Part shown: positions 1-64,000 of the stretch, one piece after another
Layout of the letters: each line of letters begins with the position of its first letter
Numbering within the stretch: position 1 is the stretch's first letter
Origin: Myxococcota bacterium
GTDB taxonomy: Bacteria > Myxococcota_A > UBA796 > CAJQPC01
Direction: 5' to 3'
Assembly: GCA_036012755.1 (NCBI GenBank)
Contig: DASCPX010000019.1
Location: 1 to 64,000 of the forward strand
Length of the DNA: 64,000 nt
Translations under genes and position numbers: made by a program
The notes under the pieces: generated by a model
Database searches by the model: none
The model's input: only the letters and a program-made list of their open reading frames with translations
Told to the model about the DNA's origin: nothing

Positions 1-909
1 CAGTGGGGAGACGACGAGCTGGTGGCCGAGGGGTCGACGGACACCGAGAACGACGACTTTGCCGCCGACCACCCAATCGCCATGTTGACCGAGAACAGCT
101 CGGACAAGCGGGTGCAGCTCTTCGTGCAGAGCCAGAGAGAGGCGGGAGACCACGACGAGCTCATCCAGATCGAGTCCGAAGACGAGATCGGGGACGACTT
201 CGGCCTGGACTGCGACAGCGGCAGCAGCAGCTGCACCGACAGCTTCCTGAGCAGCGACGACGGCTACATGGCGATCGAGGCTGACGGAACGGGCAACACG
301 AACTTCGTGGACCAGGCTCGCCACAGCCGCGTCATGTGGCCCTATGTCGACGATCCCATCGTCGACGCAGGCACGGACGAGCCGGTGGTCATGTACCAGA
401 TCGAGCGACCCTCCTCTGGGGACTGCAGCGACTCGGGTGGGTACGATGACATCGGGTGGGCGGACGGAGAGTGGGACACCGGCACCTCCCAGTGGGACTG
501 GACGATCGAGATGGACGGGGCCTCGCCGGACTGCCCGGTGATCCACATCGACGACGGCCACGACAACTCGACCATCCCCCTCCCTGGCGGCGAGTCCAAG
601 ATGTACTTCAAGGACTACACGACCACGCCAGAGGTCTGGAAGGTCATCTACTGGGACGGCTCGGACTGGGTCGACGAAGCCGAAGTGGACTTCGTGTGGG
701 ACAGCGCCAGCACCGGTCCGAGCGACAAGTGCATCGCGAACATCCACGCCATCGTGCACAAGGACGGCAGCACCATCCACGAGGGCATGTTCTTCAGGCT
801 CCTGGATGACGACGCCGACGAATGCAAGATCGTGGGGGGTGGGTTCGACGACGATGGCACGGTCGATCCAGACGACGCCGCCATCGTCTTCGCCGAGCTC
901 GCCAACTGA
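1..909 (+). CDS. Acidic, probably extracellular hypothetical protein (5'-partial)
   Basis: Frame is open from base 1 (QWGDDELVAEG...). Asp/Glu-rich with paired Cys; high GC3 codon usage. Confidence 0.75.
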   Translation, partial: QWGDDELVAEGSTDTENDDFAADHPIAMLTENSSDKRVQLFVQSQREAGDHDELIQIESEDEIGDDFGLDCDSGSSSCTDSFLSSDDGYMAIEADGTGNTNFVDQARHSRVMWPYVDDPIVDAGTDEPVVMYQIERPSSGDCSDSGGYDDIGWADGEWDTGTSQWDWTIEMDGASPDCPVIHIDDGHDNSTIPLPGGESKMYFKDYTTTPEVWKVIYWDGSDWVDEAEVDFVWDSASTGPSDKCIANIHAIVHKDGSTIHEGMFFRLLDDDADECKIVGGGFDDDGTVDPDDAAIVFAELAN

Positions 910-911
910 GC

Positions 912-2813
912 GTGGGCTCCCCCATCCCAGCCGCGCTCCTTTCCGTATTGGCCTGTCGGGACGGTCCCGACACGGCGCCGGTCGACACCGACAGCCCTGA
1001 CTCCGTCGTGGTGGACTCCCCGGTGGACTCCGAGGTGGAAGACTGTCCGACCTGGTTTCCGGACATGGACCGCGATGGCTATGGCGTCGCGGAGGGCGCC
1101 TTCGAGGCCTGCGTCCAACCCGTCGCCAGCGCCGCCATCGATGGAGACTGCGATGACGATGACAGCGCGGTTCACCCAGGCGCCGCGGAGCACTGCGACG
1201 GCCGAGACGAGGACTGTGACGGCATCGTGGACGAAGACCCCGTCGATCCTCCGACCTGGTACCTCGACGACGACCAGGATCTGTGGGGCCTCGACGAGAC
1301 GGTGGTCCAGGCCTGCGAAGCACCCGAGGGCTACGTCGATCGCGGCGGGGACTGTGACGATGCCGACGCTTCCTCCTACCCGGGGGCGGAGGAGATCTGC
1401 GGGGACCGCGCTGACAACGACTGCGCTGGGGACGGGGACCCGGCCTGCCGCCTGGTCGGTGAGGTGGACCTGGCGGATGCCTCCGCCAAGCTGCTCGGAG
1501 ATCGCGCCGGGGAGATTGCCGGCACGATCACATGGCTCGGCGGGGACAGCAACGCCGATGGCACGACCGACCTCGCTGTGCTGGCCACCGGACAGTTCAG
1601 TACCGGCAAGGACCTGGCTGGGCGCCTGTACCTGCTCACGCAGGGGCCCTACTCGGACGCCGATCTCGCGGATGCCGATGCCGTGCTTACAGACGAGGAC
1701 CGCACACTCACCTTCGGCTCCGCACTGGGTGTGGTCCCAGACCTCAACGGCGACGGCTACGACGACCTGGTAGCGGGAGCCTCAAGCTACAATACAGTCT
1801 ACGTACACCTGGGTCCAGTCTCGGGTCCCAGAGATCTGGACGACTCGGACCTGGACTTCACGGGTTCGACCGGCGGACACCTCGCGATGGGGATGGCGGC
1901 ACCTGGAGACATGGACGGCGACGCCTGGAACGACCTCTTGCTCGGAGGACCCGGCCACCTATTCGACGGAGGGACCTACCCCTACACTGGCCAGGCCTAC
2001 CTGTTCCTCGGGCCCATCACCTCCAGCCGAACCCCGAACGACGCGTCCGCCGAGTTGTACCTGGGCCCCGGGCACGACTACAGCTTCCTGGGACGGAGTG
2101 CCTGCGCCGGCGACCTCGACGGCGACGGGCTGCTCGACGTGGCCCTGGGAGCGCCAGGCGCCGGACGCAAGCACGGCACCGTGTTGAACGACTCCGGCGC
2201 CGTCTACGTCGTCCACGGTCCGCTCTCGGGTGCCCTGCCGCTGGTAGACGGGGACGGCCAGCTGGATGCGGCCACCGTTCGCTTCGAGGGGGAGCAGAGC
2301 CAGGACTTCGCCGGCACGTCCTTGGACTGTTCCGGGGACGTAAACGCGGACGGGCACGCGGACATCCTGGTCGGCGCGCCCCACAACAACAGCAGCGACG
2401 AGGACAGCCAAGGCACGGCCTACCTGATCACAAACCCGGCGACAGGCAAGGTGTCGTTGGCACAGGCGGACTGGGTTCTCTCCGGCGACTCCGCTGGCGA
2501 CTTTGTGGGGATCACACTCACCTCTGGGAGCGACCTCGACGCGGATGGCCTGGCTGACATCGCGGTGGGGTCCTACGCGGACGACCTGGGGGAGGTCTAC
2601 GTGTTCTATGGCTCCGTCACGGGGACCGCCGAGCCGGCGGACGCCGACGCGACCCTCGTCGGGGAGAGCGCCGAGGACTATGCCAGCCACGTGGCGGGCG
2701 GCGCCGACGCCGACGCCGACGGCTTCGACGATCTCCTGATCGGAGCGCCGGGCGAGTCGACGAGCGGGACCTGGGCTGGCGCCGCCTACCTCGTTCGAGG
2801 CGGGGACGAATGA
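912..2813 (+). CDS. Lipoprotein with Cys-Asp metal-binding repeats (MopE-related) and FG-GAP/integrin-alpha-like repeats
   Basis: GTG at 912, just after the upstream stop. Lipobox-like VLAC; DCDD...HPGA.E.CDG.D.DCDG motifs; several DLNGDG.DDL..GA repeats. Confidence 0.85.
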   Translation: MGSPIPAALLSVLACRDGPDTAPVDTDSPDSVVVDSPVDSEVEDCPTWFPDMDRDGYGVAEGAFEACVQPVASAAIDGDCDDDDSAVHPGAAEHCDGRDEDCDGIVDEDPVDPPTWYLDDDQDLWGLDETVVQACEAPEGYVDRGGDCDDADASSYPGAEEICGDRADNDCAGDGDPACRLVGEVDLADASAKLLGDRAGEIAGTITWLGGDSNADGTTDLAVLATGQFSTGKDLAGRLYLLTQGPYSDADLADADAVLTDEDRTLTFGSALGVVPDLNGDGYDDLVAGASSYNTVYVHLGPVSGPRDLDDSDLDFTGSTGGHLAMGMAAPGDMDGDAWNDLLLGGPGHLFDGGTYPYTGQAYLFLGPITSSRTPNDASAELYLGPGHDYSFLGRSACAGDLDGDGLLDVALGAPGAGRKHGTVLNDSGAVYVVHGPLSGALPLVDGDGQLDAATVRFEGEQSQDFAGTSLDCSGDVNADGHADILVGAPHNNSSDEDSQGTAYLITNPATGKVSLAQADWVLSGDSAGDFVGITLTSGSDLDADGLADIAVGSYADDLGEVYVFYGSVTGTAEPADADATLVGESAEDYASHVAGGADADADGFDDLLIGAPGESTSGTWAGAAYLVRGGDE

Positions 2814-2832
2814 TCGAGGTCGGGGTGGTTGG

Positions 2833-3516
2833 TCAGTCCCGCGGCGTGAAGCTCAGCGTGACCGTGACGTCCCCGACGTACAAGGGGCTGTTGTCGCAGT
2901 CGTCGACGTCGACGTTGACGGCCTCTGTGGTGGCCCAGGTGTAGCGTCCGCCGTCATTGGACAGGTCCACTCCCTCCTCCCACTGGCCGGAGGTCTCGTT
3001 CTTTCCGAAGAGCACCCACTTGTTGTCGTTGACGAAGGCGAAGCCGAAGCGCCCAGACGCAGGCGGCGCCGTGCCGTCGCCGAAGATCACCGTGCAGGTG
3101 TCCTGGCTGTAGCTGAAGGGGCCCTCGTAGGTGGCGTCGCACTGGGTGCAGATGTCGCCGTCGGTGACCTGCTCCAGGGGCGAGGTGAAGTCCGTGACGC
3201 AGTCGTCGATGGTCTCGTCGAAGTCCCCGGCCCAGGTCTCGCAGGTCACCTTGCGGCCCTTGAAGTCGAAGAGCGAGCGGTGGTCGATGACCGATGGGAA
3301 GTTGCAGGCCGCGAAGGCGTCGCAGTCGCTGTCGTCGCAGTCGGTCTTGCCGTCCTCGTCGTCGTCGAGGCCGTCGCCGCAGTCCTGCTCGGTGTCGGGG
3401 CCGCCCGGATCGCTGTCGTCGACCCCGCCGCTGTCGTCGCCCTCTCCGTTCTTGCGTGGACGGTCGATGTCGTCGCCGGTACCACTGGTACAGGCCAACA
3501 GGGCGATGAGCAGCAC
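2833..3516 (-). CDS. Lipoprotein with Cys/Asp-rich motif
   Basis: MLLIALLAC start with GGAGG RBS; CGDGLDDDEDGKTDCDDSDC motif. Confidence 0.8.
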   Translation of the reverse strand: MLLIALLACTSGTGDDIDRPRKNGEGDDSGGVDDSDPGGPDTEQDCGDGLDDDEDGKTDCDDSDCDAFAACNFPSVIDHRSLFDFKGRKVTCETWAGDFDETIDDCVTDFTSPLEQVTDGDICTQCDATYEGPFSYSQDTCTVIFGDGTAPPASGRFGFAFVNDNKWVLFGKNETSGQWEEGVDLSNDGGRYTWATTEAVNVDVDDCDNSPLYVGDVTVTLSFTPRD

Positions 3517-3524
3517 GGTGCCTC

Positions 3525-3959
3525 CTACTGGGCCATGGACCAGGCCCGCTCGAGCTCGCTGAGGAACAGATCCCCACCATTGAGCGGCGCGACCTCGATC
3601 CGCAAGCGATCTCCGTGGACGGAGATGATGTCGATGATGTCGCCGATGGCCCCGCCGTCGCTTGCTTCGACGCTCTGGATGTCCGCCAGATCGATGCAGC
3701 TGTTGCGGCTGGCCTTGTGGTAGCAGACCCGCTGGTCCGTGACGTAGGCGGCCTCTGTGCCGTCGAGCTGGATGGTGGCGTCGTAGTAGACCACCACGGA
3801 CTCGCCCGCCTCGAGCATGCCGTTGTTGTCGAGGTACTCGATGGCGTAGGCGTCCATCTGGTTGCCGAGCTGGGTGCCACCGGTCTTGCTCGGGTCAGAG
3901 CCAGCGGCCAGCACGAGGAAGGAACAAAGGGCGGCGCTGCTGAGGAGGTGCTTGTTCAC
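3525..3959 (-). CDS. Exported hypothetical protein (possible PH-like fold)
   Basis: GTG start overlaps the upstream stop (GTGA); hydrophobic N-terminus MNKHLLSSAALCSFLVLAAG. Confidence 0.7.
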   Translation of the reverse strand: MNKHLLSSAALCSFLVLAAGSDPSKTGGTQLGNQMDAYAIEYLDNNGMLEAGESVVVYYDATIQLDGTEAAYVTDQRVCYHKASRNSCIDLADIQSVEASDGGAIGDIIDIISVHGDRLRIEVAPLNGGDLFLSELERAWSMAQ

Positions 3960-4396
3960 TGCGTCTCTCTCGAGGGGGGTTCTCTGCGAAGGCTGCGACC
4001 AAAGGCCAGGAGGCCAGCGGCGGCACAGAGTAGCAAGTCGAGCACGTCGAAGGTCCCCGGGAGCAGTCCGATGGCCTGGAGCCCCTCTCCCCCGCAGCCG
4101 ATCAGGACACCAATCCCCAGCCAAGGGGCCGAGCCCAAGGAGACGCGCCCTCGCCACAGGCGCCCCATGAACGCTGTCAGCGCGTAGGTCCACAGCGCAT
4201 CAGGGAGGCTGTAGAGCACGATCTCGGGAATGACCAGACCCTCGACTGCCTCCCGCGCGCTCCCGAGCGGACCGCCGAGGCCAAGGGCCCGGACCCAGTC
4301 GAAGACACGGAGCGCCGATGACCGCCAGAGGAGGTAGACGGCGCTCCCGACCGCGAGTGGTGCAGCTACGTCCGAGGCGAAGAAGCTCGGCTTCAC
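3956..4396 (-). CDS. Hypothetical membrane protein
   Basis: Several hydrophobic segments; YSLPDALW and PGTFD.LDL motifs; abuts the acyl-CoA dehydrogenase gene. Confidence 0.75.
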   Translation of the reverse strand: MKPSFFASDVAAPLAVGSAVYLLWRSSALRVFDWVRALGLGGPLGSAREAVEGLVIPEIVLYSLPDALWTYALTAFMGRLWRGRVSLGSAPWLGIGVLIGCGGEGLQAIGLLPGTFDVLDLLLCAAAGLLAFGRSLRREPPSRETQ

Positions 4397-5974
4397 CTAC
4401 AGCGACAGCGGCGCGCTCAGCCGGTGCTCGACGAGATGGGCGGTGCTCCTGGCTCCGGAGTCGCCGAGCTCCGCGAGGAGGATGGCCTCTGCGACGAAGC
4501 CGGTGGTGAGAGCGAGTCTGCGGGCGTGGGCTTCCAGCCGACCCCGATCGCCCATGAGCCCCTTTGCCTTCTCGACCAGGCGCCCGAGGGTGGTGCGGAT
4601 CTCCGCGTGGACCGGCGTGTTCGACAGCGCGGAAGCCCGCCTTCCGAGTTCGGCCAACAGCGCTGACCACGCCCCCTCCTTGGTCTCCGCACGGAGAAGG
4701 TCCAGGGACAGCACGTTGGTGGTGCCCTCCCAGATCGACAGGACCTGGGAGTCGCGCACCAGCCGCGCCAGGGTCGTGCCCTCCATGTAGCCGGCGCCCC
4801 CGAAGCACTCGATGGCCTCTGACCCGACAGCGGCCGCCTGCTTGCCCAGGGTGAGCTTCGCCAGCGGGATCAGGGCACGCAAGGGGGTGTCCTCCGCCCC
4901 GTCCTCGACCGGCGCCATGCGCGCGGCCACCTCCATGGACAGCGCCAGGGCCCCGGCGTAGTCGGCCTCGATGAGATCCAGCGTCCAGGCGTGCAGCGGG
5001 TGCTCCCGCAGCAGCTTGCCGAAGGCCATGCGGCGGCCGGCGTAGTCCCTGGCCAGGTAGAGCGCCTTGGCCATGCAAGAGGCCGAGCTGACGGCGTTGT
5101 GGAAGCGGGTGACGTTCAGCATCGTCGCGATCGTCGGCACGCCGCGGCCGAGGTCACCGACGAGGGTGGCCTCCACACCGGAGAGCGTGAGCTCCGCGGT
5201 GGGGAGAGCCCGGGTGCCGAGCTTGTCCTTGAGCCGGTTCACTTCGATGTCCTGCATCGCGCCGTATTCGTCGCGGACCACTTCGACGCAGAAGCAGGAG
5301 AGTCCCCGGGAGCCGGGCTGGTCGCCGACCCGGGCCAGGGTGAGCGCCATCTCGCTGGTGACGGCCGAGGTGAAGGACTTGGTCCCGGTGAGCCGATAGC
5401 GCAGCCCGTCGATGTGATCGGCCACCGTGCCGGTGTTGGCCAGATCGGAGCCGCCCGCCGTCTCCGTCATCCACTGGCCAGAGGTGATGAAGGTGGAAGG
5501 GTCCGTCGACAACAGCTGCGGCAGGAGCCGCTCGGTGGCTCCTGGGACCTGCTGCTCGATCAGGACCCGGGCCGCCGCGTCGGTCATCGCCAGCGGGCAG
5601 CTGTAGATGGCGCTCGACGCAGAGAAGAGGTGGAGCAGGGTGGCCTGGACGACCCGCCGGTGGCCGTCGCCCTCGTAGCCGCTGGAGACGAGCCCGTGCT
5701 CGGCCGAGAAGGCCTTCAGCCGCTTCCACGCCGGGGAGACGCGGATCTCGTCGACCCTCCTGCCCCAGGCGTTGAAGGCGATGTGCTCGGGCAGCTGGGC
5801 TTCGGCCTGCTCGCTGAGCTCGTGGAGCTCTGTGGCGGTGGCTCGACCCAGGGCTGCGAAGCGCTCCTCGTTGGCGGCGAGCACCTCTGGAGGGAGGCGG
5901 CGTCGGAGCTCGGCGTGGAGCACCGGGTCGGCGGCGTATTGGTCGACTGGCTGAGGCGGATCCTGGAGGAACAT
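4397..5974 (-). CDS. Acyl-CoA dehydrogenase (AidB-like)
   Basis: SCPLAMTD, GQWMTE..GGSD, RLKDKLGTRALPTAE and IWEGTTNV motifs. Confidence 0.93.
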   Translation of the reverse strand: MFLQDPPQPVDQYAADPVLHAELRRRLPPEVLAANEERFAALGRATATELHELSEQAEAQLPEHIAFNAWGRRVDEIRVSPAWKRLKAFSAEHGLVSSGYEGDGHRRVVQATLLHLFSASSAIYSCPLAMTDAAARVLIEQQVPGATERLLPQLLSTDPSTFITSGQWMTETAGGSDLANTGTVADHIDGLRYRLTGTKSFTSAVTSEMALTLARVGDQPGSRGLSCFCVEVVRDEYGAMQDIEVNRLKDKLGTRALPTAELTLSGVEATLVGDLGRGVPTIATMLNVTRFHNAVSSASCMAKALYLARDYAGRRMAFGKLLREHPLHAWTLDLIEADYAGALALSMEVAARMAPVEDGAEDTPLRALIPLAKLTLGKQAAAVGSEAIECFGGAGYMEGTTLARLVRDSQVLSIWEGTTNVLSLDLLRAETKEGAWSALLAELGRRASALSNTPVHAEIRTTLGRLVEKAKGLMGDRGRLEAHARRLALTTGFVAEAILLAELGDSGARSTAHLVEHRLSAPLSL

Positions 5975-5983
5975 GCCTGATCT

Positions 5984-6994
5984 CTATCCCTTCAAGACCG
6001 GGAGCGTCTCCTGCCCGTGAAAGGCGATACCGAGCACGTCGCAGATCCCGCCGTAGACCCGAGCCTCGCAAGGAGGTAGTCGCGGGTCGGTGGCGACCGG
6101 GTCCTCGCCGGGGCCCAGCTCGGACATCGGGGTCGGCTGACCCGTGTCGACATCGAAGCCGCAGATGATGCCGTTGTTCGGGTCGGGCTCGCCGAGGCTC
6201 TGGTCGCCAGCGAGCAGGGGCGACACCAGCAAGAGCCCGTTGTTGAGGTGATGGCCGGTCCCGAAGCGGCCTCCCCTGTCCCACTTGTCCCGCCCGAACT
6301 CGGTCGAGAACACCATGAGCGTGCGGTCCCAGATGCTGCCGTCGGGCTCCCCGTCGGGGTGCAACAAGGCGGTCTGCTCCAGCCGGGTGATGAGGCCTGC
6401 TGCGACCTCGAGCACCCGATCCCAGTTCTCGGCCTGGGTCGAGGCGTGGTCGTCGTGCGAGCGGTCGAAGGCGAGCCCGCCGTCATCGAGCGTGATCGCG
6501 CAGGAGTCGCCGGACTGCAACAGGCGGTGGGCATCCGCGGCCTGTGCGCCCAGCTCGCCAACAAGACGGGGCCGGGGCATGTCACGCCCGTATGCAGCCG
6601 CGACGGTCTCGCAGAGGGTGAGACCGCCGTTGGCGCCGCCACCGTCGTCGCCGCGGGCACGCGCGGCACGATGGTTCAGGGTCGAGGCCTGGGTGCCGAG
6701 GACGACGCTCTGGTGCCCGAAGCGCTCCAGGAAGGAGACGGGGACCTCCCGGTCGACGCTGCGGATGTTGCCGACACGGACCGTGTCGTGGCTGATGACC
6801 CTGCCGCGCCGTGGGTCAACGGCGGCGACCGCGCGATCGATGGGCATGAAGCAGTCGATCATCTGGGCGCCGCCGGAGCAGGCGAGGACGACCAGGAAGC
6901 GAGGTTCACCCCGGTGGAGGAGGCCCCCGAAGCCCAGCCCTGCAGCGCCGAGCGCGAGCCCGGAGCAGGCGAGGAACCGGCGGCGAGTGGGCAT
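5984..6994 (-). CDS. Tat-exported DUF1501-like protein (possibly internally shortened)
   Basis: TRRRFL twin-arginine signal; GG...D near the N-terminus; FD.SH, TEFGR and GTGHH motifs. Confidence 0.7.
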   Translation of the reverse strand: MPTRRRFLACSGLALGAAGLGFGGLLHRGEPRFLVVLACSGGAQMIDCFMPIDRAVAAVDPRRGRVISHDTVRVGNIRSVDREVPVSFLERFGHQSVVLGTQASTLNHRAARARGDDGGGANGGLTLCETVAAAYGRDMPRPRLVGELGAQAADAHRLLQSGDSCAITLDDGGLAFDRSHDDHASTQAENWDRVLEVAAGLITRLEQTALLHPDGEPDGSIWDRTLMVFSTEFGRDKWDRGGRFGTGHHLNNGLLLVSPLLAGDQSLGEPDPNNGIICGFDVDTGQPTPMSELGPGEDPVATDPRLPPCEARVYGGICDVLGIAFHGQETLPVLKG

Positions 6995-6997
6995 GGC

Positions 6998-7684
6998 TCA
7001 GGTGCCGGGCGCCCAGGAGAACCCTCGCGGGCCGGGGATCCCACGCTCGCGACGAATGTAGCCGAGGAAGGGGTTGGTCCCGAGCTCCCGCTCGATCGTC
7101 GTCATCGGGCCGTGACCCGACCAGACTCGCAGGTGACCCGGGAGCTCGGTGAGGCGCCGCAGCGACTCCGCCATCTGCGCCGGAGAGGACAGGGGGAAGT
7201 CTGTGCGACCGATGCTGCCGAGGAAGAGCGTGTCGCCGACGAGGATGTCCTCGTCGTCGTACCAGCAGCCCTGGCCTGGGGTGTGTCCGGGAGTGGACAG
7301 GAACCTGAGCGTGGTCTCGCCGAGCTGGAGCTCGAAGCCCCCCTCGATCCAGTGGTCGACGCGCCCGCAGGGCCGGTTCAGCTGGGGCATACCGAACATC
7401 GTCCCCTGCATCGGCAGGGTGTCGAAGATGGGCTTGTCGGCCTTCGGGCAGTATGTGGGGACGTCCCAGACCTCCTGCAGGAAGGCCACTGCTCCCGCGT
7501 GGTCGAGGTGCGTATGGGTCAAGAGGATGGCGCGGATGTCGGGGGCCGGATCGAGGGCCTGGAGCCGCTGCACGATCTCGCGGCTCTCTCCGGTGTCGAC
7601 GATGGCGCCGGCCCCGGTCGCGGGGTCGGTGATCAGGTAGGAGTTGACGTCGAAAGCGCCGACGGTGAAGCACTGGACAACCAT
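6998..7684 (-). CDS. MBL-fold metallo-hydrolase (glyoxalase II/YcbL-like)
   Basis: THTHLDH, TPGHTPG, GDTLF.GSIGRTD and GHG..TTI..E motifs. Confidence 0.92.
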   Translation of the reverse strand: MVVQCFTVGAFDVNSYLITDPATGAGAIVDTGESREIVQRLQALDPAPDIRAILLTHTHLDHAGAVAFLQEVWDVPTYCPKADKPIFDTLPMQGTMFGMPQLNRPCGRVDHWIEGGFELQLGETTLRFLSTPGHTPGQGCWYDDEDILVGDTLFLGSIGRTDFPLSSPAQMAESLRRLTELPGHLRVWSGHGPMTTIERELGTNPFLGYIRRERGIPGPRGFSWAPGT

Positions 7685-7705
7685 GCACTCCGCATATCGC
7701 GACGG

Positions 7706-8044
7706 TCAGGGAGCGGCGCTGGCGACCAGGCCGACCATGTGGGTGGCCTCTACCAGCAGCGCGATGACGGCGAGGGAGACCCCCAGCAACAGCAACCACC
7801 GCTGGCCGGTCTTCACCTCTCCCAGTACGCAGGCGAAGGAGCCGAGCACCAGGGGCAACACACCCAGCCAGGGGAACACGAGCTCGGGGGTGGTGGGCTC
7901 GGTCTCCCCCGCGTAGAACCAGTAGCCCATCGCCAGGGCGTCTCCGGCGAAGGCGAAGACCGGGGCGAGCCCGACAGCGCAGACCAACAGCGACATGGCG
8001 CTCACACGCCATGACCAGCGCTTGAGCTGTGACCAGATCTTCAA
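7706..8044 (-). CDS. Small membrane protein
   Basis: About 3 hydrophobic segments. Likely TTG start at 8044 after GAGG; alternative ATG at 7996. Confidence 0.6.
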   Translation of the reverse strand: MKIWSQLKRWSWRVSAMSLLVCAVGLAPVFAFAGDALAMGYWFYAGETEPTTPELVFPWLGVLPLVLGSFACVLGEVKTGQRWLLLLGVSLAVIALLVEATHMVGLVASAAP

Positions 8045-8101
8045 CGCGACCTCACACCGTCGGGGACTATCCCCCGTGGTAGACCCGCACAGGAGGTGGT
8101 C

Positions 8102-8168
8102 GTGATTGCGGCTCTCAGCCTGGCGCTGCTGGCGAGCCCGGCCTCGGCAGAAGGGGACACCGAAGGGG
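8102..8168 (+). pseudogene. 5' remnant of a secreted-protein gene
   Basis: AGGAGG (8091-8096), then GTG and signal peptide MIAALSLALLASPASA-EGDTEG, which runs straight into antisense sigma-factor sequence. Confidence 0.5.
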
Positions 8169-8686
8169 CGGCGGCAGCGCTGGAGCAGCCCTCTGGCTCC
8201 GCTGGCGCTCTCGAGACCCAGGATCTCGGTGATCCGGTCCTGCGGCAGACACTCGACGTAGCGTAGGTGGACCGCCTCCTGCTCGAGCGGGTCCAGCGTG
8301 GCGGAGGCGAGTCGTAGCAGCTCCTCGCGCTCCCTGCGGCGGAGGCGCCCGACCACCGACACAGCGGGATCTCGGGCCTCCAGGACCCCGTCCACCGCCA
8401 GGAGCTCCCCTCACTTTCGCATGGCGTTGAAGCAGAGGTTGCGCGCGATCGAGTACAGCCACGTGCTGAAGGCGGCGCGCCCCTCGAAGGCGTCGAGCTT
8501 CGACCAGGCCACCAGCATCGTGTCCTGGGCAAGGTCCCGTGCCCGCTCGGGGTCGCCGACGAACCGAAGGCAGATCGCGTAGACCCGGTCCTGTTGTCCC
8601 GCAAAGAGTGCGTCGACCTCGTCCGCGACGCGCTCGGCGTCGCTGGGATCGCTCAGAAGCTCGACGAGAGCAGCGCCCGTGTCCAC
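8168..8686 (-). pseudogene. ECF sigma-70 factor with in-frame TGA (8411-8413) and 3' truncation
   Basis: Region 2 (ARDLAQDT...FEGRAAFSTWLYSIARN) is in frame with region 4 (LDPLEQEAVHLRY...I.EILG) across the TGA. Confidence 0.8.
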
Positions 8687-8720
8687 GGTGCGATGGTATC
8701 CGGCGGAGCCGTCCCCGGTC

Positions 8721-9365
8721 TCAGCGACCGTAGATGTGGACCCCCACCCCCACCCTCCACTTCAGCGTGTGGGGGTCCTCGAGCAGCTGAGCTTCCACCG
8801 GAGACTGGACAGCCGCCTGCTGGAAGAGAGCGAGCTCCTCCTCGCTGACGAAGACCGGCTGCCAGGTGCCGGCCCCCTCGACGAAGAAGCTGTATTCCCC
8901 GAAACCCTGGACCGTGACACCGGCCGAGCTCGTCAGCGCGGGCACGAAGGTGATCGTGTCGGTCCAGCGTCCCTCCGCCCCGCGCCCGGCCGTGAAGTTC
9001 GAGTACATCGCCGCTCCCGGGGCCAGGCCCGCGTAGAGCCCGAAGTGCTTCCAGTCCTGGCGTGCTCGGGCGAAGGGCGCGACCTGGTAGGCCGCCGACT
9101 GACCCTTCGAGATGCCGCGATCGGCATACACGATCGCGTAGTCAGGGAAGTCGATGAAGCCCTGGCCACCTACCTCGAGGTGCTCTCCGAGCAGCACGCC
9201 ACCGCCGCCACGCAGGCTGAAGTGACGGCCCGGTAGGAAGGCGAACGCAGTGGTCTCGCCGTCGTAGGCGAGGGCTGGGGTCGCGGCCCCGAAGCCAGCG
9301 CCGAAGCCGAACTCGAAGCGACCTTCAGAGGCCTCGACGGCCGTGATGAGAAGGAGTGACAACAT
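8721..9365 (-). CDS. Outer-membrane beta-barrel-like protein
   Basis: Short signal peptide; alternating Gly/aromatic strands; C-terminal WRVGVGVHIY. Confidence 0.65.
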   Translation of the reverse strand: MLSLLLITAVEASEGRFEFGFGAGFGAATPALAYDGETTAFAFLPGRHFSLRGGGGVLLGEHLEVGGQGFIDFPDYAIVYADRGISKGQSAAYQVAPFARARQDWKHFGLYAGLAPGAAMYSNFTAGRGAEGRWTDTITFVPALTSSAGVTVQGFGEYSFFVEGAGTWQPVFVSEEELALFQQAAVQSPVEAQLLEDPHTLKWRVGVGVHIYGR

Positions 9366-9455
9366 CAGACATGAGGTGCCCTGAATTCCTCACCTTGTTC
9401 GTCAAGGCCTCGCCAAGTTAGCCCTCGGTGTTCGAAACCCCCCATGGAGACTGGA

Positions 9456-11237
9456 ATGTCCGACAAGCGCACCGTCATGCAGGTCCTCGACCAGACCGCC
9501 AAGACCCACGGCAACAAGCCGGCCCTCAAGGTCAAGCACGATGGCAGCTGGAAGACCTGGACCTGGGCCGACTACCACGCGGACATCCGGAAGGCGGCAA
9601 AGGCCCTCATCCATCTCGGCCTGCAGAAGCAGACCGGCGTCTCCATCATCGGCTACAACAGCCCCGAGTGGGCCATCGCGGACCTTGGCGCGATCTACGC
9701 CGGCGGCTTCCCGGCGGGCATCTACACCACGAACTCGCCGCCCCAGTGCAAGTACATCGCGGAGCACAGCGACACCGTCGTCGCCTTCGCCGAGAACGCC
9801 TCGCAGGCTGCCAAGTTCCACAAGATCTGGGACGAACTGCCAGGCTGCACGGCGCTGGTCCTGATGGACGACAGCTCGGACGAGGCGGACTACGCCTACT
9901 CCTGGTCCGAGTTCCTGGCCCTGTCCGACAACGTCACCGACGATCAGCTCCAGGAGCGCATCGACGGACAGGATCCAGACGAGACCTGCACCTTCATCTA
10001 CACCTCGGGCACCACCGGGAGCCCGAAGGCCGTGATGATGACCCACGACAACCTCACCTGGACCGCAGAGGTCGCGCGCCAGACCATCGACGGCTACGAG
10101 CACGTCGAGCAGGAGCGGATCATCAGCTACCTGCCCTTGTCGCACATCGCCGAGCAGCTGATCTCGCTCCACACGCCCGTGACCAGCGGTGGCTGCACCT
10201 ACTTCGCAGAGAGCATCGAGAAGCTCGGGGACAACCTCCGAGAGGTCCGCCCGACCATGTTCCTGGCGGTGCCGCGGGTGTGGGAGAAGATCCAGGCCAA
10301 GATCGTCGCCGGAGCGGCCAAGAACTCCAACTTCAAGAAGAAGATCGGTGTTTGGGCCAAGGGCGTCGGCCTCGAAGGCGGCTACCGGATGCAGAAGGGC
10401 GAGGCGCCTCCCATGTTCTACGGCCTGGCGAACAAGCTGGTCTTCTCGAAGGTCCGTGCGCTCCTGGGTCTCGACCAGTGCCGGGTGCAGATCACCTCGG
10501 CAGCGCCGATCAGCAAGGACACGCTGGAGTTCTTCCTCAGCCTTGGCGTTCCGATCATGGAGGTCTACGGCATGAGCGAGTGCAGCGGACCGGCGACCAT
10601 GTCGCTGCCCACCTCGTACCAGACCGGCAGCGTCGGCTGGGTCCTCCCCGGCACAGAGGTCAAGATCGACTCCGACGGCGAGATCTGCATGCGCGGCCGC
10701 CACATCATGAAGGGCTACTACAAGAACGCGGAGGCGACCGCCGAGGCGATCGACGATGACGGCTGGCTCCACTCCGGCGACCTGGGCAAGCTCGACGGCA
10801 AGTTCCTGCACATCACCGGTCGCAAGAAGGAGCTGATCATCACCGCCGGCGGCGAGAACATCGCTCCGAACATGATCGAAGGGCTGATGAAGAGCATCGG
10901 CGCGGTCTCGCAGTTCGTGGTCATCGGCGACCGCCGCAAGCACCTCAGCGCCCTCATCACGCTGGACGAGGAGAAGCTCCAGACCACACTCTCCGCGGCT
11001 GGCAGCCCCGCGAAGACGATGGAGGACGCCTCCAAGTGCGAGGCGGTCCACGGCTTCATCTGGAAGCAGGTCGAGGAGAAGAACGTCGAGCTCGCGAGGG
11101 TCCAGAAGATCAAGAAGATCAAGATCCTGCCTGCCGATCTGAGCATCGACGCCGGCGAGCTGACCCCGACGATGAAGGTGAAGCGCAAGATCGTGAGCGA
11201 GAAGTACGCCTCCGACATCGAGGCCTTCTACAGCTAG
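9456..11237 (+). CDS. fadD: Long-chain fatty-acid-CoA ligase (AMP-binding, ACSBG/FadD15-like)
   Basis: YTSGTTGSPKAVM, SYLPLSHIAE, YGMSE, GWLHSGDLG and GELTPTMK motifs. Alternative start at 9444. Confidence 0.93.
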   Translation: MSDKRTVMQVLDQTAKTHGNKPALKVKHDGSWKTWTWADYHADIRKAAKALIHLGLQKQTGVSIIGYNSPEWAIADLGAIYAGGFPAGIYTTNSPPQCKYIAEHSDTVVAFAENASQAAKFHKIWDELPGCTALVLMDDSSDEADYAYSWSEFLALSDNVTDDQLQERIDGQDPDETCTFIYTSGTTGSPKAVMMTHDNLTWTAEVARQTIDGYEHVEQERIISYLPLSHIAEQLISLHTPVTSGGCTYFAESIEKLGDNLREVRPTMFLAVPRVWEKIQAKIVAGAAKNSNFKKKIGVWAKGVGLEGGYRMQKGEAPPMFYGLANKLVFSKVRALLGLDQCRVQITSAAPISKDTLEFFLSLGVPIMEVYGMSECSGPATMSLPTSYQTGSVGWVLPGTEVKIDSDGEICMRGRHIMKGYYKNAEATAEAIDDDGWLHSGDLGKLDGKFLHITGRKKELIITAGGENIAPNMIEGLMKSIGAVSQFVVIGDRRKHLSALITLDEEKLQTTLSAAGSPAKTMEDASKCEAVHGFIWKQVEEKNVELARVQKIKKIKILPADLSIDAGELTPTMKVKRKIVSEKYASDIEAFYS

Positions 11238-11251
11238 CGTTGTCTCTGGGG

Positions 11252-11360
11252 GGGGATCTCCGGGCCCAAGGAGACAAAGCGTATCCTCGAGCCTCGAGAA
11301 CCCCGGGGTTCTCGGCTGCCAAGGATACGTTTTGGATCCTCGAGGCCAGAGGGGGTTCCG
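11252..11360. repeat. Long imperfect palindrome (REP/MITE-like or terminator)
   Basis: Perfect 20-bp palindrome CGAGAACCCCGGGGTTCTCG (11295-11314), extended by AGCC/GGCT and CGTATCCT/AGGATACG arms. Confidence 0.7.
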
Positions 11361-11614
11361 CGGGCCTGGCACATGAGGGTCACCAGCGGTTGGTGCTCGC
11401 AAGGACCGGACGCGTTCACGAGGGCACCAGCGGCTGCTGCTCGCAGGAGGGCGGTGGCCTGCCCGGCGGGGCGGCGGTGGTGACGCCAGCGTCGCCTTCC
11501 CCGGGCGACAACGCCCGGAGCACGAACCGGCCTCGGCCAGTTCGCCTGCGCGCGGCTCCGCCGTGCTCGGACTCGGCGACACGGGGCGGAGAGGGCTTGA
11601 CCCTCCGACGCTGA

Positions 11615-12403
11615 TCAGCCCTTCTTGCCGCCCTTCTTGCTGCCGCCGCCCTTCTTGCTGCCGCCGCCCTTGCCGCCGCCGCCCTTGCCGCCGCCGCCCT
11701 TGCCGCCACCGCCCTTGCCGCCGCCGCCCTTGCCGCCACCGCCCTTGGCGCTGGCGCCCTTGTCGGACTTGCCGCCCGACTTGCCACCCTTGTCGGACTT
11801 GCCGCCCTTGTCAGAGCCCGGCAGATCGACCCCAGCGGCCTTCAGCACGTCGTCGACCCCCGGGACCTCGCCCTTCGCCAGGTCGTCGACGATTCCGCCG
11901 GCGCCACCTGCGGCCTCCGCGGCCTCGCCGAGCAGCTTGTCCACGTCGTCTGCGTCGACGCCCGGGATGTCGTCGGCGAGGTCCTTCAGCTTGTCCACGC
12001 CCTCTCCGAGCGCGTCCGCGACCTCATCGACGCCGGGGATCGCCGCGAAGGGGTTGTTCTCGCTGGCCGCCTGGATGACCTGCTGAGTGGCGGCGTCCTG
12101 GAGCTTCTGCAACGCCTCCATCGGGTCGGTACCCGAGGCCACCGAGCTGAGACCCTCCAAGCCGGACTCACCCAGGGAACTCCCGAGGCTCGAGAGACTG
12201 CTCCCGAGGTCCGTGCCCGCAGTCGTCGAGCCCGAGGCCGTCGGCGACGAAGCACCGCCGCCACCCCCGCCGCCACCACCTGCCGAGGAAGCGCCGCCAC
12301 CGCCGCCGCCGCCGCCACCGCCGCTCGATGAGGACGAAGAGGACGAGGAGCCCCCGCTGCTCGGGGGGTGCTTGTGCGTGGGAGTCGGGAGCGGAGTGGC
12401 CAT
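11615..12403 (-). CDS. Low-complexity Gly/Ser/Lys-rich protein with (GGGGK)n tail
   Basis: Clean ORF with an acidic helical core between G/S-rich and G/K-rich tails. Confidence 0.7.
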   Translation of the reverse strand: MATPLPTPTHKHPPSSGGSSSSSSSSSGGGGGGGGGGASSAGGGGGGGGGASSPTASGSTTAGTDLGSSLSSLGSSLGESGLEGLSSVASGTDPMEALQKLQDAATQQVIQAASENNPFAAIPGVDEVADALGEGVDKLKDLADDIPGVDADDVDKLLGEAAEAAGGAGGIVDDLAKGEVPGVDDVLKAAGVDLPGSDKGGKSDKGGKSGGKSDKGASAKGGGGKGGGGKGGGGKGGGGKGGGGKGGGSKKGGGSKKGGKKG

Positions 12404-12429
12404 GCCGAACCATAGCCCCACCGAGAGGA

Positions 12430-12634
12430 TAGTTCCCGCAATCCGAAGTCCCGAACCTCGTCCACCGTCTCGTTGCGGGAACTACGGCACGCGAAGCGGG
12501 CCGCCGGGGGCGGCGCCGAAAGCGCGGGGGGCGGGGCCCCCCCAGAGGAGGAAACGCGTGCCCCCAGCGCCGCGAAGCGGCGGGCGCCCAGCGCCATCGG
12601 GAGTCGCGTTGCGACTTCCGATCGGGGGTACTAG
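12430..12634 (-). mobile_element. Dispersed MITE/REP-like element, copy A (~205 bp)
   Basis: 21-bp imperfect TIR (TAGTACCCCCGATCGGAAGTC vs TAGTTCCCGCAATCCGAAGTC, 17/21). Aligns with 25279-25482 and 26505-26632. Confidence 0.75.
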
Positions 12635-14133
12635 TCGAACGCCTTCTCTGCCTCGACGACGCTCCAGGCCTGGGGCTCGAAGCGATAGGTGGCGTAGCTC
12701 GTGTCCTCTGCCGCCTGCTCCGAGTTCGGGGCCGAGGTCTTGTAGGTCATCGGCGTGTCGTAGGTCTTCAGCAGCGTCGTCGCGAACGTCGAGCCGTCCC
12801 CGCTGACCACCACGACCTGGAACTGCTCCGGGTGGATGTGGGCCTTGATCGCGGCGTTGACCTGCTCGACCGTGAGCTCGCGGAGCCTCTCGCCAAGGTC
12901 GTCGAGGATGTTGGGGACACCAAGGGCAGCAGCCTCCACCGCGTAGCCGAGCCGGCGTCCGGGATCCCGGGCCCAGAGCTTCTTGCGCTTCATCAGGTGG
13001 GTGCGCGTGGCCTCGAACTCATCCTGCTCGAGGCCCTCTTCGACGAGGTTCTCCGTCATCTTGAGGGCCATCTTGAGGGCGAAGGGCGCGTCATCCGGGT
13101 CCGTCGGACGGACCCAGACCGAGAACTGCGGCTGGGCGCGCAGGGTCCCCAGGAGCTGCTCCGGTTCCCTGATGCTCACCTGACGGTAGTGCTCGATGTA
13201 GGCGTAGTCGCCGAAGTTCAGCCCGCGATCGCTCCGCATCTCGCGGTAGAGCCGCCCGTAGCTCTCCCGGTGAGCGCCAAAGGCCGTCATCGCTACCAGC
13301 AGGGCGGGGTAGTCCGGGTGGGAGCGGGTGACCTCGAGCGGATGACCGAAGTGCGCGCCCGTGGCGTCGGTCCCCCTCTCGATGACGATGAGCTGACGCG
13401 CGCTGAAGGCCTTGCGATCAGCTGGCGTCGGGGTCTCGAGCTCGCCTGAGGGCAGGACGCTCAGCGCGTCCACGAGGTCCGCCACCAGCGGGTCGTCGAC
13501 CGCGCCGGCGAGCCCGAAGGTCAGGCCGGCCTGGTCATAGGCGCCGTGGTGGAAGGTCTTCACGTCCTCCAGCGAGATGTTGTCGAGCCCCGAGGGGAGC
13601 CCCTGGACCGGGTGCGAGTATGGATGTCCCTCGTTCAGCACGTGATCGAACACGGCATCGCCAAGCTCCTCGTCGGACTCGAGGATGCCGATCGTGATCT
13701 GCGCCCTGGCCTCGTCGAGGGCCCGGTAGAAGGCGGACTCGTCCATGCCGGGAGCGGTGATGGTCTGGGTGAACAGGGGCAGGAAGGCCGGCATGTCCTC
13801 GCGCAGGGCCTTGCCCCGAAAGGTCACGAGGTCCTTGTCGATGACGACCTCGATCTCGGCGCCGAGCGCGAAGAGCTGCGTCTGGACCTCGTCCGGCATC
13901 AAGGCCCCGGCGCCGCCAGTCCGCATGACCTCGGTCGTGACCCAGGCGAGTCCTTGCTTGTCCGCCGGGTCATGGGCGCTGCCCGCCCGGAAGGTGGCGT
14001 TGAGGTAGACGATCTGGGAGCCCTGGACGGGCAGCACGATGGGCTGCAGCGCCGGGGTCTCGACGGCCTCGAGCGCCGCGGGCTCGGGTTCGACCTTGGG
14101 GCAGCCCACTCCGATGAGGATGGCGAGGAGCAT
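12631..14133 (-). CDS. M16 (insulinase-family) peptidase, non-catalytic lipoprotein subunit
   Basis: MLLAILIGVGC start, TGATG-coupled to the upstream gene; GSAHDP.DK.GLA, GHPY.HP..G and RLY.EMR..RGL motifs. Confidence 0.88.
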   Translation of the reverse strand: MLLAILIGVGCPKVEPEPAALEAVETPALQPIVLPVQGSQIVYLNATFRAGSAHDPADKQGLAWVTTEVMRTGGAGALMPDEVQTQLFALGAEIEVVIDKDLVTFRGKALREDMPAFLPLFTQTITAPGMDESAFYRALDEARAQITIGILESDEELGDAVFDHVLNEGHPYSHPVQGLPSGLDNISLEDVKTFHHGAYDQAGLTFGLAGAVDDPLVADLVDALSVLPSGELETPTPADRKAFSARQLIVIERGTDATGAHFGHPLEVTRSHPDYPALLVAMTAFGAHRESYGRLYREMRSDRGLNFGDYAYIEHYRQVSIREPEQLLGTLRAQPQFSVWVRPTDPDDAPFALKMALKMTENLVEEGLEQDEFEATRTHLMKRKKLWARDPGRRLGYAVEAAALGVPNILDDLGERLRELTVEQVNAAIKAHIHPEQFQVVVVSGDGSTFATTLLKTYDTPMTYKTSAPNSEQAAEDTSYATYRFEPQAWSVVEAEKAFD

Positions 14134-15434
14134 CACTCCTCCTCTGCGACGGCGCTGAGCGTCGCGACGGTGAGGTGTTCGGCGACGAAGTACTCCCCGA
14201 CGACGCGACTCACGTCCTCTGGAGTCACGTTGGCGAAGTTGCGGTAGAAGGCCTCGACCGCGGAGGCGTCGCGGCCCCCGTAGGTGAAGGTGCCGATGGT
14301 GTTGCCGACCGCCTCTGGCGTGTCCTGGGACAGGCGGAAGCGCGCCAGCGCCGAGTCCCGCAAGAGCTCCAGGGTCGCCGGGTCGACACCCTCTGCGAGG
14401 TCCACGACCGCAGCGTGGATGGCCTCTTCGACCAGCGCGAGGTCGTCCGGGTGCTTCACGTCGGCCGTGAGCTTGAACTGGTGCATGTCGGTGAACTCGT
14501 CGACCTCGGAGCCGACGGAATAGACCAGCGCCCGCTCGACGACGAGGTCCTGGTGCAGCGCGCCGACCTCGGACGACAGCAGCTCCTCGACCACCGCCAG
14601 GACCGCGGCGTCTGGATCCCTGGGGTCGAAGCCGGGGATGCGCCAGCCCATGCGGATCTTCGGGTTCACCGGACCCTTGTCCCACTCCACGTGGACCCGT
14701 CGCGTGCTGGTCTGCTCGGGCTCCTGGACCGTGTCCGGGAAGCTGACGCCTGGCTCCCAGACGCCGAGGGTCAGGTTCAGCTGGGTGAGCACCGCCTGCG
14801 GGTCGAAGTCTCCGACCACCACGATGCGCGCCCGCTCCGGCCGGTACCAGGTCTCGTACCAGGCGCTGATCTCGTCGTAGCGGTCGTCGAAGGAGTCGAT
14901 GTCCTCGACCGTGCCCATCGGCGCGTGCCCATAGGGGTGAGTCGTGTAGGCGAGTGAGTCGAAGGCCTCTAAGAGAGCCCGGTCGCTGTTGGCGCGGTTG
15001 CGGTTGTTCGCGCCCCTGACGGCCCCCTCGGTCTGCTCGAGATCCGCGTCGTCGTAGGCCATGTACATGAGGCGGTTGGCTTCGATCATGATGATCGAGG
15101 GCAGGTGCTCGGCCGGGACGACCAGGCTGTAGACGGTCTGATCCTCCCAGGCCAACGCCGTGTCCGTCGACCCGGTGAGCAGGACCTGGGCTTCCCGCTC
15201 GTCCCGGTCCAGGCTGCGGCTTCCGGCGCTGGCCAGGTACATGTGGAGGTGGCTCAGCCCGCGACTGTCCGCGGTCTCGTTGCGGGTCCCGACGTCCATC
15301 CAGACCTGCCACGACACGACACCAGGGGTGTCCATGGGCGCGAGGTAGACCGTCAGTCCGTTGTCGAACTGTTCGGTCTGGACGTCGACCGGCAGCACCC
15401 CAGCCGCGGCCATCGTGGACAATGCGAGGAACAT
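14133..15434 (-). CDS. M16 peptidase-family protein with degenerate zinc motif
   Basis: NGLTVY, VGTRNE, HPYGH..MG..EDI and YRPE....VVVGDFD motifs; the HXXEH position reads HLHMY. Confidence 0.88.
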   Translation of the reverse strand: MFLALSTMAAAGVLPVDVQTEQFDNGLTVYLAPMDTPGVVSWQVWMDVGTRNETADSRGLSHLHMYLASAGSRSLDRDEREAQVLLTGSTDTALAWEDQTVYSLVVPAEHLPSIIMIEANRLMYMAYDDADLEQTEGAVRGANNRNRANSDRALLEAFDSLAYTTHPYGHAPMGTVEDIDSFDDRYDEISAWYETWYRPERARIVVVGDFDPQAVLTQLNLTLGVWEPGVSFPDTVQEPEQTSTRRVHVEWDKGPVNPKIRMGWRIPGFDPRDPDAAVLAVVEELLSSEVGALHQDLVVERALVYSVGSEVDEFTDMHQFKLTADVKHPDDLALVEEAIHAAVVDLAEGVDPATLELLRDSALARFRLSQDTPEAVGNTIGTFTYGGRDASAVEAFYRNFANVTPEDVSRVVGEYFVAEHLTVATLSAVAEEE

Positions 15435-15510
15435 GGGCGTCTCCGAAGAGAGGCTTTTAGCCCGCTGCGACTCTTGGTGTACCCAAAGGGTCGTCAGAGC
15501 GCCCTGGCGG

Positions 15511-15673
15511 TACTGCGGCGATCACGTAGGTGGGCCGGATGATCGCGCCGAAACGGGCCCGCCGGGGTAGACGGCCCGACGAAGGCGTGTCTGGACACTT
15601 CGAGGCGGGGCAACGCCGCCCGGCGGTGTCCGGGGCAAGCGAGGGACGGTCAACCGGAGTGATCGCCGCAGTA
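15511..15673. mobile_element. MITE-like element (163 bp) with perfect 15-bp TIR
   Basis: TACTGCGGCGATCAC (15511-15525) and GTGATCGCCGCAGTA (15659-15673); internal hairpins. Confidence 0.65.
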
Positions 15674-15683
15674 ACGTCCGACG

Positions 15684-16973
15684 ATGCGCGGCCGCCTCCC
15701 CATCATCGCCACCGGAGCCTGGCTGCTGGCGCTGGCGGTGCGTCTCTGGGACCTCGACGCGACGATGATGCTGGCGGACTCGGTCGGGCCCTACCTGTCG
15801 GCCTCTGCCAACGCGCTGAACCCACACGCACACGCTCCACCCTATGGCTGGGGCCTGCATCCTCCCTTTGCCCTGGCGCTCCTGGCCCCGAACCTCCGCA
15901 TGGCGGTCGCGGTGATGATGGGCTTCCATGCCCTGGCCGCCCCGCTGGCCACCCTCTGCGCGGCCCGGGTCGGCGACTGGCGGCACGGCCTGGTCGCCGG
16001 GGCGATCGTCGCCCTGGAACCGGGCCTCCTGGACACCGCGCTTTCCGGCGCGGAGGGCTACCTGGCGCCGGTCTGGCTGGGGCTCGTGATGCTGCTGGTG
16101 CTCACCGGCCGGGGCGCGGCAGCGGGGGCGCCTGCCGCGTGGGCCATGGCCGTGATGAACCACCCGCTGTCCCTCTGCGCCGCGCCGCTGCTCGGCCTGA
16201 TGCCCCGCACCCGCAGGAGCCTGGTGGGTCTGGCGATCGGGGCCGGGCTCCTGCTCTCGAGGGGGTGGTTCGAGGGTGGCCCCAACGTGGAGGGGGTTGG
16301 CATCGATCAGGCAGCTCTCGCCTGGCTGATCGAAGGTCCGTGGAGCGCCGGCGTGCTCATCCTGGCGCTGCTGACGGCGGCATGGAGGCGTCGGTCACTG
16401 GCCCTGGTCGTCGGGCTGTCGGTGGTCCTCCTCATCGGGGCAGGCGCGCTCCTGGGCTACCTGCGCGACCACCACCTGCGGCTCTTCGTCGTCCCCCTCG
16501 CGGCCTGCCTCGGCGCCGTGCCCGGCTGGTGGGTGATGGCGGGGCTGCTGGCCTTGCGTCCTCCGATGGGGCGCAGCCCGGAGCCAGGAAAGCCGCATCG
16601 TCCGGGCACCCTGGGCCTGACGACCGAGATCGCGGCGTCGACGACCGAGCCGGTGATGTTCGACGGCGCCTGGCTCTCCGGACCCAAGGCCGCCGAGGCC
16701 AGCGCCGTGAACCTCGATCGCAGCATGCGCGGACTGGAGCCGGATCCCGCGACCGTGCTCCTCATCGTGAGCTTCGAGCGCGGCCAGGGTCCGCCCGGGG
16801 TGTCACCCGGCGCGCGCCACGCCCTGCTGCCGCCTGACGACGCCTTCTGCGCCGGACGCACAGGCGGCGCAGAGGACGCCATGCACCTCTTCCCCGAGGG
16901 CACGACCCACGGCGAGGTCGTCGCCTGGCGCGACAGCTGCGAGCCGGATCAGGAGACCGAACCGACGAGGTGA
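15684..16973 (+). CDS. Polytopic membrane protein (GT-C glycosyltransferase-like)
   Basis: About 9-10 hydrophobic segments, acidic first loop (MLADS..PY) and soluble C-terminal domain. Confidence 0.65.
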   Translation: MRGRLPIIATGAWLLALAVRLWDLDATMMLADSVGPYLSASANALNPHAHAPPYGWGLHPPFALALLAPNLRMAVAVMMGFHALAAPLATLCAARVGDWRHGLVAGAIVALEPGLLDTALSGAEGYLAPVWLGLVMLLVLTGRGAAAGAPAAWAMAVMNHPLSLCAAPLLGLMPRTRRSLVGLAIGAGLLLSRGWFEGGPNVEGVGIDQAALAWLIEGPWSAGVLILALLTAAWRRRSLALVVGLSVVLLIGAGALLGYLRDHHLRLFVVPLAACLGAVPGWWVMAGLLALRPPMGRSPEPGKPHRPGTLGLTTEIAASTTEPVMFDGAWLSGPKAAEASAVNLDRSMRGLEPDPATVLLIVSFERGQGPPGVSPGARHALLPPDDAFCAGRTGGAEDAMHLFPEGTTHGEVVAWRDSCEPDQETEPTR

Positions 16974-17773
16974 TCCTTGCCCTCGCCGTCGAAGAGGCGG
17001 AAGCCGATGCCGTCGTCGACGGAGCCGCTCTCGAAGAAGACGGTCGAGGGCAGGAAGACCGGACGGCGGAAGGCGACCTCGAGCTCGATCGGCCCACCGG
17101 GGAGGTCGTCCTGGAGCTCGGCGAAGCACCGCGCGAGGCTCCACATGCCGTGCACGATGTGGCGCCGGAAGCCAAAGAGCTTCGCGGTCAGCGGGTAGAG
17201 GTGGATGGGGTTTCGATCTCCAGCGACCCGCCCGTAGCGCCGGCCCATGTCCTCCGGAACGCGCCACGCCGCAGACCGGGCCACCTCGATTCGTGGCTGG
17301 ACCGCGCGCTCGCGCTTCTTGCCGTCGCCCTTGACGGCCCGGCTCAGGACCGTGGTCCTGGCGCTCCAGACCTTCTCGACGCCGCTCCGTGCCTCTGTGA
17401 CGAGGTCGAACTCCACTCCGGTGCGCGCGCTCCGGTGGCCCTCGACCCAGGCGCGGAGATCCAGGGCTTCGCTCGCGGCGATGGGGCGCAGTTGCCTGAT
17501 GCCATTGCTGACGTGCACGATGCCCATGGGCGACAGGGGGAACTCGGCGTGGCCGAGGATCGCCATGTGCATCGGCCCGGCGATGACCTGCGGAAGGGGT
17601 AGCGGGAGCCACGGAGTCTCGGGGAAGCCGCAGATCCGCTGGTAGGTGGCCAGGTCCTCTGCCACCACCCCCCGCAGGGAGGCCTCGATCCTGGGGATCG
17701 AGGGCTTCAGCCCGCGGCTGCGCTTCAGCGCCAGCGACACCATCGAGATCGAGGGCGCCTCGTCGAACTCCAT
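16949..17773 (-). CDS. MaoC/PaaZ-type double hot-dog dehydratase
   Basis: FP.SPMGIVH..N and GD.NPIHL....AKLFGF...IVHGMW motifs; ATG overlaps the upstream TGA. Confidence 0.88.
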   Translation of the reverse strand: MEFDEAPSISMVSLALKRSRGLKPSIPRIEASLRGVVAEDLATYQRICGFPETPWLPLPLPQVIAGPMHMAILGHAEFPLSPMGIVHVSNGIRQLRPIAASEALDLRAWVEGHRSARTGVEFDLVTEARSGVEKVWSARTTVLSRAVKGDGKKRERAVQPRIEVARSAAWRVPEDMGRRYGRVAGDRNPIHLYPLTAKLFGFRRHIVHGMWSLARCFAELQDDLPGGPIELEVAFRRPVFLPSTVFFESGSVDDGIGFRLFDGEGKDHLVGSVS

Positions 17774-19533
17774 CAGGGCCACAGCACCTCCTCGGCCCAG
17801 GCGCGGGGCCAGGCGCTGCCTCGGTTTCCGGGGATCTCCCGACCCTCCGAGTCCGTCACGAAGTTGCCGATGTCTCCATAGGCACGCTCCGTGTTCAGCC
17901 GCCCGCTGCGGGCGCGCATGGGCTCCTGCTCGTCGCCGCGGACGATGGTCACGACCTCGTGCGGACCGGGCCGCAGATCGACCAGCGGGCCCTTCTGCTT
18001 CGGGTCGAGGAGCTGCTGTTCGTTTCCGATGGGGTCGGCGACGGTCTTGGCCTTCAGCGTCCACAACAAGAGCGCCGTCGGGTCCCGACCGGGGTGGGCC
18101 CTGGCCAGGAGATCCTGGTAGCCGAAGAACTGCTTGCCGACGTCGTTCTGGTTCACCGGACCGGCCATGACGCAGGTACCAGCCAGCAGGTCGCAGTCCG
18201 GCGGCAGATCGACGCAGCCCGCGATCTCGCAGGTCAGGGCGGAGCGGGCGGCCGCGGAGCCAAAAGCCCTGAGGGCCACATCCCAGGGGACACCGGCGGC
18301 CTCGATCTCATCTCTGGACAGACCCCCGATGTAGATGCGCTGCCCAGCGAGGGCAAAGGCCTTCCTGCCTCTGGCCGCGTTCCTCGAGAGCGCCCGCATC
18401 AGGGGCAGATCCGCCCACAGCGGGATGCCCTCGCAGACCCGATCCGTGATCTCCCCCAGGTCACGACGGATCTGCCGGAGGCGCGCCTTGCCCCCGGGGG
18501 TCAGCACGTCGACGCGCTCGAGGAGCAGGAGCCGCTTGGCCTCTTCCCGCTGCACGCCGGTCCAGTGCTCGAAGGCGTTGTAGGCCGCCCGCGCCGTGTA
18601 GAAGGCCATCTCCTCTGGAACGTCCATGTCCTGGCGGGACTGGTACTGGGGCGGCGCTTTTTCCTCGGCGTTGACGCCCGGCTGGATGCGCTCGCTTCGG
18701 AAGGCGAGCAGGTTCGCACCGAGCTTGCGGGCCGTGCGACGAGAGAGCCGCAGCGGAGACTCGAGCTGTCCGACCTGCGCCACGAAGGCCACACTCCAGT
18801 CCCCGTCCGCTCCAGCGAGACGCCCCAGCTCCTGGCGAGCCTCGGCGTTGCCCTCGCCGCAGAAGGGCGCGGAGAAGATCTGCGCGGCACGGCGACCCTC
18901 GCTCGCGACGACGACGGCGCGCTCGAGGCCGTCCATCCAGATGCCGAGGTGGATCGCCTGGAGGAAGCCGATGGTGGGGATGTCGTGGGCCCCGAAGAAC
19001 CTCTTCCTCAGCGCCCGCACCGGCACGGTCGCGATGCTGGCGAAGGCCGCGTGCCCGACGAAGGTCAGCAGGAGCGTGAAGGCCGTGCGGTAGGGCCGAG
19101 ACAGACCGAGGATGGTGTAGGCGGCGCCTTCGAGCACCGGGGCCTCGAGTCCCTCCATCCCGCGGAGGAGCTCGGCGACCCGGGCGGAGTGCTCGGGGCC
19201 GAGGACCACCTGCCGCTGCCCCCGGTAGTTGGTGGACTGGCGGGCCGAGATGAGGCCCAGGCTGCTCTCCTCGAAGAGCTCGCCCTCGGTCACCGGATCC
19301 GGCTCGACGAAGGCCGAGGGCCGCTCGAGAGCCAGGAGCGGGAGGACCTCTGCGGCCTCTTCCGGACTCAGGGGCACGCGAACCCGGTAGCCCACGGGCG
19401 AGGCCGACTCGAGCGCGCTCGGCAGGCTGTAGCGAGTCCGCTTGTCTCCCTCTGCGGCGAAGCAGGCGTCGCGACGGACGCGTTGCTCCACGGGCGGCGG
19501 GGGAATCGTGACGACCTCGAGCGGCTGCTGCAT
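17773..19533 (-). CDS. Hypothetical protein (586 aa, no family recognised)
   Basis: Long ORF with strong codon bias, coupled to the MaoC gene. Confidence 0.8.
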   Translation of the reverse strand: MQQPLEVVTIPPPPVEQRVRRDACFAAEGDKRTRYSLPSALESASPVGYRVRVPLSPEEAAEVLPLLALERPSAFVEPDPVTEGELFEESSLGLISARQSTNYRGQRQVVLGPEHSARVAELLRGMEGLEAPVLEGAAYTILGLSRPYRTAFTLLLTFVGHAAFASIATVPVRALRKRFFGAHDIPTIGFLQAIHLGIWMDGLERAVVVASEGRRAAQIFSAPFCGEGNAEARQELGRLAGADGDWSVAFVAQVGQLESPLRLSRRTARKLGANLLAFRSERIQPGVNAEEKAPPQYQSRQDMDVPEEMAFYTARAAYNAFEHWTGVQREEAKRLLLLERVDVLTPGGKARLRQIRRDLGEITDRVCEGIPLWADLPLMRALSRNAARGRKAFALAGQRIYIGGLSRDEIEAAGVPWDVALRAFGSAAARSALTCEIAGCVDLPPDCDLLAGTCVMAGPVNQNDVGKQFFGYQDLLARAHPGRDPTALLLWTLKAKTVADPIGNEQQLLDPKQKGPLVDLRPGPHEVVTIVRGDEQEPMRARSGRLNTERAYGDIGNFVTDSEGREIPGNRGSAWPRAWAEEVLWP

Positions 19534-19554
19534 GCCGCGGGGATCTAACCCAGA

Positions 19555-19983
19555 TCAGTGGGCGCACCCCTCCGGCAAGGGGTCGGTGGTCTCCAGACCC
19601 GCCGCGAAGCCGCTCGGCGTCGGCGTGACCGTGAAGCCCTCCCCAAAGCTGCCGAAGAGCGCCTGGCCGCCGTAGCCCCCCGGCGCCATGTGGGCGCGGA
19701 CCCAGAGCTGCTGGTCCGCGCTCCCAGGCACGGGACCCCCACTCCGGGTGAAGGGCTGCTCCTCGACGTGGCTGTGGAGCAGCACGCGCCGGTAGAGCAG
19801 CTCCCCGTCTTCGCCCACCACCTCCCACCAGTCGGCGTAGCGCTCGCAGCCCGAATCGGGACTGCGCACCGTGACTGACAGCTCGTAGGCGCCCGGCTCT
19901 CCGCTGGCCTGGACCTCGAGCACGTCGGCGAGGGGCTCCTCGGGGGCGCTCGGAGACGAGCAGGCCGTGATCAGCAGCAACAT
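19555..19983 (-). CDS. Lipoprotein with putative metal-binding residues
   Basis: MLLLITAC after AGGAGG; SPD.GC..YADWWEV and R.LLHSH..EQPFTRS motifs. Confidence 0.8.
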   Translation of the reverse strand: MLLLITACSSPSAPEEPLADVLEVQASGEPGAYELSVTVRSPDSGCERYADWWEVVGEDGELLYRRVLLHSHVEEQPFTRSGGPVPGSADQQLWVRAHMAPGGYGGQALFGSFGEGFTVTPTPSGFAAGLETTDPLPEGCAH

Positions 19984-20035
19984 GCAGCCCTCCTATCTCG
20001 ACGGCTACGCTCCAGGAGCAGGGCGAGGAGACGCC

Positions 20036-20440
20036 ATGTTCCTCCTGCTCACCGCTTGCTTCGTTCCCCCGCCGAGCTCCACCGAGAGCACCCCTCCCGA
20101 CGACACCGGCACCTGCGCCACCTGCGAGCTCACCGTCTCAGAGGCCCGCTACGACTGCGACGGGGGCGACAGCGGCGAGGAGCGCACGCTGAGCGTCGAG
20201 GTCGACGGCGGCCAGGTGACGGTGACGGACATGGCGTTCTCGGTGGGCTGCTGCCCCGACTTCGGCGCCACCGCCACGTTCACTGTCGAGACGAGCACCG
20301 TCGAGATCGTCTACACCCTGGAGAACGACATCTGCGACTGCATCTGCGACCTGGACCTCTTCACGACGGTCGAGGACGTGCCCTCCGGTGACTGGACCCT
20401 GCTCGTACACGGCGAGGAGCTGGCCTTCAGCGTGCCCTGA
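20036..20440 (+). CDS. Cys-rich lipoprotein
   Basis: GAGGAG RBS, MFLLLTAC; GCC and CDCIC motifs. Confidence 0.75.
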   Translation: MFLLLTACFVPPPSSTESTPPDDTGTCATCELTVSEARYDCDGGDSGEERTLSVEVDGGQVTVTDMAFSVGCCPDFGATATFTVETSTVEIVYTLENDICDCICDLDLFTTVEDVPSGDWTLLVHGEELAFSVP

Positions 20441-20499
20441 GCAGCGTCAGGAGCTGGTCAAGCCGCGAACCGGGCGGCGACTCCCTGGTCTGCCCTCTC

Positions 20500-21024
20500 A
20501 TGTTCCTCGCCGGGTACATGGTGCTCTCGCTCTCTCCGGTCCCCGAGACCGACGGCTTCGACTTCCCCACCGGAGCCCCCGATGGCGAGGGCTACTACGA
20601 CGCCCAGCCCTTTGGGAACAACGACCACCTCGGAGCGGATCTCGACGGCATCGGGGGTGGAGACACCGACAAGGGCGACGCGGTCCAGGCGGTCGCAAAC
20701 GGGCGGGTCGTGATCGCAGAGGACCTCGGTGGCGGCTGGGGAAAGGTGGTCATCGTCGCCCACCGCCTCCCCGATGGCGAGCACCTGACCTCGCTCTATG
20801 CCCCCCTCGACGAGCTCTCCGTGGAGGTGGGCGAGGACCTCGTCCGCGGCGCGTCGATCGGCACCATCGGCGACGCGGACGGGGTCTACATCCCCCACCT
20901 CCACTTCGAGATCCGCACGGACGAGGCACTCGGCGTCGGAGGCGGCTACTCCGCCGAGCAAGAAGGCTGGGTCGACCCCTTGGCCTTCATCGAGGGCTCC
21001 CGCCCCAGCGCTCCAGCTGAGTGA
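20500..21024 (+). CDS. M23 family metallopeptidase
   Basis: HLGAD and HLHFEIR zinc motifs. Confidence 0.88.
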   Translation: MFLAGYMVLSLSPVPETDGFDFPTGAPDGEGYYDAQPFGNNDHLGADLDGIGGGDTDKGDAVQAVANGRVVIAEDLGGGWGKVVIVAHRLPDGEHLTSLYAPLDELSVEVGEDLVRGASIGTIGDADGVYIPHLHFEIRTDEALGVGGGYSAEQEGWVDPLAFIEGSRPSAPAE

Positions 21025-21149
21025 CGGCCCGCCTCACGCAGGGCTCGGGCCAGGGCCAGCATCGGCTGCACGTCGCCGCGAGAGCCGATGGGGAGCAAAC
21101 AGACGCGCACGGAGGAGTACGACCACCGGAGCAGGGGTTAGATGGCCCC

Positions 21150-21893
21150 ATGCTGCTTGTCGTCGGAGTCGCCCTCGCCCTGACCCCCGAAGAGGTCCTC
21201 GCAGAGGTCGAGGCCCAGGACGAGTTCCGCAAGCACCGCACCGCGCCAGCGCCCAAGATCCCCGAGTCCGCCAGGAAGAAAGCCGCGAAAGGCGAGACGG
21301 TGGCAGGGGTGGACCTGCCGGCTGGCTTCGAGACCACCCAGGGCTGGGGGGTCGCCATCTGGGACGCCCCGGTCGAGGCCGTCTGGAAGGCGATCAACAA
21401 CGAGGACGAAGCCAGCGACTACCTCGTCCCCACCTACTCCGGCACCGTGGACGGCACGGCCCACCACTCGGATCGGGCGACCTTCCAGTACCTCGACGCG
21501 CCGATGCTGACGGACCGCTGGTGGATCACGCGCTGGAGTTTCAACGAGAAGCTCTACACGGAGTCCGGGGGCCAGGTCTGGGAGGTCAGCTTCGTCGAGG
21601 ACCTCGACACCGATCTGCTCGACGGGACCGAGTTCGAGGAGCTGCTCGAGGACTCGGTGCCCATCGCCTGGGGCAAGGGCGGCTACCTCGTCATCCCGTT
21701 GTCGGACGGCCGGACCTGGGTCGAGTACTTCACCTGGAGCGACCCCGGAGGAAACGTCCCCGCCGGGCTGTTCTCCAAGTTCGCCGATCGCGAGGTCCTG
21801 GCCACCTTCGAGGGCGTCGCCGCCCGCGCCGAGTACCACGAGACCTCGGGCGCCACGGGCTACGTCCGGCCAGACGGCAGCTCGCTGGACTGA
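21150..21893 (+). CDS. Secreted START/SRPBCC-like protein
   Basis: APVEAVWKAI, DRWW and T.VEY...SDPGGNVP motifs; short signal peptide. Confidence 0.7.
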   Translation: MLLVVGVALALTPEEVLAEVEAQDEFRKHRTAPAPKIPESARKKAAKGETVAGVDLPAGFETTQGWGVAIWDAPVEAVWKAINNEDEASDYLVPTYSGTVDGTAHHSDRATFQYLDAPMLTDRWWITRWSFNEKLYTESGGQVWEVSFVEDLDTDLLDGTEFEELLEDSVPIAWGKGGYLVIPLSDGRTWVEYFTWSDPGGNVPAGLFSKFADREVLATFEGVAARAEYHETSGATGYVRPDGSSLD

Positions 21894-21912
21894 GGCAGCA
21901 GGCTTCGCCGTG

Positions 21913-22401
21913 CTAGGCCTCTGGGAGGAAGCGCACCGCCGTGGCCTGGATCTGGTAGATCGTGCCGGCCTGCTTCTCGGGCATGGCCTCCGGGTGCTCC
22001 GACTCCTCTTCCAGGTGCTTCACGAAGCTCTCTTCGGGCTCCGTGGCCTCGACGATGCCCTCGACCTGGGCGGTTCGGCCCGTGCCGTCCTTCGCCACGG
22101 AGAAGCTGTGGTCCTTCATCAGGACGCGCACCGTCTTGTCCTCGTGAGCGACGACAATCCAGCAGCCCTTCTTCTGGCAGACATCGGCCACGCGGCCTTC
22201 GAGGCGCACGGTCTGGCCCTCGAAGCCGCTCGGATCCGCCAGGAAGAGCTCGGCCTTGACGACCTCGTCGACGGTGAAGTCCGCCCCGAAGTGGGTGTCC
22301 GACTGCGCGGCCTCCACGACCTCGGGCGCCGTGACGGGGTCGGGGACGGTGGTGACCTCTGGGGTCTCCGTGGCACAGGAAAACAGCAGGGACAACAACA
22401 T
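21913..22401 (-). CDS. DUF4920-like OB-fold lipoprotein
   Basis: G.V.DVCQKKGCW motif; MLLSLLFSC start. Confidence 0.8.
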   Translation of the reverse strand: MLLSLLFSCATETPEVTTVPDPVTAPEVVEAAQSDTHFGADFTVDEVVKAELFLADPSGFEGQTVRLEGRVADVCQKKGCWIVVAHEDKTVRVLMKDHSFSVAKDGTGRTAQVEGIVEATEPEESFVKHLEEESEHPEAMPEKQAGTIYQIQATAVRFLPEA

Positions 22402-22449
22402 CGGGACTCCTGGACGATGACAAGCCGTCTATCGCGTTAGCCGAGTTGG

Positions 22450-22851
22450 ATGTTCCCTTTGCTCCTGGCCTGCTGGGGCGAGCCCCCCGTCGCGACCACC
22501 GACGAAGCGCCGACGGTGGAGATGGACCTCACGAAGCCGGAGCCCCTCGCCACCGGCCCGGGGGTGGTCCCGGTCCCGGTCGCCGACAAGGAGGACGCGG
22601 TCAAGCGGGCCTGCTTGCGCCTGGAGGAGTGCGGCTGCACCGATGAGCAGCCCTTCGAGAAGTGTGCGGAGAGCGGCATGCTCACGACGCTGCCGGATAC
22701 GGTCTACCGCTGCATCGCGTCGAAGCCCTGCGAGGTCCTCTGCCAGCCGAATCCCCAGGGCACCCACGACAAGGGCCTCACCGCCTGCGTCGACCCCTAC
22801 CTCGAAGAGAGCATCGGCCGCGGTGAGGGCCTGAACAAGCGCGTAGAGTGA
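22450..22851 (+). CDS. Cys-rich lipoprotein
   Basis: MFPLLLAC start; eight further Cys. Confidence 0.7.
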   Translation: MFPLLLACWGEPPVATTDEAPTVEMDLTKPEPLATGPGVVPVPVADKEDAVKRACLRLEECGCTDEQPFEKCAESGMLTTLPDTVYRCIASKPCEVLCQPNPQGTHDKGLTACVDPYLEESIGRGEGLNKRVE

Positions 22852-23639
22852 GCCCCGTGCTGCTGCTCGCCGCCCTCGCCTGTCGCAAGTCTCCGGAGGC
22901 CCCAGCCGAGATCTCGGAGCTCACGCGCTACCTCGCCCGTGAGGTCCAGGACGAGGACATCGAGGTCCTCGCCGCCGGCGTGGAGCAGCTCGACGCCCAC
23001 CTCGCCACCATCGACATGGAGGGCGACATCGTCGACGAGCGCAGCTGGATCGTGGATGTGCTCACCGAAGACGACGTCGCGCTCTACGAGCACCCCGACC
23101 GCTCGTTGGATGTGCTTGTCACCCTCGGCGTCGTCGGCGAGGAGCTCCACGCCATCGAGGACCACGCCCCCTACATGATGTGGGTCGACCAGACCAACAT
23201 CAACGCCGGGGTCGTCTACTACACGCGCACCTTCCCCGACACAGAGGACGGGAGCTGCTTCGCCGAGGGGAGCTGCGAGTCGATCCTGACCTTCAACCAC
23301 AGCATTCGCGAGAACGCGCTCTACGAGGTCTACCTCGAGGTCTACAAGTACTGGCGCTGGGTCGAGCTCGACGATGGCCGGAGGGCGGTCGTCGCCTTCG
23401 CATGGTTCGAAGAGAGCTGGCCGACGACCAACGGAAAGGAAGCCCACCTCTGGCAGAACTTCGAGCTCGACGTGTGGATGGACCACCCGACCGACGAGAA
23501 GATCTGGCGCTACTACGTGAGCTGGACCGAGAACGACGTGGCCGAGTCCGCCGACATCGTGCAGGGCATGATCCGGGGAACGACCGAGTCGCGCTACGAG
23601 ACCGAAGAGGCCGCCGCTGGCGGAGAGATCACCGAGTAG
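22848..23639 (+). CDS. Acidic lipoprotein
   Basis: GTGA overlap with the upstream gene; LLLAALAC lipobox. Confidence 0.78.
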   Translation: MSPVLLLAALACRKSPEAPAEISELTRYLAREVQDEDIEVLAAGVEQLDAHLATIDMEGDIVDERSWIVDVLTEDDVALYEHPDRSLDVLVTLGVVGEELHAIEDHAPYMMWVDQTNINAGVVYYTRTFPDTEDGSCFAEGSCESILTFNHSIRENALYEVYLEVYKYWRWVELDDGRRAVVAFAWFEESWPTTNGKEAHLWQNFELDVWMDHPTDEKIWRYYVSWTENDVAESADIVQGMIRGTTESRYETEEAAAGGEITE

Positions 23640-23643
23640 GCCC

Positions 23644-23721
23644 AGCAGGCTGCTGAAAAACGTCCTGGTCGGCCATCGGCCGCCGTCGTGGCCTCGGGAG
23701 CCTTCTTCAGCAACCTGCTAG
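23644..23721. mobile_element. Minimal MITE (IS-end-like TIRs)
   Basis: AGCAGGCTGCTGAAAAA and TTCTTCAGCAACCTGCT (15/17 match); the right end runs into the CTAG that carries the eis stop. Confidence 0.65.
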
Positions 23722-24893
23722 AAGTCGTCGGGCATCCAGGGCCTGGGACCCGCGAAGAGCAGCGACGCCGTACGCAGCACCCCGGCTTCACCCTCCAGCG
23801 CGCCCTGTCGCTGCAGCTCCTCCGCGGAGTGCAGGCCGGAGTAGAGCGCGGCCAGGCCGCGACAGCCCACCCTCAGGGCTCCGTCCCCGCCCTCGACGAG
23901 CTCGCCGACACCATCGGCGACTCGCAACACGTGGCGTCCGGAGTTGGCAGCGAGGACCTCGTCGCGCACGTCCAGGTGGAGCTCGGCGCGAAGGCTGGGC
24001 TCGTAGCCCCGCAGCTCTAGGGCGCGCCTGGCGTGCACCACGCGCAGCAGCCAGCGCTCGCTCTCCACCACTTTCCAGGACTGCTCAGGCAGGGACATCA
24101 AGATGGGATCGCTCGCCGGCCCCAGCCACTGCACGGTGCGGACGATGGAGTCCAGATCACCGACGAAGGTCCAGAACCGCCGGACCGCGCCCGCCGTGAG
24201 CAGCGCCATGTCGCGGATTCGGACCTTGAAAGGCTCGCTCAGGTCGTGGGCGTAGATGAAGTAGCCCTCCGGAGAGCTCCGAGCTCCGAAGGCGTAGGCA
24301 TAGAGCTTCTCTCCCCGTCTGCCCGGCGCGATCTGCGTCCACAGGCCCTCGTTGCGGTCCAGGTGTCCGGCCTCGCGGGATGCCCGGGCTTCGTACATGG
24401 GTCTCATCAGGTCGTGGTCGACCGGATCGAAGGGCCACATCTCGACATCGCGGTTCCGGGTCGTGACGGACTCGCAGGGGATCGAGTAGGTGACGTGGTC
24501 CCCGGCGACTTCGTAGCCGACGCGCCGGTAGAGGTGGGCGGTCGAGGCATAAAGCGAAGACAGCGGGAAGCCGCCCTCCCTCATCTCCTCCAGCAGGCGT
24601 CGCATCATCGTGCGCGCCACCCCCGCCGCCCGCTCGTGTGGCGGCACGGCCACGGCAGCCACGGCGCCGCTGGGCACGCGGCCTCCTCCGAACCACTGGC
24701 CCACCGGGTAGAACGCGGCGGTCCCGACGACCCGCCCTCCCCGTCGGACGACCCGGACGTTGTCCATGCCGATCCGTTCGTAGTAGGCGACGGCCTTGGC
24801 CACAGGAAAGGCGAAGCCCTGGGAGGCGGCCTGGATCAGCTGCCGCTCCTCGTCCTCGTCGATGGCCCTTCCGTAGCCGAGCTGTTCTGTCAT
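23718..24893 (-). CDS. Eis-like GNAT acetyltransferase with SCP2-like C-terminus
   Basis: VAV.PHER..GVA and S.LYA....LYRR.GY motifs; C-terminal MPDDF. Confidence 0.9.
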   Translation of the reverse strand: MTEQLGYGRAIDEDEERQLIQAASQGFAFPVAKAVAYYERIGMDNVRVVRRGGRVVGTAAFYPVGQWFGGGRVPSGAVAAVAVPPHERAAGVARTMMRRLLEEMREGGFPLSSLYASTAHLYRRVGYEVAGDHVTYSIPCESVTTRNRDVEMWPFDPVDHDLMRPMYEARASREAGHLDRNEGLWTQIAPGRRGEKLYAYAFGARSSPEGYFIYAHDLSEPFKVRIRDMALLTAGAVRRFWTFVGDLDSIVRTVQWLGPASDPILMSLPEQSWKVVESERWLLRVVHARRALELRGYEPSLRAELHLDVRDEVLAANSGRHVLRVADGVGELVEGGDGALRVGCRGLAALYSGLHSAEELQRQGALEGEAGVLRTASLLFAGPRPWMPDDF

Positions 24894-24937
24894 TCGAGCC
24901 TCCGCGCGAGAGGGTAGTCACCGTCTGGACACCGACG

Positions 24938-25282
24938 ATGTCAACCGAGCGCCTCTACCGTCTGCACACCGCCCAGTTCCGGCGCCAGTGCGCCAGCAGG
25001 GACTTCGTCACCCTCGCCCACCAGCTCCTGGGCTTTCACTCCACCGACTACTGGTCACCCTACTTGTCGGCCTGGGCTCGCATCGGCGACTACGACGCCG
25101 CGGCGGTCTTCGAGGCCATCAACACGGGCCAGGGACTCGCGCGTGTCTCCTGCTACCGCTTCACAGCACACGTCCTGCCAGCCGAGAACGTCGCCCTGGT
25201 CTTGCGCGCGGAGCTCGATGCTCGGATCTCCGACCTCGAGCGCTTCGTGAACGAGCGGCTCGTGCCCATCTCGGGGGGCTAG
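24938..25282 (+). pseudogene. AlkZ/YcaQ-like (HTH_42) DNA glycosylase remnant with internal deletion
   Basis: LLGFHSTD..SPYLSAWAR and R.T.HVLP motifs; only 114 aa, jumping to a C-terminal-like helix. Confidence 0.65.
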
Positions 25283-25482
25283 TACCCCTCGGCAGAAGTC
25301 GCGACGCGCCTTCCACCGGCGCCTTCGGCGCGCGCCGCGGCGCGGCGCTGGGGCACTCGTTTCCTTCCACCGGCGCCCTGCCCCCCGGGCCTACGGCCCT
25401 CCCCCCGGCGGCCCGCTGCGCGTGCCGTCGTTCACCCCGTCGCAGCCCCGACTGTGTCGGAACTCGCGCCGGAGAGAACTAG
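25279..25482 (+). mobile_element. Dispersed MITE/REP-like element, copy B
   Basis: Collinear with the reverse complement of 12430-12634. CTAG at both ends provides the stop codons of two convergent ORFs. Confidence 0.75.
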
Positions 25483-25955
25483 GTCAGACGCACGACGACC
25501 TCGACGCCTGGCTTCACCTTCAGCATGCCCATCATCGCCGAGAAGGGCTTGATGCCGAAGTCGGGCTGATGCAGTCGCACCCTGGCCTCTCCTCCCTTGA
25601 AGTCCAGCCGGATCGGGCGCTCGGTGCCGTGGAGGTGCAGGGTGCCCGAGACCCGCCGGGGGGCGGTCGGATCGCCCTCCACGGAGCCGGCGGAGAAGCG
25701 GATCTCCGGGTGGCGCCTGGTGTGGAGCACGTCGCTCCGGAGGCTGTCCTCGATGCTCTTGACGTCCTTGGCCGAGAGCGTGCCCCTCGCCTCGCGCCCC
25801 TTCTTCATGACGCAGACCACCCGCAGGGAGCTGGCGTCGATACAAGCGCTGAAGTCATCGTCCACGGCCACCGAGTCCGCGACCAGCTTCAGGTCGTGTG
25901 CGACCCGTGACATCAGGCCTTCCTTGTAGGTCAGGACCTCGACTGTGACCTTCAT
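25479..25955 (-). CDS. YceI family protein
   Basis: HPEIRF, G.L.LHG and DFGIKPFS motifs. Confidence 0.85.
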   Translation of the reverse strand: MKVTVEVLTYKEGLMSRVAHDLKLVADSVAVDDDFSACIDASSLRVVCVMKKGREARGTLSAKDVKSIEDSLRSDVLHTRRHPEIRFSAGSVEGDPTAPRRVSGTLHLHGTERPIRLDFKGGEARVRLHQPDFGIKPFSAMMGMLKVKPGVEVVVRLT

Positions 25956-26015
25956 GTCGGTCCTCCTGGCGCAGCCCCTCTATCCCCCGGCGCGGCCCGC
26001 GGGGACAATGCTCGC

Positions 26016-26504
26016 GTGACCAGGGAAACCCAGGGATGCCTGAAGGCAGCGCTCCTCGCGGCGGTCGTGGTCGCCGTCGGGACCGCCTGGGCGCTGACGC
26101 CGCTGCAGTACCCGTTGATCGGCACGGGCTCGACCATTCCACCAGTGGACGAGCCCTGCCTCGACGAGCGCATCCTCGGGCGCGCGGGCATCGGCGAGCC
26201 CTTCGAGGACCGGGTCGTGCGCATCTGCATCCACGCCCCCGACTACGGAACGGTCGGCTTCATGGAGACCGAGGGCCCGGTGGGACAGGGCGAGGTCTTC
26301 GTGCTCTACCGCGACGAGGCAGGCATGCGCTGGACGAACTGCCAGCTCGACGTGCCCTTTCCCGCCCCCGGCTGGGCCAGGGCTCCCCGTGTCCCCGACG
26401 AGGCCGTCGTAGCGATCCACAGTGGCTACGCGGGGTGGCACGCGGGCCAGCTGAAGGCCGAGATCACCGCCGGAGCGTGGGAGGTGCTTCCGAGCGAGGA
26501 CTAG
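26016..26504 (+). CDS. Exported hypothetical protein
   Basis: N-terminal hydrophobic segment; good codon bias. Confidence 0.6.
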   Translation: MTRETQGCLKAALLAAVVVAVGTAWALTPLQYPLIGTGSTIPPVDEPCLDERILGRAGIGEPFEDRVVRICIHAPDYGTVGFMETEGPVGQGEVFVLYRDEAGMRWTNCQLDVPFPAPGWARAPRVPDEAVVAIHSGYAGWHAGQLKAEITAGAWEVLPSED

Positions 26505-26632
26505 CAGTACCCCTGATCGGCAGTAGCGACGCGCTCCTGATGACGCAGTCCACCCGCCGCTCCGCGACGCATCGTCTCCCCCTCCGGGGGGGCGCGCGTG
26601 TCCTCCAGCCCCGACGGCGTCAGGATCTCGTG
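26505..26632 (+). mobile_element. Dispersed MITE/REP-like element, copy C (internally deleted)
   Basis: CAGTACCCCTGATCGGCAGT... matches the start of copy A; CAGCCCCGAC matches the 3' part of copy B. Confidence 0.65.
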
Positions 26633-26801
26633 AGTGGTGTTGGCCGCGGGCCCTCGGGCGTTGCTCGCCGCGAGTCCTGGAGGCCCAGGGGCGCTGGTGG
26701 CCGCGAGTCCTGGAGACCCCAGGGGCGCTGGTGGCCGCAGGCCCTCGGGCGTTGGTGGCCGCGAGTCCTGGAGGCACCAGGGCGTTGGTGGCCGCGGGCC
26801 C
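26633..26801 (+). repeat. Six-unit array of 17-bp core GGGCGYTGGTGGCCGCG
   Basis: Cores at ~26633, 26656, 26689, 26723, 26747 and 26780; linkers are GGCCCTC or AGTCCTGG-N-CCAG. Confidence 0.85.
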
Positions 26802-26967
26802 GTGCCCCGGCCGAAGCGGGACGGTTCGTTGCGCATCTTCGAGGGCTCCGCGTTGCCCCCGGCGAGGCGGGACCTGCGAGTTCTGGAGCTGGCTCTTCCG
26901 CCACCGCTTTCGCGCCCCCGCTCCTGGCCCGGACAGTTTCTGACCGCCCTCCTCGATACAAGCACTC

Positions 26968-28463
26968 GTGCTCTCGCCAGAAGACCCCTCCCTTGTCGCC
27001 GGCGCGCTGCGACCCCCCGTGACCGACGCGCTGCTCGGGCCGTGGCCGCTCCACCCCGGAGCAGATCGGCTCGCGGAGCTGCGACAGGCGGTCGAGCAGC
27101 TCGCCACAGACGGCGCGGCCATTGACCTTCGCCTGGCCCGCCTCATCGGCTGGATCAGGGCCAACGACGTCGCCAGGCTCGGCTACTCCAGCTTCACCGC
27201 CTTCTGCAAAGAGCGCGTGCCCTGGCGCACGAGCCAGCTCCGGGACCTGCTGCGGCTGGTGGGGAGCCCGCTCGAGCTGGTGGAGGTGGACGACCAGCTC
27301 GAGTGGCTGACCAGGGCTCGGGCGGGGCTGGTCACCCGGGGGTGTCCCACCGGCATCGAACACGACGGCGACGACGACGGCTTCCGGGTCTTTGTCTTCG
27401 GGCAGCCGGTGGCTGACATCCAGCGGGCCCGACAGAGGGCTCGGTTGTACCTCGGCGCGCACCTGCCGATGCGAGAGGTCGACCGCTACATCCTGGCTTG
27501 CTGGAGACAGGGGCGCACCGCGGACGAAGTGCAGGCAGAGGCCCGAGCGCCGCGGCCGAAGCCGGAGTTCAATCCCTCCTGGTGCGAGGACCCGGATCCG
27601 GCCACGTCACTGCTGGGGGCTTGGACGGAGCCGCGAGATCCCTGGCACGCCCTGGAGTTCCTCGGAGCCCTGGTGTCTGTTCGGGATGGTCGCGTCGCAG
27701 CCCTGGGGCAGCTAGCCGAGCTGGTGATCCGGCAGGGACTCCACTTCGACATGGGCTTCGACACCCTCGGGGCCTTCGCCAACGAGGTCGTCGGGGTGAG
27801 CCAGCGGAGCCTGGAGCGCTACCGCAAGCTGGGTCAGACCCTGGACATGCACCCGGAGATCCGGGCCGCGGTCGCCGAGGGCCTGGATCTGGACCGGGCC
27901 TGCTTCGTGGGTGGCATCGCCCAGAGCGGTCGCGAAGCCAGGGACTGGCTGGAGATCTGCCGCTGTCTGGGAGCTCGCATGCTGGCAGAGGTGGGCGACC
28001 ACGTCATCGAGCGGGGAAGCCGGCGGGTGCTGGCGGAGTGTAGGCACCGGCTCAGCGCAGCGACGGCGCTGGCGGAGGCAGCGGAGGTTGCGGAGCACGG
28101 TGGGCCCCGGTCAGCGGTGGCGAGGCGACAGAAACCGGCGGTGGCCCGAGCGCGACAGAAACCGGCGGTCGGGTCACCAGGATCGCGTTCGGGGACCTGG
28201 GCCGCGTCGCTGCTCGAGGGCGCAAGACCCCCCACTACCTGCCTGTGGACCCGGACCTCGTGGAGGCGGCCCGCTGGTTCCTGGACACGGTGCCCGAGCC
28301 TCGCGGCAAGGGGGGCGATGACCCCACCCAGAGGCAGATCACCCTGTGCCGGTGCTGCCATCTTCGGCTGATCCACGCCGCGGGCGCCCCGGTGACGGTG
28401 AAGCAGGTCGAGGACGTGATGGTGTGGTCCTGGCCGGACAGGGTGGTGGTCGTGGGACCGTGA
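26968..28463 (+). pseudogene. HNH endonuclease-like gene (DUF222/REP13E12-like), frameshifted, HNH domain partly deleted
   Basis: Two LG[YF]..[FL].AF..E repeats; C-terminal GGDD....ITLCRCCHLRLIH in another frame; first CxxC/HH half missing. Confidence 0.65.
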
Positions 28464-28636
28464 CTCTCGCCGGGCTCATCTAGACTGTTCGCCCATGCCC
28501 GGACGCCGCCGAGATCGACAGCGCCGCGAAGCCGCCGAGGCCAGCAGAAGCAGCGCCGCGAACAGCGACGAGAGGCCGCTCCCCTCGCCGCAAACCCCAG
28601 AGCCTCGCGCCAGGCGCCACTGCGTCTACAGCTACA

Positions 28637-28671
28637 CCAGCGCGGGGCTCGGGATGGCGATCCCGCGCTGG
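28637..28671. terminator. GC-rich hairpin downstream of the minus-strand operon
   Basis: 10-bp stem CCAGCGCGGG/CCCGCGCTGG, 16 nt after the stop; no U-tract. Confidence 0.35.
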
Positions 28672-28687
28672 GACTGAGCGCCGTGAC

Positions 28688-30943
28688 TCAGAACTCCTGG
28701 CCGAGCCGCAGGTAGACCTGGGGGGGCCCTATCTGGGACAGCGGCACGCCCACCGTGGCGCCGACCGTCCAGGGGATGACGCCGAGTCCGTCCAGCGTGA
28801 AGATCACGCCACCGGTGGCGCCGTAGCGGAGCCAGGTGCCCGAGAGCGTGGGGTCGATGAGCTCACCGGCCTCGTCGAGCTCGGAGGCCTGGCCGATCCA
28901 GCCGCCCTCCACGCCGCCGGTGAGCTGCACCTCGTCCAGCCAGTAGAGCCAGAGAAGCGGAACCGAGGCGTTCTTCACCGGCCTGCCGCGGAGCTCGAGG
29001 CGGGCGAGTCCGCGCTGGTGGCCGAGCACCGCCCCGGGTGGGATCGAACGCAGGGCGCTGCTGCCGCCCAGGCTCAAGAGGCGGTGCTCCACGAAGCCGC
29101 TGGCCAGGCCGCCGCGCACCTGCCCTGCGAGCGCCACTCGCGGGTGAGGCGCCCAGACCTTCATCGCGCGAGCCTCGCCCGAGAGCCAGGTCTTGCCCGA
29201 CTGCGGCACGATCCCGCTCGAGCCTGACAGGCCGAAGCTGTGGCCCCGGAGCGGGAACTGGTAGTCGACCCGGGTGTTGTGGGCCCAGGCCGCGCCCAGC
29301 CCGAAGGCGTAGCTGCCCTGGGCGGTCGAGGCGAAGGACGGAGAGAACCACGACCCGGCCGACCAGATCGACACCCTCGAGGTCCTCGACCGCCGGTCCT
29401 TCAGCGGTCCGAAAAAGCGGTGGTAGCCCACAGCCGCCCCGAAGAGGTCCTGCTCGTCCGTCGACGCCGTGAGCGCGATGACGTTGCGGGTGTCGTACTG
29501 CCTCCGGAGGTGGGCCGTGGCCACCCCGACGATCTGCCGCTGGGAGAGGTTGATGGTCTCCGGGTAGACCGTGCCGATCGTGGTCCAGCGGGCCGGCCAC
29601 CGGTCGTGGGCCAGGTCGGTCTGGAGCACGTGGCCCTCTGGGTCGAGCACGACACGGCGCGGCAGGCTGCTGCGCTCCAGCCTGAACGACCCTCCGGGCT
29701 CGATCTCCGCGACGTGTCGCTGGCGGTCGACCTCCACGACGAGGGGCTCGACGACCGAGCCAGCGGGGGCTTCGCGCTCCACCTCGACGAGCTCTCGACG
29801 AACGCGCAGCGAGTAGTCCTGCTCGGGATAGGGCCGGGCCCAGCCGTCCAGCCAACCGGCCTCGATCCCGACGCCCTCGATGGCCTCGATCAGCGAGGCG
29901 CCATCGAGCAGATCGTCGACCACCTCGGCAGCGGTGCCGGCCCCCCAGGCGTCGTCCAGCTTGGTGGCGAGCACCCTGCCGGTGACCCGAGGCTCGAAGA
30001 TCTCGACGAGATCGTCCCGCAGCGAGTCCCCCGGGAAGGTCTCGTCGAAGACCTCTGCGTGGAAGGGCATGCGGCCCGAATAGAGCATGTAGTCGACCAG
30101 CGGGATGAAGCTGCCGAGCCGCATCAGCCGGCCGAGCTCGACGTCCTCGATCCGCTCCTGGTACTCGGCTCCGAGCACCGCCGCGGCCAGCTCCGCCTCC
30201 CAGACCCCGGAGACCTCGATACCCGCCGCGAGCAGGCCCCGACCGACCGGTCCCCTGTGGAACCGGTACAGCAGCTTCGGCGTGCGAAACGCCTGGCTCG
30301 AGAGGTAGAGCACGCCCTCGCCCGGGCGCACGAGCCGCCGGTGCATCGGGGCTTCGACGACGACGAGGGACTCCGGACGCTCGCCCTCCGGAAAGGCCCC
30401 TTCCCAGGCCAGCGACAGCTCCTCGAGGCGTCGCGGCCGCCGAGGTCCCCGGTCGATGAGCCAGAGCCCATCGCCGAGCTCCTCGAGGCGCCCATCCACC
30501 ACCGCGATCGAGAGGCGGGCGGCCTCGCCGTGGTAGCTGAGGGTCCCCTCCCCCGCGACGCCGTTGATCACGCCGACGGTGCCCTCTGGGAGGCTCAGCT
30601 CAACCGTCCAGCTCTGGACGGAGAGCTCCTCGGCCTGGGGGTACCAGCCGCCGTTTGCCCAGAGTCCCCCGCGCAACGCCCCGAGGGCCCCGTAGCGCCG
30701 AGGCAGGCTGGTGGTGAAGGTGCCCTCGGAGAACTCCACCGACCCCGTCGACGGCGCCCCGGGGTAGGTGCGCTGGAGCGTGTAGTCGTCTTCGGGCTCG
30801 GGCAGCCTGGCCAGCGGATCGACCAGCTCACCAGCGATCTCGTAGGACCCCCGGATGGTGCGCAGGTCGTCCTCGACCGTCGCGACGATGCGGGCTGCGG
30901 ACGCTGCGCCACCCAGACTCAGCGCCAAGAGCCAGGGGCTCAG
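28688..30943 (-). CDS. Outer-membrane protein: M1-peptidase-like N-terminus plus Omp85/TamA-like barrel
   Basis: GGWYP motif; LGG.SALR motif and terminal RLGQEF. Start uncertain (CTG 30943 or TTG 30928). Confidence 0.7.
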   Translation of the reverse strand: MSPWLLALSLGGAASAARIVATVEDDLRTIRGSYEIAGELVDPLARLPEPEDDYTLQRTYPGAPSTGSVEFSEGTFTTSLPRRYGALGALRGGLWANGGWYPQAEELSVQSWTVELSLPEGTVGVINGVAGEGTLSYHGEAARLSIAVVDGRLEELGDGLWLIDRGPRRPRRLEELSLAWEGAFPEGERPESLVVVEAPMHRRLVRPGEGVLYLSSQAFRTPKLLYRFHRGPVGRGLLAAGIEVSGVWEAELAAAVLGAEYQERIEDVELGRLMRLGSFIPLVDYMLYSGRMPFHAEVFDETFPGDSLRDDLVEIFEPRVTGRVLATKLDDAWGAGTAAEVVDDLLDGASLIEAIEGVGIEAGWLDGWARPYPEQDYSLRVRRELVEVEREAPAGSVVEPLVVEVDRQRHVAEIEPGGSFRLERSSLPRRVVLDPEGHVLQTDLAHDRWPARWTTIGTVYPETINLSQRQIVGVATAHLRRQYDTRNVIALTASTDEQDLFGAAVGYHRFFGPLKDRRSRTSRVSIWSAGSWFSPSFASTAQGSYAFGLGAAWAHNTRVDYQFPLRGHSFGLSGSSGIVPQSGKTWLSGEARAMKVWAPHPRVALAGQVRGGLASGFVEHRLLSLGGSSALRSIPPGAVLGHQRGLARLELRGRPVKNASVPLLWLYWLDEVQLTGGVEGGWIGQASELDEAGELIDPTLSGTWLRYGATGGVIFTLDGLGVIPWTVGATVGVPLSQIGPPQVYLRLGQEF

Positions 30944-31794
30944 AACGTGAAACCCATCCCAGCGTGGATCTCGGGCATCACTTGAGGCGTCCAGGTCGAC
31001 GCGAGCTTGAAGTGGAAGGCCCGGGACACGATGCGGATGCCCCCGTGGATGCGGGCGCGGCGCCACGCGTCATCGGTGGGGTCGTAGGCCTCTGTGTTCT
31101 TGAAGCCACTCACCGGCGTCACGCCCAGGCTCTGGGAGACCTCGCTGGCGAGCTTGGGCTCCGCGTGCAGGATGACCTGCCCGGCGCCGATGAAGGGGGA
31201 GAAGCTGGCGCTGTTGACTCCGAGCAGGGAGCCGAAGGGCAGGGAGTAGGACAAGGTGCCCGACCAGTCCATCGCGCCGAGCTCGAGCTGGTCGTTGCCG
31301 ACGTAGCCGGCGTAGCCGATCTGGAAGGCGATGTCGGGGGCTTGCTTGTAGCCCTCCAGCGGCGCGACGCGACCGTAGCCGCCGAAGACCGTCTGGCGCG
31401 AGAAGCCCACCCAGCCCAGGTTCACCCCCAGCTCGGTCGACAGGGGCAGGCCCTTGCGCACCATCAGCCAGGGAATCCACAGGGCGTTGCGTGCATCGCC
31501 GTCGACGTCCACCCGGTCCCAGGGCGACGGGACACCGAAGTCCGGGGCCTTGTTGCTGTGGAAGGCGATGGTCGTGGCGAGGCCAACCTCGAAGCCGTTG
31601 ATGCCAAGGGTCTCGGCGGGCGCAATGGGCTTGTTCGCGACCGCAACGCCGAGCTCCTGGACGACCGTGCGGTAGTCGTCGACGTTCTCGGCCGGATCGA
31701 GCACGGGCGAGTCGTTGTGGTAGGCGAGCTGGGTGAGGTCGACATCGTCGGGCCAGGCCGTGGCCGTGGCTCCTGCGATCAAGGCGAAGAACAT
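30940..31794 (-). CDS. Secreted/outer-membrane hypothetical protein
   Basis: PAETLG..GFE and RKGLP.S.E motifs; terminal GFTF. Confidence 0.78.
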   Translation of the reverse strand: MFFALIAGATATAWPDDVDLTQLAYHNDSPVLDPAENVDDYRTVVQELGVAVANKPIAPAETLGINGFEVGLATTIAFHSNKAPDFGVPSPWDRVDVDGDARNALWIPWLMVRKGLPLSTELGVNLGWVGFSRQTVFGGYGRVAPLEGYKQAPDIAFQIGYAGYVGNDQLELGAMDWSGTLSYSLPFGSLLGVNSASFSPFIGAGQVILHAEPKLASEVSQSLGVTPVSGFKNTEAYDPTDDAWRRARIHGGIRIVSRAFHFKLASTWTPQVMPEIHAGMGFTF

Positions 31795-31833
31795 CGCCGC
31801 AGAGGGTAGCAGAGCGGGGTCGGAGCCGGGCCC

Positions 31834-33147
31834 TCAGGCCTTGCCGGCGTGCTCGGCTCGGGCCTTCTCGATCTTCTCGGCGTCGAAGCCGCCGTCGTCG
31901 TCGTCGTCGATCCAGGCGTAGTCGACCTGCTCGCCGTCGACCTCTGCGAAGCGCGGGCGCCAGCCGGCCCGGCGTGTCCACAGGAACATGCCGCCCCAGA
32001 GGGTGGCTGCCTCCGCCGCGATGAAGCCGAGGGCGCCGGAGAGCACCGCCTGCGCCACTCCGCCGAGCTGCTCGGACAACAAGAGCGCCTGGAAGGCCTC
32101 TCGAGCGCCCTCGCCAGCGATGGTCGGCGACAGGAGTGTGGCCAGGATCTGGATGGTCGATCCGAAAGTGATGGGCCAGAACTCGGCGGTGGTGACCCCG
32201 ATCGCCAGCGCCGTGAAGAAGTAGACGGCCGCGGTGGTGAAGTGGGTCACGAACTTGGCCAGCAGCGCGGACATCAAGAGGCCGACCTTGCCGCGGTAGG
32301 CGCCGACAGCGTTCGTGAACTGGTTGAGCAGACCGACGATCTTCTTCAGCGGGCCGACGCCGCCGAGGATGCGCTCGGCGAGGCGAGCGAAGAAGACGAT
32401 GATGTCGGGCCAGACCAGACCGACGATGACAACGAGGCTGATGCCACCGGCGACCGCGGCGATGGCGCCGGCGAGCAGGGGCGCCTTGTCCGGCTCGCCC
32501 ATCTTCGTCGTGACGTCGACGATGACCTGGTACCCGAAGGGCATGGTGACGACCATGCCGAGGAAGAGCCCCGTGACGCCGATGAACTTCTCCAGCGCCT
32601 TGGCCGTGATGGCGCGGGGCCACTGGTTGCTGTAGCGGCCAGCCTCGTAGAGCGTGTAGCCGTCGAGCCCGATGGTGCTCGGCAGGAAGGTCCCGATGAA
32701 GCGACCGATGAGGAAGGCCGTCATGATCTTGGACCAGAAGGGGTAGCGGATGCCCTGGCCCTTCAACAGCAGGTGCCAGGCAAACGCGCTCGAGATGACG
32801 CCGATGAACTTCACCCCCATCGCGACGGACGCCCACAGCAGGAACGTGCCCGTGTCGACCTGGTCGATGTAGAGCGCGATCGCCTCGTAGATCGGCGCCC
32901 TGACGCCCTCCTCGACGTCGATTGGGTGGCGCAACAACGCCATGATGCCGACGAAGGTGAAGATGACCTTCGCGACCATGTCGATGGAGCCACGCGGCCC
33001 CTTGTCGATCTTCTTGCGTCCGACCCAGAAAGCGGCAAACGACCCCAGCAGCGCGCCGATGGCGACGATACCGAGCGCGCCGGCCCAGGCCTTCCAGATG
33101 ACGATGCCGAACATGACGGCTGCAAGGGCGATGAGCGCGTAGCCCAC
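31834..33147 (-). CDS. LPG-synthase TM/UPF0104 flippase-like protein
   Basis: W..LL, GRF...FLPSTIG.DG and P.IAG.GARE motifs; many TM segments. Confidence 0.85.
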   Translation of the reverse strand: MGYALIALAAVMFGIVIWKAWAGALGIVAIGALLGSFAAFWVGRKKIDKGPRGSIDMVAKVIFTFVGIMALLRHPIDVEEGVRAPIYEAIALYIDQVDTGTFLLWASVAMGVKFIGVISSAFAWHLLLKGQGIRYPFWSKIMTAFLIGRFIGTFLPSTIGLDGYTLYEAGRYSNQWPRAITAKALEKFIGVTGLFLGMVVTMPFGYQVIVDVTTKMGEPDKAPLLAGAIAAVAGGISLVVIVGLVWPDIIVFFARLAERILGGVGPLKKIVGLLNQFTNAVGAYRGKVGLLMSALLAKFVTHFTTAAVYFFTALAIGVTTAEFWPITFGSTIQILATLLSPTIAGEGAREAFQALLLSEQLGGVAQAVLSGALGFIAAEAATLWGGMFLWTRRAGWRPRFAEVDGEQVDYAWIDDDDDGGFDAEKIEKARAEHAGKA

Positions 33148-33176
33148 GGGGTGTCTCCGAAGAAATCCTCCCGCGC

Positions 33177-34154
33177 TTAACCCCCGATCTGGGTCATGAC
33201 GCCCTCAAAGGGCGTTCCACCCTCCATCAGCGCCTCGTGACCTTCGCGTTTTCCAAGGACCATCGCCCGAATCGCGGCGGCGATGTCCTCGTCTGAGGCC
33301 CCCTCCCGCAGGGGCTTGCGCAAGGAAGGTGTGCCGTCGTCGGAGAGGCAGGTCCGCAGGTGGCCGTCGGCGGCCAGGCGCAGGCGGTTGCAGCGGGAGC
33401 AGAAGCGCTCCGACAGCGGTGAGATGAAGCCCAGGCGCAGCCCGAGCTCCTCCAGTTTCCAGTGGACCGCTGGCCCCTCGCCGAGGTGCTCACGGTGGCG
33501 CACGAGCGTGTAGCGCTCGCCGAGGCGCTCCCTGATGGCGCTGCCCGTGACGCCCCGGTGCCAGCGAGCCTGGAAGGGCATGTACTCGATGAAGCGCACG
33601 ACGAAGTGCTCCGGGCGCCGTCCGAAGTACTCGACCATGGGAAAGAGCTGCTCGGCGTTGAGGTCCTGGAGGAGGACGACATTGAGCTTGACGGGTGTCA
33701 GCCCCGCCTCGACGGCGGCGTCGATGCCGTCGAGGACCTTCGCCAGGTTCCCGCCCCGCGTCATCGAGCGGAAGAGCTCGCCCTCGAGGGCGTCGAGGCT
33801 CACGTTCAGGCGACTCAGTCCCGCGCGGGCGAGACGCTCCGCGCAGCCCGCCAGCCGATGGGCGTTCGTCGTCAGCGCGATCTCCTCGATGGCCTCGATG
33901 GCGCCGATCTCCTCGACGAGGCGCTCCAGGTCACGGCGGATGAGGGGCTCGCCGCCGCTGAGCCGGATCCGCCGAATGCCCAGCTCGGCGAAGATGCGCA
34001 CGAGCCGCGCGACCTCCTCGTAGCTGAGCAGCTTCTTCCGAGGCATCCAGTCCACGCCGTCTGGGGGGAGACAGTAGACGCAGCGGTAGTTGCAGCGATC
34101 GGTGACCGACACGCGGAGGTAGGTGTGGTCGCGGTCGAACCGATCGAGGAGCAA
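33177..34154 (-). CDS. moaA: GTP 3',8-cyclase
   Basis: CNYRCVYC radical-SAM motif; C.RCNRLRL...G....CL; C-terminal IGG. Confidence 0.97.
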   Translation of the reverse strand: MLLDRFDRDHTYLRVSVTDRCNYRCVYCLPPDGVDWMPRKKLLSYEEVARLVRIFAELGIRRIRLSGGEPLIRRDLERLVEEIGAIEAIEEIALTTNAHRLAGCAERLARAGLSRLNVSLDALEGELFRSMTRGGNLAKVLDGIDAAVEAGLTPVKLNVVLLQDLNAEQLFPMVEYFGRRPEHFVVRFIEYMPFQARWHRGVTGSAIRERLGERYTLVRHREHLGEGPAVHWKLEELGLRLGFISPLSERFCSRCNRLRLAADGHLRTCLSDDGTPSLRKPLREGASDEDIAAAIRAMVLGKREGHEALMEGGTPFEGVMTQIGG

Positions 34155-34157
34155 GGC

Positions 34158-35270
34158 CTAGCGCCCCAGCTGTGCGTCGATGAGGGTGGCGATGTTCTTG
34201 AAGACATCCGCGACGGGACCCTCTTCGAGGGCCGCTGGGGATCCGCTGTCGCCACCGGCCCGAATCGCGGGATCCAGCGGGACCTGGCCGAGCAGCTCGA
34301 CGCCGAACTCCGCCGCGATGCTGGGACCTCCGCCCTCGCCGAAGGGGTGCATCCGGTCCCCGCCGGGGAGCTCGAGCCAGCTCATGTTCTCGACCACGCC
34401 GAGCACGGGGACGTCGAGCCGGCGGAACATCTGGACGCCACGTCGGGCGTCGAGCAGCGCGACCTCCTGGGGTGTGGTGACGATGATCGCGCCGGCGATG
34501 GGCACGTTCTGGATCATCGTGAGCTGGGCATCGCCGGTGCCGGGGGGCAGGTCGATCACGAGGTAGTCCACCGGCGCCCAGGCCACGTCCTGGAGGAACT
34601 GGCGGACGGCGCCCATCACCATCGGTCCGCGCCAGATGATCGCTTGTCCCGGATCGGCGAGGAAACCGATGCTCATGCACTTCACGCCGTAGGCCATCAA
34701 GGGCACGATCTTCCGGTCGGCGTCCGCCACCGGCTTGCCCTGCACGTTCATCATCAGCGGCAGGGAGGGGCCGTAGATGTCGGCGTCGAGGAGGCCCACG
34801 AGGTGCCCCTTCGCCGCGAGCCCGACCGCGAGGTTGGTGGCGACCGTCGACTTGCCCACGCCACCCTTGCCGCTGGCGACCGCGACGATGTGCTTCACGC
34901 CGGGGATCGGCGAGAGCTGGACGGGCCCACCGTGGGCGTGCATGCCCGGCCCGGACATCCCGGGGACCTTGTCGTCGGAGGCCGGCCGAGGGGGCCTTCC
35001 GCCGCCGCGGCGCACGCCCTCGACCCGGACACTCGAGGCGATGCTGCCCTGCCACCCCGCCCCGGCGAGGTTGCTCTTCAAGGCCTCGACGATGCGTGCT
35101 CGATCGTCGCGCTCGTGGTCCTTCGAGAAGTCGAGGGTGAAGCTGAGGGTGTCGCCCTCGATGCTCGCGTCGCTGACCATGCCCGCGAGCCAGACCGAGC
35201 GGTTGCTCAGTGGATCACGGACCTTCGTGGCGGCAGGTTCGAGGTAGCGACGGGGGTCTTCGTTGGCCAT
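34158..35270 (-). CDS. mrp: Mrp/ApbC (NBP35-family) ATPase
   Basis: SGKGGVGKST, DADIYGPS, WRGPM, D.PPGTGD and ENMS motifs. Confidence 0.93.
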   Translation of the reverse strand: MANEDPRRYLEPAATKVRDPLSNRSVWLAGMVSDASIEGDTLSFTLDFSKDHERDDRARIVEALKSNLAGAGWQGSIASSVRVEGVRRGGGRPPRPASDDKVPGMSGPGMHAHGGPVQLSPIPGVKHIVAVASGKGGVGKSTVATNLAVGLAAKGHLVGLLDADIYGPSLPLMMNVQGKPVADADRKIVPLMAYGVKCMSIGFLADPGQAIIWRGPMVMGAVRQFLQDVAWAPVDYLVIDLPPGTGDAQLTMIQNVPIAGAIIVTTPQEVALLDARRGVQMFRRLDVPVLGVVENMSWLELPGGDRMHPFGEGGGPSIAAEFGVELLGQVPLDPAIRAGGDSGSPAALEEGPVADVFKNIATLIDAQLGR

Positions 35271-35279
35271 GCGGCCTGT

Positions 35280-36287
35280 CTAACGCGCACTCCACGCCAG
35301 CAGCAGCGACGCGAGCACCGCCTGGGGCGATCCTTCGTGGCGACGCGCCTTGCCATCCCAGCTGTAGACCTGATCTCCCTCGCACACGTAGATGCGCCCG
35401 GTGTCCGTGGCAAAGAGTCGCCCGTTTTCCGGATAATCCTGACCTGTCACCTCTTCGGCCGTACGACCGAGGCGTCCGGTCGAGTGGAGGACGCCGCCCC
35501 CGCGCCGGGAGACCCCGATCTTCGCCGGCAGGCGGTGGAGCGCCACGACCTCGCCGACAGGCTCGCCCGGTCCGATCAAGAGCACCTTCGAGTTGGCTCG
35601 ACGCAGGTCGGGGAAGCCGTAGCAGCCGTAGGACTCGTCGTTGATGATGGCGACTCCACGCTCGCCCGCGGTGTTGAGGATCTCGAGCACAGGAGCGGAC
35701 TTCGCGATCGAGGGCGGCAGGTCGGCGCGCGCCTCGCGATCGAGGGAGCCACCCAGGGCGGCGATCTGCTCCATCCAGGGGGGCGTGTCGAGGACGGGCG
35801 CCTCCTCCGAGCCGATGAGCTGGAAGCCCCGCTCCGAGGGATCGTCGTCGGTGGTCTCCTCGATACCCGGCGCCAGGTCCTCCAGCTCGGGGAGGAGCAG
35901 CTCCTCGAGCGCTACCCGCACCGCCGCGCGCGACTGGGGCAGCGAGACCAGCAGCACGCCGTGGGAGAGCCCCGCCGAAGCCCGCATGCGGAGGGACTCG
36001 GAGCCGAGCTCGCGCTGGGCGAGGCTGTGGAAGAGCGCATCGAAGCCGGGCACAGCGTCCTCGATGATGCCCCCGGCGAGGACGCTGTCTGTCTCGGGGA
36101 AGAAGCGGCTGCCGGTGACGATGACCACCCGCGTACCCTGGGCGGCTGCCGCGGTCAGCGCAGGCCCGACGCCAACGTCCTCGACGTGGCGCGGCCCGAC
36201 GACCGTGTGGCCCGCGTCACCGACGAGCGTGGCGCAGAGGCCAGCCGGACCATCGTCACGCCCGCGAAAGAGGACCTCGACCCGCAT
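35280..36287 (-). CDS. Degenerate MogA/MoaB-like domain fused to an unknown domain
   Basis: VIVTG, PGF..LF..L and LVSLP segments; lies in the Moco operon. Confidence 0.6.
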   Translation of the reverse strand: MRVEVLFRGRDDGPAGLCATLVGDAGHTVVGPRHVEDVGVGPALTAAAAQGTRVVIVTGSRFFPETDSVLAGGIIEDAVPGFDALFHSLAQRELGSESLRMRASAGLSHGVLLVSLPQSRAAVRVALEELLLPELEDLAPGIEETTDDDPSERGFQLIGSEEAPVLDTPPWMEQIAALGGSLDREARADLPPSIAKSAPVLEILNTAGERGVAIINDESYGCYGFPDLRRANSKVLLIGPGEPVGEVVALHRLPAKIGVSRRGGGVLHSTGRLGRTAEEVTGQDYPENGRLFATDTGRIYVCEGDQVYSWDGKARRHEGSPQAVLASLLLAWSAR

Positions 36288-36329
36288 TGTTCCTCCGGAG
36301 AAGGGGCTCCTCAGAGGTATAGCCCGCGC

Positions 36330-36827
36330 TCAGGGTTCGAGGTCGATCGGCCGGTTGATGTTGCGCAACCAGCTGGTGGGCATGGCGACTCGCTCGGCAC
36401 CGTCAGCCAGCTTCTTCGCCGCATGGCCCCCCTCCGCGATCTCCCGGGCGCGGCCTGCCCACGACCCCGGATAGCGGGCGACGAGGGGATGGACGTGCCC
36501 GTCGAAGGCCACGCTGGCGGGTCCCAACGCGAGGAACGCCTCGGGCGGAATCCAGGGCAGATCGCAAGGGGCGAACACCGCCTCGCCGAGCTCGAGGGCG
36601 ACGGCGACGCCGAGGGCCGGGTGGCGGGGCTCGAGGGGCTCGACGAGCACGGGGAGACCGAGGTGATCGAGGCGTCGGTCTTTCGCCACGATGCCGACCT
36701 GGAGGCCCGCCGCCTGCATGGCGCGGGCGACGCGGAGGACCATCGGGATGCCCTCGACCTCGACCGTGGCCTTGTCACGACCGAAGCGAGACGACGCTCC
36801 TCCGGCCAGGACCCAGCCTCTCAACAC
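36330..36827 (-). CDS. mobA: Molybdenum cofactor guanylyltransferase
   Basis: VLAGG.SSRFG.DKA, PCDLP and NIN.P.DL motifs. Confidence 0.9.
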   Translation of the reverse strand: MLRGWVLAGGASSRFGRDKATVEVEGIPMVLRVARAMQAAGLQVGIVAKDRRLDHLGLPVLVEPLEPRHPALGVAVALELGEAVFAPCDLPWIPPEAFLALGPASVAFDGHVHPLVARYPGSWAGRAREIAEGGHAAKKLADGAERVAMPTSWLRNINRPIDLEP

Positions 36828-38065
36828 CCGCGATCCTCGCGCGGGGGGTGTGATGGCCAGCCGTAGTCGGGCCCGGCGCCATCGAGGAAGCGCCAGGACA
36901 GGACCTGCACGCGCACGGTGGCTCCGGCCGGTCTGGTGCCTTCGTCCGCCGGGATCAGCGTGAGGCCATCGGCCTCGGCCATCGAGGTCAGGACCCCGCT
37001 GGACTGAGTCCCGGTTCCGCTCGCGACGAAGCCCTCTGCGGAGCGGCAGAGCTTGACCCGCGCGAGCTCGGCGCGCCCTGGCCTCGCGCGGATGGCCGAG
37101 GCGAGGACGGCCTCGACGACCGGCAGGTGCGGTCGTGGGTCGCCGAGCGTCTTGCGTATGACGGGCCGCACGAACTGGAAGAAGTTCACCATGCAGCTGA
37201 CGGGGTTCCCGGGGAGGCCGAAGCAGGGCACGCCGCGGACCCTTCCATAGGCCAGGGGCTTGCCGGGCTTCATCGCGACCTTCCAGAAGTCCACCTCTCC
37301 GAGGATGTCCTTGACGTGGTCGAAGTCGCCGACGCTGACCCCGCCGGTGGTGAGCACGAGGTCCGCGCGCAGACAGCTCTCGAGGGCCTCCCGCAGACCC
37401 TCTGGGTCGTCCGGCGCGATGCCGCAGTGGATCGGGACCGCGCCGGCGGCGAGCACCTGCCCCATCAGCGTGATGGTGTTCGAGCTGTAGATCTGACCGG
37501 GTTGGAGCGGCCAGCCCGTCTCGACGACCTCGTCGCCGGTGGAGAGGATGGCGACTCTGGGCTTCTGGGCGACCAGCACCGATGGAAGGCCCAGCGAGCT
37601 GATGAGACCGACCGCCGCCGGGTCCAGCACGCGCCCCTTCGAGAGCACCACCTGGCCGCTGGTGACGTCGCCGCCGCGAGGCCGGATGTTCTGTCCCGCC
37701 GTGGCGGCGTGGTGAATCACGACCTGCTCGTGCCCGCCGTCGGTCTGCTCGATCATGACGACGGCGTCTGCGCCCGCCGGCACCGGAGCACCGGTCATGA
37801 TGCGGCTGCAGCAGCCTCGAACGACCTCTCTGTCCGGGACGCCTCCCGCCGGGATGGTCTCCAGCACCCTCAGGGAGCCAGGCAGATCCGCGGCGATGAC
37901 CGCGAAGCCATCCATCGCCGAGTTGTCCCAGGGCGGCACATCGAGACCAGAGACGATGTCCTCTGCGAGCACGCGCTCGAAGGCCGCCGACAACGGCACG
38001 CGCTCGGGAAGGACCGGTCGAACCGCCGCGAGGACCCTGCGGAGCGCGTCGTCGACAGAGAGCAT
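36821..38065 (-). CDS. moeA: Molybdopterin molybdotransferase
   Basis: SAMDGFA, IMTGAP, STGDE, GGVSVGDFD, KPGKP and GLPGNP motifs. Confidence 0.96.
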   Translation of the reverse strand: MLSVDDALRRVLAAVRPVLPERVPLSAAFERVLAEDIVSGLDVPPWDNSAMDGFAVIAADLPGSLRVLETIPAGGVPDREVVRGCCSRIMTGAPVPAGADAVVMIEQTDGGHEQVVIHHAATAGQNIRPRGGDVTSGQVVLSKGRVLDPAAVGLISSLGLPSVLVAQKPRVAILSTGDEVVETGWPLQPGQIYSSNTITLMGQVLAAGAVPIHCGIAPDDPEGLREALESCLRADLVLTTGGVSVGDFDHVKDILGEVDFWKVAMKPGKPLAYGRVRGVPCFGLPGNPVSCMVNFFQFVRPVIRKTLGDPRPHLPVVEAVLASAIRARPGRAELARVKLCRSAEGFVASGTGTQSSGVLTSMAEADGLTLIPADEGTRPAGATVRVQVLSWRFLDGAGPDYGWPSHPPREDRGC

Positions 38066-39768
38066 CAGTCCACCCGAATGCGGAGCTTCTGCCCGACATG
38101 GATCGTCGAGCCGGACAGGTCGTTCCAGTCCTTGAGCTCCCCGACCGAGCAGCCGTTGGCCTGGGCGATGCGGCCCAGCGAGTCGCCCGAGCGAACCTCG
38201 TAGACCTTCCAGTCGTCGCTGGGACCGTAGAGCCTGAGCGTCTGCCCCGCCTGGATCCTGGAGGCGTCGCTGATGCCGTTCCACTCCATGACCTGGGAGG
38301 GTGTCACCCCGAAGTCCTTCGCGATGCCGCTGATCGTGTCGCCGCTCTTCACCGTGTAGACGAGCTGGGTCGTAGAGGCGGCGTCGCCCCCGCGGATCGT
38401 CAGCTTCTGGCCGACGCGGATGTGGTCGGCGTCGCCAAGGTCGTTCCACTCGACGATGTCGGCCACAGCGACCCCGTAGCGGGTCGCGATGGCGGCGATC
38501 GTGTCCCCGCTCCGGACCGTGTGGACCGTCGTGGTCCGCGGGGGCTCGGGCACGGGCGCGAGCTCGGCGGACACCCCCTGCATGGGAATGACCAGCTCCA
38601 TGCCGACGTAGATCCTGCTGGGGTCAGCGATGCGGTTGACCTTCGCGATCTCCGTCTGGCTGACCCCGTACTTCGAGGCGATGCCCGAGAGGGTCTCGCC
38701 GCGGTTGACCTCGTGTCGCCGGTAGCTGATGCGCTCGCTCGGCGGGATGGCCTCGAAGCACACGGCGAAGGTCTCGGCGCTGCCCTCCGGCAGGTGGACC
38801 AGCGTCGTCCCATCGGGCGGAGTCGCCCCGCGCAGCAGGCTCGGGTTCAACTCGACGATCTCGGTCTCGGTGGTCTCCGCGCACCCGGCGATGACGTCGA
38901 GGGTGACGGCCCCATGCACCTCGACCGACTGATAGCGCAGCTCGCCCTGGGGCTCGATGTCCGTGAAGCCGTAGCGCTCCGGGTGCTTGCCGATGATGGC
39001 GGCGGCGATGACCTTCGGGACGTAGTTCCGGGTCTCCTCGGCGAGGGTCTCCTGCTGCGCCAGGACCCAGAAGTCGCGGGTGCCGTGGCGCTTGATGGCG
39101 CCGTTGACGCGCCCTGGCCCGGCGTTGTAGCTGGCCCAGGCCAGGTACCAGTCGTCCTGGAGCTGGTAGAGGTCAGCCAGGTACGCGAGGGCTGCGCGCG
39201 TCGAGGCTTCCGGGTCGACCCGCTCGTCAGCCCAGTAGTCGACGCGCAGGCCGTAGGCCCGAGCGGTGGGCGCCATGAACTGCCACAGGCCCACGGCCGA
39301 GGCGAAGCTGCGAGCCGAGTTCGAGAACCCGGACTCGATCATCGACACGTAGACGAGATCCTGGGGGAGACCAGCGTCCTCCAGGGCCTTTTGCATCATC
39401 GGCCGGTAGCGGCTCTCCCGAGCCAGGTAGAGCGAGAACCACTTGCGTCCCCGGCCCGTGAAGTACCGCATCCACTTCTCGACCATCGGGTTGATGTCGA
39501 TCGGGATGTCGAAGTCAGCCTCGTCGACCTCGGCGAGGTGGAGTGGGTCCACCGCGAGCGCCGCGACGGGGTCCGTGTAGAGGCGCAGGTCAGGCTCCCG
39601 ACCGAGCACTCCGACCCCCAGGAAGCGCTGCTCGTCGAAGCGCTCGTCCGCCAGCTCGCGCGAAGCTGCGACCTCGTCAGCCGAGAGCGACACGCCCTTC
39701 TCGGCTTCGAGGGTCTCCCAGATCCCAGGTTGTTCGGCCCAGGACAGTGTGGCCAAGAGCGCCAGCAA
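38065..39768 (-). CDS. mltD: MltD-like lytic transglycosylase with LysM domains
   Basis: IESG, AVGLWQFM, ASYNAG and ETRNYVPK motifs; four clear C-terminal LysM repeats. Confidence 0.92.
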   Translation of the reverse strand: MLALLATLSWAEQPGIWETLEAEKGVSLSADEVAASRELADERFDEQRFLGVGVLGREPDLRLYTDPVAALAVDPLHLAEVDEADFDIPIDINPMVEKWMRYFTGRGRKWFSLYLARESRYRPMMQKALEDAGLPQDLVYVSMIESGFSNSARSFASAVGLWQFMAPTARAYGLRVDYWADERVDPEASTRAALAYLADLYQLQDDWYLAWASYNAGPGRVNGAIKRHGTRDFWVLAQQETLAEETRNYVPKVIAAAIIGKHPERYGFTDIEPQGELRYQSVEVHGAVTLDVIAGCAETTETEIVELNPSLLRGATPPDGTTLVHLPEGSAETFAVCFEAIPPSERISYRRHEVNRGETLSGIASKYGVSQTEIAKVNRIADPSRIYVGMELVIPMQGVSAELAPVPEPPRTTTVHTVRSGDTIAAIATRYGVAVADIVEWNDLGDADHIRVGQKLTIRGGDAASTTQLVYTVKSGDTISGIAKDFGVTPSQVMEWNGISDASRIQAGQTLRLYGPSDDWKVYEVRSGDSLGRIAQANGCSVGELKDWNDLSGSTIHVGQKLRIRVD

Positions 39769-39815
39769 GCGGACTCCGCAAAGGCCGCTCCTATCCGACC
39801 GGGATACAAGCAGCC

Positions 39816-40997
39816 ATGGCCCGGGTAGTGGTCGTCACAGAGGACGAGGCGCTCCGGGATCGGCTCCGGGAGAGCATCCTGCGGGTCGGCCACCCCGTCC
39901 GGACGGCTTCGGACTGGGACGGACTCCTGCGGGAGCTGACCGATCCGGCCTGCGCGTTGATGCTCGTCGATGGGCGCCTCCCGCAGCTCCTTCCAGCCGC
40001 GTTGGTGGGCCTCGCGGCTTCCCTGCGCCATGCGCCCCGGGTTCGCAGCGTCGGCCGACCGGCCCCACCGCTGACACCCGTCAGGACCGAGCAGCTGGCG
40101 CTCCTGGTGACCCGCAGCGCGCGACGCGTGCCCGGAGCGGAACGGCACGAACTCCGGCTGCTCGGCCTCGGAAAGGACACCTTCAAGCTCCTCGCCACCG
40201 CTGCCAACGCCGACCTCCCCGTGCTCTTCGTCGGAGAGGTTGGCACCGGGAAGAAGCGTCTCGCCAGGGCCCTGCACGCGCGCACGGGCGCTGCCGGTCC
40301 CTTCCACCAGGGCACAGAGGTCCTCGATGGTCCGCCCGGCACCCTCTACATCGCTGGAGCCGCCAGCGCTGACGACCTGGACCAGATCGCCGAGATAGCC
40401 CGAGACCGCCGGTGGCGCGTCTGCGCCGGACTCCGCACCCCGCTGCACCTGCCGGCGTGGCGCCACTTGACGTTGCGACCTCTCCGCGAGCGCCCCAACG
40501 AGCTTCGCAGGCTCCTGAACCTGTACCTCGAGCGCTACCGGATGCGCCTGGGGCTGCCACGCAGACGCCTCGACCGGGCGCTGTGGAAGCTGGTCCGGCG
40601 CCACAGGTGGCCGACAAACGCCAGGGAGATGGAGGGCTTCATCGTCCAGTGCCTGACCTCCACCACCGGAGCGATCATCCGCGCAGAGGACCTGCCCGAG
40701 CGGGTTCGCCAGGCGGTCGACCGACCCCCGCACGCCGCGGCCATCGAGCAGGTACGCAGCCTCGAGCGCCTGGCCGAGGAGCGCCTCGCCCCGCTGGTGG
40801 ACTCGCTGGAGGTGGACTCGGACATCCCCGTTCACCGCCTGACCGTCGAGGCCACCGAGAGGGCGCTGATCCGACTCGCCCTGAGACGAACTGGCGGAGA
40901 TCAGAAAGCTGCCGCCGAGCTGCTCGGGATCGCGCGGAACACCCTTCGAGCGAAGGGCATAGCATACGGACTCATTCACCCGAGGCGGCGCGAGTGA
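39816..40997 (+). CDS. Degenerate NtrC-like regulator (REC-like, shortened AAA+, Fis HTH)
   Basis: GEVGTGK, PLRER, WP.NARE and AA.LLGIARNTL motifs; no GAFTGA. Confidence 0.8.
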   Translation: MARVVVVTEDEALRDRLRESILRVGHPVRTASDWDGLLRELTDPACALMLVDGRLPQLLPAALVGLAASLRHAPRVRSVGRPAPPLTPVRTEQLALLVTRSARRVPGAERHELRLLGLGKDTFKLLATAANADLPVLFVGEVGTGKKRLARALHARTGAAGPFHQGTEVLDGPPGTLYIAGAASADDLDQIAEIARDRRWRVCAGLRTPLHLPAWRHLTLRPLRERPNELRRLLNLYLERYRMRLGLPRRRLDRALWKLVRRHRWPTNAREMEGFIVQCLTSTTGAIIRAEDLPERVRQAVDRPPHAAAIEQVRSLERLAEERLAPLVDSLEVDSDIPVHRLTVEATERALIRLALRRTGGDQKAAAELLGIARNTLRAKGIAYGLIHPRRRE

Positions 40998-41563
40998 TCC
41001 AGGGTCTGTATGGAATTACCGACTCCGGATTCGGCGACCCGGTAGCGCTCGGGCTGGCCTGGCTCGATGGCGGCGCCAGGGTGCTGCAGGTCCGATGCAA
41101 GGGCTGGCCAGAGGCCCGGGTCCGGTCGGTCCTGCTCCAGCTCCGGGAGCCCTGCCGGCGCGCTGGTGTGCCGATCATCGTTAACGATCATCATGCCTTG
41201 GCGGAGTTCTGCGATGGCGTCCACCTCGGCCAGACAGACGGGTCCTTTCCCCAGACGCGAGGGCTCCGCGGGCGCTCGACCCACAGCCTCGAGCAGCTCG
41301 AGGCGGCGCTGTCAGAGGGCGTCGACTACGTCGGCTTTGGCCCTGTGTTCAGTACAGCTACGAAGTCCGGTGTGGGCACGGGCCAGGGTCTCGCGGCCCT
41401 CTCGGAGGTGGTGCGAGCCTCGACGGTTCCGGTGGTGGCGATCGGCGGCATCGGCCCCTCGAACCTCGCCGCCGTGAAGGAGACGGGGGCTGTCGCGTGG
41501 GCCGTGATCTCAGCGGTCCTCGGGGCTCCGGATCCGGTCGCAGCAGCCCGCCTGCTTGGCTGA
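40994..41563 (+). CDS. thiE: Thiamine-phosphate synthase
   Basis: Q.R.K, IVND, GVHLGQ.D, G.STH, GPVF.TATK and VAIGGI motifs. Confidence 0.93.
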   Translation: MIQGLYGITDSGFGDPVALGLAWLDGGARVLQVRCKGWPEARVRSVLLQLREPCRRAGVPIIVNDHHALAEFCDGVHLGQTDGSFPQTRGLRGRSTHSLEQLEAALSEGVDYVGFGPVFSTATKSGVGTGQGLAALSEVVRASTVPVVAIGGIGPSNLAAVKETGAVAWAVISAVLGAPDPVAAARLLG

Positions 41564-42771
41564 ACGAGGGCATCGAGCAGGGCGCGGGCCTTCAGGTCCG
41601 ACTCCTCGAGCTCCCGCAGCGGATCAGAGTCGGCGACCAGCCCGCAGCCGACGTGGAACTCGGCGAGGTCGTCCACCACCGTCGCCGTGCGGATGGCGAC
41701 GCTGAGCTCGGCGTCGCCCGCATCGTCGAACCAGCCGATGGCTCCCGTGTACACGCCGCGGGGGGTGGCCTCCAGGTCGTGGATGACGGACATCGCCAGG
41801 ACCTTCGGTGCCCCGGTCACGGAGCCCGGCGGGAAGCTGGCGTCGACGAGGTCGAAGACATCGCCGCGGAGGCGTCCGCGGACCGACTGCTCGGCGTGGA
41901 GCAGCGTGGGCAGCTCGCGAATCCGTCGGGCTCCAGCGACAACGCTCCCGGGAACGCACACACGCCCGATGTCGTTTCGGACGAGGTCGACGATCATCGT
42001 GAGCTCTGCCCGTTCCTTGGCGCTGACCTCCAGCTCGTCCCGGAGTCCCAACGGACGCGTGCCCTTGATCGGCCGACTCTCCACCTCGCCATCGCGGACC
42101 CGCAGGAAGAGCTCCGGGCTGTTGGACAGGACGCAGCCCTCTGGAGAGACGAGGTAGGCGCCGTGGCTCGCCGGACTGCGCCGGCGGAGCCGCAGGTAGG
42201 CCTCCAGCGGGTCGCCGACTCCATCCACCAGGATGCGCCGGGCGAGGTTCACCTGGTAGCAGTCGCCCCGCGCGATGCGGTCGAGGACCCTTCCGACACC
42301 AACGAGAAAACGCTGCGGGTTGCCTCGATCGACCAGCTGCCCGCTGGCCCCCGGAGGTCCCTCCTCGACGGCACCGACGACGGCGGCTCGAGCCTCTGCG
42401 AGGAAGCGCTCGGGGCCCACGGCGATCCACCGTCCCCTTCGGCGATGCAAGGCCCCCTCGTAGCGCCGAAGGCAGAGATCCGGGAGCCGACGTGGGGCTC
42501 GCGGAGCGGGCATGCGCTCGCACCAGCGGCCGGTTTCGTAGCCCAGCCAACCCACCAGCCCCGACACGAAACCCAGGGGGTGACGGTGTCGAGGAGAGAG
42601 CATGTGGCGAGCCGAGCGGATCCAGTCGGGGCCCTCGCGGACCTCGTCGCTGGCGCCCCAGACGAGGAAACCCTCGTCGCCGGAGTCGAACCAGACGAGA
42701 TCGTCGCGCGCGGCCAGGGCCCCCGCGACCGCAGCGGTGGAGGGAGTCGGTGCAAGCTCGATGGTCCGCAC
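41326..42771 (-). CDS. pabB: Aminodeoxychorismate synthase component I / TrpE-family protein
   Basis: YQVNL, SPELF, PIKGT, MIVDL.RND, FP.GSVTGAPK and RG.YTG motifs. Confidence 0.88.
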   Translation of the reverse strand: MRTIELAPTPSTAAVAGALAARDDLVWFDSGDEGFLVWGASDEVREGPDWIRSARHMLSPRHRHPLGFVSGLVGWLGYETGRWCERMPAPRAPRRLPDLCLRRYEGALHRRRGRWIAVGPERFLAEARAAVVGAVEEGPPGASGQLVDRGNPQRFLVGVGRVLDRIARGDCYQVNLARRILVDGVGDPLEAYLRLRRRSPASHGAYLVSPEGCVLSNSPELFLRVRDGEVESRPIKGTRPLGLRDELEVSAKERAELTMIVDLVRNDIGRVCVPGSVVAGARRIRELPTLLHAEQSVRGRLRGDVFDLVDASFPPGSVTGAPKVLAMSVIHDLEATPRGVYTGAIGWFDDAGDAELSVAIRTATVVDDLAEFHVGCGLVADSDPLRELEESDLKARALLDALVQPSRRAAATGSGAPRTAEITAHATAPVSFTAARFEGPMPPIATTGTVEARTTSERAARPWPVPTPDFVAVLNTGPKPT

Positions 42772-42844
42772 GAGCGAGCCGGCTAACTCGCGCGCAGAGC
42801 CCCGTCAGTGGTAGAAGAGTGGAAGCAGGAGGTCCCCGGGACGC

Positions 42845-45034
42845 ATGCACGTCCTGATCGTCGACGACAACGTGGGCTTCTCCCGGCTGCTGCGCAACCA
42901 GCTCGTTCCGGACGGCTTCGCTGTGTCCGCCACCAACGACCCCGCCGGAGCCCGCGCCTCGGCGCTGGCGAACCAGCCGAACGTGCTCGTGGTGGACGCC
43001 GACCTCCCGAGGGGCGGAGCAGAGCTGGCTCTGGAGGGCATCTGCGAGGTGCTGAAGGCCTCGGTCCATACCTTCCTGCTGACGGATCGCTCCCCGGAGA
43101 AGCCGGACATCGTCGCACTGGCGGAGTCCTTCGGCGCCAAGCGGATCCTGGTGCGGCCGATCCCCATGCTGCAGTTCGCGGAGATGATCCACGAGATCCT
43201 CGCCAGCGAGCCTCGGACGCACCCAGCGCCGACAGATGAGGTCTCCGAGCGGCCTGTCGCCCCGTGGGAGCGGGATCCGAACTGGGGAATGAAGCGCCCG
43301 GAGCCGAAGGCCCGGACCTCTCGTCCGGTGCGGGACGACCCGACACTGCCGCCCCTCGAGACGATGTCCGAGGGGTCCATCGGTGCAGTGCTCCTGCCTC
43401 CTGAGCCCCGACCGGGCGCGGAGCCGGTGGCTCCCTTCCAGCGCCCGACAGCGCCTTGGGAAGAAGACGCAGAGTGGGGACGCGACAGCGAGCCCGCCGC
43501 CTCCCAGAAGGAGGGCAGGGAGCTGCCCCCGAGCCCGCCGCCCCTCGCGCCTCCCGTGACCCGCGCGATGCACATCAGGCCGAGCAAAGAGGCAGAGCCC
43601 GAGCCCGAAGTGCCGCTCCAACGCCAGCGGGTCCTGAACATCGGCATCCTGCGCACCCTCACCAAGATCTGGGGACGCCGCCAGTCGGGCACGTTGAAGG
43701 CGGCGAACCACCCCGGGACGGCGCTGTTCGCGGATGGAGCGCCCGCGGACGTCATGAGCGAGATCTTCGCGAAGGAGTCTCTGGAGTCGACCCTGGATCT
43801 GACCTTCAGCGAGACCCGGAGCAAGCCCAACCACCGTCGCCCGAGCTTCACGAGCATCCTCTGGGGAGCCGCGATGGAGCTCGCAGAGCCTCGCTTCATA
43901 CGTTTCAACGGCGGCAAGGCACTGGGAGACTGCGCATGGCCTGCCACCCTGGACGAGCTGCCGATCCACCAGGACATCAGGAAGATCGCCGCCTCCGCCG
44001 ACGGCTACATCAACCTCTCCGATCTCATCGATGCCATCAGCGTCACCGACGTCAAGCGTGTAGGCGAAGAGCTCTCGGCCTTGGAGTGCATGGGGATCTT
44101 GAAGTTCGCCCCGGTGCGCGAGGCCAAGGTGAGCAAACCCCTGCTCTTCCGGCCACCGGAGCCGGAGGCGCCAGCCGTGGTCGTCGAGACCGGGTCACAG
44201 CGTCGCAGCGGCCGCCTGCGCATCGTCGACGACCTCGCCGACGAAGAGCTCCGGGACGCGGGACTCGCCCCAGAACAGACGCCGGTCTCGGGCGAGCCGT
44301 CGCTCGACGAGGAACCGACGCGGGACGGGCCGCCGCGCCCGAGAAGGGCTCGCAGCTTGAGGCAAGCCCAGATGGAGCTCAAGCGCCTGCGACGCGAAAA
44401 GGAACACCTCTCGCGCGCCGACGAGTGGACCGTGCTGGGCATCCCGCCGACGGACAATCGCGCCCTCGTGAAGGCCGCGGCAGCCCGCATGAAGCAGCGC
44501 TACGACGACCTGGCGGGGGACGACGGCATCCACGACGAGGCCCGCCGAATCGCGGCAGAGCTCAGCGTGATGGTCGAACGAGCCGCCGAGATGGCCCGGC
44601 CTCCGTCGGACAACCCCCTGAAGGCCTCGCGCGAGGACCAGGCCTTCCTGGCGGGGGAGCGAGCCATGGCCGCCAAGGACTGGGAGACCGCCGTTGGCTG
44701 CTTCCGGACCGCCTACAAGGCCGACCTCGACAACGCCGCCTTCATGGGGCACCTGGGCTGGGCCATGTGGCGCCTGGCCGAGCACAAGCACGACGCCGAC
44801 GCCTCGAAGCTCCGGGACGATGGGATCGAGATGCTGCGGCTGTCCGACCAGTTCGACAACGGCAGCGACCAGATCCAGCTCTACCTGGCGACCGCCGAAC
44901 GAGAGAGGGGCGAGTTTGCCCGCGCCGAAGCCCGCTGCATCCGCATCCAGAAGCGCGAGCCGAGCTTCCCGGGCGTGGACATGCTGCTGGACGAGATCCG
45001 GCGCGCAAAGGCCGCGAATACGCCCAAGACCTGA
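42845..45034 (+). CDS. Response regulator with Pro-rich linker, J-like domain and TPR
   Basis: N-terminal REC (VLIVDD); W.VLGI J-like segment; C-terminal TPR-like helices. Confidence 0.82.
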   Translation: MHVLIVDDNVGFSRLLRNQLVPDGFAVSATNDPAGARASALANQPNVLVVDADLPRGGAELALEGICEVLKASVHTFLLTDRSPEKPDIVALAESFGAKRILVRPIPMLQFAEMIHEILASEPRTHPAPTDEVSERPVAPWERDPNWGMKRPEPKARTSRPVRDDPTLPPLETMSEGSIGAVLLPPEPRPGAEPVAPFQRPTAPWEEDAEWGRDSEPAASQKEGRELPPSPPPLAPPVTRAMHIRPSKEAEPEPEVPLQRQRVLNIGILRTLTKIWGRRQSGTLKAANHPGTALFADGAPADVMSEIFAKESLESTLDLTFSETRSKPNHRRPSFTSILWGAAMELAEPRFIRFNGGKALGDCAWPATLDELPIHQDIRKIAASADGYINLSDLIDAISVTDVKRVGEELSALECMGILKFAPVREAKVSKPLLFRPPEPEAPAVVVETGSQRRSGRLRIVDDLADEELRDAGLAPEQTPVSGEPSLDEEPTRDGPPRPRRARSLRQAQMELKRLRREKEHLSRADEWTVLGIPPTDNRALVKAAAARMKQRYDDLAGDDGIHDEARRIAAELSVMVERAAEMARPPSDNPLKASREDQAFLAGERAMAAKDWETAVGCFRTAYKADLDNAAFMGHLGWAMWRLAEHKHDADASKLRDDGIEMLRLSDQFDNGSDQIQLYLATAERERGEFARAEARCIRIQKREPSFPGVDMLLDEIRRAKAANTPKT

Positions 45035-45038
45035 GCGG

Positions 45039-46343
45039 TCAGTCCATCTCGTCCGGCCGGATGTCGTTGCTGAAGTCCGGCGGGGGGACGTCGTCGTAGT
45101 CAGGCTCGGGGAGCCCGACCGTTTCGCGGCCATCGGTGGGCTCTGCGCCTGGAAGGCGACGAGGTGTGGAGGCGCGCTCGAAGTCGGCCTCGAAGCCCTC
45201 GTCGTCCTCGTACTCCTCGTCGTCGTACTCCTCGTCGTCGTACTCCTCGTCGTCGTATTCCTCGTCGTCGCTGCGCGGACGCACGGGTGAGCCCCCGTCC
45301 TCCTCCGCCTGGAGGCGGTCACGACGCTCCCGAATACGGTCCTGGCGCTCATCCCGGCGAGCCTCGACCTCGTCCGGGTCGAAGTCGGTTCTCGGTGAGC
45401 GCAGGGTCGTCGTCCGAGAAGAGCCCGACAGCGAGCTCGAGGAGCTGCGGTTCCAGCGCCAGCTCGGACGCTCGAAGGTCCCGATCACGCCGCCGAGGTA
45501 GGCGCCGTCATCCGTCTTCGCCCGCTTCATGTCACCGTAGAGATCCGCCAGCGTCGCGAGCTTCTCGTCCAGCAGTGTCAGCTCCACGTCGACGCTCAGG
45601 CGGCTGCGCTTCAGCGGCATCGCCAGGCTGATCTCGCCGCTGAGCTCGGCCTCGAGCACGTCGCTGAGGAAGACACCCTCCTCCACCTCCGCCCGGCCGT
45701 CGTCGATGTCGAAGCTCAGGACGGCCTCTGTGAAGGTCATCGGGGGCAGGTCGAAGCCCGCCACCTTGCTGCCCTCGCCGATGGCGAGCCCGGGGAGCCC
45801 GAGCTCCAGCGTGCCCGTGCTCTGTTTCACGTCCGCGGCGTCGAAGACGATGTCGACGACAGCGTCGAAGGTGCCCGACAGATCGACGCTGCCACCATCG
45901 AAGTCGAAGGGATAGCGGGCCAGATCGAGGCCCTCGACCTCTGCCTCGATGTCGCTGGTCTCGTCGGTCTGGATCACGGTACCGACGACATCCCCGCCGT
46001 AGAGCTCCGCGTCGAAGGCCACGCCGACGTCGCCGCCGACGAGCTTCGACGGGAGCGCACGGGCCGAGACACGGTCGGCCTGCACCAGCAGCTCGGGGAC
46101 GGACTCCTCGCCGCGACGAGCCCTCGGCACCGAGTAGAGCCTGGGCGACTCCAGCGAGACCCCCGTGGCCCGCCATGGCGCCGTGCCAGCCAGCTCCAGC
46201 AGCATCTCGCCGCGGCTGGCGTCATCGACTTCGTAGACGAGGCGGTCTCTCAGTGCCTCGCCAGGGAAGGTCAAGTGGAGTCCGAGCATGAAGAAGCCGA
46301 CGGTCCACAGGACACCCAGGACGGCGAGCGCGAGCTTCTGCAT
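45039..46343 (-). CDS. gspN: Type II secretion protein N
   Basis: N-terminal TM followed by TFP; beta-rich body; last gene of the gsp operon. Confidence 0.8.
   Translation of the reverse strand: MQKLALAVLGVLWTVGFFMLGLHLTFPGEALRDRLVYEVDDASRGEMLLELAGTAPWRATGVSLESPRLYSVPRARRGEESVPELLVQADRVSARALPSKLVGGDVGVAFDAELYGGDVVGTVIQTDETSDIEAEVEGLDLARYPFDFDGGSVDLSGTFDAVVDIVFDAADVKQSTGTLELGLPGLAIGEGSKVAGFDLPPMTFTEAVLSFDIDDGRAEVEEGVFLSDVLEAELSGEISLAMPLKRSRLSVDVELTLLDEKLATLADLYGDMKRAKTDDGAYLGGVIGTFERPSWRWNRSSSSSLSGSSRTTTLRSPRTDFDPDEVEARRDERQDRIRERRDRLQAEEDGGSPVRPRSDDEEYDDEEYDDEEYDDEEYEDDEGFEADFERASTPRRLPGAEPTDGRETVGLPEPDYDDVPPPDFSNDIRPDEMD
45211..45270 (-). repeat. 4 x 15-bp tandem repeat encoding (DDEEY)4
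   Basis: TACTCCTCGTCGTCG repeated four times on the + strand. Confidence 0.85.
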
Positions 46344-46933
46344 CAGCCTTCCTCCATCTCGAGCAAGGAGTACGCGGCGACCTCGAGCTTCAAGTTCAAC
46401 ATCTTGTCACCCTTGACCTTCACTACCTTGAAGTTCGCGTTCGACACCCGCAAGGGGTAGCCGGTTGCCTCGATCTCATAGAGGAAGCTCACGGCCTGGT
46501 CGAGGGTGATGCGCGTGAGCGAGACGGTGTGGTTCTTCTGGACCAGCGAGCCGAGCTCCACGACCGAGTTCTCCCGGACGCTATCGAGGCTCTCGCGGAT
46601 CCCCGCCTTGCCGGCAGCCTGCTCCATGAAGGCCGACAGCGAGGTGGACTCGTGCTGCCGCAGCTCCTCCTCGATGTCTTCGAGCTGCACGCTCGCCGCG
46701 CTGTAGTCATCCTGGAGCTGGGTCACGTAGGCGAGGTCCGCGTGGCGCTGCTGGAGCTGGCTGTCGAGGTTGTCCAGGCTCGAGCTCATGAAGCTGAAGC
46801 CCCCTCCGACGAGAATGAGCAGAGCGAAGCCGCCCAGCCCCATCAACAGCTTGCGGTCACGAGCGGACATGCCGTCGAGGACCGCGTCGAGACGGGCCGT
46901 GAGGCCCTCGATCCGGCGTCGAATGGCGCTCAT
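46343..46933 (-). CDS. gspM: Type II secretion protein M
   Basis: S.RDR.LL followed by TM and coiled coil; operon position. Confidence 0.85.
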   Translation of the reverse strand: MSAIRRRIEGLTARLDAVLDGMSARDRKLLMGLGGFALLILVGGGFSFMSSSLDNLDSQLQQRHADLAYVTQLQDDYSAASVQLEDIEEELRQHESTSLSAFMEQAAGKAGIRESLDSVRENSVVELGSLVQKNHTVSLTRITLDQAVSFLYEIEATGYPLRVSNANFKVVKVKGDKMLNLKLEVAAYSLLEMEEG

Positions 46934-48558
46934 CCGTCCACCTCCTCTTCTTCTTCTTCTTCGAAGGGAATGGACATCGAGAACTTGATGCCGTCCCCGA
47001 CCTTGGTCTCGTCTGCCTTCTTGGCGTTGGAGAAGCGCTCCTCCTCGCGCAGGGCCGACTCGATGGTGGCCGCGGCCTCGTAGCCGGAGGTCTCGGCTCG
47101 GAAGCTCACCCCGGTGGCGTTGATGGTGAGCTCGCTGACGTTGATCGAGGCCTCCGTGGCCTCTGGGAGGGACCTCGACAGGTCGGTGAGCACGCTCAGT
47201 GTCGGCGGCTCTCCCCCGACGGTCGAGCCCAGCGCATCGACCTTGTCCACGACCTCGCTGGTCTTCTCCAACATGATGGCCTTCGCCATCGACGAGTCAG
47301 ATGCCCGCTCGGCGCTGACGTCCGGGAAGGTCTCCGTGACGACCGCGGCGATCTCGCCCTCGACCTCGAGGATCTGGGCCTGGTACTGAACGAAGCGGAC
47401 AACGAACAGGCCAGCCCCGACCAGGCAGAACATCAAGGCGGCGACAGCACCGAAGCCGAGCACAGTGCGCATCGTGGCGATGTCGCCCTTGTAGGCGAAC
47501 TCGTCCTTGCGGAACTGCAGCTCCTGCCCGCCGGTGAGCCCTGCGGCCCGAAGCGCCAGCGCGTGGGCAAGCGCGAAGCGGGACGGGTCGCCGAGGTCGT
47601 CTGCCTCCGTCGAGATGTGCACCCGACGAACCGGCACCCCGAGATTGTCGGCGATGAAGACCGGGAGGCCGTCGAGCGAGGCGCTGCCGCCGGACAGCAG
47701 GACCTCGTCCACGCCCACCTCCAGCTCGTCCTCCATGGCGATGAGGGTGGCCCGCAGGTGCGCCAGCAGCGGGCGAATGGCCGCGCGGAGGACGTCAGCC
47801 ACACCCCCGGGCTCCTTCTGCCTCAGCGAGCCCGGCTCTGTGAGGTCCTCGTCCTCCCACTCGACCTCGGCCTGCACCGCCGTGGAGAGCCTCGCAGCGT
47901 GCTTGGCACCCTCCGCGTCCTGCCAGCTGATGCCGAGCTCGTCTACGAGGGCCTGGGTCAGGACACCGCCTCCGATCGAGATGGCTCGGACCCCCAGGTG
48001 CTCCCCACCGCGACACAGGGCGACGAGCGTGCGCTCATGGCCGATGTCCACGATGGCCTGGATCCCGGCGCCGTCCCCGAAGGTGGCGAGGACATCGGCG
48101 TCGAGGACCACGTGGCGTGGGTCGACGGCGATCGCGGTGAGCGCTTCGAGGCGACTCGCCACGCGCTCCCGCGGGGCCAGGGCACAGAGCACCCGGCTCC
48201 CCTGCCCCGCCGCGTGGACCCGGTGGTCCAGGACGAAGTCCTCCAGGTCGAAGGGCACGTAGCCCTCGAGCTCGAAGGTCAGGGTCTTCTCGATACGATC
48301 CCCAGCCGAAAAGGGCAGGTGCACGTTGCGGACCGAGACCTCTTCGGCCGGGATGCCCACGGCGTAGGTGGTCGTGTCCTCCAGCTGGAGCTCGGAGAGC
48401 AGACCGGCGGCAGCCGCCAGGCGCGGCCCCAGGCCTTCATCTTCGGAGCTCACCGTTCGCACGCGGTAGTCGCGCACCTGGACCTTGCCCAGTCGTCCTT
48501 CCAGCACGGCCAGCTTGACCGTGTGGGATCCAAGGTCGATGCCAACGAGTGTCGCCAT
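46930..48558 (-). CDS. gspL: Type II secretion protein L (PilM/actin-like plus PilN-like)
   Basis: GIDLGS..VK, VDIG..RT and LSGG motifs, then TM and periplasmic domain. Confidence 0.88.
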   Translation of the reverse strand: MATLVGIDLGSHTVKLAVLEGRLGKVQVRDYRVRTVSSEDEGLGPRLAAAAGLLSELQLEDTTTYAVGIPAEEVSVRNVHLPFSAGDRIEKTLTFELEGYVPFDLEDFVLDHRVHAAGQGSRVLCALAPRERVASRLEALTAIAVDPRHVVLDADVLATFGDGAGIQAIVDIGHERTLVALCRGGEHLGVRAISIGGGVLTQALVDELGISWQDAEGAKHAARLSTAVQAEVEWEDEDLTEPGSLRQKEPGGVADVLRAAIRPLLAHLRATLIAMEDELEVGVDEVLLSGGSASLDGLPVFIADNLGVPVRRVHISTEADDLGDPSRFALAHALALRAAGLTGGQELQFRKDEFAYKGDIATMRTVLGFGAVAALMFCLVGAGLFVVRFVQYQAQILEVEGEIAAVVTETFPDVSAERASDSSMAKAIMLEKTSEVVDKVDALGSTVGGEPPTLSVLTDLSRSLPEATEASINVSELTINATGVSFRAETSGYEAAATIESALREEERFSNAKKADETKVGDGIKFSMSIPFEEEEEEEVDG

Positions 48559-49775
48559 CAGTCGATCCTCCAATACTTGATGCGTCCAACCTTGCTGCTC
48601 GAGAAGTCCAGCACGCAGACCGCGGTAGCGCTGGAGTTCCCCACCATGCCGGTGCTCTCGATCCTGAACGTCTCGGAGCTTGTCTTGACCGCGTCCTTCA
48701 GATCGAGCCCCTCGCGAACCGAGTAGTTCGTCATGTCCACGATCCAGTCCTCGAACTCCTTCGCCTTCGTGAAGTCGACGATCATCGTCTGGTCCCGCAT
48801 CTGCTGGAGCAGGCGATCCGCCTCGTAGTCGGTCACGGTGGGCTCGAGGTAGGCCTTGAAGAGGCCCTTCAGCATGTCGTCGCTGGCGGTGTTGATGTTG
48901 ATCTTGCCCGGCCCGAAGACCGTGATTTCGTCGCCGAAGCGCTCATAGACGTCGTCCTGCCAGCCCTCGACCAGCCGGATCTCGTCCTGGGTGTCGAAGC
49001 GTGCGTTCTTCGACAGATAGGGCGAGTCCAGGCTGTTGTAGAGGTTGTCCTCGTAGCCACCTCGCCAGATGCGGTTGGTGTCCTGGTCGATCCAGTCCGC
49101 CATGTCGGCGATGAGCTCCCAGCGCTCGATGTCCTTGTCGTAGAACCACTGATCGTGGGCCTCGCCAGACATCAACCCGTAGAGCTGGACCGCGATGGGA
49201 TCGGTCTGGAGCGTGGCCAGCGTGCAGGTGCCGTCACAGGTCCTGCCCAGGCGGTTCACGTTGATCTTGCGGTCTTCGTCGCTGATCTCGGCGGCGAAGT
49301 CGCCGTCGAAGTCCAGGAAGGACTTGTCCGAGAAGCGGCCGGTCCCCCGACTCTCCTCGCGCTGCTCTTCCGTGAGCCCCTCCTCTGCGAAGTCCTCGAG
49401 CTCGTCGTCGTCCACGCTGCCGCCGCTCACGAAGAACATGCGCAACAGACCGGTGTTGATGGCCGGGATCATCTGCCACAGGGCGTCACCGAAGTTGAAG
49501 CCCGGCGCCATGCCGCCCATGGAGTCGCCCAGGCTCTCTCCCAGCTGCTTGTTCGCGACCAGGATGAGCCGGTAGATGGCGATGCCGGATTGTGCGAGGT
49601 AGTCCGCGGCGATCTCGTCGCGAGCGTGCGCCGTCTTGAGGAACCGCACCCGCGAGGAGTAGGCGATCTCGGTCACCAGCACCGTCATGAACAACAACGT
49701 CGTGAGCACCATCAACAAGGCGATACCTCGCTGATCCACGCGCTTTCCACGTCCGTGCCGGCGGGTGAGCTTCAC
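48558..49775 (-). CDS. gspK: Minor pseudopilin K
   Basis: QRG|IALLMVL, DE.RKINVN, DWID.D and ININTA motifs. Confidence 0.92.
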   Translation of the reverse strand: MKLTRRHGRGKRVDQRGIALLMVLTTLLFMTVLVTEIAYSSRVRFLKTAHARDEIAADYLAQSGIAIYRLILVANKQLGESLGDSMGGMAPGFNFGDALWQMIPAINTGLLRMFFVSGGSVDDDELEDFAEEGLTEEQREESRGTGRFSDKSFLDFDGDFAAEISDEDRKINVNRLGRTCDGTCTLATLQTDPIAVQLYGLMSGEAHDQWFYDKDIERWELIADMADWIDQDTNRIWRGGYEDNLYNSLDSPYLSKNARFDTQDEIRLVEGWQDDVYERFGDEITVFGPGKININTASDDMLKGLFKAYLEPTVTDYEADRLLQQMRDQTMIVDFTKAKEFEDWIVDMTNYSVREGLDLKDAVKTSSETFRIESTGMVGNSSATAVCVLDFSSSKVGRIKYWRID

Positions 49776-50518
49776 TGGGCGAGGTCCCCCGGTCCGGTGC
49801 CGGCGCCGACGTTCTCGTCCTCTTCGTCCTGCCCGGAGAACAGGTCACAGCGGGCCCGCTTGCCGTACTGGAGCAACACGGTGGTGGCGTATGAGCGCTC
49901 CACGAGTTCCTCGTTGTCCGCGTCGTCGGGATCGGGGCCCATGACACCAAGCACGATCTGAGCCGCGCGAGGGAGGCGCCCGTCCTGCTCGGTCGAGGTG
50001 CTGTCCCACTCATCCGCCCACTCGCAGGTCGTGGGATCGAGGAAGCGGATGGTGAACCGCGTCACACCGTAGGCAAGGGGGTAGATGACACCGTCCTTGT
50101 CGGGCTCGTGGTCGATCCGCGGTGCCTCCCGGTGCATGAGCACATAGGCGCCCTCCATCTCCGGGTCGTCCTCGGCCCAGATCGAGATCTCGGACTGGTC
50201 GGACTCGCGAGAGTTCCGGTAGAGGCGCTGGTGAGCCAGCGTGGCGAACCACAGGTTGTCGACTGGGGTCTCGTCCTTGGCGACGAAGACCGTCACGTAG
50301 CTGTTGGGGACCTGGGTGTTGAAGGTCAGGTAGGCGAGCTCCAGCTCTCGCGTGACCGTGTCGAGTGCCACCCGCACGGACTGCTGGTGGGCGTCGTTCT
50401 CCGACAGCAGCTCGCGCGCCTGCAGCGTGTTCGAGAGCGTGGCGATGGTGATCGTGCCGATGACCGCCAGGATGCCCAGGGCAACCATGACCTCGACCAG
50501 GGTCATCGCCTTGCGCAT
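49772..50518 (-). CDS. gspJ: Minor pseudopilin J
   Basis: A|MTLVEVMVAL, W.DEWDS and LPRA motifs. Confidence 0.88.
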   Translation of the reverse strand: MRKAMTLVEVMVALGILAVIGTITIATLSNTLQARELLSENDAHQQSVRVALDTVTRELELAYLTFNTQVPNSYVTVFVAKDETPVDNLWFATLAHQRLYRNSRESDQSEISIWAEDDPEMEGAYVLMHREAPRIDHEPDKDGVIYPLAYGVTRFTIRFLDPTTCEWADEWDSTSTEQDGRLPRAAQIVLGVMGPDPDDADNEELVERSYATTVLLQYGKRARCDLFSGQDEEDENVGAGTGPGDLAQ

Positions 50519-51147
50519 CACTGCACCGCCGGGACGACCTGGCCGGTCGGGTTGACGATGTGGGTGACGAGCTCGATGTAGTCGCCGGTGTCCTCGTAGT
50601 CCTCGCCACCCCACCAGACGATGACCCGGACCTCGCGGATGTAGGGAGAGAGGTAGTCCGAGAGCATGTCCTGGCTGACGCCGAGGTCGTCGAGGCCCAT
50701 GCCCTGGTCCTCTTCCTCGGGAGCGGAGCTGGTCTCTTCCTGCTCGCCCCAGTAGCCGCTGCCAGACAGGGAGTCCGCCATGGACGCCATGTCACCGTCG
50801 AGTGTGAGCTCGACCTCGCGCACGGTGTAGGCCCAGTAGTACCCCTCGAAGCTCATCGTGTTGACGTCCCCCCACTGACCGTCGAGACCGCCCGCAGTGA
50901 AGCCGCCGAAGATGCCCTCCTCGAAGTCGCCCTCCTCCTCGATGGTGCCCTCCTGGAAGCCCTCGGACTCGACCAGGAGCAGGGTCTGGGACATCTTCTC
51001 CTTGGCCAACATCGTCGCCGTCGTCATCTTCTGGGACTCGAGCGTCATGATGTAGGCGGTGGTCTGGGAGTTCACGAGCACGAACAGCGAACCGGCGAGG
51101 ATGGCCAGGGCGACCATCACCTCGAGCAGGGAGAAGCCGCGGCGCAT
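50518..51147 (-). CDS. gspI: Minor pseudopilin I
   Basis: RRG|FSLLEVMVALAI prepilin motif. Confidence 0.85.
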   Translation of the reverse strand: MRRGFSLLEVMVALAILAGSLFVLVNSQTTAYIMTLESQKMTTATMLAKEKMSQTLLLVESEGFQEGTIEEEGDFEEGIFGGFTAGGLDGQWGDVNTMSFEGYYWAYTVREVELTLDGDMASMADSLSGSGYWGEQEETSSAPEEEDQGMGLDDLGVSQDMLSDYLSPYIREVRVIVWWGGEDYEDTGDYIELVTHIVNPTGQVVPAVQ

Positions 51148-51890
51148 CACAGATCCAGCTCCGGCCCTTCATCGGGGAGCCAGTCCATCGAGTCCTCTGG
51201 CTCGACGATCTCGTGTGTGACGAGCACCCGGCCGCTCAGGGGCTCGACCTCGATGGTCATGCCGTCTTCGGGGTCGTCGACGTCGTGGACGCGCAGCACC
51301 GTGTGCTCGCTGAAGCCGTTGGGGAAGATGTAGCTGTAGACGATGTTCCGTTCGTCCTCGTCGAGCTCCTCCAGTTCGGCCTCGTCGGCTTCGCGGAGGT
51401 CGCGCTCCATCTCGACGGCCTCGCCGTACTGAGGCGTGTAGACCCACGCGAGCACGGAGCCCCGGGGTACCTCGACGGTGGTGTTGAGGGCGTCGTCCTC
51501 GAGCCCGGAGAAGCGCTTCTCCATGAGGCGCTGCAGCTCGGCGTCCTCTGCGTCGGCCTCCTCCAGCTCGCGCTCCGTGTATTGGTCCATCTTGTCGGCG
51601 AGGTCCTCTTCGTAGTCCTGCAGGTCCTCTGGGTTGGTGAAGATGAGGGTGTTGGGGTCACCCGCCTCGATCGTGTAGGTCTGCTTGTCGAGATCGAAGG
51701 CGATCCGGAAGGTCACGTTCCGCATGGCCGCTTCGTCGTGGAGGAACCGGTAGGTCTGGGCCAGCTCGTTCGTGAAGCCGGTCTGCTGGAGCGCCAGGGC
51801 GTTGCTCACCGCCGGGATCGAGACCATCATCACCACCGCGAGGATCGCGATGACCACCATGATCTCGAGCAGCGTGAACGCCCGGGACAT
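51147..51890 (-). CDS. gspH: Minor pseudopilin H
   Basis: RA|FTLLEIMVV and F.NG motifs. Confidence 0.85.
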   Translation of the reverse strand: MSRAFTLLEIMVVIAILAVVMMVSIPAVSNALALQQTGFTNELAQTYRFLHDEAAMRNVTFRIAFDLDKQTYTIEAGDPNTLIFTNPEDLQDYEEDLADKMDQYTERELEEADAEDAELQRLMEKRFSGLEDDALNTTVEVPRGSVLAWVYTPQYGEAVEMERDLREADEAELEELDEDERNIVYSYIFPNGFSEHTVLRVHDVDDPEDGMTIEVEPLSGRVLVTHEIVEPEDSMDWLPDEGPELDL

Positions 51891-51985
51891 CAGAGCACAC
51901 CCATCACGATCCAGACCAGCGGCACGGCGGCCAGCAGGCAGCCGAAGAGACCGATGAGGACGATGTAGACGTGGTCACGAAGCAT
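51890..51985 (-). CDS. 31-aa single-pass membrane microprotein
   Basis: MLRDHVYIVLIGLFGCLLAAVPLVWIVMGVL*. Starts 4 nt after the gspG stop; its TGA overlaps the gspH ATG. Confidence 0.7.
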   Translation of the reverse strand: MLRDHVYIVLIGLFGCLLAAVPLVWIVMGVL

Positions 51986-51989
51986 CGGG

Positions 51990-52433
51990 CTACCAGTCGC
52001 AGGTCTCATCGGAGAGCTCCCAGCTCTTGATGTCGGCGTTGGCCCCTTCACCGCCCTCCGCGCTGTCCTTTCCGAGGCTGATGAGCTCGTAGTCCTTACC
52101 GCTGGTGGTGCCGGGGCTGTAGTACTGGAAGGTGTTCTGCCAGCCGTCCCTCGGGACCTCGCCGGTGCCGAAGTACTTCGCCGCGACCTCCATCCCGTCA
52201 GAGGTCGAGGGGAACTTGCCCTTGTGCTTCGCCGCGTAGGCCTGCAGGCCCTGATCGGCAGTGCCCATCGAGATCTTGGTGGTCTCGCAGGTGGCCTCGT
52301 CGAGCTTGCCGACGACCTGGAAACCGACGATGGCCATCAAGCTTCCGAGGATGGCGATGACGACCATGATCTCGACCAGGGTCAGGCCCCTCTGCGAGCG
52401 GACGGTGTTGAGAAAGAGACTGTTGTTCTTCAT
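51990..52433 (-). CDS. gspG: Major pseudopilin G
   Basis: QRG|LTLVEIMVV, P.DGW...F.Y and S.G.D..EGGEG..ADI motifs. Confidence 0.93.
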   Translation of the reverse strand: MKNNSLFLNTVRSQRGLTLVEIMVVIAILGSLMAIVGFQVVGKLDEATCETTKISMGTADQGLQAYAAKHKGKFPSTSDGMEVAAKYFGTGEVPRDGWQNTFQYYSPGTTSGKDYELISLGKDSAEGGEGANADIKSWELSDETCDW

Positions 52434-52437
52434 GTGA

Positions 52438-53685
52438 CTACCCAGCCAGGTTGGAGATGTTGAGCATCGGCAAGAGAATCGCCAGGGCCACGAAGGCCAC
52501 GACGCCGCCCATGCCGATGATGAGGACAGGTTCGAGGAGCGACGTCAGCGCGTTGACGGTGTTGTCGACTTCCGTCTCGTAGGCGTCGGCGACCTTGTCG
52601 AGCATCGGCTCGAGCTCGCCGGTCCTCTCGCCGATGGCGATCATGTGGGTGACCATCGGGGGGAAGTGGCCGCTGGCCTTGAGCGGCACGGCCAGAGACT
52701 GGCCCTCCGTGACGTTTCGCGCGGCCTCCCTGATGGCCGCCTCCATGACCTTGTTCTGGACCACCGTCGCGACGATGTTCATGGCCGTCAGGATCGGCAC
52801 GCCAGAAGACAGCAGGGTCGACATGGTGCGGCAGAAGCGAGACACGGCGACGACGCGGTTGATGCGGCCGAAGACCGGCAGCCTGAGCATGAGCCCGTCG
52901 AGCTTCTCCTGGTTCTCCGGGCTCTTCCTCTTCCAGCGGCGGAAGCCGTAGGCGCCGCCCACGGCGACGATGAGGATGGCCCACCAGTAGCCAGCGACGA
53001 AGTCCGAGATCGACAGCAGGACCTCTGTGACGAAGGGCAGATCCGCGCCGAAGCTGTCGAAGACCTTTCGGATCTTCGGGATCACGAAGACGAACAGACC
53101 GGTGACGATGGCGAGCCCGACCAGGCTCATCAGGATCGGGTAGATCATCGCGCTGACGAGCTTCCCGCGCAGCTTGACGCTGGCCTCCGTGTACTCGGTG
53201 AGGCGCTTCAGCACCGTGTCGAGGGCGCCGGCCTGCTCCCCGGCCTTGACCATGTTGACGTACAGATTGTCGAAGATGTGAGGGTAGCCCTCCATCGCCT
53301 TGCCGAGGCTGTCCCCCTCGTTGACCTTGTCGCGCACCTCCGCGAGCACGACCCGCGCCGTCTCGTTCTCGACCTGGTCGATCATGGCCGTGAGCGCCTC
53401 GATCATCGGGATGCCCGCGTTGATCAGGGTCGACAGCTGGGACGTCATCGTCGACAGCTCGGTGGTCGAGATGCCCGAGCGTCCGAAGAGCTTGGAGAAG
53501 TCGACCTCGACCGACAGCCCCTTGCCGCGGGTGGCCGACTGTCCAGACTTCTGCTCGTTGATCTCGGTGGGGAAGACGCCCTGCTTGCGCAGCTTGGAGC
53601 GCGCCACCTTCGCCGCGTCGGCGTCGATGATGCCCTGGACGGACTTGCCACCTGCGTCGAAGCCCCGGTACTCGAAGACGGCCAT
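52438..53685 (-). CDS. gspF: T2SS inner-membrane platform protein F
   Basis: AGE.AG.LD.VL.RL, AMIYP and GE.TGEL..ML motifs. Confidence 0.96.
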   Translation of the reverse strand: MAVFEYRGFDAGGKSVQGIIDADAAKVARSKLRKQGVFPTEINEQKSGQSATRGKGLSVEVDFSKLFGRSGISTTELSTMTSQLSTLINAGIPMIEALTAMIDQVENETARVVLAEVRDKVNEGDSLGKAMEGYPHIFDNLYVNMVKAGEQAGALDTVLKRLTEYTEASVKLRGKLVSAMIYPILMSLVGLAIVTGLFVFVIPKIRKVFDSFGADLPFVTEVLLSISDFVAGYWWAILIVAVGGAYGFRRWKRKSPENQEKLDGLMLRLPVFGRINRVVAVSRFCRTMSTLLSSGVPILTAMNIVATVVQNKVMEAAIREAARNVTEGQSLAVPLKASGHFPPMVTHMIAIGERTGELEPMLDKVADAYETEVDNTVNALTSLLEPVLIIGMGGVVAFVALAILLPMLNISNLAG

Positions 53686-55382
53686 TACCGACTGTCCTCC
53701 TGGGTGACACGCATGACCTCCTCGAAGGAGGTGTCGCCCTCGAGGGCCTTTCGGATGCCGTCGTCGCGGAGCGTCTTCATGCCCTGCTCGACCGCGATGC
53801 TCTTGATCTTGCCCCCGTCAGCGCCTGACATGACACAGTTCTTCACGGCGTCGTTGACGACGAGGACCTCGTAGATGCCCGTGCGACCGCGGTAGCCGGT
53901 GTTCAGGCACACAGGACAGCCCCTCGCCCGGTAGACCCGGTGCCCGAGGACGTCCGCGGCGGAGAGCTCCAGGTCGCGGAGCTCCTCTGCGGAGGGCTGG
54001 TACTGCTCCTTGCAGTCCAGGCAGAGCCGCCGCACGAGGCGCTGAGCCAGGACCATCAACAGCGAGGACGCAACGAGGAACTCCTCGACGCCCATGTCGA
54101 TCAGGCGCGGAAAGGCACCGGGCGCGTCGTTCGTGTGCAGTGTAGAGAAGACCAGGTGGCCTGTGAGCGAGGCCTGGACGGCGTTGTCCGCCGTCTCCTT
54201 GTCGCGGATCTCACCGACGAGGATGACGTCCGGATCCTGCCGGAGGTGGGCGCGCAGGGCCGACGCGAAGGTCAGCTTGATCTTCGGGTTGACCTGGGTC
54301 TGGCCGATGCCACGCAGCTCGTACTCGATCGGGTCCTCGATGGTGAGGATGTTGAGGTCCGGCGCGTTGATCTCGGAGAGCGCCGAGTACAGCGTGGTGG
54401 TCTTCCCCGAGCCCGTCGGACCGGTGACGAGGATGATGCCGTGGGGCCGCCGGATGTAGCCGCGGAAGACATCCAGCGAGTCCTGGGACATGCCGACGGC
54501 GTCCAGCGAGAACACCGTGCCCTTCTCGAGGATGCGCATCACCACGCGCTCGCCGTGGCGGACGGGCAGGGTCGAGACGCGCAGGTCGACCTCGCGCCCG
54601 GCCATGCGGATGCGGATGCGGCCGTCCTGCGGGATGCGCTTCTCGGCGATGTTCAGGCCGGCCATGATCTTGATGCGCGAGACGATCGAGGCCTGCAGGC
54701 GTGGCGGAGGCTTGACGATCTCGTAGAGCACGCCGTCGATGCGGAAGCGGACCGCGAGCTCCTTCTCGAAGGGCTCGATGTGGATGTCGCTGGCCCGGTC
54801 CTTGATCGCCTGGGTCAACAGCGAGTTCACGAAGCGGATGATGGGGGCCTGGTTCGGGTCGTCGAGGATGTCCTCCTCGAGGTTCAGGTCCACCGCCCCG
54901 TCGCCCTGCTCCTCTTCGACCTCGGAGAGCACGGCCTCGGCAGAGCGGGCGGCCTTGTCGAAGGCCTTGCCGATGGCATTCCGCAGCACGTCTGCGGGCA
55001 CGAGCACCGCCCGGATCGGGCAGCCGAAGACGACGCGGAGGTCGTCGATCGCCGAGAGCCCGCCTGGGGACGCGATGCCCGCGACCACGGAGCCGTTGTC
55101 GCGCCACAGCGGCAGCACGCCCTGCTCCCGAGCGAGCCCCAAGGGCAGCCGACGGACGAGCTCGATCTCGACGCGCTCGACGTCGATCTCCTCCAACAGC
55201 AGCAGGCCCGTGAGCGTGGCGATGCCGCGGCTGACCTCGGCCTGGGGGACCGGGGCCCGCTGCACGGCCTCGACGAAGGTGCTGCCGGACTTCTCCGCGG
55301 CCTTCCGCGCCTCGGCGAGGCGATCGGCGCCGACCCCCTGCTCGAGCAGGAGCTCATCCAGTGAGCGGCGTCGGATGGCCAC
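53685..55382 (-). CDS. gspE: T2SS ATPase E
   Basis: ASDIHIEP, GPTGSGKTTT, LRQDPD and TGHLV.STLH motifs. Confidence 0.97.
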   Translation of the reverse strand: MAIRRRSLDELLLEQGVGADRLAEARKAAEKSGSTFVEAVQRAPVPQAEVSRGIATLTGLLLLEEIDVERVEIELVRRLPLGLAREQGVLPLWRDNGSVVAGIASPGGLSAIDDLRVVFGCPIRAVLVPADVLRNAIGKAFDKAARSAEAVLSEVEEEQGDGAVDLNLEEDILDDPNQAPIIRFVNSLLTQAIKDRASDIHIEPFEKELAVRFRIDGVLYEIVKPPPRLQASIVSRIKIMAGLNIAEKRIPQDGRIRIRMAGREVDLRVSTLPVRHGERVVMRILEKGTVFSLDAVGMSQDSLDVFRGYIRRPHGIILVTGPTGSGKTTTLYSALSEINAPDLNILTIEDPIEYELRGIGQTQVNPKIKLTFASALRAHLRQDPDVILVGEIRDKETADNAVQASLTGHLVFSTLHTNDAPGAFPRLIDMGVEEFLVASSLLMVLAQRLVRRLCLDCKEQYQPSAEELRDLELSAADVLGHRVYRARGCPVCLNTGYRGRTGIYEVLVVNDAVKNCVMSGADGGKIKSIAVEQGMKTLRDDGIRKALEGDTSFEEVMRVTQEDSR

Positions 55383-57983
55383 CTAGAGGCCCTCCTCGTC
55401 GTCGTCGAGATCGTCCTCTGGGAGGTCGTCGAGGTCGTCCTCGGGCAGCTCCTCGCGGTCGAGATCCTCGTAGAGGCCCCCTTCGGTCTCGGCGGCTTCG
55501 TCTCGCAGATCGGCCTCGTCTTCTTCCTCCGGGACCTCGCCGATCGTGGTGGTGCCGCCAGAGCCGTCGGAGATCTTGGTCCGGTACATCGAGGGCTCGT
55601 CGATGACGTTCATCGAGCCGGCGAGCAGGTCGTTGAGCTCCTGGAGCTGCTCCACCTCGGTCTTGCCGTAGAAGCGACGCAGGAACTCCTCTCGCTGCGC
55701 GACCTTGACCCGGTAGACCTCCTCCAGGTCCGCGGGCGTGCTGATGACGTGGGGGGTGAGGAAGATCAGCAGGTTCGTCTTGCGGGAGACCTTGCGCTTG
55801 CCGCGGAAGATCACGCCCACCAGCGGAAGGTCGCCGAGCACCGGGACCTTGGACTCGACCTCTGTGTCGGTGGCGCCCATCAGGCCGCCGATGACGATGG
55901 TCTGGTTGTCCTTGACCAGCACCGTGGTCTCGGCGGACCGCTTGGAGGTGATGAAGCCGGCGCTCGTGACATCGAGGCCCTGGCTGTCCTCCTCGATCTC
56001 CGTCACCTCCTGGAAGAGCTCCAGCGTGACGTAGTCGGACTCGTTGATCTGGGGTGTCACCTTCAGGGTGATGGCGACGTCTTCGCGCGAGTAGCTGACG
56101 ATGGGGTTGTTGTTGGAGTCGCGGCCCTGGCTCGTCGGGAAGGGGATGTTGCGTCCGACGACGATCTTGGCCTCCTCGTTGTCCAGGGTCAGCACGTTCG
56201 GGGTGCTGAGGATGTTCACAGAGGAGTTCGCCTGCATGGCGGACAGGACGATCCCGAAGGCCGGCACCGGGACCTCCTGCCCGTCCACGGACACGTTGAT
56301 CGAGTCACCAAAGACCCCCATCGCCAGGCCGGTGAGGACATCGGAGGACAGCCCCAGGCTGCTGGTGCCGAGCTGCAGGGAGCCGAAACCGAAGGCGCTG
56401 TCGCCGGGCTTGCCGCTGTGCAGGCCCACGCCGACGTCGAGGGTGTCCTCGCTGGCGAGCTCCATGATGACGACCTCGACGAAGACCTGCTTCCGCCGGA
56501 TGTCGAGCTGGGCGATCACATCTTCGATGATCTCGAAGGCCTCTGGCGAGGCGACGATGACCAGGGAGTTCGTGCTCTCGTCGGCCGTGACCCGCACGCC
56601 GTCGTCCAACAGCGCGGTGGCGCTGCCCGAGCTCTCGGAGCTGGTCTCCGGCTCACGGGAGTCCCGACCGGGGAGGCTTCGCCGGGAGCTCGAGGAGGAC
56701 GTGCGCGTGCTGCGGGAGTTCCGGCTGGAGGTGGAGCTGGTGTCCTGGGAGAGGTTCGACAGCACCTGGGCGATGTCTTCCGCGTTGGCGTGCTCGAGGT
56801 ACTTCACGTGGATCTGGGCCCGAGAGCGGGGATCGACGTCCTTGTCCAGCTCGTCGATGAGCCCCAGGACGGCCTCCATCGCCTCGCTGTTGGCCATGAT
56901 GATGAGCTTGTTGCTGCGCTCGTCGGCGACGATCTTCTCGATGTACTTGCCCTCCTTTCCGACTGTGGAGGAGGAGGCGCTGGAGGCGGTGTCGGCGGAC
57001 TTGTCCTTCGAACGGCGGCGGCGGCGGCGAGAGGAGCTGGACTCGGAGCTGCTGCTGCTCGTGGTGGTGCTGGTGGTGCTCTCCTCCGAGCCGTAGATCT
57101 GCTCGATCAGCGTCTTGATCTCGGTGGCCTCGGCGTGCTCGATCTGCACGATCTCGAGCTCGGCTCTTGGAGCGGCGACGTCCAGCTGGGAGACGACCTT
57201 CCACATTCGCCGGATGTTCACCGCCGAGTCCGTCACGATGAGCGTGTTCGTCGGTGCGTAGGCGAGGATCTTGGCCTGGCCACCGCCAAGGTCCTTCGCG
57301 ACCGTGGAGATGTCGCCGACCGAGACGTTGTCCAGCTGGAAGATCTGCGTGACGAAGGTGTCCGAGTAGGGGATCGAGTCGCCCTCGTAGACCTTCAGCG
57401 GGTGCTGGCTGGCCTTGCTCGTGGCCACGATCTTGTAGGAGTCACCGACCTGGACGGTGGTGTAGCCGCTCACCTCCAGCGCGCTCTCGAAGGCGGCGTA
57501 GGCAGACCAGAAGGGAACTTCCTTGTGGGAGATGATGGTGACCTTGCCGCTGAGCTCGTCACCCAGGATGAAGTTCCGGCAGCTGATCTCGGCGAAGTAC
57601 TTGACGACGTCGTTGATGTCCTGCTCGACGAAGTCGATCTTGAAGCGCGCGGTCGGGTCCTCGTTCGCGCAGGGGGGCTTGTTCCGGTCCGCGCCAGAGA
57701 AGGCCGGGGAGTAGGCTGTGTCCTCCTCTTCTTCCTCGACGACGGCGTCATCGATGGGCTCGAGTGGCTCGAGCTCCTCGTCCTCGTCGAGCTCTTCGAG
57801 TCCGGGCGGGCGAATCGGCCCGTCCAGTCCGCGCAGCCCGGGACCGGGCATGGGGCGGATCGTAGGAGGGGCGATGCGCGGGGGGTCGTCGTCGTCCGCG
57901 GCGTGGGCCGCACCCAGCGGCAGGACAAGCGCCAGGAGACACAACGACGACAGCTGCTTCAGCGTGTTCAAAATCTGCTCCAA
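55383..57983 (-). CDS. gspD: T2SS secretin D
   Basis: N-domains; QVFVE, G.NIP and VP.LGDLP..G.IF motifs. Confidence 0.96.
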   Translation of the reverse strand: MEQILNTLKQLSSLCLLALVLPLGAAHAADDDDPPRIAPPTIRPMPGPGLRGLDGPIRPPGLEELDEDEELEPLEPIDDAVVEEEEEDTAYSPAFSGADRNKPPCANEDPTARFKIDFVEQDINDVVKYFAEISCRNFILGDELSGKVTIISHKEVPFWSAYAAFESALEVSGYTTVQVGDSYKIVATSKASQHPLKVYEGDSIPYSDTFVTQIFQLDNVSVGDISTVAKDLGGGQAKILAYAPTNTLIVTDSAVNIRRMWKVVSQLDVAAPRAELEIVQIEHAEATEIKTLIEQIYGSEESTTSTTTSSSSSESSSSRRRRRRSKDKSADTASSASSSTVGKEGKYIEKIVADERSNKLIIMANSEAMEAVLGLIDELDKDVDPRSRAQIHVKYLEHANAEDIAQVLSNLSQDTSSTSSRNSRSTRTSSSSSRRSLPGRDSREPETSSESSGSATALLDDGVRVTADESTNSLVIVASPEAFEIIEDVIAQLDIRRKQVFVEVVIMELASEDTLDVGVGLHSGKPGDSAFGFGSLQLGTSSLGLSSDVLTGLAMGVFGDSINVSVDGQEVPVPAFGIVLSAMQANSSVNILSTPNVLTLDNEEAKIVVGRNIPFPTSQGRDSNNNPIVSYSREDVAITLKVTPQINESDYVTLELFQEVTEIEEDSQGLDVTSAGFITSKRSAETTVLVKDNQTIVIGGLMGATDTEVESKVPVLGDLPLVGVIFRGKRKVSRKTNLLIFLTPHVISTPADLEEVYRVKVAQREEFLRRFYGKTEVEQLQELNDLLAGSMNVIDEPSMYRTKISDGSGGTTTIGEVPEEEDEADLRDEAAETEGGLYEDLDREELPEDDLDDLPEDDLDDDEEGL

Positions 57984-57984
57984 C

Positions 57985-58890
57985 TCAGCGAATCTCGTAC
58001 TCGAACGTCGAGCGCTGGTTTCGCCGCGTGACGTCGAATGAGAACGAGCTCTCGTTCTGAAGGGTCTGGTAGGCGGAGAAGGCGCCGTCGGTCGAGGTCA
58101 AGGCCATGCCGTTGACCGCGTGGACGACGTCCCCGTTCTTGATGCCCAGCTTGTCGAAGAGGCTGCCGCGGCGGATGGCGCTCAGGCGGTAGCCGTCGAT
58201 CTCGCCGTCGGAGCCCTTGTGGGGCACGACGCGGATCTTCGAGGCCAGGCTGTCGATGTTGTTCATCGCGTCGTCCACGACGCTGCGCTCGACGATGATC
58301 TTCTCGCCGTCCTTGGTGATGCCGTCTTCCTCGTCCGAGTCCGTCTTCTTGCTCGGGCGGGTGGAGCGCTTCGGCGCCTCCTCCTCCATCGCGAGGTACT
58401 CGATCTCGCCGTCCTTTCGGCGCAGCTTCACCTGCTTCTGCTCGATGCCGATGATCTCGGCCTCGTCCAGCAGCCAGTCGCCGAGGCCGTAGCCGAGCGC
58501 GTGGGCGTCGCGGCCGTCCTCGGCGATGAGCGCCGAGCTGTAGACCTCTGGCTCGGCGACGAGGGTGGCCAGCAGCACGACGCGGAGGTCGGTCTGACCG
58601 CCGACATCCTCGTCCACGTCGACATCGAGCTTCGTCGAGTCGAAGATGTTCCGCTCGAGGATGGCGCGGCTGTAGCTGCTGACTGGCCGGGGGCCGAAGC
58701 TGCGACCGCTGGCCGAGCCAGCGTCAGATGGCCCCGCGGCGATCCCGGCCAACGTCGGAAGCACAGCGTCTTCGGGCAGCTCGAGGTACTTGCCGAGGAC
58801 CTTGTTGCCGGAGAACGCGAGCAAGAAGGCCAACACGGCGAGCACCGCTGCGCCGCCCCAGACGCGCTTCGATGTGAGGATCTCTCGCAT
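57985..58890 (-). CDS. gspC: T2SS protein C (PDZ-containing)
   Basis: TM segment, RNIF motif, HR domain and PDZ (LGIKNGD....VNG). Confidence 0.9.
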   Translation of the reverse strand: MREILTSKRVWGGAAVLAVLAFLLAFSGNKVLGKYLELPEDAVLPTLAGIAAGPSDAGSASGRSFGPRPVSSYSRAILERNIFDSTKLDVDVDEDVGGQTDLRVVLLATLVAEPEVYSSALIAEDGRDAHALGYGLGDWLLDEAEIIGIEQKQVKLRRKDGEIEYLAMEEEAPKRSTRPSKKTDSDEEDGITKDGEKIIVERSVVDDAMNNIDSLASKIRVVPHKGSDGEIDGYRLSAIRRGSLFDKLGIKNGDVVHAVNGMALTSTDGAFSAYQTLQNESSFSFDVTRRNQRSTFEYEIR

Positions 58891-58926
58891 CCAAATCCCA
58901 GATGAGGGGGTCCAAGCGCCTTCTAA

Positions 58927-58943
58927 TGCAACGGACGTGCCAA
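58927..58943 (-). promoter_or_regulatory. Sigma-54 (-24/-12) promoter of the gsp operon
   Basis: Minus strand reads TTGGCACG-TCCG-TTGCA, 36 nt upstream of the gspC ATG. Confidence 0.85.
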
Positions 58944-58983
58944 GGCTCAGCAGGCCTCAGCGGCCGATCCGAGCACACCGGGG

Positions 58984-59036
58984 GACACCGTGTCAGGGGC
59001 CCCCGATGGCCGCATCTCCAGGCTGACAATCTGTCA
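58984..59036. promoter_or_regulatory. Two palindromic GACA-N3-TGTC sites (candidate enhancer)
   Basis: GACACCGTGTC (58984-58994) and TGACAATCTGTCA (59024-59036), 41 bp apart. Confidence 0.55.
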
Positions 59037-59056
59037 CGGTGCTACCCCAGGGGCCA

Positions 59057-59906
59057 TCAGAGCCGCCTCGCCAGCTCCAGGGCCGCGCCGATGGCGTCAC
59101 CCAGCTCGCGGCGCAGATCCCGGTCCGCGCGCAGCACCACCTGCTTCGCGTTCAGCTCACTGCCCTTGTGGGCGTGGACCACCGCCAACAGCGCCGCGAC
59201 GCGATCCTCGTCCGAGAGGAGCTCCTCGAGCACCTCGCGCGGGCCATGGCAGGTGAGCAGCATGTCGGCGAGGGGGTTTGTCGTCGGCTCCGCGGCTCCG
59301 AGTTCGGCGTGGACGACCTGCACGCCGGGCAGCGCCCCACGGTGGTCCACCCGGACCAGGCTGCGGCCCTCTTCCAGCCCGACCGTCGTGTCGAGCCCGA
59401 GCTGCTACCTGCGCCACCGGACAAGCCGTGGAGCCCATCTCCACGTGGCCATCCCGACGCGAGGCCTGGAGGCCGAAGGCGCCGCTGTTGTCGAAGGCGG
59501 GGAGTCCGAGATCGACCTCGCCCATGAGGCCGTGGCTGTTGTGGCCCCGGCAGACGAGTCGATAGCCACCCTCGACCTCCTTCACGGACAGCGCATCGAT
59601 GCCGAGGGAGCCCGGGTGGAGCTCGAGCCCGGCTGGCAGACGCTCGGGCATCCGCAGGTGCAACCAGAACAGCACGAAGCGGGATCCCGGGCGCTCGAGG
59701 ATACGCAGCTCGAGCCCACGCCCGTCCAGCTCCCCCGCCCACTCCGTCGTGCAGAAGTCCGCGTTCGCGCGAGCCCCGACCCCCTCCAGACCGAGGGGCG
59801 CGAGCTCTTCTGCCCAGCCGCTGCCCTCCCTTGCAGGACGCCGCCTGTGGCGGAGCAGCCTCCAAGCGCCGAGCCCGCCCGCCGCGACGAGGAGGGGGCC
59901 CACCAC
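59057..59906 (-). pseudogene. Disrupted paralog of the 61-64 kb membrane-anchored family
   Basis: N-terminal part, HGLSGG segment and C-terminal NPLADMLL...LLAVVH...GS part lie in three different frames. Confidence 0.65.
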
Positions 59907-59928
59907 CCGGCGAGTATAGGCTCACGGT

Positions 59929-61188
59929 GTGAGGGCCCTCTCTCTCTGGCTCCTGGCGGTCCTGGTCCATGCGGCCTGGGCGCTCACCGTACCGACCCCT
60001 GTCGACTGGGACCCGGCGTACTACAGCGCCGTGGCCGGCCACATCCTCGCCGGGGACGGCGCCGTGACCGGCTCGGCGGTCTTCCTGAGCCAGCTGCCCG
60101 AGTCCCTCCCGGCGGTGGCCGACCTCCACTGGGCTCCCCTGCCCTCGCGGGTGCTGTTGCCCGGCCTCGCTCTCTGGACACACGGCGATCAGCTCGTCAC
60201 CGTCTGCATCCTCGCGACATGGGCGCCCCTGGCGTGGGCCATCGCGCGGGAGCTGGGCGCCGGTCCTCGGACCGCCCTGTGGGCGGGAGTGATGGCGGCT
60301 AGCGGCCTGGGCTACGCGCGCATGGGGGCCTCTCCGGACAGCATCGCGCTGGCCGGGGCCCTCGGTGGAGTGGCGCTCCTGGCGCTGCTGAGGGATCGCT
60401 GGGGGGTCCTCGCCCTGGCAGCCGTCGGCCTGGTGCTCACCCGCGGCGACGGCTTCCTTGTCGGCCTGGTCTTCGCGGCCTTCGTCCGCCGTCGGAGCGC
60501 CGGGGTGGTCGTCGCCATCGCCACCGTGGGGGCGCTCGGGGCGTGGGCGATGCGCTGCCAGGCCTTCGGCGGGTCCGAGTGGGTCGAGGCCCGCCAGGGC
60601 TTGATGGCCGCGGCGGACTATGGCGCCTGGCTGCGGGACGAGCCCGCCACCACGACCGCCAGGCCCCTGACGCGCCTGCCGATGATCTACGGCCTGGCCT
60701 TCGCCGCGCTGGTCCCCCTGCTCGCGGCGGTGGGCTTCCGTCGCCGGGCAGCGCCGCTGTTCATACTCGCCCTGGTCCTGCCGCTGTCCACGGCCCTGTT
60801 GGCGCCAGCGCTCGCCGAGTCCGGCACCCTCTACCGCTCGGGCGCGATCCTCGTCTCCGGCGCCTGCGCGCTGGCCAGCCTCGGCATCGAGCGGCTCGCG
60901 AGGCTCCGAGACCTGGACCTCCGCTTCGCCTACGGGGTGCTCGGCGGCGGGGTCCTGCTGACCTCGGTGGCCCTCGGCGCCCGCAACGTGACCCTGAAAC
61001 CGTCGCTCGAAGTGGCCTGCCCCGAGCTCCCCGACGAGGTCGTCTTCTCCGACGAGCCGCTGCTGCTCGAGCTGCGCTGCGGAGCCTCGGCGGTCTGGCT
61101 GCCAGCGGGGCTCTCCACGGAAAAGCGCGAAGAGGTGCGCAAGCGCTACGCCATCACGCGCGTAGTCCGTGTACACGGAGGCAGCTGA
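59929..61188 (+). CDS. Polytopic membrane protein (GT-C/ArnT-like)
   Basis: DWDPAYY..VA in the first loop; W.PL and TRGDG motifs; about 10 TM segments. Confidence 0.72.
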   Translation: MRALSLWLLAVLVHAAWALTVPTPVDWDPAYYSAVAGHILAGDGAVTGSAVFLSQLPESLPAVADLHWAPLPSRVLLPGLALWTHGDQLVTVCILATWAPLAWAIARELGAGPRTALWAGVMAASGLGYARMGASPDSIALAGALGGVALLALLRDRWGVLALAAVGLVLTRGDGFLVGLVFAAFVRRRSAGVVVAIATVGALGAWAMRCQAFGGSEWVEARQGLMAAADYGAWLRDEPATTTARPLTRLPMIYGLAFAALVPLLAAVGFRRRAAPLFILALVLPLSTALLAPALAESGTLYRSGAILVSGACALASLGIERLARLRDLDLRFAYGVLGGGVLLTSVALGARNVTLKPSLEVACPELPDEVVFSDEPLLLELRCGASAVWLPAGLSTEKREEVRKRYAITRVVRVHGGS

Positions 61189-62219
61189 TGGAAGAGTCGC
61201 TCGTCGGTCTCGCGATGCTGGCGTTCTACGGCCTCCTTGCCGCTGCCCCGATCGGGATCGCCGTCGTGCACCACCAGCGCCTCATGCGCAGGCTCGGCGA
61301 GGTCGGCGAGGGTGCCTCCTTGGCCAGGATCGGCCACACGCCGCCCTGGCAGACCCACGGCAAGGGCTGCACCTGGGTGGGAGCAGGGCTCGACCGCGAG
61401 GTGCGCGCTGAGCTCCGAATGGACCCGAAGCGCCGGATCTACGCGAAGCTGCAGGTCCAGCGACGCCGCCCGCTGACTCCGGAGCTGGCGCTCGACTCGG
61501 AGACCTACCCCTGCCTCCGGCAGTTCGGCTTCCGCAGCGTCGTGCTCAGGCCCGACAAGGGGGACCTGTGGCGCCTCGCCTTCGTCGGCGGGGACCGCTT
61601 CTCCCTGCTCGGGGGCCTGAACCGCTGGGACCCCTCCCGCGACAAGGGCGCCGTGCCCAAGGAGACCGGGAACGAGGTCCAGGTCCGGCTGTCTCCGGGG
61701 TGGCTGGAGCTCGGCTACCGGGGGGTCACGCCCGATCGGATGGAGCGCCTCGTCGCGGCCCAGGCGGCCCTGGTCGATGCCCTCGAGGCCGAAGAGGACC
61801 GCCCCTGGCGCGAGGTCGTCGAGCGCTACGGCCTGGCCCGCACCGGCGACGAGCTGCGCGGCGAGATCGAGGGCCGGGACATCGAGGTCTCCTGCGTTCG
61901 CGGAAGCGCCATCATCTCGGTCCCGTGCGATACCCCACTGGTGGCCGCGCACAAGGACTGCATCGATGGCACCCGGCAGCTCGCGAACCCTGTACTCGGC
62001 ATGCTGATCGGCGTACGAGGTCCCCCTGAGCTGGACATCGACGACCTCCTCGACGACGAGGAGGTCGTCGGGCACCTGCTCGCGGTCGTGCACGCCTGGC
62101 CCGGGAGCCGCGTCGAGTCGGGCAGGATCAGGCTCACCGCCCCCAAGAGGATCCGCCTGGAGCTCGCCGACTGCATCGAGCACGTCGTCAGCCTGGCCAG
62201 GATGCTGGAGGACCGATGA
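61188..62219 (+). CDS. Membrane-anchored hypothetical protein, paralog 1
   Basis: TGATG coupling; N-terminal TM segment. Confidence 0.8.
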   Translation: MEESLVGLAMLAFYGLLAAAPIGIAVVHHQRLMRRLGEVGEGASLARIGHTPPWQTHGKGCTWVGAGLDREVRAELRMDPKRRIYAKLQVQRRRPLTPELALDSETYPCLRQFGFRSVVLRPDKGDLWRLAFVGGDRFSLLGGLNRWDPSRDKGAVPKETGNEVQVRLSPGWLELGYRGVTPDRMERLVAAQAALVDALEAEEDRPWREVVERYGLARTGDELRGEIEGRDIEVSCVRGSAIISVPCDTPLVAAHKDCIDGTRQLANPVLGMLIGVRGPPELDIDDLLDDEEVVGHLLAVVHAWPGSRVESGRIRLTAPKRIRLELADCIEHVVSLARMLEDR

Positions 62220-63148
62220 TCGACGGCATCTTCGTGGGCGTCGTGGTCGGCGCCTTGGTCATGCTGACCCCGACCATCCTGATCCTCACGCTCCGGCCGC
62301 CCCAGCCGAGGCTGGACGGGCTGACTCCGGAGGGGAGGCGCATCTTCCACGGCAGGGCCGGACGGCGTCACCGCGCCAAGGCCGAGGGGCGGCGCTTCCG
62401 GGTCTACACACGCACGGCGATGCAGGACCTCTACGCCTGCGTCGCGGTCCCCCTGGCCCACGAGCCGGAGGGCACCCTGCGCCTGGGGCCGGTCGAGGCC
62501 TTCGGCTTCACCTCGGTCACCCTGACCGACGGGACCTTGACCTACACCGGCAGCGACCGCAGGCGGCTCCTTCACGACCCGCTGAACCAGCACCCGGCGC
62601 TGGACGACGGTCCCAGGCCGGATGGCGACGGGAGGCGGGTCCACCACCAGCTCGCCGACGGGCACCTGATGCTGGGCTTCCGCCAGGTGACCGACGAGCG
62701 CCTGCCGGGCATCTTGCGGGCAATGGCCGCGCTGGCAGACACCATCGAAGCGGAGCTCCAGCGACCCTGGGTGGAGCTCTGCGACCGCTACGGACTCAGC
62801 GGCGGGCGGGGACTGGTACAGGGTCGGATCGAGGGGTGCGAGGTGATCGTCGAGCCAGGCCTGGCACGCCTCCGCCACGGCCTGGAGCTGCCAGCCGGCT
62901 TCTCCCTCGGTCACAAGGACCGCGTTGATGGTCAGCCCCTGGGAAACGCCGTGGTCGACCTCTGCCTGAGGGTGGTCGCGGCAGGCGACTTCCGTCTCGA
63001 CAACGACCAGGTCGAGCCCCTGCTGGAGGTCCTCCACGGCAGACCCGGGAGCATGCTGCAGGAGGAGACCCTGTCCGTGGTGGTGGACGACGAGGACCTC
63101 GCGGGCGGAGTGCGAGCAGCCCTGGCCCTGGTCTCCGCGCTGAGATGA
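62216..63148 (+). CDS. Membrane-anchored hypothetical protein, paralog 2
   Basis: ATGA overlap; N-terminal TM; shares family motifs. Confidence 0.8.
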   Translation: MIDGIFVGVVVGALVMLTPTILILTLRPPQPRLDGLTPEGRRIFHGRAGRRHRAKAEGRRFRVYTRTAMQDLYACVAVPLAHEPEGTLRLGPVEAFGFTSVTLTDGTLTYTGSDRRRLLHDPLNQHPALDDGPRPDGDGRRVHHQLADGHLMLGFRQVTDERLPGILRAMAALADTIEAELQRPWVELCDRYGLSGGRGLVQGRIEGCEVIVEPGLARLRHGLELPAGFSLGHKDRVDGQPLGNAVVDLCLRVVAAGDFRLDNDQVEPLLEVLHGRPGSMLQEETLSVVVDDEDLAGGVRAALALVSALR

Positions 63149-64000
63149 TCGCCGGGCTCGTCGGGCTCGTCGGACTGCTGGCCACCTTCGGCCTGCACCA
63201 GGGCCGGCTCCAGCGGGCCAGGGAGCGGCTCCCCGAGCACGTCACCGACTTCCAGGTCCGCCACACGCGCAACACCGACGGTGGCGTGGCGCGCATCTTC
63301 GACGGCCTCCACGGTGGGCGCCGAGTCCACCTGCGGTGCTGGCAGCCCCTCAAGGGCGACCGGACATGGAGGATACCGATGGAGCTGCGGCGGGAGCTGC
63401 CCGACGGCGTCTCGCTCGGTGCCGGCCCGGCGCTGGCGGTCTGGGGGCTGACCTCGGTCCAGCTGCGGCTGGACGACGGCGCTTGGGGTCGCTTCATCTG
63501 TACGGGAGACAATCCTCGTCGGCTGCTCTCTGCGCTGTTGGCCGACCCTCCCGCAGCGGCCGTGCCGACCGGTCGCGAGCGCTTCGTGGTCGCCGCGCAC
63601 ATCGACGAGGGCATGCTCACCATCGGCCTACGAGGCGCGGACGAGCTGCTCGTGCTTGCCTGGCTCCCCGAGTGGGAGACCCTGCTGTCGGAGCTGGAGC
63701 GCGTCGTCGAGGGCCCCTTCCGCGAGACCGCAGAGCGCACCGGGCTCCGCCTCGTCCTGAGCGAGGGACCGTGGCCACAGCTGAAGGGATGGGTCGACGG
63801 GATCAACGTCGGCGTGGTCATCGACGATGACCTCGACACGCGCATCACGGCGGCCTTCCACAACGAGGAGCTGGCCGAGGACCTGCTGATCCTGCACCAG
63901 GACCGCCTCGTCGGGGACGTGGACCTCGACGATCCCGTGCTCTCCATGCTCGTCGCCGCCCGATGCTCCACTCCCGACACCCTGCGAGCGCTGTCGAGGG
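63145..64000 (+). CDS. Membrane-anchored hypothetical protein, paralog 3 (3'-partial)
   Basis: ATGA overlap; MIAGLVGLVGLLATFGL start; open to the window end; HQD...LDDPVLSML motif. Confidence 0.78.
   Translation, partial: MIAGLVGLVGLLATFGLHQGRLQRARERLPEHVTDFQVRHTRNTDGGVARIFDGLHGGRRVHLRCWQPLKGDRTWRIPMELRRELPDGVSLGAGPALAVWGLTSVQLRLDDGAWGRFICTGDNPRRLLSALLADPPAAAVPTGRERFVVAAHIDEGMLTIGLRGADELLVLAWLPEWETLLSELERVVEGPFRETAERTGLRLVLSEGPWPQLKGWVDGINVGVVIDDDLDTRITAAFHNEELAEDLLILHQDRLVGDVDLDDPVLSMLVAARCSTPDTLRALSR

What the first reader, a model, noticed from the sequence alone, without database searches (positions are those of the whole stretch)
3490..39768. Systematically ultra-short, uncharged signal peptides: candidate non-canonical export/lipidation code
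Seen: lipoprotein-like starts place Cys at residue 8-12 with no Lys/Arg before it. Examples are MLLIALLAC (3516), MLLAILIGVGC (14133), MLLLITAC (19983), MFLLLTAC (20036), MLLSLLFSC (22401), MFPLLLAC (22450) and MSPVLLLAALAC (22848). SPI-like leaders are equally short: MFLALSTMAAA (15434), MLALLATLSWA (39768), MLSLLLITAVEA (9365), MFFALIAGATATA (31794) and MLLVVGVALA (21150). Many of these starts are pinned by a GGAG(G) RBS or by stop/start overlap, so they are unlikely to be mis-called. Known: Sec/SPII leaders are usually about 16-30 aa with a basic n-region, and MltD and DUF4920-type proteins are exported. Inference: this lineage may use minimal signal peptides with adapted SecA/SecY/Lgt/LspA/LepB.
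Basis: partly seen in the sequence, partly recalled or inferred. Interest (0 to 1): 0.8.

Follow-up and report, generated by a model that had tools for sequence, protein, structure and literature searches.

The report
Ultra-short, uncharged bacterial signal peptides
One group of uncultured myxobacteria appears to export about a fifth of its proteins with signal peptides only 6-14 residues long that lack the positively charged start thought to be standard, which offers a natural test of how little a signal peptide needs.

Summary
Confirmed, and genome-wide. All 12 leaders are in the window. Of 5486 called genes, 773 carry a lipobox-like Cys at residue 7-13 and 235 a signal-peptidase-I-like leader of 8-15 residues (about 15 expected by chance). 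Lys/Arg is excluded: 9 of 530 leaders with free N-terminal positions. Mis-called starts do not explain it: 247 of 773 have no upstream in-frame start codon.

The cargo looks exported: TonB receptors, TolC-family proteins, LolA; 1 P-loop in 773; even Cys counts once the lipobox Cys is set aside (426 of 598). In homologous families, short and canonical leaders replace each other.

The trait is confined to one order among the genomes sampled and is patchy inside it (38 of 125 genomes with 20 or more motif matches; at most 5 in 188 outside).

Sec, SRP, LepB, Lgt, LspA and Lnt are present. No dedicated adaptation was shown: a SecY pore-ring change (I187 to A/S) is order-wide but also occurs in 28 of 147 diverse SecY.

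Best reading: Sec signal peptides reduced to h-region plus cleavage box. Export, cleavage and lipidation are inferred, not measured. Ten paper searches found no description.

The parts
3490..3516 (-). Lipoprotein-type leader, Cys 9, GTG start; ORF 2833-3516 (weak hit to an acidic double-disulfide repeat, below cut-off)
   Evidence: GGAGG upstream, no upstream start codon
9330..9365 (-). SPI-type leader, 12 aa; ORF 8721-9365
   Evidence: in-frame stop 8 codons upstream
14101..14133 (-). Lipoprotein-type leader, Cys 11; M16 peptidase-family protein 12631-14133
   Evidence: GGAGG site and stop/start overlap; upstream in-frame starts exist inside the upstream gene
15402..15434 (-). SPI-like leader, about 11 aa; M16 peptidase-family protein 14133-15434
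   Evidence: no upstream start codon; not picked by my SPI rule
19960..19983 (-). Lipoprotein-type leader, Cys 8; ORF 19555-19983
   Evidence: in-frame stop 3 codons upstream, GGAGG
20036..20059 (+). Lipoprotein-type leader, Cys 8; ORF 20036-20440
   Evidence: GGAG; two upstream in-frame starts possible
21150..21179 (+). SPI-like leader, about 10 aa; ORF 21150-21893; least secure start
   Evidence: one upstream in-frame GTG; not picked by my SPI rule
22375..22401 (-). Lipoprotein-type leader, Cys 9; DUF4920 protein 21913-22401
   Evidence: homologues carry short, canonical lipoprotein or SPI leaders
22450..22473 (+). Lipoprotein-type leader, Cys 8; ORF 22450-22851
   Evidence: in-frame stop 3 codons upstream
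22848..22883 (+). Lipoprotein-type leader, Cys 12 (or Cys 9 from GTG 22857); ORF ends 23639
   Evidence: in-frame stop 7 codons upstream
31756..31794 (-). SPI-type leader, up to 13 aa; ORF 30940-31794, resembles DUF6588 outer-membrane-barrel-like clusters
   Evidence: Atlas lead: TM 0.74 to a DUF6588 model
39736..39768 (-). SPI-type leader, 11 aa, TTG start; MltD-like SLT+LysM protein 38065-39768
   Evidence: no upstream start codon; orthologues carry short or canonical leaders

Best explanation
These are working Sec signal peptides cut down to a Leu-rich h-region plus a cleavage box, with no n-region. Two classes share the design: M-(hydrophobic)4-10-[AGS]-C, lipidated by Lgt, cut by LspA and acylated by Lnt; and M-(hydrophobic)-A-x-A, cut by LepB. 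Shown: the N-termini, the exclusion of Lys/Arg, cargo that looks exported, interchange with canonical leaders in homologues, and presence of the ordinary machinery. Inferred: the initiator Met stays on, probably formylated, and counts as part of the hydrophobic core; the uncharged N-terminus lies inside the SecY gate or bilayer rather than being held at the cytoplasmic face, so a 6-12 residue leader can still present its box on the periplasmic side; targeting is by SRP or by SecA reading leader plus an acidic mature region. Odds: about 0.88 that they are export and lipidation signals. Given that, I put ordinary loop insertion with a half-spanning helix at about 0.55, head-first entry at 0.3, other routes at 0.15.
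For: Starts: 140 of 788 have an in-frame stop within 3 codons upstream; 247 of 773 have no upstream ATG/GTG/TTG/CTG/ATH; a TANNNT box lies 5-8 nt upstream in 158 of 788 versus 25 of 24288 internal ATG/GTG, and an SD-like motif in 44% versus 15%. Charge: with a rule that leaves N-terminal positions free, 9 of 530 leaders with Cys 8-12 hold K/R, against 16-45% in other proteins. Cargo: 3 of 6 full-length TonB-receptor genes, 2 of 5 OEP matches and 1 of 2 LolA matches have 10-11 aa uncharged leaders; about 9 of 21 OmpA-domain proteins have 9-13 aa ones. 772 of 788 mature parts have no TM helix and match canonical lipoproteins in composition. Even Cys count after the lipobox Cys in 426 of 598 (p 8e-26), 62 of 93 in the stop-pinned subset, versus 154 of 289 in a control. 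P-loop in 1 of 773 versus 214 of 4476. Homologues: in 20 of 21 pairs the relative keeps a lipobox-like Cys while the leader varies (17 by rule, 3 read by eye); the two from other orders have 16-18 residue leaders with Arg; DUF4920 family. At Cys 7, residue 2 is small enough for Met removal in only 5 of 119. Machinery present. SRP blocks deformylation in E. coli (PMC5454389, passages).
Against: No protein-level or RNA evidence. Genes were called with my own script, not a standard caller. 525 of 773 could in principle start further upstream. Leaders fail the published lipoprotein motif that needs R/K and at least 13 residues (PMC13068155, passage). Position -2 is mostly Leu (61%) rather than small. 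The disulfide-parity signal is weak for the SPI class (53% even). No machinery change was found that tracks the trait. Half of the TonB receptors and many other exported proteins keep canonical leaders.
Confidence: 0.85

Rival explanations
1. Head-first export: the uncharged hydrophobic tip is threaded through a translocon with relaxed proofreading, the chain follows, and the tip docks in the outer leaflet where Lgt, LspA and LepB act. Short and canonical leaders would then be two modes, not a continuum.
For: Two peaks with a trough at 13-14: Cys 7-12 without K/R, Cys 15-23 mostly with K/R. K/R is excluded, not merely optional. In 128 of 764 short leaders the side after the Cys is more positive than the N side, versus 7 of 126 canonical. 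SecY 187 is A/S in 29 of 29 SecY of the order's clade, Ile in 26 of 27 outgroups; I187 is a pore-ring residue (PMC2171872, passage); I187M and V411S raise E. coli translocation by 0.47 and 1.66 log2 (PMC13537251 supplement rows), and G000 has Ser at 411.
Against: 388 of 764 still have the more negative side after the Cys, as loop insertion wants. The other five ring residues are canonical; A/S/T at 187 occurs in 28 of 147 diverse SecY and Ser at 411 in 22. Genomes of the order with few short leaders share I187A/S. F64Y, also order-wide, had no effect in E. coli (-0.37 log2). I187A/S itself is not among the rows found in that library.
Confidence: 0.27
2. The proteins are exported, but the leader is not removed: it stays as a short anchor, or the Cys is lipidated without LspA cleavage.
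For: Leu at -2 in 61% departs from the usual small residue (usual A/S/T in PMC13068155). A leader this short cannot fill the TM groove of LspA (recalled structure).
Against: Ala at -1 in 95% and at -3 in 77% of the SPI class (partly imposed by my rule); beta-barrels and LolA need release from the inner membrane; both LspA copies and Lnt are full length with the conserved Asp motifs.
Confidence: 0.08
3. A dedicated paralogue (one of five Lgt, two LspA, three S26 proteins) handles short leaders.
For: Five Lgt, all keeping R143 and R239. Extra S26 proteins in 3 of 3 rich genomes and 0 of 2 poor ones.
Against: Lgt has 2-7 copies in 41 of 41 genomes of the class. Rich genomes G151, G160, G182 and G030 have one LspA match. 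One extra S26 protein lacks the catalytic Ser/Lys motifs by eye. Only five genomes were checked for S26.
Confidence: 0.12
4. Artefact: true starts lie upstream and add a basic n-region, or the proteins are cytoplasmic.
For: Own gene caller; about two thirds of cases have some upstream start codon.
Against: Stop-pinned cases, promoter and SD positioning, 38 related genomes with the same motif, standard codon use at stops. Errors seen ran the other way: some 'long' leaders are short ones with a start called too early.
Confidence: 0.03

Closest known systems
Sec/SPII lipoprotein signal peptide (Lgt, LspA, Lnt pathway)
   Same: Hydrophobic stretch, Leu at -3, A/G/S at -1, Cys at +1, flexible acidic tether, enzymes present.
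   Different: No basic n-region; Cys at 7-13 (peak 8) against a mean of 21.4 in one published set (PMC13068155); Leu at -2.
Sec/SPI signal peptide (LepB)
   Same: A-x-A box followed by a polar, acidic mature start; same cargo families.
   Different: 8-15 residues in all (peak 11); no n-region, where about 4 residues is the expected average (SignalP 6.0 preprint, passage).
prlA suppressor translocons of E. coli, which export proteins with defective signals
   Same: A substitution at a pore-ring position (I187) throughout the order.
   Different: Natural, proteome-wide and with a positively selected leader pattern; the substitution is not a classical prl allele and does not track the trait.
Eukaryotic SRP-type signal peptides (recalled: Leu-rich, weak n-region)
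   Same: Leu-rich core with little or no positive charge.
   Different: Shorter still, bacterial, and mostly ending in a lipobox.

Membership tests
Sec/SPII lipoprotein signal peptide | Lipobox with Cys at +1 | tested here: met
   Cys excess at 7-10 is rule-free; Leu 62% at -3; A/G/S at -1 was imposed by my rule; -2 is Leu 61%
Sec/SPII lipoprotein signal peptide | Basic n-region | tested here: not met
   9 of 530 with K/R in free positions
Sec/SPII lipoprotein signal peptide | Length: Cys at 13 or later (G+LPPv3 motif; 15-35 in PROSITE, recalled) | tested here: not met
   754 of 1010 have Cys at 7-12; only 146 of 1010 pass the recalled rule
Sec/SPII lipoprotein signal peptide | Lgt, LspA, Lnt encoded with key residues | tested here: met
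   (Lgt R143/R239 in 5 of 5; H103 in 1 of 5; Lnt catalytic residues not checked)
Sec/SPII lipoprotein signal peptide | Diacylglyceryl modification and LspA cleavage | not testable with these tools
   Indirect only: the +1 Cys is unpaired by parity
Sec/SPII lipoprotein signal peptide | Mature part outside the cytoplasm | tested here: met
   Indirect: Cys parity, composition, P-loop depletion, homologue leaders
Sec/SPI signal peptide | Small residues at -3 and -1 | tested here: met
   A 77% and 95%, partly imposed by the rule; 235 found versus about 15 expected
Sec/SPI signal peptide | Tripartite n/h/c structure with basic n-region, about 16-30 residues | tested here: not met
   8-15 residues; the rule required no K/R, but TonB, OEP, OmpA and LolA examples were found independently
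Sec/SPI signal peptide | Cleavage by LepB | not testable with these tools
   LepB present
prl-like translocon | Pore-ring or plug change that relaxes signal proofreading | tested here: inconclusive
   I187A/S in 29 of 29 of the order, but in 28 of 147 diverse SecY (A/S/T) and in poor genomes too
Tat signal peptide | Twin-arginine motif | tested here: not met
   No Arg in the leaders; 27 separate Tat-like proteins exist

The most novel reading that the evidence does not exclude
The order runs a second mode of Sec export in which a formylated six-residue tip (Met, four large hydrophobic residues, Ala) is the whole signal, enters head-first or half-way through a pore-ring-relaxed SecY, and is lipidated and cut on the far side; this mode now carries about three quarters of the cell's lipoproteins.
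Probability: 0.27. Interest if true: 0.92.

Novelty: new variant of a known kind. Interest (0 to 1): 0.8.

Why it matters
The basic n-region and a membrane-spanning length are textbook parts of bacterial signal peptides and are built into prediction rules. Here about 1000 genes in one genome, and dozens of related genomes, use leaders without them, down to six residues. That gives a natural library, with close relatives as controls, for asking what the n-region does and how short a signal can be for SecY, Lgt, LspA and LepB. It also means that rule-based lipoprotein counts for this order are several-fold too low, and that minimal leaders may be useful for secretion engineering.

Tried and rejected
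Mis-called starts: rejected. Contamination: rejected, short leaders lie on 45 of 45 contigs of 50 kb or more. My first 'no K/R' count (764 of 773) was partly built into the rule, so it was redone with a neutral rule. SecY I187A/S as a smoking gun: downgraded after 150 diverse SecY were aligned. SRP RNA divergence: suggested by 5 genomes, not upheld in 40; the conserved loop is intact. Lgt or LspA copy number: does not track the trait. SecA groove positions (recalled numbering): no clear shift, and one stretch aligned poorly. RNA evidence: no RNA holder listed. The 20-80 kb samples per genome are small: G003 and G030 gave 0 short lipoprotein leaders in 80 kb yet 29 and 40 motif matches genome-wide. 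The motif sees only ATG starts with Cys 8, so a low count is not absence: G006 has 2 matches but uncharged Cys 9-12 leaders. Sampling of poor genomes of the order is thin (three lipoprotein leaders, all canonical). No structure or complex prediction was run. Earlier scan findings were not available.
Full report
Observation. Nine have no upstream in-frame ATG/GTG/TTG; 14133, 20036 and 21150 do. The window lies in a 6.73 Mb, 68% GC assembly, 96% complete. A named relative of the MltD-like gene is titled 'Myxococcota bacterium', and Atlas neighbours of two window proteins are mostly Myxococcota. The name of the order comes from no call; UBA796 is my recalled guess.

Genome-wide scale. No standard caller was on hand, so I wrote one (5946 genes, 91% coding) and used the 5486 genes of 80 aa or more with a closed 5' end. 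Without any rule, Cys is 3.2-5.8% of residues at positions 7-10 against about 1.4% further in. A lipobox rule marks 1010 proteins: 15 with Cys at 5-6, 773 at 7-13 (119, 253, 177, 111, 63, 31, 19) and 222 later, with a trough at 13-14 and a second, basic group at 15-23. The rule fires at 13 or earlier for 48 of 22353 internal Met positions. That rule forbids charges near the Cys, so I repeated the count with N-terminal positions left free: 9 of 530 leaders with Cys 8-12 hold K/R, against 16-45% for the same positions in other proteins. A second rule finds 235 SPI-like leaders of 8-15 residues, about 15 expected. Together about 1000 of 5486 genes. Short leaders lie on 45 of 45 large contigs.

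Are the starts right? Of the 788 with Cys at 13 or earlier, 140 have an in-frame stop within 3 codons upstream and 233 within 10. Of 773, 247 have no upstream ATG, GTG, TTG, CTG or ATH; the other 526 rest on scoring. A TANNNT box sits 5-8 nt upstream in 158 of 788, peaking at 6 nt, against 25 of 24288 internal ATG/GTG; this suggests leaderless transcripts (inference). SD-like motifs occur in 44% against 15% of internal codons. My caller's start model was trained on upstream sequence, so these two enrichments are partly circular; the stop-pinned cases are not.

Are the proteins exported? Families that must cross the inner membrane were found independently of their N-termini. Three of six full-length TonB-receptor genes have 11-residue uncharged leaders; two have canonical ones and one is a fusion. 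Two of five OEP matches and one of two LolA matches have 10-11 residue leaders, and about 9 of 21 OmpA-domain proteins 9-13 residue ones. For the Cys class, 772 of 788 mature parts lack a TM helix and their composition matches canonical lipoproteins (Asp 11%, Arg 4%). Leaving out the lipobox Cys, the number of Cys is even in 426 of 598 (p 8e-26), in 62 of 93 stop-pinned cases and in 70 of 102 with Cys 7, against 154 of 289 in a control. This is what disulfide-bonded proteins with one blocked Cys would give. A P-loop occurs in 1 of 773 against 214 of 4476. Against this, the SPI class shows little parity bias (53%).

Homologues. Among 18 aligned DUF4920 proteins (18 of 21 hits) the same place holds Cys 8-12 uncharged leaders, longer lipoprotein leaders with Arg, or SPI leaders. 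In 21 pairs between G000 short lipoproteins and sampled relatives, 20 keep a lipobox-like Cys (17 by rule, 3 by eye) while the leader changes; the two from other orders have 16-18 residue leaders with Arg. BamD-like and MltD-like orthologues show the same interchange, though several MltD starts were not resolved. In G000, 28 of 788 have a full-length paralogue called with a canonical leader, a few of which are start mis-calls. The short form is therefore probably derived by loss of the n-region (inference).

Range. A DNA motif for Met, five mostly hydrophobic codons, Ala, Cys has 62 matches in G000, 54 at called starts. In 125 genomes of the order, 38 have 20 or more: 7 of 19 in f1, 26 of 30 in f7, 3 of 10 in f6, 1 of 2 in f4, 1 of 16 in f5, 0 of 39 in f3, 0 of 9 in f2; the top counts are 122-127. 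The 26 genomes from other orders of the class have at most 3, the 162 from the rest of the phylum at most 5, E. coli K-12 has 1. Gene calls on 20-80 kb samples agree in the main: Cys at 13 or earlier in 25 of 46 lipobox leaders in f1, 5 of 12 elsewhere in the order, 0 of 15 in other orders and 4 of 21 in the wider phylum. Other phyla were not scanned. On a quick SecY tree the rich genomes do not form one clade (not tested formally).

Machinery. G000 encodes SecY, SecA, SecE, SecD/F, YajC, YidC, Ffh, FtsY, SRP RNA, three S26 proteins, five Lgt, two LspA, Lnt, two LolA-family proteins and two deformylases. SecG and SecB were not looked for. All five Lgt keep R143 and R239 (importance of these residues recalled). 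Copy numbers do not track the trait. One change stands out: E. coli I187, a pore-ring residue (PMC2171872, passages), is Ala or Ser in 29 of 29 SecY of the order's clade and Ile in 26 of 27 outgroups (one of two G179 copies has Ile and groups outside the order). But genomes of the order with few short leaders share it, and 28 of 147 diverse SecY have A/S/T there. In an E. coli library, pore-ring changes often raise translocation (PMC13537251, section 8); I187M gave +0.47 log2, V411S +1.66 and F64Y -0.37 (supplement rows; the file was cut when stored). Position 411 is S/N/A in 9 of 14 rich and Gly in 15 of 15 poor or middling rows, a lead only. So a permissive channel is possible but not shown.

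Mechanism. The shortest class suggests a floor: at Cys 7, residue 2 is I, L, F, W or M in 114 of 119, so Met should stay on, while longer leaders tolerate small residues there. The last seven residues are more hydrophobic than in canonical leaders (66% versus 42% L/I/F/W/M). I infer a minimal core of about five large hydrophobic residues counting Met. In E. coli, SRP binding blocks deformylation (PMC5454389, passages), which would leave the tip uncharged and able to sit inside the gate. Loop insertion fits the 388 of 764 with a more negative far side; head-first entry fits the exclusion of K/R, the two peaks, and the 128 of 764 with a more positive far side. The sequences do not decide between them.

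Comparison and novelty. These work like Sec/SPII and Sec/SPI signals but fail two defining features, the basic n-region and the length (G+LPPv3 motif and mean Cys 21.4 in PMC13068155, passages; n-region about 4 residues in the SignalP 6.0 preprint, passages). Ten searches of the held library, six aimed at short or uncharged leaders (11, 15, 56, 60, 81, 98), gave no description. A secretome study with Myxococcota genomes showed nothing on it in the passages seen (PMC11495043). PMC8082313 was read in passages. Subscription papers and bioRxiv supplements were not searchable, so absence from print is not proven. That engineered n-region mutants of E. coli lipoprotein are still exported slowly is recalled, not checked. 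Verdict: a real, lineage-specific, proteome-scale variant of the Sec signal peptide; interest 0.8.

Noticed in passing
genome-wide, G000: A TANNNT box 5-8 nt before the start codon (peak 6) in 415 of 4476 other genes and 158 of 788 short-leader genes: probable widespread leaderless mRNAs, twice as common for short-leader genes.
   Followed up: partly
G000:C59:99943-102600 (L001, L006): Operon lspA-lspA-lgt-lgt; five Lgt in all; 2-7 Lgt copies in every one of 41 genomes of the class.
   Followed up: partly
G000:C228:11573-12124 (L278); also L276, L277: S26-family protein that seems to lack the catalytic Ser/Lys motifs, between two short-leader lipoprotein genes; similar proteins in G151 and G185, none found in G019 or G053.
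   Followed up: no
L010-L039: BamD-like (YfiO) proteins of the order mostly have SPI-type leaders without a lipobox Cys, unlike E. coli BamD (recalled to be a lipoprotein).
   Followed up: partly
G000:C27:86880-87236: YajC starts with a short SPI-like leader ahead of its TM helix.
   Followed up: no
window 45039-58890, - strand: Looks like a type II secretion operon from the N-terminal sequences; its pilin-type leaders keep basic residues. Not scanned against family libraries.
   Followed up: no
window 12631-15434, - strand: Tandem M16 peptidase pair, one with a lipoprotein leader and one with an SPI-like leader; the zinc motif of the second looks degenerate by eye.
   Followed up: no
L179 and L206 (G179): Two SecY copies; one groups outside the order, in an assembly with 8% contamination.
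   Followed up: partly
G000 whole assembly: A tRNA-SeC is present; no tRNA-Asn, -Ile or -Phe was found, probably an assembly gap.
   Followed up: no
L286 (G151), L323 (G020): One in-frame stop inside the FtsY match (TAG) and inside the MltD match (TGA).
   Followed up: no
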